Shown one piece after another: positions 1 through 64,000 of a stretch of 64,000 bases of DNA (position 1 is the stretch's first letter; every line of letters starts with the position of its first letter). The stretch spans positions 576,001-640,000 of the forward strand of contig CAWETW010000001.1 of the NCBI GenBank assembly GCA_963812155.1. The letters are read 5' to 3'. The DNA is from Vulcanimicrobiota bacterium (GTDB lineage Bacteria > Vulcanimicrobiota > Vulcanimicrobiia > Vulcanimicrobiales > Vulcanimicrobiaceae). The notes under the pieces were generated by a model that saw only the letters and a list, made by a program, of their open reading frames with translations, did not search any database and was not told the origin of the DNA. Both the position numbers and the translations under genes were made by a program.

Positions 1-91
1 CGACCTATCCGGTTACGGCGCGAGCCTGTTTTCGGATTTCCAGTATCACGGCGATGAAACCGGGGTTTCTGAAGCCCGCTTCGACGTTATC

Positions 92-2116
92 GTGGGCCGC
101 ACGGCGTACGAGCTGGTGCAAGTCAAGAGCGTCATTCTGCCGTGGCACATAGAAGTCGTAAACACAACGATCATCTCGCGCGATTCCAACGGTTACGTCG
201 ATCGCGTAAACACCGGGTGGCGCGCCAAGACCGACGGTCTCTTCCAGTATGCGGGAGTGCCTGCGGGGGAAATCGAGCTCGGCGGAATGACCGGTGTGTA
301 CAACGTGCGCAACATCGTCGAAGGCGTTGAAGAGATCGTCGCCGGCAAGCATTACGTCCGCGTGACGTTCGATGCCGACATCCAGCTGGTCGTCGACCCG
401 CTGCAGCACGGCCTCATGGTAACGGGCGGAAGCGTCACTGGTCGTCTTCCCAGCCGCAGTGTCACCGGCTATTTGATCGCCGATGCCAAAGACATTCCGA
501 CCGTCGCCGAAGCCGTACTGGTGATGACCACGCTCGGCACTGTGGGCGCGCCGATTGCGGCCGAAGTGGACGTTAGTGCGACCGCCGTTAAGCTCGGTTT
601 GACGGGCGTGGAAGTCACGCCCACGCGGCCCGATGTCGTGCATTCGCCGCAAAACCCGCAAACGATCGCTTCTGCCCTGCGTGGCGTTCCGCGGCTGCCG
701 CGCGATGGATCCTGGTCGATTGGAACGCGTTCGGCCAGTGACGCGGCGCCGCAAGCGCTTTCACCGACGACGCCGGTGCCGCTAATGCGTGCCAATGCGG
801 ATCCGGCAACGTGGCGCATCGCCGACGCGCAAGATGTGGTTGCGTTCAACAATCCGCTGCACTTCTATAGCGTGCTGCAAGTCACCGGCGCCAACAAAGT
901 GTTTTTCGAACATCCGACGATACGTAAGGCCGGCGGTACCAATCCGCTCAACTTCGACAATACGCCGAAACTGGCCGATGTCGGTACGCTGCTCGGCAAC
1001 AACGGCTTGCTCCCGGATATCGGATCACTGCTGGATTTCGGCGCATTCTCAGGGCTCGCGCCAAGCGGCGACGGCTTGCAACTAAGCACCGACCTAGTGC
1101 AAAACGTCGATCTCGGCAAACGCACGTTGATTCCACTCGGGCCGATCCGGCTGCAAATGGCGTCTTGGAACCCGAATAAGGTTTCGCAGCCGTCCACGAT
1201 CCGCTTGCATCTGGATCCCGCCGGGAGCCCACGCTGGCAGATCGATATTACCGGCGTCGCGTTCAATCTGGTGATCGACGGCTGGGGCGACGACGACGAT
1301 CCGTTGATTACCGTTCATGGCGATGCGAGCGCGCACGACGGAGCGGCACCGTCGTTTTCCAATCTCGCCGTACAGTACGGCAGTGCCCTCAGCGTCGTCA
1401 AGGACGTTTTGACCGCCGTCGAACAAGTGCTCGTATTTCTGCCCGATGCCGCCAAAAAGTCCGGACTCGACGTGAGTTTTCAGGGCAGCAAACTGCGCAT
1501 TCGCGAGGCCTTTCCGATTCCAAAGTTACCGCTGGGCCTCGGCTACATCGAAGACATTTCGCTCGACCTCGGCTTCGATGTCGATGTCACCGGTAAGGCG
1601 TTATCGTTCTTCGTCGGTCTCGGCGACGATCAAACCCCGTTCCACTGGCTGGTTTCGCCGCTGAGCGGAAACGGGATGCTGCAACTCGGCGCTTCCGACC
1701 GCATGGGCGTAAAGATGCAAGCCGGCATCGGCGTCGGCCTCGCGATCGATTTTGAAATCGTTTCGGGCAGCGCATCGATCGTGATCGCCGTGCAACTGGA
1801 TGCAACCTCGAGCCCGATCGGCGTGATGGTATTGCTCACGGGGCAGGCATCGGTTGACGTGTTGGACGGTCTTACCAGCGCCTCGCTCACGCTCACCGCC
1901 GGTGTCGGCGTCAAGGTATCGCCTGGGCCGCTCAGCGATTTGCTCGAGGTTCCACCCGATCCAATCGACTATTTAAAGCAAACGACGGTGACCCTCATGG
2001 CCGAAGTGGCCGTCGGCATCCACATTAGCGTGTGCTGGCTCGTGCACGTTGATTTCGATGGTTCGTGGCCATTCAGCGAAACCATCAGCGGCAAAACACT
2101 CGCTGGACTAATTTAA
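92..2116 (+). CDS. Large hypothetical protein, C-terminal part (5' end probably upstream of window or frameshifted); Gly-rich alternating beta-strand C-terminus
   Basis: 674-aa ORF with protein-like composition; no convincing start; stop 11 nt before next ATG. Confidence 0.75.
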   Translation: MGRTAYELVQVKSVILPWHIEVVNTTIISRDSNGYVDRVNTGWRAKTDGLFQYAGVPAGEIELGGMTGVYNVRNIVEGVEEIVAGKHYVRVTFDADIQLVVDPLQHGLMVTGGSVTGRLPSRSVTGYLIADAKDIPTVAEAVLVMTTLGTVGAPIAAEVDVSATAVKLGLTGVEVTPTRPDVVHSPQNPQTIASALRGVPRLPRDGSWSIGTRSASDAAPQALSPTTPVPLMRANADPATWRIADAQDVVAFNNPLHFYSVLQVTGANKVFFEHPTIRKAGGTNPLNFDNTPKLADVGTLLGNNGLLPDIGSLLDFGAFSGLAPSGDGLQLSTDLVQNVDLGKRTLIPLGPIRLQMASWNPNKVSQPSTIRLHLDPAGSPRWQIDITGVAFNLVIDGWGDDDDPLITVHGDASAHDGAAPSFSNLAVQYGSALSVVKDVLTAVEQVLVFLPDAAKKSGLDVSFQGSKLRIREAFPIPKLPLGLGYIEDISLDLGFDVDVTGKALSFFVGLGDDQTPFHWLVSPLSGNGMLQLGASDRMGVKMQAGIGVGLAIDFEIVSGSASIVIAVQLDATSSPIGVMVLLTGQASVDVLDGLTSASLTLTAGVGVKVSPGPLSDLLEVPPDPIDYLKQTTVTLMAEVAVGIHISVCWLVHVDFDGSWPFSETISGKTLAGLI

Positions 2117-2127
2117 GAGACGACACG

Positions 2128-5100
2128 ATGGCACTCTCCGATCTTCGTTTGGCATTTCTCGCCTTCGCTCAGCGATGGAACGGCGCGTCGTTGCAGGCAA
2201 CCGTACTCGTATTGCCCAGCGGCGATCCGACGCAACCGCTGATGCCCGGCACGCCCCCATTTGCGGGAACCGCATTGCAGCTGCGCGCGGGAATCATTCC
2301 ATCGCTGGATGCGCTACCGGCACTCGACGATCCGTCCACCGTGGTGCGAACGCTGGTGCTGGATCCGCCCGTCAACGCACTCGAGTTATTCGCCGATCTC
2401 AAAACCAAATTCTCGCCGCAAGATACTTCCGTGGGAGGCGGGGGTGGCTTCTCGTTCGACGATCGCGTCCGCAAAGCGCTGCCCGATACGTACACCGCAT
2501 TGCTGCCGCCCGGAGCGCCGCGCGATCCCAATGTCGCAAGTGCCGACGACTTCGGCTGCACGCTGCGCGCCCAACGTCCCCCCGGCATCGATCCCGGTCC
2601 GCGCTCCACGAGTTGGGGTGCAGTGATCTCGCATGCGTTACGCAATCCGTTTCTCGCGGGTGCGCTCGGTCTGCGTTACGAGTTTACGCTCAGTGGAAAC
2701 GATGCGCTGGCATTTCCCGACGGCGGATGGTTGTATGTCGGGCTTGATCCGGCGGACCTCTATTTCGCACCGTGGGACTCAACGCTGCACGATGCGGTGA
2801 AGTATTATTCCGCTCGCATTCCGGCGCTTACCAAGACCACGCCGCCGCGCCAAGTCTTTTCGGCGGTGCTTTTTCCGGTTGCAAATCCGAAAGCAGCTCC
2901 GGCAACGCCGAACGAATCCGAAATCGACGCCGCCATCATCGAAGCGGAAATCTACGACGACGGCTTTGCCGAACTGATGCACGCGCGCCAGCCGGATTCG
3001 CTCGACGCACACGTCGGCGACGGAAAAGTCGCGGTGAACGCGGCCACCGATGCCGGCATTCAAATCGGCTGGGACGACGAACAAGTGCTGCGCTGGCAGA
3101 ACCGTCAGATCGCGATTGCAACCGCCCAAAAGAACGGTGCGCCGCCGTCGATCGAGGCGCCGTTGGGAGTCCTTGGCTATCGGGTTGACGTTCGTATTCC
3201 GGCCGCGGGCGAGTTGCCGGCCGATACCAACCTCGGCTGGCAATCGCTGATGCAGGCTCGGGGTTCCGTGCCCGACGCGCTTAAGGACAAGGTCACCGCG
3301 TTCAGCGGCGACCTCACGATCGAGCCGACGCCAACCTCGCCAAAGAACGTTCGCGATTTCTGGCTGCCGCTGTATTTCGCGCAGTGGCGAGGCATGCCGC
3401 TCGGCACGCGCGACGATATTCCACATCTGCTGGCCGGCGGCACTGCGGCGGCCGATCCGAACGCCATCTCGCTCAAGGCGTCGAACTTTGAAGCCGTCGA
3501 CAATGCGATCGCGCTGCTGTACGGAACGACGTACGAGTTTCGCACGCGCCTCGCGGATCTCACCGGCGGTGGGCCTGACGTAACCGACACGCCGATCAAC
3601 GAAGCCACCGCCGAGCGCACGCGGGTCACATTTTCGCGCTGGGTTGCACCCAAAGGTCTGAGCATTGATCCCGTGTCCGATCCACCCAATGTCGCCCCTT
3701 ACGTCAACCGTTTGACCGTCTCACGTCCGCTCATGGCCTATCCGGAAGCGTTGTTTACGCAGCGCTACGGCCACGATGCATCCGTGGCGGCTGCCACCAA
3801 GAATGCGTTTTTGGCACAGCTCGGCATGCAGCCCGACGGCACGCCCCCGCCCGGTCCGCCGCCAAAAAATAACGTCACGTCCACCGGTGTACCGGATCCG
3901 GACGTCGTAGCGATTGAAATTGTCGTTGAAGTGAGAGCGCTGGCGCACGATCGCGCCGACGACATGACGGCAGATGGTTTGTTCGTCGAAATGTATCGGA
4001 CGACGCGCGACGTTCCGCAGCTGGCAGACATCCCGGTGAATCCCGGGCAGCCAATCGACCTGACGGACATCGTGAAGGATGCTCCGTTTACGGTAGACCT
4101 TCATTATATCGACATCGTCGATATCGCGCCGCCACGCCCTCATCCCACATCGGGACCCATCGAACTTCCGCGGTCGCGCGACGTGCGTTTGCGGATCACG
4201 CCGCTGGCTGCCAATCCGGCCGGAATGGATGCGTATTTCGGAAGCTTTCCCTCTGGCGCGCACCGCGCGCCGGTCACGCGTGGCATCACCGCCAGCCTTC
4301 TGGTGCGAGCCCCCGCGCTAACCGAAGGCTCGCCGCTATTTGCGGCATTGCCAAACGCGCGTCCCAACGTGCAAGCCTTGTTCTTCCAACCGCACACCGA
4401 TGGCGATCCGGTCGCGGGGTTGATGCAAGACCTTGCGTCTCAACTCGAACTCGATCACGACGGTATGACGCTGCGAGGCCGCCCTGGCGAGCGAGTTGCA
4501 TTCGGCGCTACCGGCTTCAAGAGTACCATCGCACCCGACGGCGGGAGCATCACATTTGCTAGCACGACCGAGATCTTTCGGCATTGGATGGTCGCCGTGC
4601 AATGGGAGCTGGCGCGCGATTGGACATGGGACGGTTTGGCCGGCAATATGGTCGACGTAACGCTCGTCTTTAGCGGCGGACTAACGACAACGGTCGGTAC
4701 TATCACGGTTCCACCAATTGTCAGCGCCGCCGCCATCGCAGCCACGCCCGATCGAACGCACACGCGGTTGGTATTCTTTCACGCAATCGATCCTACGGTT
4801 AGAGACTCCCGCGACGGTTTTACCGACCGCGAAGCCTACCAACTGAGCGCCGCGATTCCGTCCGAAGCGGCACCGATTATCGCGACGAGCGAGGCAATCG
4901 CGTTGCGGTTACCGGTCGCGATGATCCCGGACGGCGTCCCGAAATTGGTGTCGGCCGGATATGCGCTGTCGGCATACGTTCCAGCGAGCGATTATTCATC
5001 GACCGCCTCGCGGCATCGCCAGTTGTGGTTGCAAGTAGCCGACAAACCGGGAGACGGCGATCGACTCTTTGCGCGAATGTTGGCGTATGCGCCGGACCCG

Positions 5101-5988
5101 CTGTTATATAACGATCCCAGTTTGCGCTTTCAACAACCCGGCGCCGATCCGCCGCTAAAACTGGACCCCGAGTTGCTTCGCGCGATCACGCCGGCTCAGC
5201 CGACCGATACCGACGGACTTGAAGCGATGGTCGAACTCAGCGCGTCGCCCGACGATCCGGTGACGTTCTTGTTGCCGTTGCCCGAAGGGCTAACGGAAAA
5301 CGACGCGCGCCTGTTTGGGATGTGGACCTACGAACTGCGCTACGGCCATAAAGATCCGTGGTCGCTGGCACACGCGCGCTATTCGCGGCCACTGCGCGTC
5401 ACCGGCGTGCAGCATCCGGCGCCCGAGCTGCCGTTGGTTGCATCCTGGCAACTCGTCACGTTACCCTTCGAAATTCCGATCCTCGCCGGCGGATTTTCGT
5501 TGACCGACTGGCAGGTCGTTGCTACAGCGCCCTATGCTACGCCGGTGTCGACCGACGGAAGCCGGGTTGGAGGCGGTATACCACTGACCGTGATTGGGTT
5601 CTTACTATACGCCCAGGCATTGCAAGCCGATGGCAGCAGCTATCGGAACGTGTTATTGCGTCATCAAGGGGCAACGCCCATCGATCCTCGCGACACGACG
5701 ATGGGATTCGTGTATGACTACGGTCAGGCGGTGTTTGCTCAGAGTGACATTTTCGCCGATCTCGACGCGGCCGGATTGCCGCGCAACGCGCCGCTCAGCA
5801 TCCTGGCAGTCGAGTTTTATCCGCCCGGCGGTCTGGGCATTGAAGGCGGCAACGCGCAATTTCCCGGCGTCATACAGCGGCGATTCGATGCGGCCTCGAC
5901 GGTACTCGACCCCTTCGATTCGGCAAATTTCGGCGTGCGCCGCATCGTGCGTACATCTTGCCTGCAGAAGGTCGAACCGTACTGCTGA
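2128..5988 (+). CDS. Large (~1286 aa) hypothetical protein
   Basis: Uninterrupted ORF; ATG at 2128 just after upstream stop; conserved-looking blocks YDDGFA, GWDDEQ, FWLPLYFAQWRG, YEFRTRLADLTGGGP. Confidence 0.85.
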   Translation: MALSDLRLAFLAFAQRWNGASLQATVLVLPSGDPTQPLMPGTPPFAGTALQLRAGIIPSLDALPALDDPSTVVRTLVLDPPVNALELFADLKTKFSPQDTSVGGGGGFSFDDRVRKALPDTYTALLPPGAPRDPNVASADDFGCTLRAQRPPGIDPGPRSTSWGAVISHALRNPFLAGALGLRYEFTLSGNDALAFPDGGWLYVGLDPADLYFAPWDSTLHDAVKYYSARIPALTKTTPPRQVFSAVLFPVANPKAAPATPNESEIDAAIIEAEIYDDGFAELMHARQPDSLDAHVGDGKVAVNAATDAGIQIGWDDEQVLRWQNRQIAIATAQKNGAPPSIEAPLGVLGYRVDVRIPAAGELPADTNLGWQSLMQARGSVPDALKDKVTAFSGDLTIEPTPTSPKNVRDFWLPLYFAQWRGMPLGTRDDIPHLLAGGTAAADPNAISLKASNFEAVDNAIALLYGTTYEFRTRLADLTGGGPDVTDTPINEATAERTRVTFSRWVAPKGLSIDPVSDPPNVAPYVNRLTVSRPLMAYPEALFTQRYGHDASVAAATKNAFLAQLGMQPDGTPPPGPPPKNNVTSTGVPDPDVVAIEIVVEVRALAHDRADDMTADGLFVEMYRTTRDVPQLADIPVNPGQPIDLTDIVKDAPFTVDLHYIDIVDIAPPRPHPTSGPIELPRSRDVRLRITPLAANPAGMDAYFGSFPSGAHRAPVTRGITASLLVRAPALTEGSPLFAALPNARPNVQALFFQPHTDGDPVAGLMQDLASQLELDHDGMTLRGRPGERVAFGATGFKSTIAPDGGSITFASTTEIFRHWMVAVQWELARDWTWDGLAGNMVDVTLVFSGGLTTTVGTITVPPIVSAAAIAATPDRTHTRLVFFHAIDPTVRDSRDGFTDREAYQLSAAIPSEAAPIIATSEAIALRLPVAMIPDGVPKLVSAGYALSAYVPASDYSSTASRHRQLWLQVADKPGDGDRLFARMLAYAPDPLLYNDPSLRFQQPGADPPLKLDPELLRAITPAQPTDTDGLEAMVELSASPDDPVTFLLPLPEGLTENDARLFGMWTYELRYGHKDPWSLAHARYSRPLRVTGVQHPAPELPLVASWQLVTLPFEIPILAGGFSLTDWQVVATAPYATPVSTDGSRVGGGIPLTVIGFLLYAQALQADGSSYRNVLLRHQGATPIDPRDTTMGFVYDYGQAVFAQSDIFADLDAAGLPRNAPLSILAVEFYPPGGLGIEGGNAQFPGVIQRRFDAASTVLDPFDSANFGVRRIVRTSCLQKVEPYC

Positions 5989-6021
5989 GGGTATGCCGCT
6001 TGCGATCCGCCGGCATTCTTA

Positions 6022-6200
6022 TTGGATTTTGAATCCGATAGTGACTCGTTCCATTGTCGCCTCGAAAACGACGCGCGTGCTCTCCTCCAGGAGGAGCGAG
6101 CTTGCGAAAGCCTTCGCGCGAACCGGCGAGTCAAGTTCGAGGAGCCAAACGTTGAAAAACTCACAGCGAGATTGGTAGCGCCAACGGGAATCGAATCGGT
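6022..6200 (+). pseudogene. Probable C-terminal remnant of a tRNA-targeting recombinase
   Basis: Frame ends ...EKLTARLVAPTGIES, the peptide made by reading antisense through a tRNA 3' end; no catalytic domain visible. Confidence 0.35.
6173..6195 (-). mobile_element. att-like duplicated tRNA 3' end (probably tRNA-Glu)
   Basis: Minus strand reads TTCGATTCCCGTTGGCGCTACCA (T-loop, T-stem, acceptor strand, CCA); the rest of the tRNA is absent. Confidence 0.7.
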
Positions 6201-6532
6201 TCAAGCACGGTTGCGCGTGGTCGCCCACGGTCGAAAAAGCGAGGAAAATAAGGCTTTCGGACGACCGCGTGGTCATCACTGGCCCCTAGCGGTTGCCATT
6301 GACGGCAACCGTTTGGCACAGGCGAACTTTGGACCCAACGTGAGGCGTCCGGCGGCGCACGAATCGTTCAAGTGGGCTGTGGGAATATCGCCACCACGGA
6401 TGATAGCATGCCAGACGCCAGGACCCACCCACGAGTAGCCATCTGCAGCGCACCATAAGCGTATTGCGCCGCTCGGGTCGTAGGACAAACTCGAAAGCGT
6501 CCTCCTAAGCGGTCGCGAAGAGTTCGTCCTTA

Positions 6533-6976
6533 ATGGCGATCGATGATGTGGATGCCGCGTTCCGAACCCGAATGCGGGTGCTCGCGCTAAAGGGTGGGGC
6601 CGTCACCAAGCGACGTTTCGGTAGCGATCCCAGGTACTATCGCAGTATCGGTCGGCTCGGCGGTAACGCCTCCGTCGCTGCCCGCAAGGCACGGATCGCT
6701 GCTGAGGTCGAGGGTGCGCGTCCCGGCGAAGCGCCGATCGTTGAAGCCTTCGCGCCGCTCGCTGAAGTGGTGCCGGTCCAACCTCGAGCGCACGTGGGGC
6801 TCAAAGAAGTCTTGGCCGACCTCGAGCGGGATGACCCGCGAGCGTCCGATCCCAGCAATCGTCGCCGGCCCTTAGCGGACTTGCAGGCAGAGGCAGACTT
6901 CACACGCTGGGTTACGCGAATCCGCGATGAGGATGCCGGCGACGAAGAGTCGTGGGATCCGTGGAACGAGCGTTAG
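6533..6976 (+). CDS. Small hypothetical protein with KGG-like (general stress) motifs
   Basis: LALKGG...YYRSIGRLGGNAS resembles KGG repeats; acidic C-terminus. Confidence 0.55.
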   Translation: MAIDDVDAAFRTRMRVLALKGGAVTKRRFGSDPRYYRSIGRLGGNASVAARKARIAAEVEGARPGEAPIVEAFAPLAEVVPVQPRAHVGLKEVLADLERDDPRASDPSNRRRPLADLQAEADFTRWVTRIRDEDAGDEESWDPWNER

Positions 6977-6999
6977 TAGCAGCCGAACCAGCCGCAAAA

Positions 7000-7745
7000 T
7001 GACTCGGTGCGAGGGATCGCCACCCCCTCTCGTGCGCGTGCGCGCGCGCGAGGGCGATACCTAACCGATTCCGCGTCGTCCTTTAACGGCCACGACCCGA
7101 GCGCGAGATAACGTTGATTCCGTTGCGTTGGCAGCCTTGCTCCGGCTCCTGCCATGGCAATCGCCCGCAACCCTATTGCCCCAACGCCAGCCGCGCGATT
7201 CCACGTGACTCGCGCGAGGGGTGCCCCGCCCCCCTTCGTGCGCGCGCGCGAGCCTACTGATGCGCTTCGCGCCTAACACGCGACACCCGAGCGCGAGATA
7301 ATCTGCATTACATGGCATCCGGGGCCCACTCGGTTGTCCGCCCATGAGTACCACTATGGCGGCGCGTCTCGGTCGATGGTGGCCCGAGTAGCGCGCGAAA
7401 GATCCGCGCTCTGCAACCCGATGCCGCGCCCGGCTGCCGCAGCAATGGCCGCGCAATCCGATTGCCCCAACGCGGACCGCGCGACTCCACGTGACCGTCT
7501 GATGGGCGCGCCCACCCCTTCGTCGCGCGCGTGCACGCGCGAGAGAACGCAAGAGAACATCGGTTCCATCGCATTGAGCGTTCTACTCGAATCGTGTGCC
7601 GCCCGGGGCGCCACGATGGGCGCCTCGGTTCATGCGCTAAGCCCGGGTGCGGCGGTCGCAGTACCAGACACCGCGGCCGACGGCGGTAGCGATGCCGCGT
7701 AACCCGATTGCCCCAACGCGGGCCTCGCGGCCAACGCGTGACTCA
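7000..7745 (+). repeat. Tandem degenerate non-coding repeat units (~205-290 bp)
   Basis: Block GCAAcCCGATTGCCCCAACGC..CCGCGCGATTCCACGTGAC at ~7167, ~7453 and ~7699 (degenerate); GAGGG..CCCC..CGTGCGCGCGCGAG block at ~7010, ~7216, ~7500. Confidence 0.75.
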
Positions 7746-7832
7746 TTCGGACGTTCGCCGCGACTAAATTTGCTGAAATAAAATTCGCGGGCCACGGAAG
7801 CCGACGAGCGACAAGTCGCGACCAGCGCGCCC

Positions 7833-8179
7833 TCACGATTGTTTGCGAAGATACTTCACGAAGCGCGGATCTCTCCGCGGCAGCGACAGTCCTCGCCGTC
7901 GAGGATGCGCGACTGGTTTGCCGCGCTCGAAAGCCTCGAGGTCAAAGTTGCAGTCGCGGCAAAGCAGCCCTCGTACGCGCCGCGGCGAGCTCCGCGCTGG
8001 TGATCGATGTGAAGCACTCGATCTGACCCCCAGTCACTGGGACCGCTGTACTTCTCGGCTAGCTCGTCTTCGGAAACGCCGCAGATCGCACACTGTCCAT
8101 TCTGGGACTCGTAAAGCGCTATAAACATTTCTTCGGTTAGCCCGTACTCCTTAAGCGTCTTTCGAGAGCGCATTTTCAT
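7833..8179 (-). CDS. Recombination endonuclease VII-family (His-Me) nuclease, frameshifted
   Basis: YGLT..E...LYESQNGQCAICG..LHIDH, then after a frame change near 7985 RVRGLLCRDCN. Confidence 0.8.
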
Positions 8180-8651
8180 AATGTGCGTAGCCTTTCCAAG
8201 GAAGCGCTGACGGGGCTAGAATCCGCCTTCGGGCAGCGCATTCGCTGAACATCGCAGTGGCCGCCTATTTAATCGCTCGGCCGCCGGGGTACCACAATGT
8301 CACCCTGTCACGCGTGCGCGCGAGAGAAAAACGCCGTCGCGTGGCGATGCGCGGTGGTGGCCTGAGCCTGCGGTTGCGTAAGATACGCGATTACGCATTC
8401 CATCGCGTTGGGCGTCTACTCCATCGTCGGGCCGGACGGGGTACCACAAGAAGCGCCTCGTTTCGCGCGGTAGCCCGCATGTCGCCGGCGCGGTCCAGTA
8501 GCGGATGCCGGGCGCAGGGGTAGAAGCGGTGCCGCAATCCGCTCGCCCTAACCTCCTACGGGGTACGTCGACGCGACTCCGGATCGTTCAGCAATTTCCG
8601 AGCACAGGACGGTTAGGGACGCTTAGCGTGAGTGAGCCGCCAACTCGGATC

Positions 8652-11120
8652 TCATGCTGGTCCGCTGCCGTGATCTACATCGTAAACGTCACGAAGTACC
8701 TGTAGGAACGCCCGAGCTGCGTCGCTGCTGGGCTCCGTCACAACACTCGCAATCTGATAAAATGTTGCGTAACGGTCCTTGCGCACAAGGTATTCCGCGG
8801 CGGAGTATTCGGCGATTGGGTCCATTGTAAACTTAAGCAAATCTCGGGCAAAGCCGGTTCGCTCGAGTAGTGATAGGTGACTTTCAAGCTCGTCGACAAT
8901 GTCAGCGCCTCTATCCCCGATAGCCGCAATCGCCGTGGCGCGATCAAATGGCATAGGTGAAAATCGATCACGGACTGCAACCCAACTCAGTTTGCTAACA
9001 GCATCTGCTATTTCCTCGTAGTTAAGGGTCGATACTCTCTTAAGTGCAAGCTCTCGCACATAGCGTCGAACGAGAGCAGGATAAAGATTGGCAGCCCAAG
9101 TCCAGCCCCTTCTTTGTCTGCCACCATTACATCGGCGAATAGTCTCGCGAACAGCGGGGTAACCGTGCCCTTTCGCACAATTGCGGAAAGCTGGCGGAGC
9201 GCCTCGAAGTATTCCGTGTCCTCGAATAATTGCTTCTTACCAGTCTGAACCAAGCACGATTCGACAAAGGTTGAAAGGCGATTTCCCTCAACCCGCATTG
9301 GGCGGATGGTCGTTCTTGGCACGCCGTCAAGTGTCTCGTAACCACGCGACGTAATGACTATCTCACGTGGTACGAAATCCGCCATGCCGGGTCTTACGGC
9401 GCTACGCGTCGTTTCCGACATCTCGGATAATCCATCCACAATGGCGATAATGCGGCGCCTGCGTAGTAGCAGAGAAAAGAATTCTTCGTTGAGGTCGTCG
9501 CTACGCTCAAGCAAAGCCCCCGCCTTACCGCGAAGCGTCTCGAAAAATGTTGCCCCTGCGGCAAATCGAAGTCAATGACGGCCGGCAAAGCTATGGTATT
9601 TCCGATAGCGCCCGACATGCCCCAGCGGGCAATTTGACAAGCAAGCGTTGTTTTTCCCAATCCGCCTTCACCCATGATAAGCAAAACCGATACACGTCCG
9701 AACTGGAGTAAATCATCGAGTCCGTTACCTCGGAAACGTGGTTCGCATTGAGTGTGCACGGAAGTGGGACAAAAAAAAGGGTGAGCAAGAGCGATGTCGG
9801 TAGCCTCAAAACGCGATCGAGCGGCGCCAATAATACTGCTTATCCATGCATCCAGAGTACGGTCGCTATTTGCGAACACGCTGAGGAGCAGCAGAGTGCG
9901 CAGTCTTATCTTGACTCCTCCAAGCCATGCGGGCAATGTGAAATCGGAAACGCTAGCGACTCGATCGAGGTGTAAAAGGACGAGCGGCCGGATCCAAAAG
10001 CACAGTAAGAAAATCGCAATAATGAAGATCCAGGCCATAACGGGCAGCAGAAATTTAGAAAGAGAACGGAGACGCTCAACCCACGCGCGTCTGCTCAGTT
10101 CAGACTGCATGTCATATACCGCTACCGTAAGAGCAGCCAACGAAGTAGGAGCCGGCTGCGGTTTAAGAGCGTGAATGTTGGCAGTGACCCTGCGCAGGTC
10201 ATCTGCAAAAAGCGTTTCAACGCTTTTTAGCTGCATCCATGTTAGCTGCGACCTTGAATTGGAAAGTGGCATAGCCACGGAAGCCTCGGCTTCGACCAGT
10301 TCCCCGTCCCTCCAGCCGCTAGCGCCTAGCGCGCGGGAAATGGCCGCAAGAGCTGCTTGGCCAAGCACAGGGTTATTTGGCAACGTTGTAGCCAACTCGA
10401 CTAGAGCCGAGCGCGCGAAGTCCCTAACAGATTCGGAGCGATCGCTCGCCGCCGCCGCAAGGAGTGGTAACGCAGAGTACGGATTTGCTCGCTGCACGAG
10501 TTGAAGACCGTTTACTCGAATGTCGTCATTGGGATCGCGAGTGAGTGGAACAAATTGTCAAAATCATTTAGCGGGAAGTAGGTGGGCATGTTGGAAAGCG
10601 CATCCGAAGCTTCGCCACGCACCCAATCGCTAGGATCGGACAAAAGGCTTATGAGAGGTCCGACTGCCTCATTTCTCATGCCCGTAATGGCGACGGCCGC
10701 CAAATGTGCGTCCTGATCGGTCTGCTGGCGTGTCTGATCGTCAGGCCCGGTGTGGGCGCGTTTTATGACTGATGCTAGCGCGCTTACGATTTTTATGCGG
10801 ATGTCGCGCGGCAGAGACCCAAAATCGTCAATCACGTGGCGATCGGGATAATTTAGACTATTGTAAAGTTTCTGGAGGTCGCTTGTAACCCGAGCGCGGT
10901 AAGGACCCGCTGCCTCCGCAGCTGGCAGAAAAGGATCGTAGTCGGCTCGAACGGGCCGTAAACGCATTGCGGTAAAAATGGCCAGGATGCAACATAGAAC
11001 AATCACTATATTTCTGATTGAATTCGGCGGCTGGTACGGAGACTCGTGCGCGGTTGTCCGGTGTTGATATTCAAAAAGACTCGGCCGATAAAGGCTTTCG
11101 AAATTCGTAGAAATGCTCAT
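8652..11120 (-). pseudogene. HEAT-repeat / transmembrane / NACHT-like P-loop NTPase split into four ORFs
   Basis: HEAT-like LLSDPSDWVRGEASDAL and ASDRSESVRDFARSAL; TM segment; Walker A GEGGLGKT; Walker B-like IAIVDGLSE; adjacent or overlapping ORFs 10512-11183, 9394-10497, 9008-9514, 8652-9059. Confidence 0.7.
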
Positions 11121-11478
11121 CGTGCATCGCTGACTGAACCTCAACGTGCACTGAGTCTTGTACAGAACCCCAATGTAGTTCAAGCACGAGCTCTGGCAAT
11201 GTACCTCGAACGCAGCGGCTTACGCGACTCTCCAAATTGGCGTGGTGCGATGATTACTTCTGTTGTGCGACGCAAGCGACCTTGAAAACCCGCTCCAGGA
11301 TACCGCGCGGCTCGATCGCTCAAGCGGTGGTTGCGCGATTGTGCGCGCCCCATGCCAGATAGTGCACGGCGTTACACTGTCCGTCCGACTGCTTATAGTT
11401 CGGACGACGCGAGCCACCCTGGCGCGTCTCCCTGGAGCGCCTGGCTTTCCCCTTGCCCCGGCGTGGGTCGCACTATTT

Positions 11479-11683
11479 CACGTGACTCGTTTGAGGGGAC
11501 GCCCCACCCCCGCTCGTACGCGCGCGCGAGCGGTACCTAACGGATTCCGCGTCGTCCTTAACGGCCACGGCCGAGTGCGAGATAACGTCGATTCCGTTGC
11601 GTTGGCAGCCTTGCTCCGCTCCTGCTATGGGAATCGCCCCGCAACCCGATTGCCCCAACGCCGGCCGCGCGATTCCACGTGAC
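11479..11683 (+). repeat. Dispersed close copy of the 7000-7210 repeat unit
   Basis: Shares TACCTAAC.GATTCCGCGTCGTCCTT, GCGAGATAACGT.GATTCCGTTGCGTTGGCAGCCTTGCTCCG and ATTGCCCCAACGCC.GCCGCGCGATTCCACGTGAC with the first unit. Confidence 0.85.
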
Positions 11684-11737
11684 GTCCTTGGCCGCCACTA
11701 CGAGCGATTCTGTTATCCCGCATCGCTCCTTCGACGA

Positions 11738-12964
11738 CTAGAAGAAATGGAGGACATGTTCGTGGCCGCCCGTTGTGATTTTGAAAACTGCGCCTTGCTC
11801 GTTTGGCCCTCCGGCTTCCAGCGTGCCGTAAAGCTTACCGCCAGCGTACAAGAGCGGCGCGACCGGGGTGCGTCCATCGTTGGCGTTGTCGCGGAAGCTA
11901 CGAAGTATCGTGTCATTTCCGCCGGCAAGCGGCTCGGAGAAAACGGTGCCCCAGTGGTGCTGGCCGCCGCCTATCGTCGTGCCGTATAGGGTGTTGCCCA
12001 CATTTACGAGACCCGCGATTGGATCTTCTCCGTCCCCTGACTGGGCCCCCTGAGCATCGAAGCTATGCAGGACGGTTTCGCTTCCGGTCGTCGTGGCTTG
12101 GAATACCGTACCAAAATCTTCTGGGCCGCCCTGGACCGTCGTCCCATATAACAGGCCTCCAACGGCAATCACATCGCCTTCCGGAAGTGAACCGTCAGCG
12201 CTTCCGCCCTGAAAACTGTAGATCACGCCTTCGCTGCTGGGCGGAGTAAACTGGAAGAGGGCCCCCCCGCCAAACGTCCCACCGCCTTCCGAACTGCCGT
12301 AAAATGCATTGCCTATTTTCACTAGTCCGTTTGGTCCGACGGCATCCGGTGTTGACTGAAAGCTATAGAGCGGCGTGAACACACCGCCGGTCGTGATACT
12401 AAAGATCGTTCCCTGCGAGTTACTGCCGCCCGAGCGCGTCGTGCCATAAAGCACTCCACCGTCGTTGAAGAGACGGCCGCGGGGTCCGTCGCCATCGGTG
12501 CCAGCAAAATCGTGCAGTATCGAAAAATGATTGGTGCTGAGATTGTACTTGAAGATACTTCCGTAGCCGAGATCTCCCGCCCAAAGCACGCCGTACAAGC
12601 AGCAGCCGACATGAGTCAAAGTCGATGGAAAGTATCCTTCGAACGGAGCAAAGTCATGCAGCGTCATTTCCGATCCCGTCGTCGTGATTTGGAAAATAAC
12701 GCCGTCGTTATTGGCGCCGCCGTTGGCGGTTGTGCCGTATAGATAAGTACCTACCTTGACTAATCCCGCTTCAGGGCAAGTTCCATCCGGAATTGCGAAC
12801 TTAGCTCCCTTTTTGGCGCCTTCGCACTCGAGGTGCGGACGAACGTTAGGCAGGTTAGTGGACTGTTTAGCAACGAGCAGACCGTTTGCACCACACGCGC
12901 TGAACATCAGACACATTGCGGCGAGTAGCGCTCGGCTTCCAAAGCGATAGGCGAGCAAATGCAT
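11738..12964 (-). CDS. Choice-of-anchor tandem repeat GloVer-containing (beta-propeller-like) lipoprotein
   Basis: Signal peptide with FSAC lipobox-like site; repeated LYGTT..GG...GTVF and LHxF motifs. Confidence 0.85.
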   Translation of the reverse strand: MHLLAYRFGSRALLAAMCLMFSACGANGLLVAKQSTNLPNVRPHLECEGAKKGAKFAIPDGTCPEAGLVKVGTYLYGTTANGGANNDGVIFQITTTGSEMTLHDFAPFEGYFPSTLTHVGCCLYGVLWAGDLGYGSIFKYNLSTNHFSILHDFAGTDGDGPRGRLFNDGGVLYGTTRSGGSNSQGTIFSITTGGVFTPLYSFQSTPDAVGPNGLVKIGNAFYGSSEGGGTFGGGALFQFTPPSSEGVIYSFQGGSADGSLPEGDVIAVGGLLYGTTVQGGPEDFGTVFQATTTGSETVLHSFDAQGAQSGDGEDPIAGLVNVGNTLYGTTIGGGQHHWGTVFSEPLAGGNDTILRSFRDNANDGRTPVAPLLYAGGKLYGTLEAGGPNEQGAVFKITTGGHEHVLHFF

Positions 12965-13320
12965 TTATTTCTCCCGAGATAAGCAAGTAGCCACTAGACC
13001 GTTCGGCCCCCCGCCGCGCGGAGCCTGTGAGACCACGCTCGTTAGCGCGTCGGAGCAACTCGGCAGCGGTCATACTTCCACTTCGGTTAGATCATCGTCG
13101 GAGCTGACGAAGGCGCTAAGTGGACTAACATTGCCAGATACATCCTTGGCACTCTTAGGCGCCCTTAGCAGCCACTCGCCGGTGCTGGCAAGTCCGCCGA
13201 CTCGTTCCAAAACAACCCCGAGCATCTTGCGCGCGCGATTGATAGTGCGCTTCGAAAAGCCCTCAGCCTCGGCTTCCTCAGCGATTGCGCGAGACGAGCG
13301 GGGTCCGTTTCACTCCGGCC

Positions 13321-13480
13321 ACCGCCCTCCCCCTCGTGCGCGTCGAGCGCGCGCGCGTAACCAACCGCATTCGACTGAACCCATTCCCCCAAAACGTGGT
13401 TGTCGATCGCCCGCGACTCGTTTGAGAGCGCCGCGCAACCGCTCGTGTGAGGGTGCCCCCACCTCACTCGTGCGCGCGCG
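13321..13480 (+). repeat. Degenerate partial copy of the same repeat family
   Basis: CCCCTCGTGCGCG..GCGCGCGCG, GACTCGTTTGAG and GAGGGTGCCCCCACC..CTCGTGCGCGCGCG. Confidence 0.55.
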
Positions 13481-13747
13481 TTATCTGCGTGTCCCCGAAC
13501 GGCGCTCGCAACCCGCTCGCCCGAACTAGCCTATCTCCACGTCTACGCGACTAGCCCGGTGATCCCCAAAGAGGATTCAGCTTCACATAAAGAACCCAAG
13601 ACTTGATAAAAAACTTGGTGCGTCGCCCAAGCTGGAGGATCTCTTGGACAGAGACCTAACTCGAAGCGCTTCAATCTACAACGTTACAAGCGCTCGACAA
13701 TTGGCGTCTATTCTACGGTAGGCATAAGGTACGGATAAGAGATACCA

Positions 13748-14116
13748 ATGAATGACTCGTTTCTGGATCGTCTCCCAGAACCGCAGCGTGGCCAGATCAA
13801 ACTATCGATTGCAATCGCTGGCTATCGCGCCGAGATTGCGGCCAAGGCTCCGCTTATGAAGTCTTTGTTCGACATCATCCCGGTCGCCAGGAGGAAAACC
13901 GAAGCGCTCTCGCACGAGATTGCCCCCATGCTCGATACGATTGAGACCACTCGTAAGCTTTTTGAGGAGCCATTTTACAAGACCAAAATATACGAGATGG
14001 GTGCAAACCGTAATCTCTATACCGACTCAGGCGCCGCCATCATCTTACTAGCTGATGCGGCGATAGATCGCCTCTACCCATCAAGTTCGCGTCTCGCTCT
14101 TCTCCCGGGGCGCTGA
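13748..14116 (+). CDS. Hypothetical protein
   Basis: 122-aa ATG-started ORF in a lower-GC stretch. Confidence 0.5.
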   Translation: MNDSFLDRLPEPQRGQIKLSIAIAGYRAEIAAKAPLMKSLFDIIPVARRKTEALSHEIAPMLDTIETTRKLFEEPFYKTKIYEMGANRNLYTDSGAAIILLADAAIDRLYPSSSRLALLPGR

Positions 14117-14469
14117 AACCTATGTTTCCGGGATACGAACGGCGCAGGCCATCTCCTCACTCGCAAACCAGTATAAGCACCTTGGAGAGTGGCTCCAGGG
14201 TCCGACCATAATGTCTAAGGATCGGATCACTGTTGGCTCGCTCGTTGGCGATTCGCTGAAGCCGGATGCATCGGCCGAGTTCCTCAGCAGGGGGTTTATC
14301 GAGTACAGTCAGCTCGAAGATGCGCTAATTTCGTGCGCCGACGATATCGTGACTGACGGCGCTATCCCGGCTCGAGGTCGCGCGGGCGTACCGGCAATTA
14401 CGATGCGTCCAGCAGACCAAACATGAACGTAGGCAAATCGATTGAGCACGCTGGCTTCGATGCTCGGCA

Positions 14470-15016
14470 CGAGGTGCTCGCGCAACTGCCGTTCAATCGC
14501 GGCCACCGATTGGTCGAGAACTTTCGACTGCTTGGCGTGCAATCGCGCAAGCTCTTTACTGACGTGAATCTGGCTGACGATCTGCGAACGCCGCGTGCGG
14601 TCGTCGATCAACTGCGCCCGATAGCTCAACAAGCCGCGCAGCTCGAGGATCTCCGGCGCCGGCGGGCTCCAGCGATCCGGCTTTTGCGTTTTGCAGAACT
14701 CCGCGATCATCTCCGCATCGACTCGATCGGTCTTGGTACGTCGCAGTTGGCTGCGAGCGAAGTGCACCGTCCGAGCCGGATTGACGACGCTGACCTCAAG
14801 GCCGGCCTCGTGCAAGGCACAAGCCAAGCCCATCCAATAGGCGCCGGTGGCCTCCATGCACACGTGCACCTTGGTGCAGCCGCGATTGCGCAGCCACGTG
14901 CGCAGACGCCGATAGCCGGCCGGAGCATTGGGGAAGCTGTTTTTCGCCTGTTTCTTACCCTGGATCAGACACCCGTGAAAGTCGGCCTTCGAGATGTCGA
15001 TTCCCAACACGTCCAC
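14470..15016 (-). pseudogene. IS110-family transposase, N-terminal RuvC-like DEDD domain only
   Basis: GIDISK, CMEATGAYW, VVNP, KTDRVDA motifs; GTG start after GGAGGGGAG; no C-terminal Tnp domain. Confidence 0.85.
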
Positions 15017-15019
15017 CGA

Positions 15020-15230
15020 GGAACTCTCCCCTCCCACGATGTAGCGAACCTCAATCGACCTCATACATTCGGGTTCAGCTCTGGAGCGACCCACGATACC
15101 GTTCGACATGGTTCGCCGGTAAAAGTTGGTGCGAGCGCCGATCTGAGCGACGGGCTGAAAATGCCCACGGATGACAACGGCGCTCTGACACCGCGTAGGG
15201 GATAGCATCTATGTCTATCCCCTACCTCTC
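15020..15230 (-). ncRNA. Candidate IS110 bridge RNA
   Basis: Position upstream of an IS110 recombinase; perfect 11-bp hairpin GTAGGGGATAG/CTATCCCCTAC at 15195-15225; further stems such as GGGC..GCCC. Confidence 0.55.
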
Positions 15231-15255
15231 AAGATATGAGGATGACACGGCATAG

Positions 15256-16023
15256 CTAGTCTTGGCGGAGGAGCCGGTAAAATCCGCGGCTCTCAGAGAA
15301 CGTGACCTTGCTGCCGAGCCACTGCTCTCGCGGAATGCGGCGGCGCTCACGACGGCTGCCGACGCCTTCGCGTGAAGAGTAGCGCGCCGCTGCGAGCTGC
15401 CCCGTCTTTTGCGTCCAGCCGCTTCCACCGGTGATGCTGAAGGTGCCGATATAGCCGCCGCCCAGCAGTTGGAACGGCTGCGTAATGCGCTGCTGTCTGT
15501 CGAACTGGGTGCTCGACGGCTTTCGAAACGATTCAAACCATGCGGGATAGACGAAATCCGAGACGAGCACGCCGTCGATCTCGTAGCCGTATTGATCGTC
15601 CTCGCACGCATCGCAGATTTCGTAGGCGTAGAGCGTACCCGTCGTCGCGTCGGTTTGGGCGAAGGCTGTCAGCGTGATATCGGGATCGGCCAGCATCTCC
15701 AACATTTCGTGACTGACCGTCACGCTCCAGCTCGCTTTATTCTGAATGTCCCCTGCTGCGAACACTTTCGCCAAGGGCAGGCCCTCGTTGGTCAAATCGT
15801 GGTATCCGAGCGACCCGGCTTGATCGGCGTTGTCGAGCACGGTAATCCACCAGCTTCCGGCCGGCGGCGTTGCGCTTTGCGAATAGAACGACAGCGTCGC
15901 GGTGGAGCCGTACGCCGGCGCAAAATCCTGGGTCACCTGTTTTTGCAAGGCCGGAACGATGGCTTGAACGTCTGCATCCTTCAAGACGGTGCTCGCATTA
16001 ATGATCGCGATGTTCGCGGACAT
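15256..16023 (-). CDS. Hypothetical zincin-like protein (HExxE motif)
   Basis: GYHD, SHEMLEMLADP, EICDACE, VSDFVYPAWF motifs; GGAGG RBS. Confidence 0.75.
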   Translation of the reverse strand: MSANIAIINASTVLKDADVQAIVPALQKQVTQDFAPAYGSTATLSFYSQSATPPAGSWWITVLDNADQAGSLGYHDLTNEGLPLAKVFAAGDIQNKASWSVTVSHEMLEMLADPDITLTAFAQTDATTGTLYAYEICDACEDDQYGYEIDGVLVSDFVYPAWFESFRKPSSTQFDRQQRITQPFQLLGGGYIGTFSITGGSGWTQKTGQLAAARYSSREGVGSRRERRRIPREQWLGSKVTFSESRGFYRLLRQD

Positions 16024-16150
16024 TCGTCACACCTCCGTAGCTCGCGCGATGCGGATGGATTTCTCCCGAGCAGCCGAGCAGGACCTGCGCAATCGTCGCA
16101 AAACGCTCTCTTGAAAGAGCCGAATGCCGGACTCGAAGGAGGCGTTCTCC

Positions 16151-17179
16151 ATGACACCTTTCTTGACCGCAATCGTCGGGCTCATCGGCGTGTACGTGGC
16201 ATTCGCGCTGGCAGCGTCGTGGATCAACGAGCAAATCGCCACGGCACTGCAACTCCGCGCTAAAACGCTCATTGCCGGGGTCCGCGCGATGATCGGCGAT
16301 AGCGCGGCTGCCGACTTCTTCAATCACCCGCTGATCGCTTCGCTCGCGGATACAAAGGGGCAATCGCGAAGCCGGTGGCGCGCACTCACCGGCCTAACGT
16401 TCGAGAATCAGCGCATACCGGACGCGGCGGCGACGCCGCCCAGCGACGACGCCAAGGCGCTCAAGGTACCCGCGTACGTGAGCGCCGAGCACTTCGCCGC
16501 GGTGATCGTCGACGTGCTGCGCAAATCCCCGAACCCCAACGCGGCCGCAACCTTCGGCTTGACGGCCGGCGACGTGGCCGCGGGGATCAACGCGCTCGGC
16601 GGCGCGAATAATCCGTACAAACCGCTGTACGACGTCCTCCTTCCGATTTGGAACGACGCGCGCGCCGACTACGACACCTTCGTTGCGGGATTGTGTTCGT
16701 GGTACGACAGCCACATGGACCGCGTTAGCGGCTGGTACAAGCGCAGCGCCCAAACGATACTCGTCTACATCGCCTTGTTCATCGCCATCGGTCTCAACGT
16801 CGACTCGGTGAAGATCGTTCAAGAGCTACAAAAAAATACGGCGCTGGCGAACAACCTTGCCGCGACGACGCTCGCGTACTATCAAACCCACGCGACGCAG
16901 ACGCCGTCGCCTTCGGCCTCGCCGTCACCGTCGCTGCCGTGCAACGCGGATTGCCAAACGGAACTCTCGCAACTCCCCATCGGGTGGACGCCGGCTCGAT
17001 TGAAAGACGGCACGCAATCGTTGGCGGCGGTGCTGCTGAAGCTTTTCGGGTTCCTCATTACGACCCTCGCAATTTTGCTCGGCGCCCCATTCTGGTTCGA
17101 TCTCTTGGGCACGATCGTCAACGTTCGCTCGGCCGGACACAAGCCGGCTCCGAGCGATTCTGCGAGCGGTTCGTCGTGA
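16151..17179 (+). CDS. Conserved hypothetical membrane protein (GAPFWFD family)
   Basis: Three hydrophobic segments; WYDSHMDRVSGWYKR and LLGAPFWFDLL; AAGGAGG RBS. Confidence 0.85.
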   Translation: MTPFLTAIVGLIGVYVAFALAASWINEQIATALQLRAKTLIAGVRAMIGDSAAADFFNHPLIASLADTKGQSRSRWRALTGLTFENQRIPDAAATPPSDDAKALKVPAYVSAEHFAAVIVDVLRKSPNPNAAATFGLTAGDVAAGINALGGANNPYKPLYDVLLPIWNDARADYDTFVAGLCSWYDSHMDRVSGWYKRSAQTILVYIALFIAIGLNVDSVKIVQELQKNTALANNLAATTLAYYQTHATQTPSPSASPSPSLPCNADCQTELSQLPIGWTPARLKDGTQSLAAVLLKLFGFLITTLAILLGAPFWFDLLGTIVNVRSAGHKPAPSDSASGSS

Positions 17180-18219
17180 GCCTGCGCGCGCTCGTTCTGG
17201 GAGCCGGCGGCGCGCAGGGCGCTTACGAAGCCGGCGCAGTTGCGGCGCTTTGCCAAAACGGCGAGTTCGATATCGTCGCCGGCACGGCGGCCGGTGCCGT
17301 CAATGCGGCGTTGGCCGCGCAAGGCGACGCAGCGGCGCTGGAAACGTTGTGGCTGTCCTTACCGGGGCGCAAGCTGGTCGCGCCGATTTCCGTTCAAAGC
17401 AGTTTCGAGGCATTTCTCAATGCCTTCGCCGAGTGGCACACGCTGCCGTCGAGCGCGCAGGCAACGTATGCGCCGCGCTTGATCCTCTTGTGGTCGCAGA
17501 TCGGCTCGCCGCATGCATTGCTCTCGCTGCTCGGCGTGCTCGACCCCGCGCCGCTGGAGACGCTGCTGCGGCAGTTTGCGTCGTTCGAAAAAATCCGGAA
17601 CACGCTCATCGTCACCGCGAATACGCTCGCGATGGCGCCGGCCGCGTTCCACGTTTTTCGTGGCGACGCGATGCCGAACGAGCCGGCCTTTCAATCGGGC
17701 GCCGGAATAGAGACGCATGCGATGACGAACGATAGCTACGCCGGCGTGCTCCTCGCGTCGTCGGCCGTCCCCACGGCCTTCGCTCCAGTCGCGGTGAACG
17801 TCAATGGCACGCCGCAATTCTTTACCGGAGGCGCGGCGTGCGCGCCGATCGGGCTCGCGGTCGCCGCTGGTGCCGACGAGGTCGTCGTCGTGCGTTCGCG
17901 GCCTCCCGCCGATTCGGGCACCGGCGCGATTCCAGGAAATCTCGTCGAACTCGGCTTCGCGTCGCAAAGCGCGATGCTCGACGCGATCCTCGAAAACGAT
18001 TTACGCGCCGCCGGATTATGCAACGCCGCGCTCCTCAACGTGGCCAGCGCATGGCCTGCGGTGCAATCGCGACTCAAAGGAAAACGGCGGATTTCGCTCT
18101 TCTGCGTTCGTCCCGAAGTGCCGTTTACGATTGCGGCGAGCGATTTCTCAGATTCGGGCAAACTCAAAGCTGCCTACGACCAAGGCTTCCAAGACGGGCA
18201 ACACCCCCAGCCGTACTGA
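17176..18219 (+). CDS. Patatin-like phospholipase-fold protein with substituted catalytic dyad
   Basis: GAGGAQGAYEAG glycine loop, GTAAG in place of GxSxG, ASSAVP, FTGG in place of DGG; GTGA overlap with upstream gene. Confidence 0.85.
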   Translation: MSLRALVLGAGGAQGAYEAGAVAALCQNGEFDIVAGTAAGAVNAALAAQGDAAALETLWLSLPGRKLVAPISVQSSFEAFLNAFAEWHTLPSSAQATYAPRLILLWSQIGSPHALLSLLGVLDPAPLETLLRQFASFEKIRNTLIVTANTLAMAPAAFHVFRGDAMPNEPAFQSGAGIETHAMTNDSYAGVLLASSAVPTAFAPVAVNVNGTPQFFTGGAACAPIGLAVAAGADEVVVVRSRPPADSGTGAIPGNLVELGFASQSAMLDAILENDLRAAGLCNAALLNVASAWPAVQSRLKGKRRISLFCVRPEVPFTIAASDFSDSGKLKAAYDQGFQDGQHPQPY

Positions 18220-18246
18220 GCGAAGGCCGCCGGCTGCGCGGTTTTC

Positions 18247-19269
18247 TTACGCGTCGAGAACGGTTTGCCAGCCGGCCCAGCAGGTTTCGCGCCGTCCCAT
18301 CGTCTCGCCGAGGTGCGTGCGGGCGTTTTCGGCGACGCGGCGGTGCTCCGCCGGATTCATCGCGAGAATGCTCGCGTAGTAACTCATTTCGTCGGAGCTC
18401 GATCCCATGTAGCCGGTTTCGCCGTGCACGACGAACTCGGGGAACGCAAAGTCGCGCTCGACCACGGCCACCGCGCCGTACGCATAGGCCTCGAACAAGA
18501 CGCGCGGACAGTTTTCGCGCGAGCCGCCCGTCTTGTGAATCATCGTATCGATCGTATCGAAGAATTGCTCCGCCGAAATCGAGTTCGGCGACCACGTTTG
18601 CCAGTCGAGCGTCGCCGGCGCGCGGCCGATTCGGCCGGCCGCCTTCGGACCGTAGCCGAGGATGTACACCTTCTTCTTCACGCCGCTAGGCACGAGCACG
18701 CGTTCGAAAATGCGCCAGGTGTCGGCGGCGTATTTATTGGCGTCGTCGCGCGACACGCGTCCGATCCGATAGAACTCCTTCCACGGCCGATAGCGCCACT
18801 CGATGCGGGCGGTGTTGAAATACGGCGTGTAGGGGAAGCTCCGCACGACCGGCGCGATTTGCTCGAGTTGCGGCGTCAGCATGTTTCGCTGATACTGGCT
18901 CTGGAAGCCGAAGTAATCGATCCAGCCGTTGCGATGCGCCTCTTTCTCGCGCTCGAACAGCCACGTCATACAGTTGAACCAAATGACTCTGCGAGGCCGG
19001 CCGGCTTCGACGATCGCCGGCAGATGCTCCAGAAACCGGCCGTTGCAGAAACTGACTACCGTGCGGTCTTTGAAGACGTCGTCACGATAGGCGTGCACCG
19101 TGCAGCCGCGCTCCACCACCGTGGCTTTCATGCGCTCGTCGCAGCCGAACATCGGCACCAAATGCAATTCGACGCCGTAGGAAACGAGCAAATCGATGAG
19201 GTGATCGAGTTCCGTATCGGCGCCGCCGTAGAACGAGGGAAAGCCGGCGACCCATATCTCGCGCGGCAC
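18247..19269 (-). CDS. GT-B fold glycosyltransferase (GT4-like)
   Basis: N-terminal YGGADTE; ENCPRVLFEAYAYG (Ex7E); EFVVHGETGY. Confidence 0.85.
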   Translation of the reverse strand: MPREIWVAGFPSFYGGADTELDHLIDLLVSYGVELHLVPMFGCDERMKATVVERGCTVHAYRDDVFKDRTVVSFCNGRFLEHLPAIVEAGRPRRVIWFNCMTWLFEREKEAHRNGWIDYFGFQSQYQRNMLTPQLEQIAPVVRSFPYTPYFNTARIEWRYRPWKEFYRIGRVSRDDANKYAADTWRIFERVLVPSGVKKKVYILGYGPKAAGRIGRAPATLDWQTWSPNSISAEQFFDTIDTMIHKTGGSRENCPRVLFEAYAYGAVAVVERDFAFPEFVVHGETGYMGSSSDEMSYYASILAMNPAEHRRVAENARTHLGETMGRRETCWAGWQTVLDA

Positions 19270-19302
19270 TACGCTACACCCAGAAGCGCACCAGTGCCTT
19301 CG

Positions 19303-20271
19303 CTAGGGTTTCGATTTTCGCGACGGCGGTGGTTTGCCGGCGCTCGACGACGGCGACGCGCTCGAACTGCTGCCGGCAGCATTCCCGTTGGGCGGCGCCG
19401 CAGCGGCGTTCGACTGCAGATTCGGAATCGCGCCGAACGACAGCGACACGGTCGAAAGCGTGTTGGGATCGGGCAGTGCGGTCGGATCGGGAAAGACGAG
19501 TTGCGCTTCGGCGGTTCCCGAACTGCGGTCGACGCTCAACAACGCCTTCACTTGAACGTTGAGGTTCGTCAGCGTCGTCTGCACGCCGGGACTCCCCAGC
19601 GCCGCGGTCTGGACTTGATCGAGCACGCCTTTCAACGATTGCGCGACTTCCAACGGCGACGCAGTCTGTGGGCCGGACGGCGTCCCAGCTTGCGCTTGCG
19701 CCGCCGAAAGGCTCGCCTGCAGCCTCGTAATTTGGGCGTTCTGGTCGGCGATCGTGTTACTCAGCGCCGCGTTTTGCGTGTTGAGCGTGCCGACTTGCGA
19801 CTGGGTGTCGCTCAACTGCGATTGCAAGGTGCTGTTCGCCGCATCTTGGTTCGTGATGAAGGTGCGCAGGTTCGCGACCGTACCGGAGATCGCCGGTGCC
19901 GCGCCGGCGACCGTCGAGAGCGTGTTCATGATGTCGGTGATGTTCGGAATGATCGTGAAGCTGACCGTTTTCGAGGCCACCGCCGGAGACGGATTCGAAA
20001 CGGCGATCGAAGCCGAGCCGACGGCGGCGATGTCGGTCGCCAGAATGGCGGCCGTGACCTGCGTCGTGCCGACGAACGTCGTGGCGCGTGCCGCGCCGTT
20101 CCACGTCACCGTCGAACCCGTCGTAAATCCGCTGCCCGTGACGGTAAGGGTAAAGGCCGGACCGCCGACCGTGGCACCGGATGGTGCGACGGACCCGATC
20201 GCCGGCGCCAAAAGGAACGGATGGATATTTATCCCGGTTGTAACGCCGATTAAATTCTCTTCTTCGGCCAC
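19303..20271 (-). CDS. IPT/TIG Ig-like domain + coiled coil + small C-terminal alpha/beta domain, Ser-rich tail
   Basis: PAIGSVAPS..FTLTVTGSGF..STVTWNG; heptad Q/L/N stretch; GTG at 20271 after AGGAG. Confidence 0.8.
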   Translation of the reverse strand: MAEEENLIGVTTGINIHPFLLAPAIGSVAPSGATVGGPAFTLTVTGSGFTTGSTVTWNGAARATTFVGTTQVTAAILATDIAAVGSASIAVSNPSPAVASKTVSFTIIPNITDIMNTLSTVAGAAPAISGTVANLRTFITNQDAANSTLQSQLSDTQSQVGTLNTQNAALSNTIADQNAQITRLQASLSAAQAQAGTPSGPQTASPLEVAQSLKGVLDQVQTAALGSPGVQTTLTNLNVQVKALLSVDRSSGTAEAQLVFPDPTALPDPNTLSTVSLSFGAIPNLQSNAAAAPPNGNAAGSSSSASPSSSAGKPPPSRKSKP

Positions 20272-20434
20272 GAGATTCTCCTGAGGGTACCCACGACCCG
20301 GCCATCGGCGCCCTTCGTCGCTTACGCCCGCCTCTCCCTCGCCTCGTTGGCCACCGGCGCGCGAAAGAAAAGGCCCAATTGCGCCTCCGTCCCGAATCCA
20401 TTGTGGGAACCTCCCGCTCACATCGAGGCCGCCG

Positions 20435-21307
20435 ATGCCACTCGTTGCAGATAACATCGAACAAGCACGCAGCGCGTACGCCGCGCTCGAAACGCGCGCC
20501 GTTACCGCGGAAACGCACGTCGCCACCCTTCAAGCATCGCTACAAACGCTCCAGGCCGTCGTTCCAACGCTGGTCGACCGAAACAACTTGCTCACCCAAT
20601 ACACCGTCGGTCAAGTACAGCAGAACTCCCAACTCGTCTCCCAGCAGGCCCAGCAAGTCTCGCCCGATATCCCGCTCGACGGCTTCATCGCTTCGCTGGG
20701 CCTTGCCACCGCGCTCGCCGAATCCACCATGCCGGATCGCACGGTGAATTCGCTTGCGTCGACCGTGCAGTGTTTTCTTTCGTTGAGCGCTCCCGCTGCC
20801 GACGGTTCCCGTTCGGTCGGACTGCGATTTTACCAGCCCGAACTCGGGGCGCCGACGTCGCTCGCGACGACGTCGTTCGAAATCGCAAAGGTTCCAACCG
20901 ATCCCGGTACGAGCACGCCGCGCAGCCTCTACACGGTGTTGGCCGACAAGCAATCGCTGTACGCCGATTCGTTCTGGATGCCGTTTACCGGCGGTACGCC
21001 GGCGGTGGCACCGGCCGCGCAAATCGTCATCGAAAGCAGCGAGATGTTGTCGTCGGTATCGTCGTGGACGTTTGCATTCATTCTGCAGGAGAGCGGCAAG
21101 ATTGCAGCGTTCGAAGCCAACCTCGCCACGCTGCTGGGGAGCGGCGCGACCGCAGCCGCCGCCGCACCGTTTGCGGCCGCGGTAGCCGCGCTTGCCGCGT
21201 TGCTCAAACGCCTCACGGGCAACACTGCGGCGCCCGTCGCCGGCGATCTCTACGCACTTTCCGCAGCGCTCGATCTCACGACCAAAACTGCCGCGCTGAT
21301 TCCGTGA
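20435..21307 (+). CDS. Hypothetical protein (N-terminal coiled coil, central alpha/beta module, Ala-rich helices)
   Basis: 290-aa ORF, GAGG RBS, GTGA overlap with next gene. Confidence 0.75.
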   Translation: MPLVADNIEQARSAYAALETRAVTAETHVATLQASLQTLQAVVPTLVDRNNLLTQYTVGQVQQNSQLVSQQAQQVSPDIPLDGFIASLGLATALAESTMPDRTVNSLASTVQCFLSLSAPAADGSRSVGLRFYQPELGAPTSLATTSFEIAKVPTDPGTSTPRSLYTVLADKQSLYADSFWMPFTGGTPAVAPAAQIVIESSEMLSSVSSWTFAFILQESGKIAAFEANLATLLGSGATAAAAAPFAAAVAALAALLKRLTGNTAAPVAGDLYALSAALDLTTKTAALIP

Positions 21308-23149
21308 CCGAGCGTCTTTCGGCCCGCGAGAAGTTCAAAGCCCACAAAGCGGAGCGCCGCGAACTGCTGCTGACCGAACGGCGCCGAGCCGAGGACGCAT
21401 CGGTCGAACGCGCCGCGCTGAAATGGCAAATGCGGCGCGACGCGAGGGCGGCGGCTGCGGCGGCAGCCGAACCGGCGACAGCCGAAGGCGGCGAGCCCGA
21501 GGCCCCGATCCCCGAGCGCGAAGAGCCGGCCGTCGAGCGCGAGCGCCAACCCCGCCGGCGGTATCACGAAGAGGCCGCGCTACGGCCAAAGCGCGAGCCC
21601 GAAGTCATCAAACCGTCGCGCAAAGCGCAGCCGGAGCGCAAAGCGCAGCCGGAGCCCGAACCGCTCGAAGTGCTCGAGCTTGCGCCGCCGCGCGACGTCG
21701 ATCGCAGCAAGGCTCGTCTCGATGCGGAGCTTCTCGAACGGCACGAAGCGAAATCGGCCCGCAGACGCGAAAAGCGCGCCGAAGCCCGCGAACATTCGCG
21801 CCGCACCGAACTCGAAGCGATTGCGATCGTGGAACAAACGCGCATCCTGGAACGAGAAACCCCGGTCGCACCAGAGCCCGAACCCGAACCGCCAAAACCG
21901 ACTGCCAAGCCTGAGGAACACGTTCAATGGCGTAGCGATCGCAAAGCGCGCAAACGCGACAAGGCGACGGCCGCGCAAAGCCTGCAACGCGAGGCGGAGA
22001 TTAAGCCGCGAACGGGAGGCCACACTTCGGAAAGCCGCGACGCAACACGCCCGCGCCGAACGAAGACATACCGCGAAAGCGGAAGCCCAGCGCTTACGCG
22101 AAGCCGTACCCGAGCCTGAGGCCGCGCCCGAGCCGCAACCTGCGCCCGTTGCCGCCGAGCCCGTAAACGAAGACGCCGGACTGCCGCCTCCCGGCGACGA
22201 GGCGCCGGGAAAACGGCTGCTTCGTTTGCGCACCGCCGGCGGTTTTATCGTCGACGAGCTGGGCCAATCGTTTCACGTACGCGGCGTAACGATTCTGGGG
22301 TTGGATGCGCTTGCGCCGGCCGGCGGTCAGTCGTTGCGCGACGCGCTCTCGCTCGACGATACCAATCTCAATGCGCTGACGAACTGGTCGATCAACGTCG
22401 TTCGCGTCCCGTTTTCAGCGGCGACCATCATGTCGGGAAACGGCCACCTCACGGCGGCAACGATTCTCAGCGGTTTGGACGACCTCATCGCCGCACTGGT
22501 CGAAACGAAAACGTACACGCTGCTGAGTTTGCAGGCGCCGATTGCGGCCGGTGCCACCGCCGCGCCGCTGCCCGATCAAACGACGTTCGATGCCTGGAGT
22601 TTGCTGGCTACGCGTTACGCCGGCGAAACGGGCGCGCTATTCGAAATCTTTTCGTCGCCGCTGGCGATTTCGGGCGATTGGCTCGATGCGGCGCAGATGT
22701 TGATCGGCGCGATTCGCAGCCGGCATCCCTCATCGCTGTTGTTTGCCGGCAACGGGTCGGGAGGTTCGGATGTCGCCGGGCTGCCGCTGCGGTTTTCGAC
22801 CGGCGACCCGACGCCGAACGTCGTCTCGACGATTCGCGTGACCGCCGGTACCCCGTTTCCCGCCGACGAATACGCGCTCGCCGCACTTGCCGAGGCGTTT
22901 CCGGTCGTCGCGACCGATTGGGCGGCGGCGGAAGCTTCGAGCCTCGACCGCGCGCCCGAACTTGCCGCCAATACCTTCGCGCGGCTCGGAATCGGATGGG
23001 TGGCGGGAAACTGGAACGCCGATCCTCGGCTCGTCGCCTCTTCGCAAACCCGCGGCATGGCTGCGACGCGTTGGGGAAACACCGTGGTGCGCGCGATGAC
23101 GCTGGCGCAGCGCGAGCCTTTAGAAAAAGTGCTCCCCGACACCACGTAG
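21304..23149 (+). CDS. Highly charged E/R/K/P-rich region fused (frameshift near 22005) to a GH5-like TIM barrel with degenerate active site
   Basis: LRTAGGFIVDELGQSFHVRGV, INVVRVPF, W..LATRY, LFEIFSSP, PVVATDW, GIGWVA; frames 20770-22119 and 21680-23149 join. Confidence 0.7.
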
Positions 23150-23213
23150 CCCCGAGCGCACCACAGGGCCTGGGAGCTGGATGCCGTAACGTTCTTCGGT
23201 AGGAGGGCTGCCA

Positions 23214-23600
23214 ATGATTCGGGTGTTGGGTGCCTCACGGGCTACGCGCTTTCTCGCGTACGGCGCCGCATTAATTCTTACCGTTTTTGTCGTCTCCGCC
23301 GCGTTCGAGCGTCTCGTCGAGTCGCGCATGATGCCGGAGAGCTTTCTATTGGAGTTCGGTATCTTCGCCGCGCTCTGGTTTGTCGGCGATTGGCTTGCCG
23401 GCCGGCTCTTTCGGGCCGCGCTGTTGCCGTTGCTCTTGGAGCGGCGCCGCGCGTTCGCGCGCCTGCTCGCGCTCTTAGCCGCGCTATCGATCGCGTGCGT
23501 GTGGTTTCGCTTCGGCAGCTTTACGGCCGAGTTTGCGGCGTTCGCATTGCTGTGGGCGTTGCTCGATCGCGCCCTTGAGCACGGTCGTAAACTGACGTGG
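23214..23600 (+). CDS. Small multi-pass membrane protein or N-terminal membrane domain of the downstream propeller protein (3' end uncertain)
   Basis: AGGAGG RBS 7 nt before ATG; about four hydrophobic helices; the frame becomes non-protein-like after ~23600. Confidence 0.5.
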
Positions 23601-26357
23601 ACGCGTCGCGAAGAGAGGGTGGCGACGGCGTCGAGCGGGCGCTGCGGCAACACCGGCACGCTCGCTATCAGGATATTCGCAGCGATGCATCGGGCAAAGT
23701 GCGTCCCGACCTGTGGGTCAAAGGCGTGCAAGAGACGCAGCGCATGCGCGTTGCATCGCCGGCCGAACGAATCGCGCTGGGCGCGGCGTGGCAGCAAATC
23801 GGCCCGGCACCGCTGCGCATCGACGCGGTGCAGGAGTATCAGGGCGTCAGTCCGGTCGCAGGTGAGGTGGTCGGCATCGTCATCGATCCGTCGGGATCGT
23901 CGGATCAGACGTTTTATCTTGCGACCAATGACGGCGGTATATGGAAATCGACCGACGGCGGCACGACGTGGGTTTCTAAAATGGACACCCAAGATTCGCT
24001 CTCGATGGGAGCGCTCGCCTTCGACGCCGGTTCTTCCACGCTGTACGCAGGTACAGGAAACTCCTTCGACGGCGGACACGCCTTCGACGACTTCGCGAGC
24101 ACGTTTTACAAAGGCGTCGGCATCTACTCGTCGGCCGACGGCGGCGACACCTGGACGCTGCTGGGCGGTAGTGCATCGTCGAGCTCGTCGGGCGCGCGCG
24201 GCCGCGAACAATCCGTTCGTCACGTCGGCAATCGTCGCGATCGTACCGATGGGTTCGAACGTTCTGGTCGTCGGCTCGACCAAAGGGGTGTATCGCTCGG
24301 TCGACGGCGGCAACACCTGGGGCGCCAACGCGCCGAATTTCAACGACGGAAATCCGGTGCTCGCCGGCCAGATTTGCGACTTGCACGTGGATACGGCGAA
24401 TGCGACGACGCTCTACGCTGCCGTTAACGGTCAAGGAATTTTTCAGTCGACCGATGGCGGCGTAACCTTTCCGACCAATCTCTTCTCGAATACCGGCGCT
24501 CCGGCGGCGTTTACGTTCGTCTCGTTCGCACAATCGACCAAGCCGGACACCTCGGTCATTTATGCCAGCGTCGCCAAAGACGCCACCACGTACGCGGGCC
24601 TGTATAAATGGTCTTCGAGTTCGTCGACGTGGACCAGGCTCGCCGACGCCGATAACTGCGCGTCGGAAAACAACGGCGCGCAACTCGGCTACGATCAGGT
24701 CATTGCGGTCGATCCGCAGGACGTCAACCGCGTGTATCTCGGGTTTCAAGAACTGTACGTTTCGGGTGACGGCGGCACGACGTTCGGACGTCCTGCCGCT
24801 TCGCACGCCAACACGCACTGGGATCAGCACGTCGTCACGTTCAGCCCGCCGTCGCATTGGGGAAGCGGCGGCGCGCCGACGCGCATGTATCTCGGTTCCG
24901 ACGGCGGAGTCGCCGTCACGGCCAACGCCGGCGCGGCGTGGACGCCGCTCAACGAAGGCGTCGCCACCAATCTCTTGTACGGCATCGACATCGGCCGCGG
25001 GAGCGACGCGAATCGCGCCTACACCTTCGGCGGGTGCCAAGACACCGGTACCGTCGGGCGGCGCCCCGGCGATTCCGGCAACGACTGGCATATGGCGACC
25101 AACGGCGACGGCGGCCCCGTCGCGGTCGATCCAAAGAACCCGCAGCGCGTCTTTACGTCGTCGACGGGACAAGCGCAATTCAGTTCCGACGGCGGAAACA
25201 CGTGGGCCAACGCAAGCGGCATACCCAGTCCGCCGGCCGGATCGGTGATGCACTTCGCGTTCGATCCCAACGACAGTTCGATCGTGTACGGGTCGAGTGG
25301 AAGCCAGTTGTACGTCGCCACCGGAAGCGGCACGGCGTTTACGTCGATCGCGTCGTTCACGCCGTTCGTTACCGCGATCGCGGTGGATCCGAGTAATTCC
25401 AACCGCATCTGGCTTGGATTCGAAGACGGCTCCATACAACTCACCGATAACGCGAAGGCGAGTCCGCCGGCCTTCCGGGCGTCGTCGGGGTCGACCGGAG
25501 TATCGAATCGTCGCGCCGGCGCTATTGCGATCGATCGCGCAGCGGCCGGCGGTTCGTCGAGTTCGTCGGCGGACGCGAGTTCCTCGGCCGACTCGAGTTC
25601 GTCGGATGATTCGAGTTCTTCGGACGATTCGAGTTCGTCGGACGATTCGAGCTCGTCGGACGATTCGAGTTCGTCGGACGATTCGAGTTCTTCGGACGAT
25701 TCGAGTTCGTCGGACGATTCAAACTCGCCCGACGATACGAGCTCCTCGGACGACGGCGGCTCGTCGGCGGACGCGAGTTCCTCGGACGACTCCAGTTCAT
25801 CCTCCGATTCGAGTTCGTCGGGGGCGGCGGCTGCAGTGGTCGTGGTCTACCAAGGGTTCTCGACGGCGACGTCGCCATCAGCGCACGTCTTCATCTCTAA
25901 AGACGACGGTGCAACGTGGAGCGACATCGGCGGATCGAATGCCGATCCGGCGCAGAACGTTCCGGATTTGCCGGTTCACACCGTCGTGTTGGACGAAACG
26001 ACCACTCCGTCGACGATCGTCATCGGTAACGATTCCGCCGTGCTCTCGTCTGCAGACAGCGGAGCTACGTGGAGCCGGCTGGGCTCCGGACTACCGAACG
26101 TCGAATGCGCGTCGCTCGCGCTCGATTCGAGTGCGACGCCGAGTCTGCTTCGCGTCGGAACCTACGGCCGCAGCGTTTTCGAACTGGTGGGCGGCTCGAC
26201 CAACGGCTCCTCGTCGAGCGACGATTCGTCAAGCTCTTCCGCCGACGATTCCTCGAGTTCATCCGACGACTCATCGAGTTCCGACGATTCCTCGAGTTCC
26301 GATGACTCCTCGAGTTCCGACGATTCCTCGAGTTCCGACGATTCATCGAGTTCGTAA
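23597..26357 (+). CDS. BNR/Asp-box beta-propeller protein (sortilin/GH74-like) with (SSSSDD)n tracts; frameshift near 24195
   Basis: Many SxDGGxTW boxes; WQQIGP start and GTYGRSVF end; two frames joined. Confidence 0.8.
25555..25820 (+). repeat. Coding 18-bp tandem repeat encoding SSSSDD
   Basis: TCGGACGATTCGAGTTCN units with synonymous variation. Confidence 0.9.
26205..26354 (+). repeat. Coding tandem repeat encoding C-terminal (SSSSDD)n
   Basis: TCCGACGATTCCTCGAGT units. Confidence 0.9.
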
Positions 26358-26468
26358 TGTGTGTGCTTCGCTCAGTGTGACACACGGAAGGCGCCCGCGA
26401 TAGGGCAGGCGCCCGCCAACCGATTCGTTATCCGCACGCGCTTGCGGTCCTGCGAAGCGCTTCAGTCG

Positions 26469-27170
26469 CTAGGAAGAACTGATAATGCGGACCGATTTGG
26501 TTGCGTCGTCGACCGCCACGACGATCGGCGTGACGCTGGAATTCGACGGGGCGTACTGCAACACGTACCACGTTGCCGCAGCCGCATTGTAATTCACGGT
26601 AAACTTCAGCGCGTTGTTCTGCGCGTCGGTCGTTGCCGGCACTTTCGCACCCGAAACGGTCGTCGTGACGAACTTCGCCGCGCTCGCAAGAGCAAGCGTT
26701 TGAACCTGTGCGGCGGTTAACGTCGGCGGCATCGCCGCCTGGCTTCCCGCCCGCGGCGGCGGCACCGGGGCGATCGCGATGTTGAACTCGCTCGCCGCCG
26801 ATCCGTCGTAGTTGAAGTGCGTCTGATACGACGCGCTGACCGGCTGCGCGATGAGCCGAAGCGGGCGAATGATGCCGATCCCGCTGCCGCCCTGCGACGC
26901 GCTGCTCGAACTGGAGGAAGCCGGCTCCTGATCTTGCGCGATGCTGATCGCCATCTTCAGGTTCATCGTCACTTGCGGAAACTGATACCACGTCGCCTGA
27001 AGGCCGTATTGCGAGAGCACGGGATCGGAATCGATCTGCTCCTGCGATGCGATCGAGTTTTGGTCAAGCGCTTGCTGTGCCGCCGAAATGCCCTGCCCGA
27101 GGGCCACGATCAGACTTTCAATCGGCGCGGAAAATTGCTCGACCGCGTTGACGAGCGGATCGGTCTCCAT
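26469..27170 (-). CDS. DUF2589-like protein, paralog 3 with C-terminal extension
   Basis: LGQGISAAQQALDQNS, ATWYQF, MNLKMAIS, FNYD, APVPPP shared with the two neighbours. Confidence 0.75.
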   Translation of the reverse strand: METDPLVNAVEQFSAPIESLIVALGQGISAAQQALDQNSIASQEQIDSDPVLSQYGLQATWYQFPQVTMNLKMAISIAQDQEPASSSSSSASQGGSGIGIIRPLRLIAQPVSASYQTHFNYDGSAASEFNIAIAPVPPPRAGSQAAMPPTLTAAQVQTLALASAAKFVTTTVSGAKVPATTDAQNNALKFTVNYNAAAATWYVLQYAPSNSSVTPIVVAVDDATKSVRIISSS

Positions 27171-27176
27171 CGAATG

Positions 27177-27755
27177 CTAGCCGTTCAGCGTAACCGTCGG
27201 TTGACGCCCCATCGCGTTCACCGTCACGACCGACGGCTGCAACCGCACGGTCGGCGGAACGGGACGCATCGTGACGTTGACGGTCGTTGCAGCGTTGAGA
27301 CTGTACGAATACGTGTTTTTTGCTCGGAAATTCACGTGCGACGCAAAGGCCGAGATCGTCGTCTTCGTGCTCCCGTCGGTATCGGTTTCGGTCGTCTCGC
27401 GCAACTGAACCGAAACCTTGAGGTTAATCACGGCTTCGGTGAACTGATAAAACGTCGGGAGCAGACCGGCCTGGAGCGCATTCATCTGCACGGGATCGGA
27501 CGGCGTCGTGCTGATGCGCGCGCCGGTCACCGTGACCGGCGCTTGACCGGGAACGTTGACCTGAAACGGCGCCGGCGTGATCGTTTCGGTCACCTCCGGA
27601 ATCACGCTGATCGGCGTGTTGGCGAGAATCTGCAACGTGTTGATGGAGCTGAGATCCAGCGCTCGCTGGCCGTCGGCAATTCCTTGCGCAACGCTCCGAA
27701 CGATTTCGCCGAAATCGACTTCCTGAAGTTCGCCGCCGACCTCCGAAAAGGTCAT
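27177..27755 (-). CDS. DUF2589-like protein, paralog 2
   Basis: VAQGIADGQRALDLSS, LQAGLLPTFYQF, SHVN, YSY, RPVPP. Confidence 0.75.
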   Translation of the reverse strand: MTFSEVGGELQEVDFGEIVRSVAQGIADGQRALDLSSINTLQILANTPISVIPEVTETITPAPFQVNVPGQAPVTVTGARISTTPSDPVQMNALQAGLLPTFYQFTEAVINLKVSVQLRETTETDTDGSTKTTISAFASHVNFRAKNTYSYSLNAATTVNVTMRPVPPTVRLQPSVVTVNAMGRQPTVTLNG

Positions 27756-27762
27756 TCCCCGT

Positions 27763-28374
27763 CTAGCTCTTCGAGATCGTTACGTGCGCCGGATTCGTCG
27801 CATCGACCAAAATGAAGGTCGGGAACAAACGAGCGGGCGGCGGCGCCGGTTTCAATTCGGTCGTCAGCGAACTCGATCCGGTCACCGAATAGTTATACTT
27901 GTTCGTCGTGCTGTAGTTCACGTGCGAACTGATGCTCGCCGATCCGAAAAGGAAGCCCGCCGAAGCTTGAACCGAAACGCCGACGCTCAACGAGCTCTCG
28001 GAACTCGTCGTGCTTGAAATCGACATCTTCACTTCGATGGTCGAATCGGTAAACTGATAGAACGTCGGGTTCAGCCCGGCTTGCAGCAGCGTCAGCTTGG
28101 TAAACTTCGGCACTTCAACGTCGACGCCGACGCCGGTAATCGTCGTACCGACCATCGGATTCTCGGAAGCATTGGCGCCGCCCTTAAGCTGAATCGGCTT
28201 GGCGTACAAAACTTCGGTTACTTCCGGAAGCCAGTCGAACTGCGTGTTCGCCAAAACTTTCAGCGTATTGAGCGACGACGTGTCGAGGGCCAACTGACCC
28301 TTGGCGATCGCTTGAGCCATGCTGAAAATCATTTGGGGGAAGGGAACGTTGAGAAGGTCTTGACCGACGCTCAT
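27763..28374 (-). CDS. DUF2589-like protein, paralog 1 with long Ser/Thr-rich amphipathic hairpin
   Basis: MAQAIAKGQLALDTSS, LQAGLNPTFYQF, SLSVGVSVQASAGFLFGSASISSHVN, KPAPPP. Confidence 0.75.
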   Translation of the reverse strand: MSVGQDLLNVPFPQMIFSMAQAIAKGQLALDTSSLNTLKVLANTQFDWLPEVTEVLYAKPIQLKGGANASENPMVGTTITGVGVDVEVPKFTKLTLLQAGLNPTFYQFTDSTIEVKMSISSTTSSESSLSVGVSVQASAGFLFGSASISSHVNYSTTNKYNYSVTGSSSLTTELKPAPPPARLFPTFILVDATNPAHVTISKS

Positions 28375-28691
28375 TGTTGTTCCTCAAGGTCCGTCGAATC
28401 CGACACCGGCGAATCCGAACGCTGGACCTGCCTGCTTGCGTTTTCGACGAAGAGCCGGTGCAGCTCCTTTGCCGCGACGCCCTTCGGATTATAGCTGACG
28501 CCGCCGACGAATTCGACCGACGGGTTGCGGTGGAGCGCCGCCGCCTGGCTGTCGTCGATCGCCACGATCGGCCCGTTCCGCGTGACCATCAGGATGAATC
28601 CGCCCAAACGCTTGACCTGGAGCGCCACCGCGCGGGAGGCTTCCTCGCTGTAGCCCCCTTTGAAGGTAACGATGTACATGTTCATGGCCAT
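28371..28691 (-). CDS. Small protein resembling peptidase inhibitor I9 / subtilisin propeptide
   Basis: MYIVTFK...LGG.I...GPIVAIDDSQAAALHRNPSVEFV pattern; ATGA overlap with the next gene. Confidence 0.6.
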   Translation of the reverse strand: MAMNMYIVTFKGGYSEEASRAVALQVKRLGGFILMVTRNGPIVAIDDSQAAALHRNPSVEFVGGVSYNPKGVAAKELHRLFVENASRQVQRSDSPVSDSTDLEEQQ

Positions 28692-28697
28692 GAGTGG

Positions 28698-30547
28698 CTA
28701 CCGTTCCTCGAGCTGCGCTGCAGCGGATTGTCGTTCGGCGAACAGGCGCCGCAGGCTGCCGGCGATCGCGGTTTCATCGGCACCGTACGCAGCGGCGCAC
28801 GCAGCACGCGCTTCGTCAACCATGCGTTGCGCGAGCGCGGCATCGGTCAGAATGAGCCGCGCCATCGCGACGACCTGATCTTCGTCGCGCGCCTCGAGCG
28901 CCGGCCAAAGCGTACGCGGCGCTTTATGCTTTGCCGTGCCCACGTAGGGAACGCCCAGAAGGGCCGCGTCCACGAGCATTTCTTCCGGCATGTCACCCTC
29001 CACATCCAACAACAACACGCTCTGCGCCACGTCCAAGCGCATCTCTTCAACGACGGCCGCGCCGGCCACCCAACGCGTCAGTGCCGGAAAGATGGCCTCC
29101 AGCCGCGCAAACGGCACGCCGTCGCCCGGGCCGGTTCCAACGTATCCGAACCAGCGAATGACTTTCACCGTGCCGACGACGGCCGCTTTCGGAACGGTCG
29201 GAATTTTAACGTCCGACGAACGGCCGCGGCGCTCGGCAAGAATCGACGATTCCAGATGGCCGTATCGCCGTTCGACGACGTTGACCCGCACCGAGACCCC
29301 GTCGAGAATCGGCTTCGAGCCCGCCATCAGCGACGAGCCGGATATCGAGCGCTTCGGGGCCGAGCGCGTGATGCGGCGGCGGCGGCGGCCGATCGACCGC
29401 AGCAGCGCGTCCCATTGATCGACGATCCCGTCCCATCCGTAGGCTTCGGCAAACGCGCGACTTTGCGCCGAACGTCTGCCCAGCAGCGCGCGATCGTCGT
29501 AGAGCCGCGTGAGCTTCGCCGCGGCGTCAGCGACGTCGATCAAAGCGCCGCGGATGCCAAACTCGTTGGCCGTCCACGCTGCAATGTCGATCGCTTCGCC
29601 GTGACCTTCAACGAGTTCGCGCGTCGCGCTGTATCCGCCGCCCAGCGGCACGACGCCGGCGGCCGACGCTTGCAGCGTCGGCAAACCGAAGCCTTCGCCG
29701 GTCGACGCCAGCAGAAAAACGTCGGCGGCCCGGTAGTAGCTTGCGAGCCGTTCGAGCGTCAATCCGCGCCCCGGCAGCACGGAAAACTTGTCGCTGAAGC
29801 GCACGCTGCGCTCCAATCCGAGATGCCGCACGTCGCCGCGAACGTCGTACGAATAGATGGCCGACGACGCAAAGTCATCGTCGGGATCGGTATGGAGATG
29901 CAGTAATGCGTCGGGCTTGTCGTGCGCGAACCTCGCAAAGGCATCGAGCAAACGCGGCAGCATCTTGCGCGGCTGGTTGCGGCAATCCGCAAGCACCACG
30001 AAGCGCCCTTCCGCGCCGACCAGCGCCTTGGCCGCATCGCGGTCGGGCGGCGGACTGAAGACCTCGAGGTCGACGCCGTGCGGAATATAGTCACAAGCCA
30101 CGCCGCACTGCGTGACGATGCGTTTTCCGTAGTGGCTCATGGCGACCGGCACGTCGACTTCTTGCAGCAGTTCGACCCAACTCGGGGGAAGCCGTTCGCC
30201 GTCCGTATCCCCGTCGATCGGGAAATAGAGCAGCCACGGCGTATCGGTCAACTCCATCTGCCGCCGGACGTGCGGCGCCGAAAATACGGCAGCCACCACA
30301 CGTCACTGAGCGTTGCCACCACGTCGGGCCGCAAGCGCGTCATCAGCGGATACACGACGTCCATGCCGAGCGGATCGCGCAACACGGGATAGACTTCGCA
30401 GCCATTCCATTGCGCTCGCGCCAGGCTTTGCCAACCGAGGATGCTCACGCGATAACCGCGGCGCGCGAGGCCGCCGCAAACGAACCGGCTCACGTTACCG
30501 AATCCCGACGGCGTATCCGGACTGTCCGAGATCCACATCACGTGCAT
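28698..30547 (-). CDS. GT4-family glycosyltransferase with C-terminal extension; frameshift near 30285
   Basis: WISDSPDTPSGFG, YFPID, IPHGVD, RNQPRK, STGEGFGLPTLQA. Confidence 0.85.
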
Positions 30548-30555
30548 CGCTCTGC

Positions 30556-31467
30556 CTATGCGCCCTCCGGCTCGGCATCGAGCGCGACCCATTTCGCCCG
30601 TACCTGCAGTTGATAGCGCTTCTTGCGAAGGTACACGCGAGCAACGTGGGTGTCGTCGAAGAAATCTGCAATCAGGGCCGGTCGCGCGCCGAACGGATTC
30701 AGACCGGGCGATTCGAGCACGGCCGCTTCGCCGGGAAGCGTGCCTGCATCGACGGCGAAAATCGTCGGACGGGAACGTGCCTGTGCCCGGGCGAGGCGCG
30801 CGTAGAGCCGGTGGTACCCTTTCGTCAGCACCATGCGTTCGCCGGCCATCGCAACGCTGACGTGGCCCATGCTTTGAATCGGCCCAAACAATCCTTGCGG
30901 CGTCATGCCGAACGTGAACTCGGCGTGCGGCAAATCGATATCAATATCGGTGTCGAGCATGCGCTTCGTCAGCCTCACCGACAGCTCGGGATTCCCTTGC
31001 GAGACCGGAAGCGCGCTCGCGAGCCAGCCGTCGTCGTCGGCGCATTCATCGCCGTACTGCTCGGCGCGATCGAGAGCGACGTAGTATTGACCGGCAACCA
31101 GCCGCAGCGGATCGACTTTCACCACCTCGCCGGGCGCCGCGCCGGCGGCGGCCCGGAACGCCGCAAATTGCCGCGCCCGTTCTTCTTCTTCGGCAGTCAG
31201 CGGCAGGCGCTCGGGCGCACGTGCGTGGCGTTCGCTCACCGATTCGGCGCGCGCGCGGTAGGTTTGCCATAACTCGTACGCGGAACGCTCGTTCAACGGA
31301 ACGACCGAAATGCAATCGTCGAGCAAGAAGCGCATTGCCGCATCGCGTTCCATCCAGCCGAGCAATGCGACGCCGTCGTGCGCATTCTCCGGCCGGCGTT
31401 CCTGAACGTATCGCGCCGGACCCGATCGCGCCGCACCCGTCCGCTCGCCGCCGATCCTAGGCCGCAT
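30556..31467 (-). CDS. Hypothetical protein with possible ParB/Srx-like GxHR motif
   Basis: VKVDPLRLVAGQ and VLTKGYHRLYA; start uncertain. Confidence 0.6.
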   Translation of the reverse strand: MRPRIGGERTGAARSGPARYVQERRPENAHDGVALLGWMERDAAMRFLLDDCISVVPLNERSAYELWQTYRARAESVSERHARAPERLPLTAEEEERARQFAAFRAAAGAAPGEVVKVDPLRLVAGQYYVALDRAEQYGDECADDDGWLASALPVSQGNPELSVRLTKRMLDTDIDIDLPHAEFTFGMTPQGLFGPIQSMGHVSVAMAGERMVLTKGYHRLYARLARAQARSRPTIFAVDAGTLPGEAAVLESPGLNPFGARPALIADFFDDTHVARVYLRKKRYQLQVRAKWVALDAEPEGA

Positions 31468-31526
31468 AGCGCGACCTTTGAAAATCGCCGTCGCGTCTCC
31501 TCGCGATTGTGTTACAATCGCTGCCG

Positions 31527-33245
31527 ATGACGTACGACATCGTCGTCGTCGGCGGCAGTTTGGGCGGATGCGCTGCCGCCATGGCGGCGTCGGGCGGAGG
31601 CTTCTCGGTGTGCCTGCTCGAGGCAAGTGCGTGGCTGGGCGGTCAGTATTCCGCTCAAGGGGTGACGCGTCCCGACGACAGCCAATACACGCCGTCGGTC
31701 GGAAGCACCGCCGGATACCGCGCATTCCAACAGGCCGTTCGCACGCACTATCGCAGCGGTTTTACGTTGTCGCCGGCGGGCGCGGCGCAAAAGGCGTTCA
31801 ACCCGGGCGGAGTCGACGGCGGCTTCGCCACCAGTCCGGCCGTGGCGCACGACGTCTTACTGCAGCAGTTGCAACGGCCGAACGTGCACGTTCGATTGAA
31901 CGCGCGCGTGACGGCTGCCGCCGTGCAAGGAACGTCGATCGCGAGCGTGACCGCCGTCGACGGCAACGGCGTGCAGACGGTGTTCGAAGCGAAATACTTT
32001 CTCGACGCGACCGACCTCGGAGAGTTGCTGCACTTGGCGGGCGTGGAATACGCGCTCGGCGCGGAAAGCCGCGACGAAACGCACGAACCGAACGCGCCGC
32101 CGGTGGCGCGGCCCGGCTGGATTCAGCCGATAACCGTTGTGGCGGCGCTGGAGCGGCGGCCCGACGGCGAAGTTCACACGATCGGCGAGCCCGCGAACTA
32201 CCAGGCGCTCAAAGCACAACAGCGCTTTACGGTTCGAAGCGGTTACGTCAAAACGGTTTTTCAGACGCCCGCCGATCTGTGGGGCTACCGGCGCTATATT
32301 GCCGCAGCGAATTTCAACGATCCAGCGCTTCCCTACGACTTGAGCATGCTCAACATGGGAAGCAACGACTATCAGGCCGCGGCGATTCCCACGGGCGATG
32401 CCGATAAGGATACGGCGATCGTCGAAGCCGCCCGGCAGGCGACGCTCGCGTACGTGTATTGGCTGCAAACCGAGGCTCCGCGCGACGACGGCCGCGGCAG
32501 CGGATATCCGAATCTGCGGCTGTGTCCCGAGGCGTTTACGACGGCCGACGGAACCGCCGCCCAGCCATACATTCGCGAGTCACGCCGCATTAAAGCGCAA
32601 TACACGATCGTTCAGCAGGACGTCGATCGAGCGTCCAATCCGGGGCCGCGCGCTAGGAACTACGACGATTCGTGCGGCATCGGATTCTATGGCGCGCTCG
32701 ACATTCACGGGCTGGCCGGCGCCGGCATGCCGGAACAGTGGATTCCGATCAATCCGTTCGAGATTCCGGTGCGCTCGCTGTTGCCCGTGAGGGTTACGAA
32801 CTTGCTGCCCGCATGCAAGAACATCGGCACGACCCACATCACCAACGGCGCCTACCGTCTGCATCCGGTCGAATGGGCGATCGGCGAAGCGGCGGGAACG
32901 CTCGCGCTCGACGCATTGGCGAACGGCATCGCGCCGGGCGGCTACCCCAGCGACGCCTCGAAGCTGCGCGCATATCAACAGCGTTTGCTGCGACGCGGCG
33001 CGCCCATATTTTGGTGGACGGACGTGCGTTTTGGCGACGACTGGTTTGCCGCGGCGCACTTGATGGGCGTTTCCGGGCTGATGAGCGGCACGGATGCTAC
33101 GATGAATTTCTATCCCGCGCAACCCTTTACGGCCGCCGCCCGCACCGCCGTCGAGCAGAAGCTCGGCCAGTCTTTCGACTGGCCGAGCGATCCGATGACG
33201 AGAAGCGCGACGGCACAATGGCTCGTCGATCAACTAGGCTGGTAG
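31527..33245 (+). CDS. FAD-dependent oxidoreductase (FAD_oxidored-like)
   Basis: DIVVVGGSLGG, WLGGQ, LDATDLG, YIRESRR, KNIGTTHITNGAYRLHP. Confidence 0.9.
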   Translation: MTYDIVVVGGSLGGCAAAMAASGGGFSVCLLEASAWLGGQYSAQGVTRPDDSQYTPSVGSTAGYRAFQQAVRTHYRSGFTLSPAGAAQKAFNPGGVDGGFATSPAVAHDVLLQQLQRPNVHVRLNARVTAAAVQGTSIASVTAVDGNGVQTVFEAKYFLDATDLGELLHLAGVEYALGAESRDETHEPNAPPVARPGWIQPITVVAALERRPDGEVHTIGEPANYQALKAQQRFTVRSGYVKTVFQTPADLWGYRRYIAAANFNDPALPYDLSMLNMGSNDYQAAAIPTGDADKDTAIVEAARQATLAYVYWLQTEAPRDDGRGSGYPNLRLCPEAFTTADGTAAQPYIRESRRIKAQYTIVQQDVDRASNPGPRARNYDDSCGIGFYGALDIHGLAGAGMPEQWIPINPFEIPVRSLLPVRVTNLLPACKNIGTTHITNGAYRLHPVEWAIGEAAGTLALDALANGIAPGGYPSDASKLRAYQQRLLRRGAPIFWWTDVRFGDDWFAAAHLMGVSGLMSGTDATMNFYPAQPFTAAARTAVEQKLGQSFDWPSDPMTRSATAQWLVDQLGW

Positions 33246-33249
33246 CGTC

Positions 33250-34880
33250 ACCGCGTATGGCGATGATGCGGGGTTCGGCGCGAACCGCCGTCTCCACCGC
33301 TGTCTCCGCCGCCGCCGTCATCTGACGAACTCGAATCGCCGGAGTCGTCGGAGCTCGAGGAATCGTCGGAGCTCGGGAATCGTCGGAACTCGAGGAATCT
33401 CGGACGAACTCGAATCGTCGGAACTCGAGGAGTCATCGGACGAACTCGAATCGTCGGAGCTCGAGGAATCGTCGGACGAACTCGGAATCGTCGGAACTCG
33501 ACGAATCGTCGGACGAACTGGAATCGTCGGAACTCGAGGAATCATCGGACGAACTCGAATCGTCGGAACTCGACGAATCATCGGACGAACTCGAATCGTC
33601 GGAACTCGACGAATCGTCGGACGAGCTGGAATCATCGGAACTCGAGGAATCGTCGGACGAACTCGAATCGTCGGAGCTCGAGGAATCGTCGGACGAACTC
33701 GAATCGTCGGAGCTCGAGGAATCGTCGGACGAACTCGAATCGTCGGAACTCGACGAATCGCCGGACGAACTCGACGATGTGCCTCCGCCTCCCGACGTCG
33801 ACGAACCGCCGCCGCCGGCAGAGCGACGACGTGCCACCGCCTCCCGACGTCGACGACACCGCCGCCGCCGGCAGAGCTCGACGACGTACCGCCGCCACCG
33901 GCAGAGCTTGACGACGTGCCGCCGCCCGCGGAACTCGACGACGTGCCGGCCGAACTCGATGACGTTGAGGTTCCGCTTCCGGCGTTAACCACGCTGAGGC
34001 GAGGGCCGTCGAGCGCGGCATTCATGCGGGCGACCTGCCCCAGCGAAAACATGACCATCACGGCATCGTCGACGTAATCCATGTAGTTCATGAACATGTC
34101 GCCGTTGGGACCGTTACTGCACGAAACGTGCGGGAACTTCGGCGTGCCGTAGTTCGGGCTCTGTTGCGTCGGCGTATCTGAAACTTGATCGGAACCGCTG
34201 CAGTCGTTCGTGTCGCCCCAGATATGAATGAGATTGAACCAGTGGCCGCACTCGTGCACGGCGGTACGGCCGAGGTTGAACGGCGCCGCGGCCGCGCCGG
34301 TGGTGCCGAACGCGGTATAGAGAATCACGACGCCGTCGGTCGCCGCCGGTCCGCCGGGGAACTGCGCGTAGCCAAGCAATCCGCCGCCCAAATTGCAGAC
34401 CCAGAAGTTCAGATACTTATCGCTCGGCCACGGATCGGCGCCGCCCTTGGCGGCCGACTTTACCGAATCGTCGGTCGAGAACGACGCGCTCGTCGTCTGC
34501 GTGCGCGTGATTCCGTTGGTCGTGGCGCCCTTGGGATCGGTGGTCGCCATGAAGAACTGAATCTGCGGATTGCCGATAACGCCCTGAAAGACCGACGGAA
34601 CGCTAGTCTGCGAGTTCTGCTTCTGATAATCGGCGTTGAGAACGGGGATTTGACTCGTGATTTGTGCGTCGGAAATGTTTTGCGCGGTCGTGTTGTACAC
34701 GACGTGAACGACGACGGGAATCTTGACGACCGCCGCACGCGACGTTCCCCTGGTACGGATGTGCGATTCGGTAAATGCTTCGATCGCCGCTCGGCGCTCG
34801 GCGTATCCCGGCACGGTCGCGAGCAGGCGCTGATGTACGTCGTACGTTCCACAAGATCGGCGGCGCGGTAGATCGGGCAT
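33250..34880 (-). CDS. M43 (ulilysin/pappalysin-like) zinc metalloprotease with Gly/Ser linker and (SSSSDD)n tail; frameshifts in the tail, stop uncertain
   Basis: Cys-switch [24 protein letters not shown], Met-turn MNYMDY; AAGGAG RBS. Confidence 0.9.
33320..33780 (-). repeat. Coding tandem repeat of about 25 SSSSDD units
   Basis: Plus strand shows alternating GAATCGTCGGACGAACTC / GAATCGTCGGAACTCGAG units. Confidence 0.9.
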
Positions 34881-34921
34881 CGTTTATCTCCTTATCGTTT
34901 CGTCGTGAAAAACTCCGGACG

Positions 34922-35230
34922 TCATTTAGCGCGAGAAAGAACCAAGCGATCCGGCTGTGCCGAAACCACTTTGAACGTACGGCGCTGTTGAACGTCGTCG
35001 GGAATTAGATCCAATTGCCCATTGGTCAGCTGCCATTTTCCGGGACTTGGCGCGTGGGCGTCGACGGGAGATATGGCGATGTCGTTTAGCGAGCCATCCG
35101 GTTTCAGTTCGAAACCAGACCGCGTTCTGCTCGGCGGAAATTCGTAGGAAGCGGGGCGAAACACCGTCGTGTCCCCGCTGTCTTCTTCCCAGGAGTGCAT
35201 CCACGTCCCGGCGATGCTGTTGGGATCCAT
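34922..35230 (-). CDS. Small hypothetical beta-barrel-like protein, co-oriented with the M43 gene
   Basis: IAGTWMHSWEED..VFRP..FPPSR.R.GFEL..DG. Confidence 0.7.
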   Translation of the reverse strand: MDPNSIAGTWMHSWEEDSGDTTVFRPASYEFPPSRTRSGFELKPDGSLNDIAISPVDAHAPSPGKWQLTNGQLDLIPDDVQQRRTFKVVSAQPDRLVLSRAK

Positions 35231-35411
35231 CGGGACCCGCTGCGTTCCATGCAGCCGGTATGGACTCCTATTGAAGAATTTATGCCGCTCGGAACCGGGC
35301 ACTTGACGCCCTTAGAGCCGCTTGCTATCCTACCATCGTAATCCTTGCACGGACGCGCTTTTTGCGTATTCGTCGCTCGCGCATAAGCCGAGCGCGGAAG
35401 GTGTGATTGCG

Positions 35412-36347
35412 ATGAATCGCCGCCTCGTGCCGATCTTCGTTGCGATCGGCATCTTTTTGACCGGATGTCGCTCGACCCCGGACCTCGCGATGGTACAAAA
35501 ATACGCCGAAACGACGGCCGCTGCGGCCGGTTCGTTCGATGCCGTTGCGGCGGACTACGGGCAGACGTGCGTGCGGGCGAACGAATACGAGATGGCACCG
35601 CGCGAGATGCCTTTCGTCGCCTTCACGCTGGCGCCGGGATATGCCGTCGCCGGTTCGCCTCCCGACCAAACGCCTGCGAATATGTTGCAGACCTGCGCCG
35701 GCGCAATTGCAATCGGCGCCGACTGGAGCCGCCACAATGCAGTCGTCCTCGGCTACGTTCAAGCACTCGGCGCGATTGCGTCGGTCGACAACGCTCCGTC
35801 GTTTCAACCGCTCGGAAACGCTCTCGTGGCGCCGGGATTGCTCAGCCAACCTCAGAGCGATGCATTTTCGAGCCTCGCCAATCATATCGCGAACTTCTTC
35901 ATCGTTCAAACGCAACAGCGCGACATTGCCGCGCTCGTCGTACAGGTGGATCCCGATCTCAAAACGGCGATCGACTCTCTGAAGATCGTCGCTTCGAACT
36001 ATTCGGTAAAGCTTTCCACCGAATACGACGTGACGTTCGGATTCTACAACGGGCTGATTCGCTCGGAAATCGGCTCGCGGCCGCCCGCGCAAGGAAAGCT
36101 TCCGCTCAAGCTCAAGGAGCGCATTCTGCGGCAACGCGCCGCAATGATCGCCGCGCTGCGGGCGATCAACGCAAAACGTGCCGCCTCGATCGCTTATGCA
36201 AAGGCGCTCGATTCTATTTACGCGACCCACGAGCAGCTCAAGAATAGCAGCGAACACCCCTCCACCGACGATCTCGTCAAGGCCGTCGAACAAAATCTTG
36301 CGACGTTTGCCGGCGATATCGCCACAATTCAACAGGCGGTGCGATAA
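35412..36347 (+). CDS. Helical lipoprotein, hypothetical
   Basis: MNRR + hydrophobic core + LTGC lipobox. Confidence 0.8.
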   Translation: MNRRLVPIFVAIGIFLTGCRSTPDLAMVQKYAETTAAAAGSFDAVAADYGQTCVRANEYEMAPREMPFVAFTLAPGYAVAGSPPDQTPANMLQTCAGAIAIGADWSRHNAVVLGYVQALGAIASVDNAPSFQPLGNALVAPGLLSQPQSDAFSSLANHIANFFIVQTQQRDIAALVVQVDPDLKTAIDSLKIVASNYSVKLSTEYDVTFGFYNGLIRSEIGSRPPAQGKLPLKLKERILRQRAAMIAALRAINAKRAASIAYAKALDSIYATHEQLKNSSEHPSTDDLVKAVEQNLATFAGDIATIQQAVR

Positions 36348-36754
36348 TGGCAGCAGGTGCTCTCGACGCGCTTCAAGTCGCACAGCTCGCGCAAGACTTC
36401 GCGAGCCTCTCGTCGGTGCCGAGAAACATTCTCAACGATCCGAACTTCAACCTCACGGCCGGACAGGTCGCGACCTTGAACAGCGACATGACGACCCTGG
36501 GAAACATCGCTTCGAGCCTCGCCGATTGGTCGTCGAAAATCGCGTTCGACGATGCGGCGAAAGCGTTCTCGAACATTTCGTCCGCAACCAAAACTGGAAA
36601 CGCTCAGGCACACGCGTTGCAAGCCGACGTCTCGAAACTGTCGAAGGTCATTACCATTTTGGGGAAGGCGGTCGCCCTCGGGATCGCGTTTAGCACCGGC
36701 GGCGCATTCGCGGTGATAGCCGCAGCCGCGTCGCTCGCTCAAGCGGCGGCGTAA
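36347..36754 (+). CDS. Small helical protein with hydrophobic C-terminus
   Basis: TAATG overlap with the lipoprotein gene. Confidence 0.75.
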   Translation: MAAGALDALQVAQLAQDFASLSSVPRNILNDPNFNLTAGQVATLNSDMTTLGNIASSLADWSSKIAFDDAAKAFSNISSATKTGNAQAHALQADVSKLSKVITILGKAVALGIAFSTGGAFAVIAAAASLAQAAA

Positions 36755-36758
36755 CGCG

Positions 36759-37514
36759 GTGCAGCCGGCGCCGGGGACGACTTTCAAAGATTTCCGGCTC
36801 TACGGCCGCGCATCCGAACTCACGCCGCCGCGCGACGTGTATTGCGCCGGGTCCGGGCCGCCGGTGATCGTTTTCCACGAACTGTACGGCGCGTCACCGG
36901 AAGACTTCGCATTTGCGGGGCGGCTCGTCGACGCGGGCTTTACGGTTTTCGTGCCGGTTCTGTTCGGCAAGCCGAACGCACGCGGCTTGGGCTTTTTCTG
37001 CGTCGCCCACGAGTTCGCGGTTCTTTCCTCGTGCCGCTCGAGCCCGATGGCGGAGTGGGGACGCTCGCTCGGGCGTCTCATCTCCCAGGATTTCGGGGGA
37101 CGGGGAATCGGCGCGATCGGGCTGTGCCTCACGGGCGGCTTCGCCCTAACGATGATGCTCGATCCGTGGGTTTTGGCGCCGGTCGTATCCGAACCGGCGC
37201 TCCCGTTTGGGCTGACGACTTCGCTGAAGTCGGCGCTTCCGCTTTCGTGCGAAGACGTGAGCGCCATACGGCAGCGCATTGCCGCGGGCGCCGAAATCCT
37301 CGCGTTTCGGTTCGCCGGCGATTGGATATCGCCGGAACTTCGCGACCTGACGCTGCGCTCGACGTTCGACAACGTTCGCGGAAACGGCCGGCTCAAGCCG
37401 ACGTGCCCGCACGCGCACGCGGTGTTCACCACGCACTACCGCGATACACCCGGCTCGTCCACGCGGGCCGCCTACGACGAACTCATCGCCTTTCTGAACG
37501 AGAAGTTGGGATGA
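36759..37514 (+). CDS. Dienelactone hydrolase family protein
   Basis: VIVFHELYG, nucleophile elbow GLCLTGG, AHAVF. Confidence 0.85.
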   Translation: MQPAPGTTFKDFRLYGRASELTPPRDVYCAGSGPPVIVFHELYGASPEDFAFAGRLVDAGFTVFVPVLFGKPNARGLGFFCVAHEFAVLSSCRSSPMAEWGRSLGRLISQDFGGRGIGAIGLCLTGGFALTMMLDPWVLAPVVSEPALPFGLTTSLKSALPLSCEDVSAIRQRIAAGAEILAFRFAGDWISPELRDLTLRSTFDNVRGNGRLKPTCPHAHAVFTTHYRDTPGSSTRAAYDELIAFLNEKLG

Positions 37515-39149
37515 CACAAAACAAAACCGCGGTCGTCGTGATTCACGGCATCCATCCGACGGCCCGCTTCGAGATTCAAGACCTGTTCGGTACGCAGCTG
37601 CACCGGCGCCTTAACGAGATGCCGGGCGGCCACGAGTGGAAACTAAATATTCTCTGGCCGAAGATTGCGAAACCAAACGCGGACCCGGGCGATGTTCATG
37701 CGACCGCGTTGCGGGTCTGCGAACGCACGGATAACGCCGACGATCCCAAACGGTCGTACTTTGACGTTTTCGAAGCCTACTGGAGCCCGATCGATAAGAA
37801 TCAGACGACGGTCGGCAAGATGCTGGCGTGGCTCGCCGACGCGATGTTCGTTCCGCTCAATGCCAGCGCTCGGCTGTACTCCAGCTTTCGGGAAAGTGGC
37901 GTTCGATCTCGTCTTGCTGGTAGCCGTTTTGGCGATCAGCCTCGCCTTTCTGCTTGCGGCCATATGGGCAGCCGATTGGGGCTACAATATTTTCTCCTAC
38001 GCAGCGGCTTGTGCATTGAACAACCACGCGCCGCAATGCGGAACTGGGGTACCGTCGCTCTTCGACTTCACCTTGCACCCTATATCATCGCTGCAGAAAT
38101 TCGCATGGCCGGCAATCGCTTACGTCGCCGTACTCTTTATCGGCGCGTACGCCGCGACACAATTAGACTATCAGCCTCTATCATACTTGTGCGGAGTCTT
38201 ACCGGCGCAAGCGGGTAAGCCGGACGGCTCCCGGAGTGCTCGAGCCGCGTCGGCTCTGGCGAGTGTGGTTCATGGCTTTGCTTGCAATCGTAGCCGGTTT
38301 CGGCCTTAGGGTGGTGGCCGTGGTTCAGACCTTTCGTGCCGGATCCGACCCACCGGCTCATGTGGGCGCACACTAACGGTGGTTGCAATCGTCGGCTTCT
38401 TTCGAGCGGCGTTGGGCACGCTCAACGAGTTTTTCGTTAACACGCTCGGCGACGTGCAAATATATACCACGCACGATGAAAACTCGGCGTTTTACAAGTT
38501 TCGCAAAGAGATCGTCGAGCTCGTCGAAGGGGTGATTCTCCAGGTTTTGCGTGCCGAATCCGGCCCGCGTCGACGCTGGAGGTGGACCCGTTCCAGCCGA
38601 CGGTTTTTGCCATACGCGGCGTCAACGATCCCACGCCGCTCTACGATCGGGTCGTCGTCGCGGCGCATAGCCTCGGATCGACGATCGGCTGGACGCCTTC
38701 TTAGCGTCCACGAGCTGACGCAGGAGGGTGGCGTTACTTCCGGAGCAATGGAATCGCGTCCGCGCGTTCGTCACGTTTGGCTCGTCGCTCGAAAAGACGA
38801 AGTTCTTCTTCGACGTAAAACAGCCGACGGTTTCGGCTTCGGCGGATCATTGGCGCAACGACGTCTACGGCAAGCTCTTCACCGAACGATTTTGCATTCG
38901 TCAGCTCCGACCCCGCGACACCGAATGTTTTGGGCGAACCACTGGTACTTTACCGACCTCGTCGCCAATCACATCGAATCCTATACGGACGGCGCCACGA
39001 CGCAGATTTGCGAAAATACGCGGTTAAAGTCAAGTTTTCACTCTTGTCATCCGTGGGTGCACAGCGATTACCTTTGGGACGAAAACTTCTGGCGCCGCCC
39101 CGACGATTCGAAGACGCACGGCATGCTCGACGTGCTGCTGTTAGATTAG
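37511..39149 (+). pseudogene. Membrane-associated alpha/beta-hydrolase-like protein with multiple frameshifts
   Basis: VVVIHGI, EAYWSP, TM helices, LGDVQIY, AHSLGS near 38660, FVTFGSSLEK, HSDYLWD spread over several frames. Confidence 0.7.
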
Positions 39150-39298
39150 GGCCGCCCTTCGACTTCGCATCGAACTGCGTTCGATGCTGCGCTCAGGGTG
39201 ACACCGTAAAGGATGCTCGCGCTCGGGCCGCCCTTCGACTTCGCGTCGAACCTCGTTCGATGCTGCGCTCAGGGTGACACTGTAAAGGATGCTGCGCT
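39149..39298. repeat. Two tandem ~76-bp REP-like palindromic units
   Basis: GGGCCGCCCTTCGACTTCGC.TCGAAC...GTTCGATGCTGCGCTCAGGGTGACAC twice, between convergent genes. Confidence 0.85.
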
Positions 39299-40074
39299 TA
39301 GTGTGAGACGTTTTGTGAGGCGATCCATTCGTTGTAGGCTTGACGCTCGAGCGGAGGCATAATCGTACCGGGCGGCAGCGTGTAGCCGGCTTCCGGCAAC
39401 GGAAACGGCATTGGATGCGGCGGTTCGTGGAACGGATCCGTCGCGGGCTCGTAACAGACCGGCCACGGGATCGACCCTTCTTCCGAAGCGCCGCTGGGAT
39501 ACGTGTACTCGTAGCGCGCGTAATAGCAGTCGAGTCCGCGCTCGTGCCAGCTTCGCACCGGAAAGATGAGACCGTTTCCGTGCGACTCGCCGTTGTTGTA
39601 ACGCGCCGCGTCGAACGAGTACGATTTCGACCCCGATTCCGCCGACGCGGGATCGATCGTGGGAATCGCGTGCGGATCGTTGCGCCGGTTAAGTTGCGCC
39701 ACTTCTTGCGCAAACGCCGTGCGATCGCGTTCGATCGACGACACGCCGGCCTTATGCGGGCGTTCGGGCGGCGGCTGGGGAGGTGCCTCGATATTTTCCT
39801 TTGCGAGCTCGTGGCGTGCCGGAGCCGGCGGCGGAAGACTCGTCGGTTTACGAATCGCGTGATGCTGCACCGAGCGTTTCCGTACGACCGGTGCCGGGTG
39901 TTCGATCGCAATCGCCGTCGTGTCGGAAATGCGCTCGCGGCTGCCTTCCGGCGTGATGACGATTCGCGCGAACGCGTAAAACAGCAGCGAAAGCACAACG
40001 ACGTGCAGCACCGCCGAAATCAAGGCCGACCAGGCTAACGTTTTCCGGCGCCCGCGGCGCCTGCCGGAGATCAA
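39298..40074 (-). CDS. Hypothetical membrane-anchored Pro-rich protein (TonB-like N-terminal anchor)
   Basis: ALISAVLHVVVL anchor, Pro-rich linker. Confidence 0.7.
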   Translation of the reverse strand: MISGRRRGRRKTLAWSALISAVLHVVVLSLLFYAFARIVITPEGSRERISDTTAIAIEHPAPVVRKRSVQHHAIRKPTSLPPPAPARHELAKENIEAPPQPPPERPHKAGVSSIERDRTAFAQEVAQLNRRNDPHAIPTIDPASAESGSKSYSFDAARYNNGESHGNGLIFPVRSWHERGLDCYYARYEYTYPSGASEEGSIPWPVCYEPATDPFHEPPHPMPFPLPEAGYTLPPGTIMPPLERQAYNEWIASQNVSH

Positions 40075-40134
40075 ATTGCCGTGCTCCTCCGAGGGTACCT
40101 TACGCTCGGCGGCTGAGAAGGCGCACAGCGCGCG

Positions 40135-41472
40135 TTACTGGGCGTCGGGGATGCGCGAGTCGTCCGGCTGGGTGCGGAAATACATCGCGTTCTGCGGCGC
40201 TTCGATCGGCACGAACTTGCGGGGCGGCCGCGCGAAGTTGAGGCAATCGGCGGCCGGTGACGTGGCGCGCGCGTCCGGCACGGAGAGTTGAGGCAAGCCG
40301 AACAAGTCTTCGGCAAAACGCAGCACGCTGGCGGTTTCGTATTGCACGTGGGTGACGTAGTTTTGCTTGGCATAGGGCGAGATGACGATTAGCGGCACTC
40401 GGAAGCCCAAGCCGTCGTACGACTTATGCGGCGGCGGAACGTGATCGTAGAAACCGCCCCAATCGTCCCATTGCACGAAAATCACCGTCGAATCCCAGAA
40501 CTGGCTTTGGCCGACCGCATTGACGACCGACGCCACCCACGACGGCCCTTGCCCGCCTCCGCAGTCGCTATGATCGGATTCGCGGCAGAGCGGCGTAATC
40601 CACGTAAAGTTTGCGAGTTTTCCATTGGCGACGTCGGTGAGAAACGTCTTTTGCGGCGTGATGACGTCGGTCTTCCAATCGGGTCCGCGGAAGATGTGCC
40701 GAACCGCCTGATACCCCGACCAGAGTCCGGAGAACGGCGTCCGGAACGTGCTCGTATAGAAACGCCACGATAATCCCGCCGAGTCGAGCTCGTCTCCGAG
40801 CGTTGGATAGTCGAAACAGGCGCGCTGCTCGCCGCCGTAAGTGCGCTGCTGCGTCAACGTTTCGACGTCGTCGGTTTTGCCGCCGCCGCAACCCCAATAG
40901 AAAAACGGTACGTTGACGCTCGATTGTGCTTGCGCGGCGATGATGTATTGATGCGCGACGAAACTTTCGTCGAGTTGCGAAGCGAACATCTTGTCGGCCA
41001 GCACCCACTCGTGCGCCATGTCCCAGTAGGGCTTCGATTCGTTCTGCGGCACGTAGGCGAACATGCCTTGCGGCGGCCCGTTATATTGACGTTCTTGGTC
41101 GAAGCCGTCCATCCGGCACTGCGTGCCGGGAAGTTTGCCCTTCCCATGACACGCATGAAACATCGCTTCGGAGGAGTGGTCGACTTCGTAGGCGGCTTTC
41201 AGCGAGATGGCCTGCAGCGGAATGGTCTTGCCGCTCGAATTCTTTGCGCTCGAGACCGTATCGGCGCCGGGATATTTTTGGAAGAGATCGTCGAAACTGC
41301 GGTTTTCCTGCACGACCCAAATGACGTGTTGGATTTTTCCCGCGCCGGTCGCATTGAGTCTCGTGAGAACGGCGGTTTGCTCGAGCGGCAGCGGCCGCAC
41401 ACTCGGCGAGGCCGAGCATGCAACGATCAGCAGCGATGCGCATATCGCCGCCGTACGATGAAACCGTTTCAC
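40135..41472 (-). CDS. Phosphoesterase / phospholipase C family lipoprotein
   Basis: [48 protein letters not shown] lipobox after GTG at 41472. Confidence 0.9.
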
Positions 41473-41628
41473 AATGCGGCGAAATGCCACGCGGCGCAAT
41501 GCATTCCTTTCAGCATTCGGGAGGTCGCCTCGGCTAGTAAGCAAGCAAGCGGAAGGGCCATCCTCAGCGGTTTCTAATACAGCCATCCCCGAGACAAAAT
41601 AACTCTTCTTAGTCCTAAGGAGTTTCTT

Positions 41629-42891
41629 GTGAATCGATGGTGTAAACTCGCGGCACCGCTGGTGGCGGTGCTCGCAATGGCCGCTTGTAATGCAGGCGGT
41701 TCTTCGAACATGCCGGCATCGGGCGGCGTTCAGGCCGTCTCTCCCATGTTCAAGCACACTGTTCCCGAGTGGGAAGCAAAACATCAGGCGAAGCGGATGT
41801 GTCCGACGCTTGAGGGAAAATTCTCCTGTTTGGCGCTTCGAGTGGGAGCCGGCGACATCGTACCCGCCTGTTCGCCTACCGGTGGCTGCGGCTTCACGCC
41901 GCAACAGCTCGAGACCGCCTATGGTCTCACGCCCGTGATTGGCCACGGAGCCGGCACGAAAGTAGCGCTCATCGAAGCCGGCGATTATGCCGCGGCGACG
42001 TCCGATCTCGCAACCTATCGCACCCAGTTCGGCCTCGGCACCGGCAATCTCACCCGATATAATGAGAACGGGCAGACGTCGAACTACCCGCCGACCTGCC
42101 GCAACTACGGCTGGTGCTTCGAGACGGCGCTCGATATCGACATGGTTTCGGCGTCGTGTCCGCAGTGCACGATCTATCTCATGGAAGCTAAGGGCGGGAT
42201 CAGCGACTTCGAACAAGCCGAGAAGTCAGCCGTGACGCTGGGCGCGACCATTCTCAGCAATAGCTGGAGCTGCCCCAACGATTGGGATTGCGGCGATTCG
42301 AACTTCCCGAACTTCTTCAACACCCCCGGCATTGCGTATCTCGCTTCGACCGGCGACAATGCCTACAACACGATCGGCGCTCCGTCGGACCTCGATACCG
42401 TCATCGGTGTGGGCGGAACGCAACTTGCAACCAGCGGCAGCGGCTTCACGGAAAGCATCTGGTCCGGCGCGTCCGCAGGCTGCGCGGATATGGCCGTGGT
42501 CGGCGCCAACGTTCCCAAGCCCTCGTGGCAGCACGACAAGGGCTGCACCAGCCGAACCGACGGCGATATCTCGTCGCAGTCGGGTTGCTCGCCGGGCGTC
42601 GCGATCTACAGCGGCGTCTACGGTGGCTGGAACGGCGCATGCGGCACGAGCGTTGCATCGCCTTTCCTCGCCGGCGTCATCGCGCTGAAAGGTAACGCGG
42701 CGCACATGAACGGCGGCGAACACTTCTGGAAACTCAGGGTGCAATCGCGGAACAATAACCTGCACGCGATAACCACCGGCAACGACGGCAGTTGTGGCGG
42801 AAGCTACCTCTGCACCGCCGGCACCGGTCAGTTCAAGACGTACTCCGGCCCGGGCGGCTGGGGCTCGCCGAAGAACGATAAGGCCTTCTAA
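41629..42891 (+). CDS. S53/S8-type serine peptidase, lipoprotein
   Basis: MAAC lipobox, ETALDID, SNSW, STGD, VGGT, GTSVASP; AAGGAG RBS. Confidence 0.9.
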
Positions 42892-42914
42892 AATCAAGGC
42901 ACTACGTCCAACGC

Positions 42915-42949
42915 AAGGGCGGGCGCGAAAGCGTCCGCCCTTTTTATTT
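42915..42949 (+). terminator. Rho-independent terminator
   Basis: AAGGGCGGGCGC-GAAA-GCGTCCGCCCTT followed by T-run. Confidence 0.85.
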
Positions 42950-43059
42950 GTGTGGGTCAATCGTAAGGGTCGTCGCTTTCCCGGCCGCCTCACCGAGCGC
43001 ATAATCAAATGCAGATCTCGATTATTTATGCGATGGTTCAGCGCGTGACCGGTCGCAAC

Positions 43060-43270
43060 TAGACGTCCCTTCACAGGGAACGGTCTTGGGGGTACCAAGG
43101 CGGAGGCCCGTTCTCGAGCGATCGGGGCGGGCCTCTTGCACGAAAAGGGAACGAACCGGGCCGCAGCTGCGTTTATCGAGTAGTGCGGTTGCGCGATGAA
43201 CGCAGCCGGCGCTTTTCATTGGCCCGCAGCTGACATGAACGAGGGGGACAGATGCGGGCCTTCGTTTTTG
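43060..43270 (+). ncRNA. Candidate structured non-coding RNA
   Basis: Five successive hairpins, the last followed by TTCGTTTTT; no credible ORF. Confidence 0.35.
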
Positions 43271-43355
43271 CCTCCCATCAAGGTTCCCTCAAATCAACCG
43301 GCTCGGCGAACGATGCGGTCGGAATTTTGCCGCCTTACCGCGAAAAGGCGCCGTT

Positions 43356-45434
43356 ATGATGGATAGGACTACGCGAATCGTCTCTGCGCTACTCGCAATG
43401 CTGATGGCGCCGTTGGCCCTCGGCGCCGCCCCGGCGGAGCCGCCGCCGCTTCAACCGGCTCACCCCACCCAGATCGACTGGAATCTCACACCCGAGCAGA
43501 TCACGGCGACGTGCACGGCACAAATAGCCGACTTGGATGCAGCGGTCAAACGGATCATGGCGGTGCCGAGCCCGCGCACATTCCAGAATACGCTGCTTCC
43601 GCTGGAAAACGCGGAAGCCGACTTGAACGACCAATTCGTAGCGCAAGGGTTCCTCTTCAACATGGCGCTCGACAAGCCGGTACGCGATGCGTCCGATCGC
43701 TGCAACATTGCCCAGAGCAACTATTTCGCCGCTTTCGGAGCGCGTCCGGACGTCTATCATGCACTGGTCGAGGTTCAGCACAGTGGGACGGCTAAGACGC
43801 CCGCCGACAAGAAACTTCTCGAGTATTATCTCGTCAGCGCTCGCCGCTCCGGCGCGGCGCTCTCGGCCGACAAACGCAAGAGCTTCGTCGCCCTATCCAA
43901 CCAGTTGACCGATCTCGGCAGCAAATGGCAAGCCACCCTCAACAACGACGAGGCGACGGTGACCATCACGGCCGCTCAAACACAGAGCTTGCCGCCCGGA
44001 TTCGTGAAAACGCTGACGCAGAATGCCGACGGCACCTATACCGTGAAGGTCAACGAAAGCACGGTGGTGCCGTTCCTGGAAAACCAGAGCGATGCGGCTG
44101 CGCGTAAGACGTATTACGTGGCGTACAACAATCGCGCCGTCGGCAACGTGGCGGTCCTCGAACAGGCCATCGACGTGCGCTACCAGTTAGCCCGGCTGTT
44201 GGGATTCGATTCTTGGGCCGCCTACCAGCTGGCCGATCGCATGGCGCAAACGCCGGCGCGGGTCTTCTCGTTCGAGCGTTCGCTGGACGCAAAACTCATG
44301 CCGCAGGCCAAACGCGACCTCGCGGCGTTGGCGGCGCTCAAAGCGAAGGAAACCGGCGATCCGAACGCGCCCATCGAGCCGTGGGACGTTACGTATTATA
44401 ACAATCAACTCGTCAAGACAACATACTCGGTGGATAACGAGGAAATACGGCAATATTTTCCCGTCGAGGTCGTGATCGACCGCATCATGAACCTCTACCA
44501 CAAGCTTCTCGGCGTAACGTTCGTTAAAGTAGCCGATCCAAAGGCGTGGGCGCCGGACGTGATTAGCTACAACGTGTTCGACACGCAGAGCGGACGGTTC
44601 GTCGGGACGACCTACTTCGATCTCTTTCCGCGGCCCGGTAAGTATTCGCATTTTGCGAACTGGCCGCTCGTCCCGGCACGCCGGCTGGCCGACGGAAGCT
44701 ATCGGCCGCCGGTCACCGCCATCTTAGGCAACTGGCCACGGCCGGCTCCGGGCGCGCCCGCGTTGCTTTCGCATCAGGACGTCATCACGTTTTTTCATGA
44801 GTTCGGGCATAATCTCGCGGCACTGCTGGCGACCGCGCCGTACGAAACGCTGAGCGCCGGGTTCCGTCAGGATTTCGTCGAGGCGCCTTCGCAAATGCTC
44901 GAGAACTTCATGTGGGAGCCGGCGATTCTTAAGGAAGTCAGTTCCAACGTCACAACCGGCGCGCCGCTCCCGGACGATCTCATTGCAAAGATGGTCGCCG
45001 CGCGTTACGTCGACCAGGCGTATTTTACGCTCGGCCAAATCAAGCTGGGAATGGTCGACATGGCCTACCATTCGACCGGTCCGCACGTCGACACGACGGC
45101 CGTGTGGGGGCAGATTTCTTCGGAATACACGCCGCTGCCGATGGTTGCCGGAACGCATCCGCAAGCATCGTTCGGGCACCTCTTCGGCTACGATGCCGGC
45201 TACTACAGCTACTTGTGGGCGCTCGTGTACGCGCAAGACATGTTTACCGCGTTCAAAAACGGCGGCCTGGAAAACCCGGCGGTCGGGATGCGCTACCGCG
45301 AGACGATTCTCGCGCCCGCGCGCATCTACGAACCCGACGTTGAGGTGCGCGACTTTCTCGGCCGGCCGATGAGCAGCGACGCGTTCTACAAGCAGTTTGA
45401 AACCGCACCGGAGCCGACGCCGGCCCCGCACTGA
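43356..45434 (+). CDS. M3 family metallopeptidase (thimet oligopeptidase-like), secreted
   Basis: Signal peptide; DLFPRPGKYSH, HEFGH, DFVEAPSQMLEN, GYYSYLWA. Confidence 0.95.
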   Translation: MMDRTTRIVSALLAMLMAPLALGAAPAEPPPLQPAHPTQIDWNLTPEQITATCTAQIADLDAAVKRIMAVPSPRTFQNTLLPLENAEADLNDQFVAQGFLFNMALDKPVRDASDRCNIAQSNYFAAFGARPDVYHALVEVQHSGTAKTPADKKLLEYYLVSARRSGAALSADKRKSFVALSNQLTDLGSKWQATLNNDEATVTITAAQTQSLPPGFVKTLTQNADGTYTVKVNESTVVPFLENQSDAAARKTYYVAYNNRAVGNVAVLEQAIDVRYQLARLLGFDSWAAYQLADRMAQTPARVFSFERSLDAKLMPQAKRDLAALAALKAKETGDPNAPIEPWDVTYYNNQLVKTTYSVDNEEIRQYFPVEVVIDRIMNLYHKLLGVTFVKVADPKAWAPDVISYNVFDTQSGRFVGTTYFDLFPRPGKYSHFANWPLVPARRLADGSYRPPVTAILGNWPRPAPGAPALLSHQDVITFFHEFGHNLAALLATAPYETLSAGFRQDFVEAPSQMLENFMWEPAILKEVSSNVTTGAPLPDDLIAKMVAARYVDQAYFTLGQIKLGMVDMAYHSTGPHVDTTAVWGQISSEYTPLPMVAGTHPQASFGHLFGYDAGYYSYLWALVYAQDMFTAFKNGGLENPAVGMRYRETILAPARIYEPDVEVRDFLGRPMSSDAFYKQFETAPEPTPAPH

Positions 45435-46198
45435 ACCGAGCCGGCACCCCGCTCGACCACACCGGCCCGCGCAGAAGCGTTGGCTACTGAAAGAACGGGC
45501 TCGCTTCGGCGGGCCCGTTCTGCGTTCTGCTTTTGCCATGAAAGCGTCGCCTCGGCAACGACGCGACCGCCATCCATGAGCGCGAGCCGATCCATGCGGT
45601 GGCTCTTCGGAAGATAGAGCATCGCGACGCTGCCGGCCGGAACAACATTGCCGAGCATCGTGCGCGTGCCGTCGTGCATCCACGCGACCGCGAGTGCCTT
45701 CGATGCGCTTCGTACGACAACCACGTACCACGACCCGTCGAGCGCGTACATCACTTCCGCGGGCGGGCTCGCGTTGGCCGGCTGAAATCGCGCCGTCCGA
45801 TGCGGAGCGCTCGCCAGGCGACCCATCGCATCGCTTTGCGCGAGCATGGCGACGTGCGCCGCCCGATTCGCCGACCAGAAATAGGCTGAGGGCAGAAGTC
45901 CGAGGAGCAGCGCTGCTGCCATCGCTGCCGCGTACGGCCACGCCACACGCCGCGAACGGCGCTGCGCTTCGAGGAAGCGCGGTTGCACCAATTGGCCGAT
46001 ACGGGTCTCGAGGGCAGGCGGCGGCGTGCGTTGCGGCTCCGCCAAAGCGATCCGAGCGACGTCGTCCTCGGCGGCACCGACCTCCTCCATGCAGACGGTA
46101 CACTCGCGAAGGTGCGCGTCGATCGCCGCGCGTTCGTCGTCAGAGAGTGCACCGAGCGCGTACAGCGCGGCTCGATCCTCGACGTGCTCGTATCTCAC
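45386..46198 (-). CDS. Anti-sigma factor (RskA/ZAS-like); 3' end uncertain
   Basis: LYALGAL..HLRECTVC, TM helix; GTGA overlap with sigma gene. Confidence 0.85.
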   Translation of the reverse strand: MRYEHVEDRAALYALGALSDDERAAIDAHLRECTVCMEEVGAAEDDVARIALAEPQRTPPPALETRIGQLVQPRFLEAQRRSRRVAWPYAAAMAAALLLGLLPSAYFWSANRAAHVAMLAQSDAMGRLASAPHRTARFQPANASPPAEVMYALDGSWYVVVVRSASKALAVAWMHDGTRTMLGNVVPAGSVAMLYLPKSHRMDRLALMDGGRVVAEATLSWQKQNAERARRSEPVLSVANASARAGVVERGAGSVQCGAGVGSGAVSNCL

Positions 46199-46758
46199 AA
46201 CCGATCGCCCCCGTTAGCTACGGTCGATTTCAGAACGGAGCCGAGTTTTCGCAGGCCGTGCTTGATGCGGCTCTTGATCGTACCCAGCGGCGCGTGAAGT
46301 TCGGCTGCGATCTCGCTGTGCGTCTTTCGTTCGTAGTACGCCAGTTCGAGCGCGGTGCGCTGATCGGGCGGCAGCGCGCGGAGCGCGCTTCGAACCCGGT
46401 CGCGCTCGATCGGATCGGCCACCTGCAACTGCTCGTGCTCCACCGGCAGCGCGGCAAGGCGTTGCTCCAGACGAAGTGCGCGAGACTGGCGCCGGCGGCG
46501 CGAGATTGCTTCGTTGCGAACGCAGACCACGAGGAAGCTTCGCAGATTGCCGCGGGACGCTGAGTATGCTCCTCGCGATCGCCAAAGCGTTGCGACTGCG
46601 TCCGCTATGCAATCTTGAGCGTCGTCGGCGTTACCCAGCACGTTATAGGCTGCCGAATAGAGCAGCGCCGCGTAGCGGCGATAGGCCTCGCCGAACGCCC
46701 AGCCCTCGTGCGCCGCAAACGCAGCAGCCAAAACCTCATCTCCCTCGCCCGCCGGCAT
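46195..46758 (-). CDS. ECF sigma-70 factor (SigK-like)
   Basis: Region 2 (DAQDC...LW) and region 4 THSEIAAELHAPLGTIKSRI. Confidence 0.9.
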   Translation of the reverse strand: MPAGEGDEVLAAAFAAHEGWAFGEAYRRYAALLYSAAYNVLGNADDAQDCIADAVATLWRSRGAYSASRGNLRSFLVVCVRNEAISRRRRQSRALRLEQRLAALPVEHEQLQVADPIERDRVRSALRALPPDQRTALELAYYERKTHSEIAAELHAPLGTIKSRIKHGLRKLGSVLKSTVANGGDRL

Positions 46759-46878
46759 CGTGGGGCACAGACTTCGACGCGGGCGACCGTATCATCCGCT
46801 CAGAGAACGCCGGAGGAGCTCGGCCGGATGCTTTTCGAATCACTCATCCGGTCACGTTGGGCAAATCGTACCAAAGCA

Positions 46879-47346
46879 ATGAATGTTTTACTTTCCGTCA
46901 TCCTGCTCGCGCAAAGCGCCTTCGCTCCGCTTTACGGCGCCCCGCAGTGGATCGGATCGCGACCTGCCGCCGCGTCGTATGCGGGCAAAGTCGTCGTCGT
47001 CGACGTCTTTACCTTCGATTGCATTAACTGCCAGCACGTCGTCCCAGAACTGCGCTCCCTGCGCGCCCACTACGCGACGAAGGATCTGCTCGTCGTCGGG
47101 ATCCATACTCCGGAAACGCCCTTTGAACGCGTACGGGCGAACGTCGTTGCGGCGCTCGCGACGCAAGGGATTTCGTGGCCGGTCGCGATCGACAACGACG
47201 AGAAGCTGTGGAACGCCTACGGCATTGCGTACTGGCCGACGCAGCTGATCTTCGACCGTCACGGGCGGCTCAGAAAGACGGTCATCGGCGAGGGCCAAGA
47301 TGCCGAAGTCACGTCAACGGTCGCCGCGTTAGCGGCAGAGCGATGA
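46879..47346 (+). CDS. Redoxin / TlpA-DipZ-like thioredoxin
   Basis: TFDCINC, GIHTPE, YWPT. Confidence 0.9.
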   Translation: MNVLLSVILLAQSAFAPLYGAPQWIGSRPAAASYAGKVVVVDVFTFDCINCQHVVPELRSLRAHYATKDLLVVGIHTPETPFERVRANVVAALATQGISWPVAIDNDEKLWNAYGIAYWPTQLIFDRHGRLRKTVIGEGQDAEVTSTVAALAAER

Positions 47347-47450
47347 TCTCAACGACGTGATGCCGTCGCACCTTTCCATTCTGAGGAGGTCTGCGTACAA
47401 CGTAGGACAAAACCAAGCCACTGAAAACCTGCGCATGGGAGGGCTCAGTC

Positions 47451-47987
47451 ATGACGCAGGAGACCTTAAACACCGTCGCCACTGTCGGCACATTTATCGT
47501 GATTGCGGCGACCGCGATCGCCGCCGTCGTGCAACTACGCCATTTACGCGACCAGAATCAACTTACCGGCTTGCTAACCGTCCTGGAGCGAGTAGAGGAT
47601 CCGCAATTCAACGAATGGGTGGATGGGGCAAGGGAACTGCTCAGATTACGTATGCCTGATCCCGCCTACCGGCGCACGCTCCTCGACGGGACGTTTGAGC
47701 GAAGAAACAACCCGTGGCTAAATCTCGCGAACTCATATGACTGGGTTGGTAGCCTGGTGAAGCACAAGCTGATCCCTGAGGAGTCGTTGCTCGATGTGTA
47801 TTCAAGATGGCAGATTGTCGAGGGCGTTGTTCCGCTAGTACGCAAGCGCGGAGGACCGGGCGTATGGGAGAACTTTGAATATCTCGTCGTCCAAGCGCGC
47901 AACTGGAGCATGCGATATCCGGACGGAGCTTATCCAAAAGGCGTCGCAAGGCTTCAGATTGATGTTACGTGGCCGGAACTCGCATAG
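47451..47987 (+). CDS. DUF4760-like membrane-anchored protein
   Basis: N-terminal TM ending QLR, WENFEYL. Confidence 0.7.
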   Translation: MTQETLNTVATVGTFIVIAATAIAAVVQLRHLRDQNQLTGLLTVLERVEDPQFNEWVDGARELLRLRMPDPAYRRTLLDGTFERRNNPWLNLANSYDWVGSLVKHKLIPEESLLDVYSRWQIVEGVVPLVRKRGGPGVWENFEYLVVQARNWSMRYPDGAYPKGVARLQIDVTWPELA

Positions 47988-48089
47988 ACACGAGGTCTCA
48001 GGAGCCAGACGAACGATGCCCTTGTCGTTTGCACCTCTACGCGTTGCCGTGCCTCACAGTGTGCCGCCGAATGGAGCCTAGGTCTTAAA

Positions 48090-48163
48090 CCTCGGACCCG
48101 GTCGTTCTCGAAAATCGTCTTGTACTTATCCGGATCGGTGCATGTCGGATCTAGGTCGTCCAT
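48090..48163 (-). pseudogene. 5' fragment of a cupin-like gene
   Basis: MDDLDPTCTDPDKYKTIFENDRVR then loss of protein-like sequence. Confidence 0.5.
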
Positions 48164-48304
48164 GTCGCTGTCTTCTTTCTCTCAACGGACAATCGCTATG
48201 AATGCATCGTATCGTCATATTGTGGTCGAGGGGACACAAATCGCATTGTTAGCACCCCAAATCGCAATTCTGAAGCTGTCCGGTCCGCGCGTGCTAACGT
48301 CCAG

Positions 48305-48685
48305 TTAGTCCTTTGCAGACGCTATAGCTTCATGCACCGCCAAGAATGCCTGTCGACCCGTGGGCGTTCCGCAGTAAACGGTGATCTGAACCAAAGCCTC
48401 TTTGATTTCGTCGACCGTTACGCCGCTGCCGAGCGCGGCATTCGTGTAAATGCCCAGCTCTTGAAAACGGCCCAGTCCTGCGAGGATTCCAAGCGTCAAG
48501 ATACTTCGTGACTTCCGGTCGAGTCCGGGACGACTCCATGCGTAGCCCCAAGCCAATTCCGTAACGGCTCGTTGAAACGTCTGCATGAATTCGTCAGAAC
48601 CTTCAAGGTTCGCGTCCACATACTTAGCGCCGAGTACTTGCCTCCGCGTCTCGAGACCCTTCTCGAATAACTCGTTGTCAGCCAT
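48305..48685 (-). CDS. Carboxymuconolactone decarboxylase family protein
   Basis: GLETRRQVLG, WSRPGLDRKSRS, VYCG.P. Confidence 0.9.
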   Translation of the reverse strand: MADNELFEKGLETRRQVLGAKYVDANLEGSDEFMQTFQRAVTELAWGYAWSRPGLDRKSRSILTLGILAGLGRFQELGIYTNAALGSGVTVDEIKEALVQITVYCGTPTGRQAFLAVHEAIASAKD

Positions 48686-48868
48686 CGCCTGACTCTCCGT
48701 TCCTTCGGCATGATTGCTCTCAACGGTGAGGCGCGCGTCACGAAGCTGATTCACCAAAACAGGCCGCCAACTCCCGTGACGCGTTCCATCCCGACTAATT
48801 TGGTGGAACGATGACGATCCTCCCGCAGGTAGATCCGCGAAGGGCCGCGCAGTGCATTGCTTACACAG

Positions 48869-51610
48869 ATGGCCCTCAATGCACCCCGTCCTACTGGAAC
48901 TGTCACGCTGCTTTTTACCGACATCGAGGGCAGCACGCAACATTGGGAGCAGCAGCGCGCGGCGATGCCCGATGCATTGCGCCGCCACGACGAGCTGCTT
49001 CGAGCGGCCATCGAAGCACATAGCGGTTACATTTTCAAGACCGTAGGCGATGCGTTTTGCGCAGCGTTTTGGCGGGCGTCAAGCGCTGTCGCAGCTGCTG
49101 CTGATGCGCAACGGGGACTCGCGAGCGCGGACTGGAGCGCCGTCGGCGGTCTGGCGGTGCGCATGGCGCTGCATAGCGGCGCAACCGACGAGCGCGACGG
49201 TGATTATTTCGGACCGGCGGTCAATCGCGTCGCGCGGCTCGTGGCTATCGGTCACGGCGGCCAAATCCTGCTCTCCGGCGCTACCCGTGAACTCACGCAT
49301 GGCGATCTGCCCGCCGGCACGGCGCTCGTCGATCTCGGTGAGCAGCGGCTGCACGATCTCACCGACACCGAGCACGTGTGGCAGATTGACGTCGAGGGGT
49401 TGCCGAGCGAATTTCCGTCGCTGCGCTCACTCGACGCACTGCCGAACAACTTGCCCGTTTCGCGCACCACCTTCGTGGGGCGCGAACGTGACGTAGCCGA
49501 AGTCAAGGAGCTGCTCGAGCATCACCGCCTGCTCACGCTGGTTGGTTCGGGTGGTGTCGGCAAGACGCGCCTGGCAATCCAGGTCGGCGTTGAACTGCTC
49601 GATCGCTATCCCGACGGGGCGTGGTTCGTCGACTTCGCCCCGATCAACGACCCGGAGCTGGTCGCCAGCGTCGTCGCGCAGGCGCTGGGTATGAGCCAAC
49701 AGGAAGGGCGGCGCATCGACGAGGCGATTCCGCAATGGCTGCGGCGCAAGAAGTTGCTGGTCATCTTCGACAATTGCGAGCACGTGCTGGAGCCGACGGC
49801 AGCGCTTGCGGATAACATCTTAGCAACGGCGCCGGATGTTCGCATCTTGTCGACGTCGCGCGAAAGGCTCGACGTCATCGGCGAAGCGGTGCACCGGCTC
49901 CCGTCGTTGGCGGTTCCAGCTGAGGCCGCCGGCTTGACGCCCGATGAAGCGCTGCGCTATGGCGCCGTTGCCCTTTTCGTGGATAGGGCCAAGGCCGCCG
50001 ATACGCGCTTTACGCTCACGGATGACGGCGCACCAATCGTCGCCCAGATCTGCCAGCGGCTCGATGGCATTGCACTGGCAATCGAACTCGCTGCCGCGCG
50101 CGTCAAGATGCTTTCCATCCCTAACCTCGCGCAGCGACTCAACGAACGCTTCAAGCTGCTCACGGGAGGGAGTCGCACCGCGCTTCCGCGCCAGAAAACG
50201 CTCGGCGCGCTGATCGACTGGAGTTACGACCTACTCGCGTCACACGAGCAACTGTTGTTTGCGCGCCTTGGGATCTTTGCCGGCGGATTTGGCCTGGATG
50301 CCGTGAAAGCAGTCTGCGGCGGCGATCTCGACGACGTTGACGTTTTCGAGGTGCTTGAGTCCTTGACCGACAAATCGCTGGTCGTCGCCGACACCGGCGG
50401 CGAGCGCGAACGCTACCGGCTGCTCGAATCAACGGCCGCGTACGCGCTCGAGAAACTCAACGCATCGGGACAGGGCGAACGCATGGCCAGACGTCACGCC
50501 GAATACTTTCGCGACGAGGCCGAAGCTGCGGACGAATGGCTCGGCGTCTCGACGATTGCATGGCTTGCCGCCGTCGAGCCCGAGCTGGACAACTACCGGA
50601 CGGCGCTGGAGTGGGCGCTTACGCTCGAGAATAACGCCGTGTTAGGCGGCGCGATTGCCGGCGCAATCGAACGCCTTTGGTTGCATACCGGCCTCGTCGT
50701 CGAAGGGCGCTATTGGATTGGGCGTGCGCTCCCGCGCATTGACGAGGCCGAGCAGCCGCGCATTGCAGCGAGGTTGTGGTTGACGCAGGCGAGACTCTTA
50801 CCCGGCAAGGGCTGCTATGACGCGGCCGAGCAGGCGCTGCGGCTTTACGAATCTGTCGGCGACGTACGTGGCGCGGCGCGCGCACTGCGACTTCGCGGCT
50901 ACGCACTGTATCAGATGGGCCGCCTCGATGAGGCCCACAAGACGACGGTCCTCGCGCTTGCGGGGTCGCGCACGTGCGCAGATTCGTTGATGGTTGTCGA
51001 CTTGCTCGTGCTGCAGGCGGCCATCGAAATGAGCCGAGGCGATCTCGGCGCGGCGCGCGAGCTCTATGCGCATGCTCTCGCGGGCTGGAAATCGACTGGC
51101 GATGAGCTTGGCATTGCATCGGTATTGGGCTCAATGGCGGAGATGGAATTTGCGGCGGGCGATCCCGCGCAGGCGCTGCGTTGGACGAACGAGGCGCTGG
51201 AGCTCGGATCGCTCGGGAAAAACTTATCGTTTGCAGCGAACTGGCGCGTTAACAGCGCCGCCTATCGCATCGCACTCGGCGACCTTACAGGAGCCCGCGA
51301 GTCGGGACGCGGCGGATTGCGTCTCGCCCGGCAGGCAAGAAGCGAACTGTTCCTCGCCACCGCGCTTCAGCATCTGGCCCTCGTTGCAGCGCTCGCCGGA
51401 GATACGCGACGCGCTGCTCGGTTGTTGGGCTACGTCGATGCGAAATACGGCGAGCTCGGAATGAAACGCGAAATCACTGAGCAATGGGGCCATGACAAGT
51501 TAGTCGCGACGCTGCGCGAAACGATCGGCGCAGATGAGATCAAAAAACTTGCGGCCGAAGGCGCCGCATGGCTGGAAGACCACGCAATCGAGGAAGCGTT
51601 AGCGGTTTAG
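48869..51610 (+). CDS. Class III adenylate/guanylate cyclase + NB-ARC-like ATPase + TPR protein
   Basis: LFTDIEGST, GDAF, GPAVNRVAR, GSGGVGKT, DNCEH, LAIELAAAR. Confidence 0.95.
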   Translation: MALNAPRPTGTVTLLFTDIEGSTQHWEQQRAAMPDALRRHDELLRAAIEAHSGYIFKTVGDAFCAAFWRASSAVAAAADAQRGLASADWSAVGGLAVRMALHSGATDERDGDYFGPAVNRVARLVAIGHGGQILLSGATRELTHGDLPAGTALVDLGEQRLHDLTDTEHVWQIDVEGLPSEFPSLRSLDALPNNLPVSRTTFVGRERDVAEVKELLEHHRLLTLVGSGGVGKTRLAIQVGVELLDRYPDGAWFVDFAPINDPELVASVVAQALGMSQQEGRRIDEAIPQWLRRKKLLVIFDNCEHVLEPTAALADNILATAPDVRILSTSRERLDVIGEAVHRLPSLAVPAEAAGLTPDEALRYGAVALFVDRAKAADTRFTLTDDGAPIVAQICQRLDGIALAIELAAARVKMLSIPNLAQRLNERFKLLTGGSRTALPRQKTLGALIDWSYDLLASHEQLLFARLGIFAGGFGLDAVKAVCGGDLDDVDVFEVLESLTDKSLVVADTGGERERYRLLESTAAYALEKLNASGQGERMARRHAEYFRDEAEAADEWLGVSTIAWLAAVEPELDNYRTALEWALTLENNAVLGGAIAGAIERLWLHTGLVVEGRYWIGRALPRIDEAEQPRIAARLWLTQARLLPGKGCYDAAEQALRLYESVGDVRGAARALRLRGYALYQMGRLDEAHKTTVLALAGSRTCADSLMVVDLLVLQAAIEMSRGDLGAARELYAHALAGWKSTGDELGIASVLGSMAEMEFAAGDPAQALRWTNEALELGSLGKNLSFAANWRVNSAAYRIALGDLTGARESGRGGLRLARQARSELFLATALQHLALVAALAGDTRRAARLLGYVDAKYGELGMKREITEQWGHDKLVATLRETIGADEIKKLAAEGAAWLEDHAIEEALAV

Positions 51611-51709
51611 ACGTGCGTTCGAAAGTTGCGTGGGAATCGACGAAGAGCCCCATGCTTAGCGGCACGGGGAACCCAGGGGGCCGAACGATGCCACCGAAAG
51701 CGGCCTTCT

Positions 51710-52927
51710 ATGAATAGCGTTAATCTGCGCCGTTATGCGTTGAGCACCGCGGCTTTGGCTTTACTCGCGGCCTGCGGCGGTTCGCAGCCTCCGATCCAGG
51801 CAACGCAAGCGTTCGCACATCGCATTCCGGCTACCCAGAACTACGAGGTGCTGTATAGCTTCGGCAACGGCGCCGACGGCGCAAACCCGGCAGCGGCGTT
51901 AGTTGCGTTGAGTAACGGTTCGGGCTGCTGCTTCTACGGTACGACACAATATGGCGGCAAATACAACAAAGGCACGGTGTTCGGGTACGGGGCTGCCGGC
52001 GAGGCCGTGCTACACAGCTTTGGCGCCGGCTCCGACGGAGTTTCTCCGCAGTCGGGTTTGGTCGAAGTCAACGGCGCGCTCTACGGAACGACGCCCTACG
52101 GCGGGAAACATGGCGACGGTACGGTCTTTAGCGTCAATCCAACGACCGGCGCGGAGACCGTTTTGCTCGATTTTAACGGTCACGATGGAGCGCTGCCGTT
52201 CTCGGGACTGCTCGACGTCAGCGGCACGCTCTACGGCACAACCTACGAAGGCGGCGACGGCAATCGCGGAGTCGTGTACGGCATCACCACGAGCGGTACG
52301 CAAAAAGTGGTATATAGCTTCCACGGGCGACCGCACGGCGGCAACCCCGACGGCGCATCGCCGATTGGCGGCTTGATCAGCATGGACGGTTTGCTGTACG
52401 GCACGACCGATCAAGGCGGTAATTCGGGTGACGGGACGGTCTTTAGCCTCAACCCCGCTACCGGCGTGGAAACGGTGCTGCACGCGTTTGACGGGTCCGA
52501 CGGGGCAAACCCCTGGGTGGGATTGCTCGACGTAAGCGGCACGCTCTACGGCACCGCACAAGGCGGCGGAACGAATGGCGACGGCACGATTTTCAAACTC
52601 ATTCCGCCGACGAAAGTGCGGCCTATCGCTTTCGCCGTGGTTCACGATTTTGTCGCGGCCGAGGGAGCGCGGCCGCGCGCGCCACTCGTTAATTTCGATA
52701 ACGAACTCTACGGCACGACGAGCTTCGGCGGCGCATCCGATAAAGGCGCGATGTATAATATTTCGCTGCAGGGAGCGTTGGGAGAAACGCATAGTTTCGC
52801 CGGCGGCCCCGGCGACGGATCGCAGCCGTGGGCGGGAGTGCTGCTGATGGACGGCACGTTGTACGGCACGACGCTCAAGGGCGGCCTATACCGTAAGGGT
52901 GCGATCTTCTTGTGCGAGTTCTGTTAG
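51710..52927 (+). CDS. Choice-of-anchor tandem repeat GloVer-containing lipoprotein
   Basis: LAAC lipobox; repeated LYGTT..GG...GTVF. Confidence 0.9.
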   Translation: MNSVNLRRYALSTAALALLAACGGSQPPIQATQAFAHRIPATQNYEVLYSFGNGADGANPAAALVALSNGSGCCFYGTTQYGGKYNKGTVFGYGAAGEAVLHSFGAGSDGVSPQSGLVEVNGALYGTTPYGGKHGDGTVFSVNPTTGAETVLLDFNGHDGALPFSGLLDVSGTLYGTTYEGGDGNRGVVYGITTSGTQKVVYSFHGRPHGGNPDGASPIGGLISMDGLLYGTTDQGGNSGDGTVFSLNPATGVETVLHAFDGSDGANPWVGLLDVSGTLYGTAQGGGTNGDGTIFKLIPPTKVRPIAFAVVHDFVAAEGARPRAPLVNFDNELYGTTSFGGASDKGAMYNISLQGALGETHSFAGGPGDGSQPWAGVLLMDGTLYGTTLKGGLYRKGAIFLCEFC

Positions 52928-52933
52928 CGATCG

Positions 52934-53218
52934 TCAGCGAGGGCGAACGATAATGGCCGTCTGCCCCGCGTCGAGCCAGACGGCACGGGATACGTAAGGG
53001 CTCGTCAGCCAAGCGAACGCGGCGTCGACCTCTTCGCGGGCAACGCCCCGCGTGCTGTTATATGCTGCGAGCCGGGCGTCGAGCAGGCTGCGCGCAACGT
53101 CGCGGGTGAAGTTCGGCGGAGCCCCGTCGCCCATTGCGTGCGCCATGCGCTGCTGCTCTAAGCCGAGTTCGATCAACCACGACGCTACGACCCGCAGCCG
53201 CTTCGGTGCGCCGTGCAC
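52934..53218 (-). CDS. Hypothetical protein or gene fragment
   Basis: 94-aa protein-like ORF lacking a clear start. Confidence 0.35.
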   Translation of the reverse strand: MHGAPKRLRVVASWLIELGLEQQRMAHAMGDGAPPNFTRDVARSLLDARLAAYNSTRGVAREEVDAAFAWLTSPYVSRAVWLDAGQTAIIVRPR

Positions 53219-53490
53219 CGTCTCCCAGGCGAGATCGCCGAGTGGATCGGCGGCGAAGCCAAGCCGATCGCTTGAGGGCCGCGCTGCGCTACACTAACGA
53301 AAGATGTCACTTGTCACGACTAGGTAAACGAGCGTGATGCTAAGATCGAAGCGAGGCCTGGCCTGACGTTCCGAGATCCTCATGTAGTGTCGCCAGCCCT
53401 GAGACCAGGGATAAACGACTAGGGATAACCCTGGTTTGCCGATTGCATGCGCTGACGAGAGTACAGCCGATGACCGATTGCTGGCATTGG

Positions 53491-54048
53491 TTATGTGAGC
53501 AAAGAGGCTGCTTCGTCCTCCAGCATAGCGTACAGGTATGAGCTACGCCAAGTTCCCTTTTGGAAGACGTCACCCTGGAATTCCGCTTCGCGACGCATCC
53601 CTAGCTTTTCTAATACTCGCCACGAAGCCACGTTGCGCACATCGCAGGTAGCCCAAACACGATGCAGTTGTAATACAGAGAACGCTACGTGAAGAACTGC
53701 GCGACTGGCTTCCGTGGCATAGCCTTGGTTCCAGTAGCGCTTATTGAATGCGTATCCAAACATGGCGGTTCGATTCGGTGGATCTAGAATTGTAAGACCA
53801 ACTCCCCCGATCACTCTATGCTCGGCAAGAAGTTCGGCCGCTAGTAGCACTTTATCGCGAGGCCACGTTAGCTGATCGCGCAATCGAGACGACAACAAGT
53901 CGTGTGTCTCGTGTGGCTCGTTTGGTCCCCAGTCAACATACTTTGAAATGGCGGGGTCGCCGCGATACTCATGGATGTCTGCTTCATCGTTAGCGGTAAC
54001 CTCTCGGAGCGTCAGGCGGGTTGTCCTAATCGGAAACCACTTTTCCAC
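53491..54048 (-). CDS. GNAT acetyltransferase, RimJ/RimL type
   Basis: TTRLTLRE, YWNQGYATEA, NVASWRVLEKLGM. Confidence 0.9.
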   Translation of the reverse strand: MEKWFPIRTTRLTLREVTANDEADIHEYRGDPAISKYVDWGPNEPHETHDLLSSRLRDQLTWPRDKVLLAAELLAEHRVIGGVGLTILDPPNRTAMFGYAFNKRYWNQGYATEASRAVLHVAFSVLQLHRVWATCDVRNVASWRVLEKLGMRREAEFQGDVFQKGTWRSSYLYAMLEDEAASLLT

Positions 54049-54094
54049 AACCAAAGTATACGTCGCGTATTTCCAATTACGCAATATAAAGGTT

Positions 54095-54132
54095 GATACT
54101 ACATAAGGCCTCGGAACTTCCGGTTTTCGGCC
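54095..54132. repeat. ~38-bp direct repeat, copy 1
   Basis: GATACTACATAAGGCCTCGGAACTTCCGGTTTTCGGCC. Confidence 0.75.
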
Positions 54133-54159
54133 ATATAAGGGGGCTTCCAAGCCTCGGGT

Positions 54160-54672
54160 TTAGGTTTTCTTATCGAGGTTCAGCGCAAGGACCACTCGGC
54201 TACCCAGTTGATCCAATCCTAGCGCTTTCTCGCGTTCGCGAAGCCTTTTTAGTCCGGTCGTCAATTTCGGTAGAGGATTGAACCCCCGCTTCAGATAGAA
54301 CGGAGCATTCCATGTAATGTGAGCAAACGTAATCAACGTCAAACGAGCGTACCCACACTCTCGTGCTGCTTCAATGACGTGGCACAAAAGTTCGCTTCCC
54401 ACGCCTTTCCCCGTATGCTTGGGAACCACCGACATCTGCTCCAAGTGGAATTCTCCATCGATTTCGATGGCACGAACGAATCCGACTGGCGGATCACCGG
54501 CGACAAGCGTGAAGAGCGATCGTCGATACGTTTCTTCATCTGCTGGCGAAGGTAACGGACCTATACCCTGCTGCCGAAACAGTTCATCGGCAGCATATTC
54601 GATTGCAGGAAGTAGTGCTATGTCCGCATCCAGTGCCTTGCGGATTGCGTAGCGCTTAGATGAGGCGGCCAT
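54160..54672 (-). CDS. GNAT acetyltransferase
   Basis: HLEQMSV.P.HTGKGVG, WNAPFY.K.GF. Confidence 0.9.
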   Translation of the reverse strand: MAASSKRYAIRKALDADIALLPAIEYAADELFRQQGIGPLPSPADEETYRRSLFTLVAGDPPVGFVRAIEIDGEFHLEQMSVVPKHTGKGVGSELLCHVIEAARECGYARLTLITFAHITWNAPFYLKRGFNPLPKLTTGLKRLREREKALGLDQLGSRVVLALNLDKKT

Positions 54673-54779
54673 CAGATGGCCGAGGTTCTGACTGATTCGT
54701 CAGTCTTCCGCCATCCTGCTGGTAGATCAGGTTACCAATCCTGGCTTTCTGGTTATCGATCCGCAATCTCCGGGCTGAC

Positions 54780-54816
54780 GATACTACACAAGGGCTTCGG
54801 AACTTCCGGTTCGGCC
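54780..54816. repeat. ~38-bp direct repeat, copy 2
   Basis: GATACTACACAAGGGCTTCGGAACTTCCGGTTCGGCC. Confidence 0.75.
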
Positions 54817-55032
54817 CCTGAGACCTCGCGTCTTATGCGAGTTCCGTCCATGTAACATCGATCTGCAGGCAGCGCTGCCGACGCTCGTCAACTGGTTCCC
54901 GCGGATCCTTCTGCTCCGAGTTTTCTTCGCGTATTTCGCCTATGCCGCTAAAGCTGAAAGCGAACCATGATAAAGCAGTTCCCGAAGGAGTATCCAGCGT
55001 ACGTCAGCCGAACGAAAATGCTCGTCCCGTTT

Positions 55033-55896
55033 CTACTGTAAAAGCGACGCGCTCGGAACGCTCTCAGACGGCCTCCGAACCGCGGAAACCTTGACCACCT
55101 GGTCGAAGCCTTTGAGCCTTACATGGCCGAGGTCTTGGAACGCCAAGCTTTTTCCGATGCACAATTCTGCAACCACGTTCGACACCAGACTCTGTTCGGG
55201 CTGAGCGTGCGAACAAAGCCTCGACGCGAGTTGAACCGTCGATCCGAATAGATCGCGATTACTTTCCACCGGCTCTCCGGCAGCCGCGCCGATTCGAACT
55301 TTCACACAGCAGTCGTCGTTTTCCCACGTATGTTCCGCTAGCGTTTGATGAATGGTATTCGCACATCGAACGGCTGATGCAGCCGACAAAAACGCTGCCA
55401 TTACGCCATCGCCCGTGTGCTTGACTTCACGGCCTCCGAACGATTCCAGAGCACTTCGCACGATTTCGTCGTGAACCCTAAGTAACGCCATACCAGCGTC
55501 ATCACCAAGGCGTTGAGTCATCGACGTCGATCCGACAACGTCCGTAAACAGAATCGTTCTTATTCCGGAATCGTGCTCGTTCCCGGCGTTGCCGGGCACA
55601 AGGGCCGCACCGTCCGAATTCACTTCACTTCCGCCTAGAAAGCCTTCCGCGACCTCGGGTGCGACCTCGATGATCTTCACGGCGACGAGACCGTGCGCCT
55701 CGCGATGCACGCTCATGGCTGCCTCGGGATCCGGCGCGGTGCAAAGGCAGAACACCTTGCCTTGGGCTTCATTGAGCCAATACTTGTGATAAACCACCCC
55801 GTACTTGCCCTGAGTCGCAACATCTGCCGCATGCGCGACGCCAACCGCTTGTGCGGTAACTCCCGGAATCTCGTGGATATCCATGTACGTGGGCAC
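55033..55896 (-). CDS. DUF4242 (SCO4226-like nickel-binding) domain fused to class III cyclase
   Basis: YMDIH..AHAAD..KVFCLC..VHREAHG; LFTDVVGST, KHTGDG. Confidence 0.9.
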   Translation of the reverse strand: MPTYMDIHEIPGVTAQAVGVAHAADVATQGKYGVVYHKYWLNEAQGKVFCLCTAPDPEAAMSVHREAHGLVAVKIIEVAPEVAEGFLGGSEVNSDGAALVPGNAGNEHDSGIRTILFTDVVGSTSMTQRLGDDAGMALLRVHDEIVRSALESFGGREVKHTGDGVMAAFLSAASAVRCANTIHQTLAEHTWENDDCCVKVRIGAAAGEPVESNRDLFGSTVQLASRLCSHAQPEQSLVSNVVAELCIGKSLAFQDLGHVRLKGFDQVVKVSAVRRPSESVPSASLLQ

Positions 55897-55918
55897 GCCG
55901 CGGTCCGTGTCTTGGAGT

Positions 55919-56434
55919 CTAAGCCGGAGGGCCGGCGGAAACGGATATCTCGGGCGGTTGTCGGAGCGTCTGATACACGACGCAATATCGTTCGGTTAGG
56001 CGAATCAGTGTGCTGATCTGCTCCTCGGATGCGTCGGTGTCCAGTGCGAACCCAAGCCGAATTCGGCTAAATCCGACCGGTGCATCTTTGGCTACTCCGA
56101 GGGTTCCTCTGAAGTCAAGATCGCCGTCAGCTTTAACCACGGCATCTCGAATGTCGACTCCTATTGCGGTGGCCACGGCGCTGAGCGTAACTCCGGCGCA
56201 TGCGACAAGCGCCTCGAGCAACATGTCTCCGGAGCAAGCGCTCAAACCGCTTCCGCCCGTAGCGGGATGTAACCCCGCTTCGATGAGCGCCTTCCCGGTT
56301 TGAACGTTGCACGTAATGCCTTCGCCGAGACGGCCTTCGGCTTTCAGCGTGATTAACGCGGCATCTGGCTTCGCTTTGTATTGCTCTTTTATCGGCGCTT
56401 GAATCGCCCGCAGTTCTTCAGCGTTGATAGCCAT
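55919..56434 (-). CDS. OsmC family protein
   Basis: ACSGDMLLEALVACAG, TERYCVV. Confidence 0.9.
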   Translation of the reverse strand: MAINAEELRAIQAPIKEQYKAKPDAALITLKAEGRLGEGITCNVQTGKALIEAGLHPATGGSGLSACSGDMLLEALVACAGVTLSAVATAIGVDIRDAVVKADGDLDFRGTLGVAKDAPVGFSRIRLGFALDTDASEEQISTLIRLTERYCVVYQTLRQPPEISVSAGPPA

Positions 56435-56491
56435 ATGCTCCTATACTCGCAAATGCAGGTGTGCGCCCGTTTTCTAAGCCCCGGGCGATTG

Positions 56492-56764
56492 TCATGGATT
56501 TGCGAGGCCACCTGGCAAACTCCTGGAATCGATAGCGGGCGGCGACGCAACGAAGGGCAACACAGTCTTGCTTTCTGCAGCAAAGGCATCAAGTGTTGCG
56601 TTCAATAAAGGAGCAGCCTGCTTCGGGTCAATCTTCACCTTCATAACGCTGACGATCCGCTTATCATATTTTCCCGCAGTGCGATCATCGATCAAAACCA
56701 TTTCAGCCGAGTCCCCTCTCGAATGCACTATCGGCGCTACGCCTTCAAAAAGGTGGAACCGCAT
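56492..56764 (-). CDS. Hypothetical protein
   Basis: 90-aa ATG ORF co-oriented with neighbours. Confidence 0.35.
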   Translation of the reverse strand: MRFHLFEGVAPIVHSRGDSAEMVLIDDRTAGKYDKRIVSVMKVKIDPKQAAPLLNATLDAFAAESKTVLPFVASPPAIDSRSLPGGLANP

Positions 56765-57081
56765 ATCGCGGATCGCTCACCATTTGCGGTGTCTTCATCA
56801 GTAAGGGGCGCGGCCAATCCGAAAGGCTCATCAAGTTCGCAGATTTTGAAAACGTGAACAATGTGCCGTGCGAGCTTAAAGCAAGTAGCTGTGAGCCTGG
56901 AGTCCACCTATTCTAGGCTAAAGCATACGCCTAGTCGCTGTTTTAAATCTGTACGTAATCGCACCCCGAGAGGTTTGCTTTGCCGCTGGTTAGGGGAATC
57001 GCGGACAAGATAAGGACCATACACTTGGCCCGGACGCGATAGCGGGCGCCATTTGCAAAGGGACGTCGCACCTCACGCCGC

Positions 57082-57753
57082 CTAGATGACTGGGGCGGTA
57101 ATGGCTGTAATTCCCGCGCCGTTCCAATGCGCGAAGAGCGGCTTGATCGGATGGCAGCGTGAAACGCGCGGCGGTTTGAAGATGGCAGCGCACTCGCCGG
57201 ACGGGTCTCTAACGCTGCGGTATACGATACCATCGCTGCCGGCGGCGTGCAGACGGACGCCGAGGGGCTGCGATTTTTCGTAGCTGACGGGGCTGTACCA
57301 GCCGCGATTGTCGCTTGCGCGGATATCGGTGAAGTCGCCGCGCACTGAGGCCTCGTACAGCATCAGTTCGAGCATCTGCGGCGCTTCATGGGAAGCGCGC
57401 ATGAAGCGTTCGCGATGGTAGCGGACTTCGGCTATCGCCGTCGGCAATGTGTGGCCGGCGTAGAACGCACCGAATGTCGGGTCGCAAAAGCGTGACCCTT
57501 CGGGATTCGGGTGGGCGAACGGCGCCATGATCACGGTTGCGCCCGGCCCGATGACGCGCTCGGCCGGTGCAATCGAAGCGATCGCGCCGAGTTGCTCGCG
57601 TAGACGCGGATTTGTGCGCGCGTCGAGTTCGAGCAGTGCGTCGAGTTCCGACTCGTCGACGAGGCGGTCGAGGATTCCAACACTGGGGAACCGAGTCGAA
57701 ATGATTCTCTTCGCCGCACGCCAGTGGACGCGCGAGGTTGGAATGGATGACAC
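57082..57753 (-). CDS. RES-domain toxin
   Basis: RIIS, GSRF...GAFY...AIAE, GIVYRSVR. Confidence 0.9.
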   Translation of the reverse strand: MSSIPTSRVHWRAAKRIISTRFPSVGILDRLVDESELDALLELDARTNPRLREQLGAIASIAPAERVIGPGATVIMAPFAHPNPEGSRFCDPTFGAFYAGHTLPTAIAEVRYHRERFMRASHEAPQMLELMLYEASVRGDFTDIRASDNRGWYSPVSYEKSQPLGVRLHAAGSDGIVYRSVRDPSGECAAIFKPPRVSRCHPIKPLFAHWNGAGITAITAPVI

Positions 57754-57754
57754 C

Positions 57755-58153
57755 TTAGCCGCGTTCGGCGTCGAGGTATGCGCGAACGACGTGCAAATCG
57801 TGCATCGTGCCGGAGAGCATGCGTTTGAGTGGTGCGTGGCCGGCAAACAGCGGCGTATCGTTTGCGCGGTGGATCCACGAGTCGGCGGCGTTGTCGTCGG
57901 GGAGCAGAATATGCAGCGCCTTGTAGATTCCAGTGAGGTACGAGATGCGATCGAGCGTGTCGTGCGAGAGGTTGGCGCGTTGCGGCTGGCTCTTCCACTT
58001 GTACAGCGTCGACAGTTGGGTGTCGTCGAGGCCGAGGAGTTTCGCTTGCTGAGCGCCCGTCAGGTGCCAGATCTCGGCGAGCCGCGTGAAGGCACGGACC
58101 GCCGTCGGTGCGAGGTCGCGCCGGGAGAGGGTGGAGACGGCGGGGGCGTCCAT
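57755..58153 (-). CDS. Xre/MbcA/ParS antitoxin
   Basis: RISYLTGIYKALHIL, VRAYLDAERG; directly upstream of RES gene. Confidence 0.9.
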   Translation of the reverse strand: MDAPAVSTLSRRDLAPTAVRAFTRLAEIWHLTGAQQAKLLGLDDTQLSTLYKWKSQPQRANLSHDTLDRISYLTGIYKALHILLPDDNAADSWIHRANDTPLFAGHAPLKRMLSGTMHDLHVVRAYLDAERG

Positions 58154-58210
58154 GGGTGTAGGTTACTCCAGATATGGAGTATGAGTCAAGATTTCTCTTA
58201 AATTGGAGCC

Positions 58211-58343
58211 GTCCTTCGACTGCGCGCCTGAGGGCGCTCCGCTCAGGATGACACCAAGAGAGGGCGCCTTCGCTCAGGATGACACCGAGGAGGCCGGCGG
58301 TCCTTCGACTGCGGCGCTACGCGCCTTCGCTCAGGATGACACC
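58211..58343. repeat. REP-like cluster (three CGCTCAGGATGACAC units)
   Basis: GTCCTTCGACTGCG...CGCTCAGGATGACACC; same family as 39149-39298. Confidence 0.85.
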
Positions 58344-59861
58344 GGCAGCGTCGACCAGCTCGCCGGAACGGATGAGGGTGCGGGCGGAGGCGATGTCGGG
58401 GGCGGGGGCGCGGTCTTCGGTCCAGGGCGCGATCGTTTGGCGCGCGAGATCGTGGGCGGCATGCGTGCCGGCGCCCGAACGCAGCGGTCGCCGCAGATCG
58501 GTCGCGGCGAGCGCGCCCAACAGTTCGCACGCCAGCGCGCCTTCCACGTTGTCGAGCACGCGCTCGAGGTTGTTGGCCGACGTCATCCCCATGCTGACGT
58601 GATCTTCTTGCCCTGCCGACGTCGGGATCGAATCGACGCTCGATGGCCACGCCAGCCCCTTATTGTCGTTGACGAGCGCCGCGGCCGTGTACTGCACGAT
58701 CATCAGCCCCGACTGCAGCCCCGAGCGCCCGGTCAGGAAGAGCGGCAGCCCGCGATCCTCGGCGTTGAGCAGCAGGTAGAGCCGCCGTTCGCCGATCGAC
58801 GCGAGTTCGGAGATCGCAAACTTCAGAAAGTCGATGGCGACGGCGATCGGTTCGCCGTGGAAGTTGCCGCCGGACAGAAACTCACCATCGTCGGGAAACA
58901 CCAACGGGTTGTCGGTCACCGAGTTCGCCTCGATCTCGGTCACCCGCCGCACGTGGGCGATCGAGTCGCGCACCGCGCCGTGCACCACCGGGATGCAGCG
59001 GAACGAGTACGGATCTTGCACCCGTCCGCACTCGGCGTGCGATTCCACGATCTGCGATCCGGCCAGCAGCGCCCGCAGATTCTTGGCGACACGCATCTGC
59101 CCCGGATGCGGGCGCAGTTCGTTGAGCCGCCGGTCGAAGACGCGCTCGCTGCCGTGAAACGCCTCGAGCGACATCGCGCCGATAACGTCGGCCGCCGCCG
59201 CGAGCCGCTCCGCGCGCAAGACGCCGAGCCCGCCGATCGCCGTCATCATCTGCGTGCCGTTGATCAGCGCCAGCCCTTCTTTTGCGCCGAGCGTTACGGG
59301 CGTCAGTCCGGCTCGGCTCAATGCGTCGGAGCTCGACAGCCGCTCGCCCTGAAAAAACGCCTCGCCCTCGCCGATCAGCGTCAGCGTCATGTGCGCGAGC
59401 GGAGCGAGGTCGCCGCTGGCGCCGACCGATCCCTGGCACGGCACCACCGGCGTCACGCCCCGATTGAGCAACTCGACGATGAGGTCGAGCGTCTCCGGCT
59501 TGATGCCGGAATGGCCGGCCGAAAGCGAATTCGCGCGCAACACGCCGGCCGCGCGCACGAGCCGCGCGTCGAGCGGCGCGCCAGTGCCGGCGGCGTGGCT
59601 GCGCACGAGGTTGAGTTGCAGCAGCCCGGCGTCGGCGGGCGCGACCGGCACGTTGGCGAGCCGGCCGAAGCCGGTCGTGACGCCGTAGATCGCGTCGCCG
59701 GATGCGAACCGCTCTTCGACGAACGCGCGTGCCCGTTCGACGCGTTTGCGCGCCTGCGCCCCGATTCGAACCGGTGCGCCGCCGGCCGCCGCTTCGAGCG
59801 CTTCGAGCGTCAGGCTGCGGCCGTCGAGTTCGACGGGTTCGGCGGAGCGTTCGGCGTGCAC
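58317..59861 (-). CDS. hutH: Histidine ammonia-lyase
   Basis: YGVTTGFG, MIO motif GASGDL, QDPYSFRC, GGNFHG, QEDHVSMG. Confidence 0.93.
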   Translation of the reverse strand: MHAERSAEPVELDGRSLTLEALEAAAGGAPVRIGAQARKRVERARAFVEERFASGDAIYGVTTGFGRLANVPVAPADAGLLQLNLVRSHAAGTGAPLDARLVRAAGVLRANSLSAGHSGIKPETLDLIVELLNRGVTPVVPCQGSVGASGDLAPLAHMTLTLIGEGEAFFQGERLSSSDALSRAGLTPVTLGAKEGLALINGTQMMTAIGGLGVLRAERLAAAADVIGAMSLEAFHGSERVFDRRLNELRPHPGQMRVAKNLRALLAGSQIVESHAECGRVQDPYSFRCIPVVHGAVRDSIAHVRRVTEIEANSVTDNPLVFPDDGEFLSGGNFHGEPIAVAIDFLKFAISELASIGERRLYLLLNAEDRGLPLFLTGRSGLQSGLMIVQYTAAALVNDNKGLAWPSSVDSIPTSAGQEDHVSMGMTSANNLERVLDNVEGALACELLGALAATDLRRPLRSGAGTHAAHDLARQTIAPWTEDRAPAPDIASARTLIRSGELVDAAGVILSEGA

Positions 59862-59863
59862 GC

Positions 59864-60343
59864 TTACATCTTCGTCCAGTCGGAGGCGGCAGGCCTCGCG
59901 AACGGCGGCCCGGCTTGAATCACGATGCTCTCGTGGTCGCGCAGGACGATCGAGCGCGGATCGGCGCCGTGCCACGCCTTCCCGTTCACCCAAATCGACA
60001 GCCGGCTGCCATGTTTGGCGACCGCGGCGGCGGCGCGCGTCCAACTCAACTCGGCGCCCCAGATGTCGAAGAACTGCCCGAGGGTGAAGGTCCGCGTCAC
60101 CGGCGATTCGATGTGGATGTAGCCGTCGCCCGAGTGCGTGTGAATCCAGTAGAGGCAGTTTTGCACTTGTGAAATTCCGACGCCCTGCGGTATCGCGACG
60201 GCGTTGCCGTGATTGAAAATCTGCAGGTGTGCGTGGACGTGCTCGACGGCGCCTTCGGCCGAGTTGCACTGCACGCCGTCGATCGGCAATCCGCCGAAAA
60301 GGGTCTGCGCGACGACGAGCAATGCGAAGATAAAAGCCAACAT
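59864..60343 (-). CDS. Exported hypothetical protein with His-rich motifs
   Basis: HVHAHL, CLYWIHTH..DG.IHIE, FTLGQFFDIWG. Confidence 0.8.
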   Translation of the reverse strand: MLAFIFALLVVAQTLFGGLPIDGVQCNSAEGAVEHVHAHLQIFNHGNAVAIPQGVGISQVQNCLYWIHTHSGDGYIHIESPVTRTFTLGQFFDIWGAELSWTRAAAAVAKHGSRLSIWVNGKAWHGADPRSIVLRDHESIVIQAGPPFARPAASDWTKM

Positions 60344-60442
60344 GCAAGCGCGTGTTCGCCGTGCGCCGTGGATAACCCGACCGTTGCCGGTGCATAACGA
60401 AAAAAAGTTGTGGAGAGCTTGTGAATTATGTCGAGCGCACGC

Positions 60443-60471
60443 TTGTCGTGGGAATAGCTGCGTGCTATGAT
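60443..60471 (+). promoter_or_regulatory. Sigma70-type promoter
   Basis: TTGTCG-17 nt-TATGAT with extended TGn. Confidence 0.55.
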
Positions 60472-60477
60472 GCACGA

Positions 60478-60688
60478 ACTTCGACGTTCAGTTCGAAGCG
60501 CGACACACGTATCGGTCGCGATCGGAAGTACACGTGGACGTTGCGATGAGCGACGTTCCGAGAAGCCGATCAAACCGCCGATCGACGTCGGTGAGGTTCT
60601 CCCACCCGAGAACCAAACAGGCGAGTACGGTGAGTGAATACGTCGGAACCCGCAGGGGGCTTTGCCCTCAGCGGGTTTCGTTATTTAT
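60478..60688 (+). ncRNA. Candidate ~210-nt structured small RNA
   Basis: Lies between a promoter and a terminator; contiguous hairpins; no ORF contained within it. Confidence 0.45.
60646..60688 (+). terminator. Rho-independent terminator (may also serve the convergent WYL gene)
   Basis: GAACCCGC.GGGGGC-TTT-GCCCTC.GCGGGTTTC then GTTATTT. Confidence 0.65.
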
Positions 60689-61686
60689 GGTGCGTCGTAC
60701 TTGGTGGCGACTTCGGAGGCGAGCTCGGCGATGCGGGCGCGGGCTTCGGGCGGGTCGACGATTTCGGCTTGCGCGCCCCAGCCGAGCACCCAGCGTACGA
60801 GTTCGTCGGCGTCGGTGACGACGTAGGTGATCAGCGCCGAACCGTCGGCGCGACTTTCGATTCGCCGCTCTTCGACCACGCGCGCCGCGATGGCGGCCTT
60901 GGCCACGCGCGCCGCAAAGGCGACCGTGACGGCGATCGTCTCCTCACCGTGCATCACGCCGCTGATAGAGCCGCCGGCAAACTCGCCGATGCTGAAGCCG
61001 GCCGGCTTCAGGAACGTGCCGCCGAGGACGTCCGGCTCGCTCACGTTGTCGATGGCGAAGGTCCGCTTGTCGCGCCGGTCGTGATCGTAGCCGACGCAGT
61101 AGATGCGTCCGGCGTTGATGACGAAGCCGTAGGGGTCGATCGTGCGCGTCGAGCGGCGGCCGTCCTTGTCGCGATACGAAAAGCGTACGCTGCGCGAGGC
61201 GCGTTCGGCGGCCGAGAGCATCGCGAAGGCGCGCTCGCCATTCGCGTCGAGCGCGATTTCGGAGAGCCGGAATGCGACCGGAGATTCCCCGTTGGCGTGC
61301 ATGCGAGCGCCGCGCCCAGCCGTTCCGACGAGTTTTTCGGTGACTTCGTCGATCGAGGATCCGATGGCGCCGCCGATGCTGGCGCCCAGCGACCGCAACG
61401 CGACCAGTCCGAACAGCTCGCCGTTGCTGAGATCGAGGCGCTTCAAACTGTAGCCGCCGGCGAACCGGTACGTGTTGCTCGCGCGATCGAAGTGGATCGG
61501 GAAGCCCGCCTCGGCGAGAATCGACAGGTAACGCCGCAGGCTGCGAGTACTCGGGCGGCGGCCGCCTTCGGCAATGCGGTCCTTGAGGGACTCGAAGCTG
61601 TGATTGCCTTCGTCGATCGCGTTGAGCAATCTCACCAGGACGACGATTTTCGGTTCGCTCGGCGCGGCATCGAGCACAGCGGTCAT
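60685..61686 (-). CDS. HTH-WYL-WCX transcriptional regulator (PafB/C-like)
   Basis: TRSLRRYLSIL.EAG.P, RTIDPYG, RTFAIDNV, WVLGWG..AEI..P. Confidence 0.9.
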   Translation of the reverse strand: MTAVLDAAPSEPKIVVLVRLLNAIDEGNHSFESLKDRIAEGGRRPSTRSLRRYLSILAEAGFPIHFDRASNTYRFAGGYSLKRLDLSNGELFGLVALRSLGASIGGAIGSSIDEVTEKLVGTAGRGARMHANGESPVAFRLSEIALDANGERAFAMLSAAERASRSVRFSYRDKDGRRSTRTIDPYGFVINAGRIYCVGYDHDRRDKRTFAIDNVSEPDVLGGTFLKPAGFSIGEFAGGSISGVMHGEETIAVTVAFAARVAKAAIAARVVEERRIESRADGSALITYVVTDADELVRWVLGWGAQAEIVDPPEARARIAELASEVATKYDAP

Positions 61687-61724
61687 GACTCACCCTGACC
61701 TACGCCAAGGCGGCGACGAAAGTT

Positions 61725-63317
61725 TCAGGGCTTCGGAAAGCACCCGTCCGGCGCGTTAATGGGCGGTGCCGTTGGGGTGGGCGGCGTGGCCGTCACGCCC
61801 ACCTCGACCGGATAGAACGAGCCGCCGTCGGTCATCGTCTCGAGCGTGGCGCGCGTTTGGCCCGGCGGCAACGTGAGCGCGGCGATTTGATACGGCACCG
61901 GCTGGCGCACGCAGCCCAGTTCGACGAGGCTCCCGTTGACGAGGAAGCTGGAGCGCGCGATGCCGGCAATCGGTCGAAAATACAGATAGGCGGTCGCCGC
62001 CGCGTCGCCGGGATTGGAGAGGTTGAGATCGACGCGGTGCGCGACGCCGTAGTCGCCGTAGTCGTGTCCGGGCGCGTTCGGATCGGCGCTCGGCGGCGTC
62101 GGTTCGCGGTCGCCGATGACGACCTTTGCGTCGGCGCCTCCGACAGCGTAGGTGAGACTATCGGATCCGAAGCCGTCGAGCCGGAAGACGCCGGTGCGCT
62201 GGTGGCCGTCGCCGGCCAGCGGCGCGCCGCCCAGGAGCGAGCGCGCATCGACGCCGGGCGACGCCGCCAGCACGGTCACCGTAATCGGTCCGCCGGAAAG
62301 CACCCGGAGGTCGACGCTTCCGGCCACGCCTTGCCGCGACGTCATCGGCGCGTCGCGCAGCGCGAACGGCGCGCCTTGCGCGACCTGCACTTCGATGCCT
62401 TCGTTCAGCGGTTTGCGCAGCAAGAAGTCGCGGCTGACCGTGTGCCCGACTTGCATCACGTCGATATTGGGGCCGGCGGGCGCGTCGACTAAGTGCACCT
62501 GCGCCGGATCGTCGCCCTCGGTGCTCAGCAGCACGACGATGCGCCGCGGATCGCCATAGTTGTCGTGGTAGTAGTAGAGGCGCGCGGGCGTTGCGGACGT
62601 CACCGTGCCGCGAAAGAGGACGCCGTCGGCGGTGACGTGTTCGGGATCGTCGTCGTAAAACAGCAGCGACGGAACGAACGGGGCGGCGGCGACGTTCTGC
62701 ACGTCTACCGTCGTCTGGCCGGTCTGGTCGAAGTAGCGCCCGTCGCTCGTGATTTGCACGGGAACGACGAACTGCTGCTGGGTTCCCGGAGCGAGCGGCT
62801 GGGCCGGCGCGTCGACGGCGCCGACGGCGGCTTGCGCGCCGGGAAGTGCCGGGGTGAGGCGCGCCACCCACGCGCGAACTTGGCGCGCGAGCCACGCGGG
62901 ATCGGCGGGATTGCCGGTGACGGTCAGCGCCGTCTGCGGCACGATCGTGCCGGCGTTGAACGCCACGCGAATCGGCACGTCGGCTTGGGCGCCGTTGGCG
63001 TCTGCGAGGTGCAGCACGTCCTCGCCGGTGGCTTGGCTTGCATCGATCGTGACGCTCGTCGCGCTCGGGTCGACGCTTACGGTGACGAGCTTGCGATCGA
63101 GCGTCGCGGTGAGCGGGGCGGTCGCGCCGCTTACGGTGACGACACGCTGCTGCGCCGGGTTGAGATTCACGGCGTTCGGCGTAACGCTCAGCGAGCCGGT
63201 TGGCGGTGCGCCCGGGAGCGGCGACGCGGTGGGCGCCGGCGATGCCGGCGCTTGGGGTGAAGGCGTCGCGGGCGCGGGCTGTGCGGCGAGGAGTCCGGCC
63301 ATCAACAGATGCAGCAT
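61725..63317 (-). CDS. Secreted hypothetical protein
   Basis: Signal peptide, Pro/Ala linker, beta-rich body, DDDPE and GDYGV. Confidence 0.8.
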   Translation of the reverse strand: MLHLLMAGLLAAQPAPATPSPQAPASPAPTASPLPGAPPTGSLSVTPNAVNLNPAQQRVVTVSGATAPLTATLDRKLVTVSVDPSATSVTIDASQATGEDVLHLADANGAQADVPIRVAFNAGTIVPQTALTVTGNPADPAWLARQVRAWVARLTPALPGAQAAVGAVDAPAQPLAPGTQQQFVVPVQITSDGRYFDQTGQTTVDVQNVAAAPFVPSLLFYDDDPEHVTADGVLFRGTVTSATPARLYYYHDNYGDPRRIVVLLSTEGDDPAQVHLVDAPAGPNIDVMQVGHTVSRDFLLRKPLNEGIEVQVAQGAPFALRDAPMTSRQGVAGSVDLRVLSGGPITVTVLAASPGVDARSLLGGAPLAGDGHQRTGVFRLDGFGSDSLTYAVGGADAKVVIGDREPTPPSADPNAPGHDYGDYGVAHRVDLNLSNPGDAAATAYLYFRPIAGIARSSFLVNGSLVELGCVRQPVPYQIAALTLPPGQTRATLETMTDGGSFYPVEVGVTATPPTPTAPPINAPDGCFPKP

Positions 63318-63372
63318 GGCGCTACTCTACGCGGCGCGATGAGTTTGCACCGCCTGGTTCGAACCCGCACGC

Positions 63373-63639
63373 ATGGCCGAATTTACGAGCTGGGATGCGT
63401 TCGATTGGAATGCCTTCGCGAAACTTCTTCCCAACGTGCCCGACGAGGTCGTCGTGCAAATGGTCCGAGCCGCGCCGCAGGGTGAGGCCGTTTTCGAGGC
63501 GTGGGAAAATGCGTGGAAGACGGCGACGGGCGCGATCGGCGTGCCGACCGAGAAGCTGGTCGCGAGCAATCGCGCGTTCCGATCGGTGATTGCGGCGTTC
63601 TACAAAGCCGAAGCGGCGCGGCGCGGTCTCGACGTCTGA
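63373..63639 (+). CDS. Hypothetical protein
   Basis: 88-aa ATG ORF ending 3 nt before next gene. Confidence 0.6.
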   Translation: MAEFTSWDAFDWNAFAKLLPNVPDEVVVQMVRAAPQGEAVFEAWENAWKTATGAIGVPTEKLVASNRAFRSVIAAFYKAEAARRGLDV

Positions 63640-63642
63640 CCC

Positions 63643-64000
63643 GTGGCGAAGGCGTTTCTCGACGATTTCGCCGTCGGCGAGACGTTTGAAACCGCGGAGC
63701 TGACGATTTCCGCCGACGAGAGCTTCGCGTTCGCGCGCGCCTTCGACCCGCAGCCGTTCCATCTGGATGCCGGCGCGGCCAAGCGCAGCGTGTTCGGAGA
63801 GCTCACGTGCAGCGGCTGGCACACGACGGCGGTAACGATGCGGCTGGTGGTCGAGTCGGGCGTCATGCGGGAAACCGGCATTATCGGCAGCGGCATCGAC
63901 GAACTGCGGTGGCTCGCGCCGGTGAAGCCTGGCGACACGTTACGCGTTCGCGGTGAAATCGTGGAGCGGATTCGCTCGGAGCGGCGCCCCGATCGCGGAA
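63643..64000 (+). CDS. MaoC-family dehydratase (runs off window)
   Basis: Manual translation: FARAFDPQPFHLD...FGELTCSGWHT...LRWLAPVKPGD. Confidence 0.9.
   Translation, partial: MAKAFLDDFAVGETFETAELTISADESFAFARAFDPQPFHLDAGAAKRSVFGELTCSGWHTTAVTMRLVVESGVMRETGIIGSGIDELRWLAPVKPGDTLRVRGEIVERIRSERRPDRG

Follow-up and report, generated by a model that had tools for sequence, protein, structure and literature searches.

Several protein assemblies that perforate membranes as beta-barrels are heteromeric, among them the complement membrane attack complex (MAC), the bicomponent leukocidins and the aerolysin-type toxins, in which binding and pore formation are divided between subunits. To our knowledge, bacterial beta-pores are built from one or two subunit types. 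Pepco, a helix-plus-hairpin protein, forms a 9-10-mer barrel with a charged lumen that is activated by a protease and kills its producer (10.1101/2025.11.14.688446). The Ser/Asp tails of the staphylococcal SDR adhesins are modified by SdgA/SdgB (PMC3794999). The literature searched held only passing mentions of DUF2589, with no function given, nothing on PF11655 and only an unrelated listing of DUF4332.

We have analysed a window of 64,000 nucleotides from a Vulcanimicrobiota genome, in which an earlier note, made from the sequence alone, had proposed one undescribed system of ca. 20 tightly packed genes at 15256-39149. Re-examination of the open reading frames gave ca. 21 genes (g01-g21), indeed close-packed, with 4-nt start/stop overlaps at g02/g03, g06/g07, g11/g12 and g20/g21 and gaps of 6-8 nt in the core. 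These genes are real, but they are not one 20-gene system: the core amounts to ca. 8 genes and the rest are separable. The supposed bounds, a truncated IS110 transposase (14309-15208, minus strand; Pfam/NCBIfam match to model positions 1-180 of 343) and a pair of 69-nt palindromic repeats (39149-39217 and 39225-39293, 94% identical), are both present, but a role as limits of the system is not supported; the IS110 was not seen beside g01 in the related genome G205. Frame shifts occur within g07, g08, g13, g16 and g21, and since the orthologues of the GT4, propeller and M43 genes in locus L001 are single open frames, the breaks are probably assembly errors. In the 1047-aa ORF at 23214, a small membrane gene and the propeller had been artificially joined.

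The ordered core encodes a GT4 glycosyltransferase, an I9-like protein, the paralogues A, B and C, the subunits D and E, and a pseudo-GH5 protein, F. Of 49 genome loci, 26 (type 1) keep this order, and so do long metagenome loci, across several phyla with Eremiobacterota, Acidobacteriota and Actinomycetota among them, so that the co-occurrence in other genomes on which the idea of an undescribed conserved system hinged was found, for this part of the region. The remaining 23 loci represent a second subtype, headed by TPR and L7/L12-like genes, in which a larger number of paralogues and the presence of PASTA or OmpA domains are usual. Half of the loci have a gene for a GT2-like enzyme. The core is rare: among 301 genomes from the host phylum A was found in 3, with 1 of 201 in a further count, and relatives of A were absent from the viral contigs searched. 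Cultured carriers exist for this subtype (Actinoplanes, Frankia) and for the second (Halomonas, Psychromonas, Marinibactrum, Desulfonema), and genetics is therefore feasible. The operon is undescribed in the literature searched (subscription journals and supplements lie outside that search). Conserved genes for release, transport or clear-cut immunity were lacking from the 26 type-1 loci and their flanking proteins, and no wall hydrolase family was detected among 58 flanking proteins of 27 loci (E 1e-6); amidase/PG-binding genes are neighbours in L039. PADLOC models gave only weak coiled-coil and patatin matches to core proteins (E 0.001-0.008), with no sensor or defence family among them.

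Core A (g11, 27763-28374, minus strand; 371 homologues) has a helix and a long beta-hairpin and is the predicted pore-lining subunit. It is duplicated in many Acidobacteriota. Aligned with nine DUF2589 members, A gave an hhalign P of 68.8 (E 4.5e-5, 167 columns) versus P <=0.3 for six unrelated controls, and the Atlas linked it to DUF2589 clusters (0.95, 30 of 30 hits). None of 46 members of the A family reached the PF11655 gathering cut-off (23 bits), and neither did any window protein, the best type-2 paralogue scoring 15.8 bits. On these profile comparisons A is a remote DUF2589 relative below the Pfam cut-off, and the likeness first suspected extends over the whole domain. The claim of three paralogous helix-and-hairpin proteins was equally sound. 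B (g10, 27177-27755, minus strand; 24 of 26 loci) aligns with A at P 100, has a shorter hairpin (median 59 residues versus 67) and lacks the hydrophobic tip, while C (g09, 26469-27170, minus strand; 25 of 26 loci) aligns at P 99.4-99.8, has a polar loop and ends in a domain of PepSY fold (26472-26732). The AF2 model of C (pLDDT 86.8) had as top VIA hits 4exr, 5boi, 2gu3, 3nqz and 4k90 (Z 5.5-6.3, residues ca. 147-233), all of which we take to be PepSY structures. PASTA replaces this domain in the second subtype and was found in 38 of 50 C relatives scanned.

The amphipathic tip of the A hairpin (residues 129-154; 27913-27990, minus strand) showed, across 96 rows, a strict hydrophobic/polar alternation and an FLF tip, both absent from B and C. 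Charged residues were found at 8 of 1248 outer-face versus 245 of 1152 inner-face positions, and 244 of those 245 were acidic. Such a conserved amphipathic beta-hairpin of bilayer length is of the type seen in beta-pore toxins. The canonical DUF2589 clusters have the same division into tipped and untipped paralogues. Covariation (388 rows, Neff 151) was strongest along three adjacent anti-diagonals, as fits the hairpin, whose intra- and inter-chain pairs look alike in this signal; positions on the second strand carry a numbering offset in this output. The AF2 model of A is of low confidence (pLDDT 54.7), and a fold search of PDB representatives with it returned helix matches only (Z <=5.1) and barely probed the hairpin; a four-copy complex prediction scored 0.06, with the fold of A itself uncertain. 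Fold searches for aerolysin/MACPF cores gave lists filled by helices and the PepSY domain, again with the low-confidence model of A. The search of C against PDB and viral models gave nothing at E 0.001, and profiles of A, C, g12 and g14 drew weak matches at best from PDB sequences.

Two more distant look-alikes had been suggested, and one of them stood. Subunit E (g06, 20435-21307, plus strand; 16 of 26 loci), with a coiled coil, a probable distant paralogue domain and a helical bundle, is colinear with C (P 63.5, E 6.8e-5, 86 columns), but D gave no significant alignment to A or C (P <=0.6). D (g05, 19303-20271, minus strand; 20 of 26 loci) combines an IPT/TIG domain (TIG E 1.3e-4; CoaZ E 5.9e-26, Pfam/NCBIfam), a coiled coil, a short hairpin domain and a Ser tail; in L002 and L003 it continues into a Ser/Asp-tailed propeller (fusions of 1449 and 1504 aa). 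F (g07, 21304-23149, plus strand; 17 of 26 loci; frame shift near 21900-22100) consists of a highly charged helical stalk and one or two copies of a pseudo-GH5 domain (Pfam Cellulase, E 1.8e-9). At what we assume to be the GH5 catalytic positions, the acid/base Glu is gone in 46 of 47 F domains and both catalytic Glu are present in one of 47, in line with the fold lacking catalytic residues in the earlier note. Cargo domains are exchanged on D and F across loci.

Both predicted GT4 genes were recovered by the Pfam scan. The core enzyme, g13 (28698-30547, minus strand; ca. 630 aa, frame shift near 30282), is present in 26 of 26 type-1 loci (GT1_4 E 1.4e-8; PHROG 2170 E 4e-27), is an open frame in L001, and has an EGFGLPTLQA motif in the window and 22 loci. 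The other, g04 or GT4a (18247-19269, minus strand; 4 of 301 phylum genomes), directly follows a Ser/Asp-tailed propeller in four of the six genomes having it. From this genomic linkage, GT4a probably glycosylates Ser/Asp repeats, in keeping with the glycosylation theme of the earlier note. GT4a had no match to a solved Sdg enzyme, and a search of 251 Acidobacteriota, run without a positive control, was blank. The propeller here is g08 (23594-26357, plus strand; BNR-type, NF045728 E 3.9e-21; frame shift near 24197, uninterrupted 969-aa frame in L001), whose (SSSSDD)n tracts lie at 25593-25718 and 26250-26342. A small multi-helix membrane gene (23214-23603, plus strand, end approximate) was found among 129 loci only in L001-L003, and a look-alike lies beside the propeller in G176. 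The pair of GT4a and propeller also occurs without the core. The second Ser/Asp-tailed protein, g16 (33248-34880, minus strand; 1 of 26 type-1 loci), is an ulilysin-like M43 zinc protease with an HExxHxxxxxH motif and full-length similarity to ulilysin (PDB 8cd8, E 7.8e-113; an orthologue), its tail (33414-33756) being frame-shifted. As had been seen for two proteins, the (SSSSDD)n tracts, at four places in the whole 2.96-Mb assembly, are confined to g08 and g16.

Regulation by proteases, as proposed, is only suggested by these data. Of the two zinc-protease-like genes, g16 is genuine, but g01 (15256-16023, minus strand; only G205 among the relatives' regions fetched) lacks a second His after HEMLE and has no family or PDB match; a PHI-1/EXORDIUM-like identity would be speculative. 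The conserved core has no protease, but in some loci g14 has one immediately next to it, on its far side, with no signal peptide to be seen (S53 in 16 of 37 with enough flank, in one clade; M43 in the window and L001). No trypsin- or caspase-like protease fused to a sensor was found in the window or the 58 flanking proteins. The I9-like inhibitor, g12 (28371-28691, minus strand; 106 aa; 22 of 26 loci), remains a lead, its probable I9/prodomain-like fold pointing weakly to the subtilisin E propeptide (1scj_B, E 0.99) and to inhibitor/prodomain clusters (Atlas 0.83). A comparison with the prodomain of an S8 protease beside a DUF2589 cluster gave no match. The frequent partner g14 (30556-31467, minus strand; 14 of 26 loci, in either orientation) is conserved, with a KGYHRLY motif and no Pfam or PDB match; a motif likeness to ParB/Srx found no support in those searches. 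As had been noted for most core proteins, no export signal was seen on core or cargo, on the basis of a hydropathy scan rather than a dedicated signal-peptide predictor.

The separable genes include g02, a membrane protein (family in 45 of 301 genomes), and the patatin g03 (16124-18219, plus strand), a pair also present in G269, G176 and G149, where A has no match. The window copy reads GTAAG and TGG, so that catalytic Ser and Asp are absent, as had been noticed, while five of five close orthologues keep GTS/DGG; judged by these motifs, g03 is an inactive copy of a separable module. The FAD-dependent oxidoreductase g15 (31509-33245, strand corrected to plus; PF12831 E 5.8e-84) occurs in 1 of 26 loci. 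Between 34922 and 39149 lie the lipocalin-like g17 (minus strand; 1 of 26 loci) and, on the plus strand, the lipoprotein g18, g19, the dienelactone hydrolase g20 and the frame-shifted g21 (g18-g21, 0 of 26), in agreement with the suspicion that genes at 35-39 kb were unrelated cargo. The genes g18-g19 adjoin g02-g03 in G049 and a g02 relative in G144, and g02-g03 and GT4a are also near the core in G049 and G305.

In agreement with the earlier note, which also saw no phage-tail gene, the 30 ORFs scanned gave no T6SS or eCIS gene among their Pfam/NCBIfam hits, yet carriers of the locus are enriched for eCIS elsewhere in the genome. A tube gene was found in 17 of 26 carrier genomes (kin among them not being independent) against 23 of 150 and 21 of 151 genomes sampled as background, and gave no match in 9 of 26 type-1 and 7 of 13 type-2 genomes. 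The window's genome and L001-L003 have it, the former on another contig; the eCIS adjoins the cluster in G305 and is within ca. 30 kb in G049, and sheath and tube fell within the fetched flank in just 1 of 129 loci.

Of the particle, pore or coat first imagined, the sequence evidence favours a pore. We tentatively propose, at somewhat less than an even chance, that the core is a glycosylated hetero-oligomeric beta-barrel pore without signal peptides, aimed at other cells, a small bacterial counterpart of the MAC. The paralogous subunits would align side by side through their long hairpins and N-terminal helices; A, often duplicated, would supply the membrane-inserting hairpin and acidic lumen, and B, C, E and probably D, without the tip (a pattern seen in B and C), would act as initiator or capping subunits. 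The subunits carry swappable domains, putatively envelope-binding (TIG, PepSY, pseudo-GH5 and propeller here; PASTA, OmpA and LamG in the second subtype). The signal-less parts would be glycosylated in the cytoplasm by g13 (and the GT2-like enzyme in half of the loci), and the Ser/Asp-tailed cargo by GT4a. Release might occur by lysis or another non-Sec route, after which wall or glycan of the target would be bound and its membrane perforated. The weakest step is that prodomain-like folds (g12 and the PepSY of C) probably keep the complex latent until a neighbouring protease acts. In favour of such a pore are the gene order shared across phyla (26 of 49 genome loci, and metagenome loci), a scattered distribution of the kind found for conflict islands (3 of 301 and 1 of 201 genomes), the tip of A and its absence from B and C, the same split in canonical DUF2589 clusters, the precedent of protease-activated barrels formed by Pepco-like proteins (10.1101/2025.11.14.688446), appended domains of kinds that belong outside the cytoplasm (PASTA in 38 of 50 C relatives, OmpA, LamG, the amidase/PG-binding neighbours in L039), the swapping of cargo on D and F and the eCIS tube in 17 of 26 carriers. 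Against it count the low-confidence model of A, the lack of a core protease and of a conserved release, transporter or clear immunity gene, the non-significant Trypco2 links of A, C, D and E (P <=1.7), and the nine of 26 carriers without a tube match, together with the non-independence of kin; an amphipathic hairpin would also be compatible with a soluble barrel, or a filament, in which that face is hidden.

The same barrel could work in the opposite direction, breaching the producer's own membrane from inside, either to let out signal-less cargo such as the propeller or the M43 or S53 proteases (holin/T10SS-like) or as a suicide pore upon infection. This is unlikely but a serious candidate: no export signals were seen on core or cargo, Pepco kills its producer (10.1101/2025.11.14.688446), and TPR and L7/L12-like genes head the second subtype. 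However, a hairpin keeps both of its ends on the side from which it inserts, which would leave PASTA, OmpA and lectin-like domains turned towards the cytoplasm, and sensor or defence families (PADLOC), flanking wall hydrolases and viral relatives of A were all lacking in our searches. A glycosylated ring, tube or fibre displaying adhesive or hydrolytic domains on the cell surface, with no pore at all, would suit the many paralogues, coiled coils, charged stalk, invariant GT4 and SDR-like Ser/Asp tails (PMC3794999), but it leaves the acidic-faced, bilayer-length tip exclusive to A unexplained and has no conserved anchor or export route, and we find it distinctly improbable. That the subunits are a payload or accessory injected or co-released by a contractile injection system would agree with the tube-carrying genomes, including the window's and L001-L003, and the proximity in G305 and G049; the genomes of both subtypes without a tube match, the near absence of sheath and tube from the flanks and the separate contig here make it quite remote. 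Finally, tight packing and the nearness of g02-g03 and GT4a to the core in G049 and G305 might recommend all ca. 20 genes between IS110 and repeats as one obligatory system, a view largely refuted, with hardly any chance left, by g02-g03 and GT4a-propeller pairs occurring without the core and by g15-g21 in at most 1 of 26 loci.

Taking the target-directed pore a step further, the operon could be a widespread undescribed bacterial analogue of the complement MAC, although we hold this to be rather doubtful. Five to eight paralogous subunits would assemble in order on the target envelope, with swappable binding domains and cargo setting the target, glycosyltransferases shielding the parts and a protease lifting prodomain-like brakes. 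If true, contact weapons or protein-delivery pores of a new, modular class would have come to light, and the DUF2589 superfamily would gain a function. The operon is compact and testable and belongs to a large protein family (1061 clusters at 50% identity) for which the literature searched gives no function. Barrels made up of numerous specialised paralogues whose targeting domains can be exchanged would amount to a new design, paralleling complement in prokaryotes. Besides the staphylococcal one, a second module for glycosylation of Ser/Asp repeats is also indicated.

Compared with SDR/SdgA-SdgB, the locus shares Ser/Asp-rich tails and a dedicated neighbouring GT4 (PMC3794999), but the repeats are (SSSSDD)n instead of (SD)n and the cargo is a propeller or M43 protease without visible signal or wall anchor. 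With eCIS it has in common signal-less, probably lysis-released parts and often the same genomes, whereas the operon has no sheath, tube or baseplate gene. The resemblance to MAC, leukocidins and aerolysin-type toxins (Ser/Thr-rich strands, amphipathic tip, division between binding and pore subunits) is by analogy only, PDB searches, which barely probed the hairpin, giving no sequence or fold match and the core showing no signal peptides. The uncharacterised DUF2589 clusters share the colinear helix-insert-hairpin plan and tandem paralogues, one with a membrane-type tip, and S8 or C1 proteases lie beside two of the four examined; they have two or three subunit genes, unlike the five to eight here with appended domains, GT4 and pseudo-GH5. 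Pepco and Trypco1-2 profiles (PF19493, PF19631, PF24393) matched at sub-threshold levels only (Trypco1 in 3 of 46, E 0.033; Pepco in 1 of 46, E 0.064), with Trypco2 at E 0.023 for one type-2 paralogue and an hhalign P of 36.6 for a mixed type-2 profile. Pepco assembles from copies of a single 117-aa protein and is accompanied by a trypsin or caspase fused to a sensor, whereas the core has numerous paralogues and a far longer hairpin, with neither such a protease nor a significant profile match. Small protomers of helix and hairpin, a hydrophobic exterior and charged lumen (predicted for the core) and a Pro-rich C-terminal extension are common to both (10.1101/2025.11.14.688446; PMC7159879), and the two may work alike.

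Alignment of subunit A gave 49 genome loci and 80 metagenome loci retained out of 136 confirmed. Loci with B, the I9-like g12 or the GT4 gene g13 were called type 1, the subtype of the window, which accounted for 26 of the 49 genome loci and for all 80 from metagenomes. In the 26 type-1 genome loci g13 and A were always present, followed by C (25), B (24), g12 (22), D (20), F (17), E (16) and g14 (14); some of these loci are closely related, so that the counts are not independent, and the absences are partly due to truncation at contig ends and to diverged D and E genes in L020-L023. The order g13-g12-A(-A2)-B-C-D-E-F is repeated in Acidobacteriota, Actinomycetota, a member of the Syntrophobacterales and a gammaproteobacterial bin, with E-F inverted in the window and in L002-L003. 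A GT2-like gene, absent from the window, appears in 13 of the 26, mostly 3' of F. The operon is rare: three of the 301 host-phylum genomes have it, and among 201 Acidobacteriota it occurs in one, the centre genome itself. The remaining 23 genome loci belong to type 2 (L025-L048, e.g., L038:5168-13789) and come from Halomonas, including several cultured ones, Psychromonas, Bacteroidota, Opitutales, Nannocystaceae, Desulfonema and others. The mapped type-2 loci combine an L7/L12-like and a TPR gene with as many as seven paralogues, a helical protein rich in charges, a D-like gene of the Ig/coiled-coil type and a PASTA-bearing C; OmpA or another cargo domain is often found on one paralogue. We conclude that the operon is a real multi-subunit system in two subtypes, and an undescribed one that no known family or system accommodates in the searches made.

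Some further variation was seen around this operon. A large TPR protein lies 3' of the GT2-like gene (L006, L009, L014, L019), in 10 of 129 loci and with at least 84% identity to the L009 copy. In Actinoplanes (L022:13092-16355) and Frankia (L023:12769-15993) F is longer, at ca. 1080 aa, and has several hundred additional residues at its C-terminus; the L022 protein had no Pfam match. Of 108 candidate proteins flanking the related loci 58 were scanned, and none of these belonged to a wall hydrolase family. Upstream of the operon of genome G049 there are ORF pieces (L182, G049:C1:254000-270000) that presumably resemble a Tc-type toxin complex.

Profile comparison showed that A, B and C are paralogous. 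E is a probable distant paralogue, judging from a profile alignment with P 63.5 (a shorter E profile reached P 11 only). D matched its type-2 counterpart (P 50) and neither A nor C, so its paralogy with A-C is unproven. Profile alignment with controls makes A a remote DUF2589 relative that stays below the Pfam cut-off for membership. In its residues 129-154 hydrophobic and polar positions alternate strictly about an FLF tip; with the faces assigned from the same alignment as the counts, charges occupy 8 of 1248 positions on the outer face and 245 of 1152 on the inner one, 244 of them acidic. B and C do not have this amphipathic tip. The C profile covers 1061 clusters at 50% identity, and the AF2 model of C (pLDDT 86.8) shows a long helix and a hairpin, with a C-terminal domain set apart from them. 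The five best fold matches of this domain on the predicted structure (a modest Z of 5.5-6.3) we take to be PepSY-fold proteins. PASTA was found in 38 of 50 C relatives (33 above cut-off), chosen from the best 150 with longer ones favoured. In some C-family proteins (P0225, P0235, P0250, P0255, P0265) a DUF4332 (HhH) domain stands at the N-terminus. In F, a conserved pseudo-GH5 tops a charged stalk. Elsewhere, canonical DUF2589 genes (L220:6861-10298, L221:2963-9101) stand beside a papain-like protease with an I42 inhibitor, and also close to an S8 protease.

The window is a portion of contig C1 in an assembly of 2.96 Mb, and its closest loci are from Eremiobacterota (L001-L003, 75-97% identity in A). 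The earlier note had taken ca. 20 genes at 15256..39149, between an IS110 and a REP pair, as one system. Its genes are indeed there and tightly packed, and both boundary elements exist, the IS110 in truncated form at the left flank and the repeat pair at 39149-39293; however, the system is smaller than these limits. A genome of the same genus, G205, has no IS beside g01. The (SSSSDD)n tracts that had been noticed are real and, across the whole assembly, confined to two genes, both in this locus, while a hydropathy scan agreed with the suggested lack of signal peptides, finding no convincing one at the N-terminus of A-F, g12-g14 or the M43. Five window genes are frame-shifted, probably by assembly errors, since the L001 orthologues of the GT4, propeller and M43 are single open frames. 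Outside the locus, two large neighbouring ORFs (674 and 1307 aa, + strand, 92-5988) had no Pfam match, and at 8652-11183 the GC is lowered (54-57%) and the - strand has broken ORFs with no clear annotation.

Much of the remaining content is separable. The FAD oxidoreductase, M43 and lipocalin genes each occur in one of the 26 type-1 loci and g18-g21 in none. Genes g01-g03, at or past the 10-kb flank, were traced separately from these counts. Relatives of the membrane protein g02 are present in 45 of 301 genomes, all of the host family; the pair of g02 and the patatin g03 lies close to the core in G049 and G305, and is found in G269, G176 and G149, which have no A match. Catalytic motifs are intact in all five close patatin orthologues and lost from the window copy. 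The left and right cargo of the window are probably two halves of one separate module, because in G049 g18-g19 immediately precede g02-g03. This lipoprotein (g18), g19, membrane protein and patatin look like an unstudied unit (window 16124-18219 and 35412-36754; L180:10477-14149; L203). Between GT4a and the patatin, G049 (L180:14248-17428) and G305 (L186:7786-10844) have an NB-ARC/TPR STAND gene and, next to it, one for a 142-aa protein, both starting with the motif G-x-N-x-G-A-I-x-x-G-D-x-N, presumably as in amyloid-signalling receptor/effector pairs. GT4a itself, found in four of 301 genomes plus G305 and G556, is directly 3' of the Ser/Asp-tailed propeller in G049, G305, G556 and G176; the two are 4.3 kb apart in the window, and the contig of G205 is not long enough to tell. 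G176 has the pair without the core, and L002 and L003 have the propeller and Ser/Asp tail fused to D. GT4a and the Ser/Asp cargo are therefore a detachable module, pluggable onto subunit D. GT4a may modify the tail, as suggested by this linkage and by analogy with SdgA/SdgB (PMC3794999).

The core has no protease. Just beyond g14, on the upstream side of the operon, 16 of the 37 loci with enough upstream flank have an S53 protease that carries motifs of the catalytic type and shows no signal peptide; its bearers are probably one clade, because all copies are 59-100% identical to that of L009. In the window and L001 an ulilysin-like M43 occupies the post-g14 region. Together with the I9-like g12 and the PepSY fold in C, these neighbours make protease control plausible, but it is the weakest link of the mechanism.

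The conserved order, the paralogy of A-C, a tip limited to A, swappable envelope-type domains, the invariant GT4 and the patchy spread are directly supported. From them we infer that barrels would assemble side by side, insert into a membrane, be glycosylated and released, and act on a target. We tentatively favour an outward-facing pore whose PASTA, OmpA, TIG and lectin-like domains would bind wall or glycan, because such domains need wall or glycan and would remain on the insertion side of the hairpin. That the breach would be made from inside out is doubtful, and a scaffold that forms no pore is unlikely. Delivery as an eCIS payload seems quite improbable. Of the 26 type-1 genomes (the window's included, L012 excluded) 17 have an eCIS tube gene, as do 6 of 13 type-2 genomes, over a background of 23/150 in the host family and 21/151 in Acidobacteriota, the latter including one genome marked unpublished and the centre genome. 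The eCIS adjoins the operon in G305 and is near it in G049; in the window's genome a frame-shifted cluster (tube, Pvc16, AAA ATPase and baseplate-like genes; L216, L217) sits on a separate contig (C3, ca. 520000-539500). This association marks the carriers as well-armed genomes, without showing dependence.

Among proteins built on a similar plan, Pepco is the best studied: it assembles into 9-10-mer barrels whose lumen is charged, and it kills once its tail has been cleaved (10.1101/2025.11.14.688446). Trypco1/2 are defined as partners of trypsin-like proteases (PMC7159879). The present family falls outside both by their membership tests and may, by analogy, work as they do.
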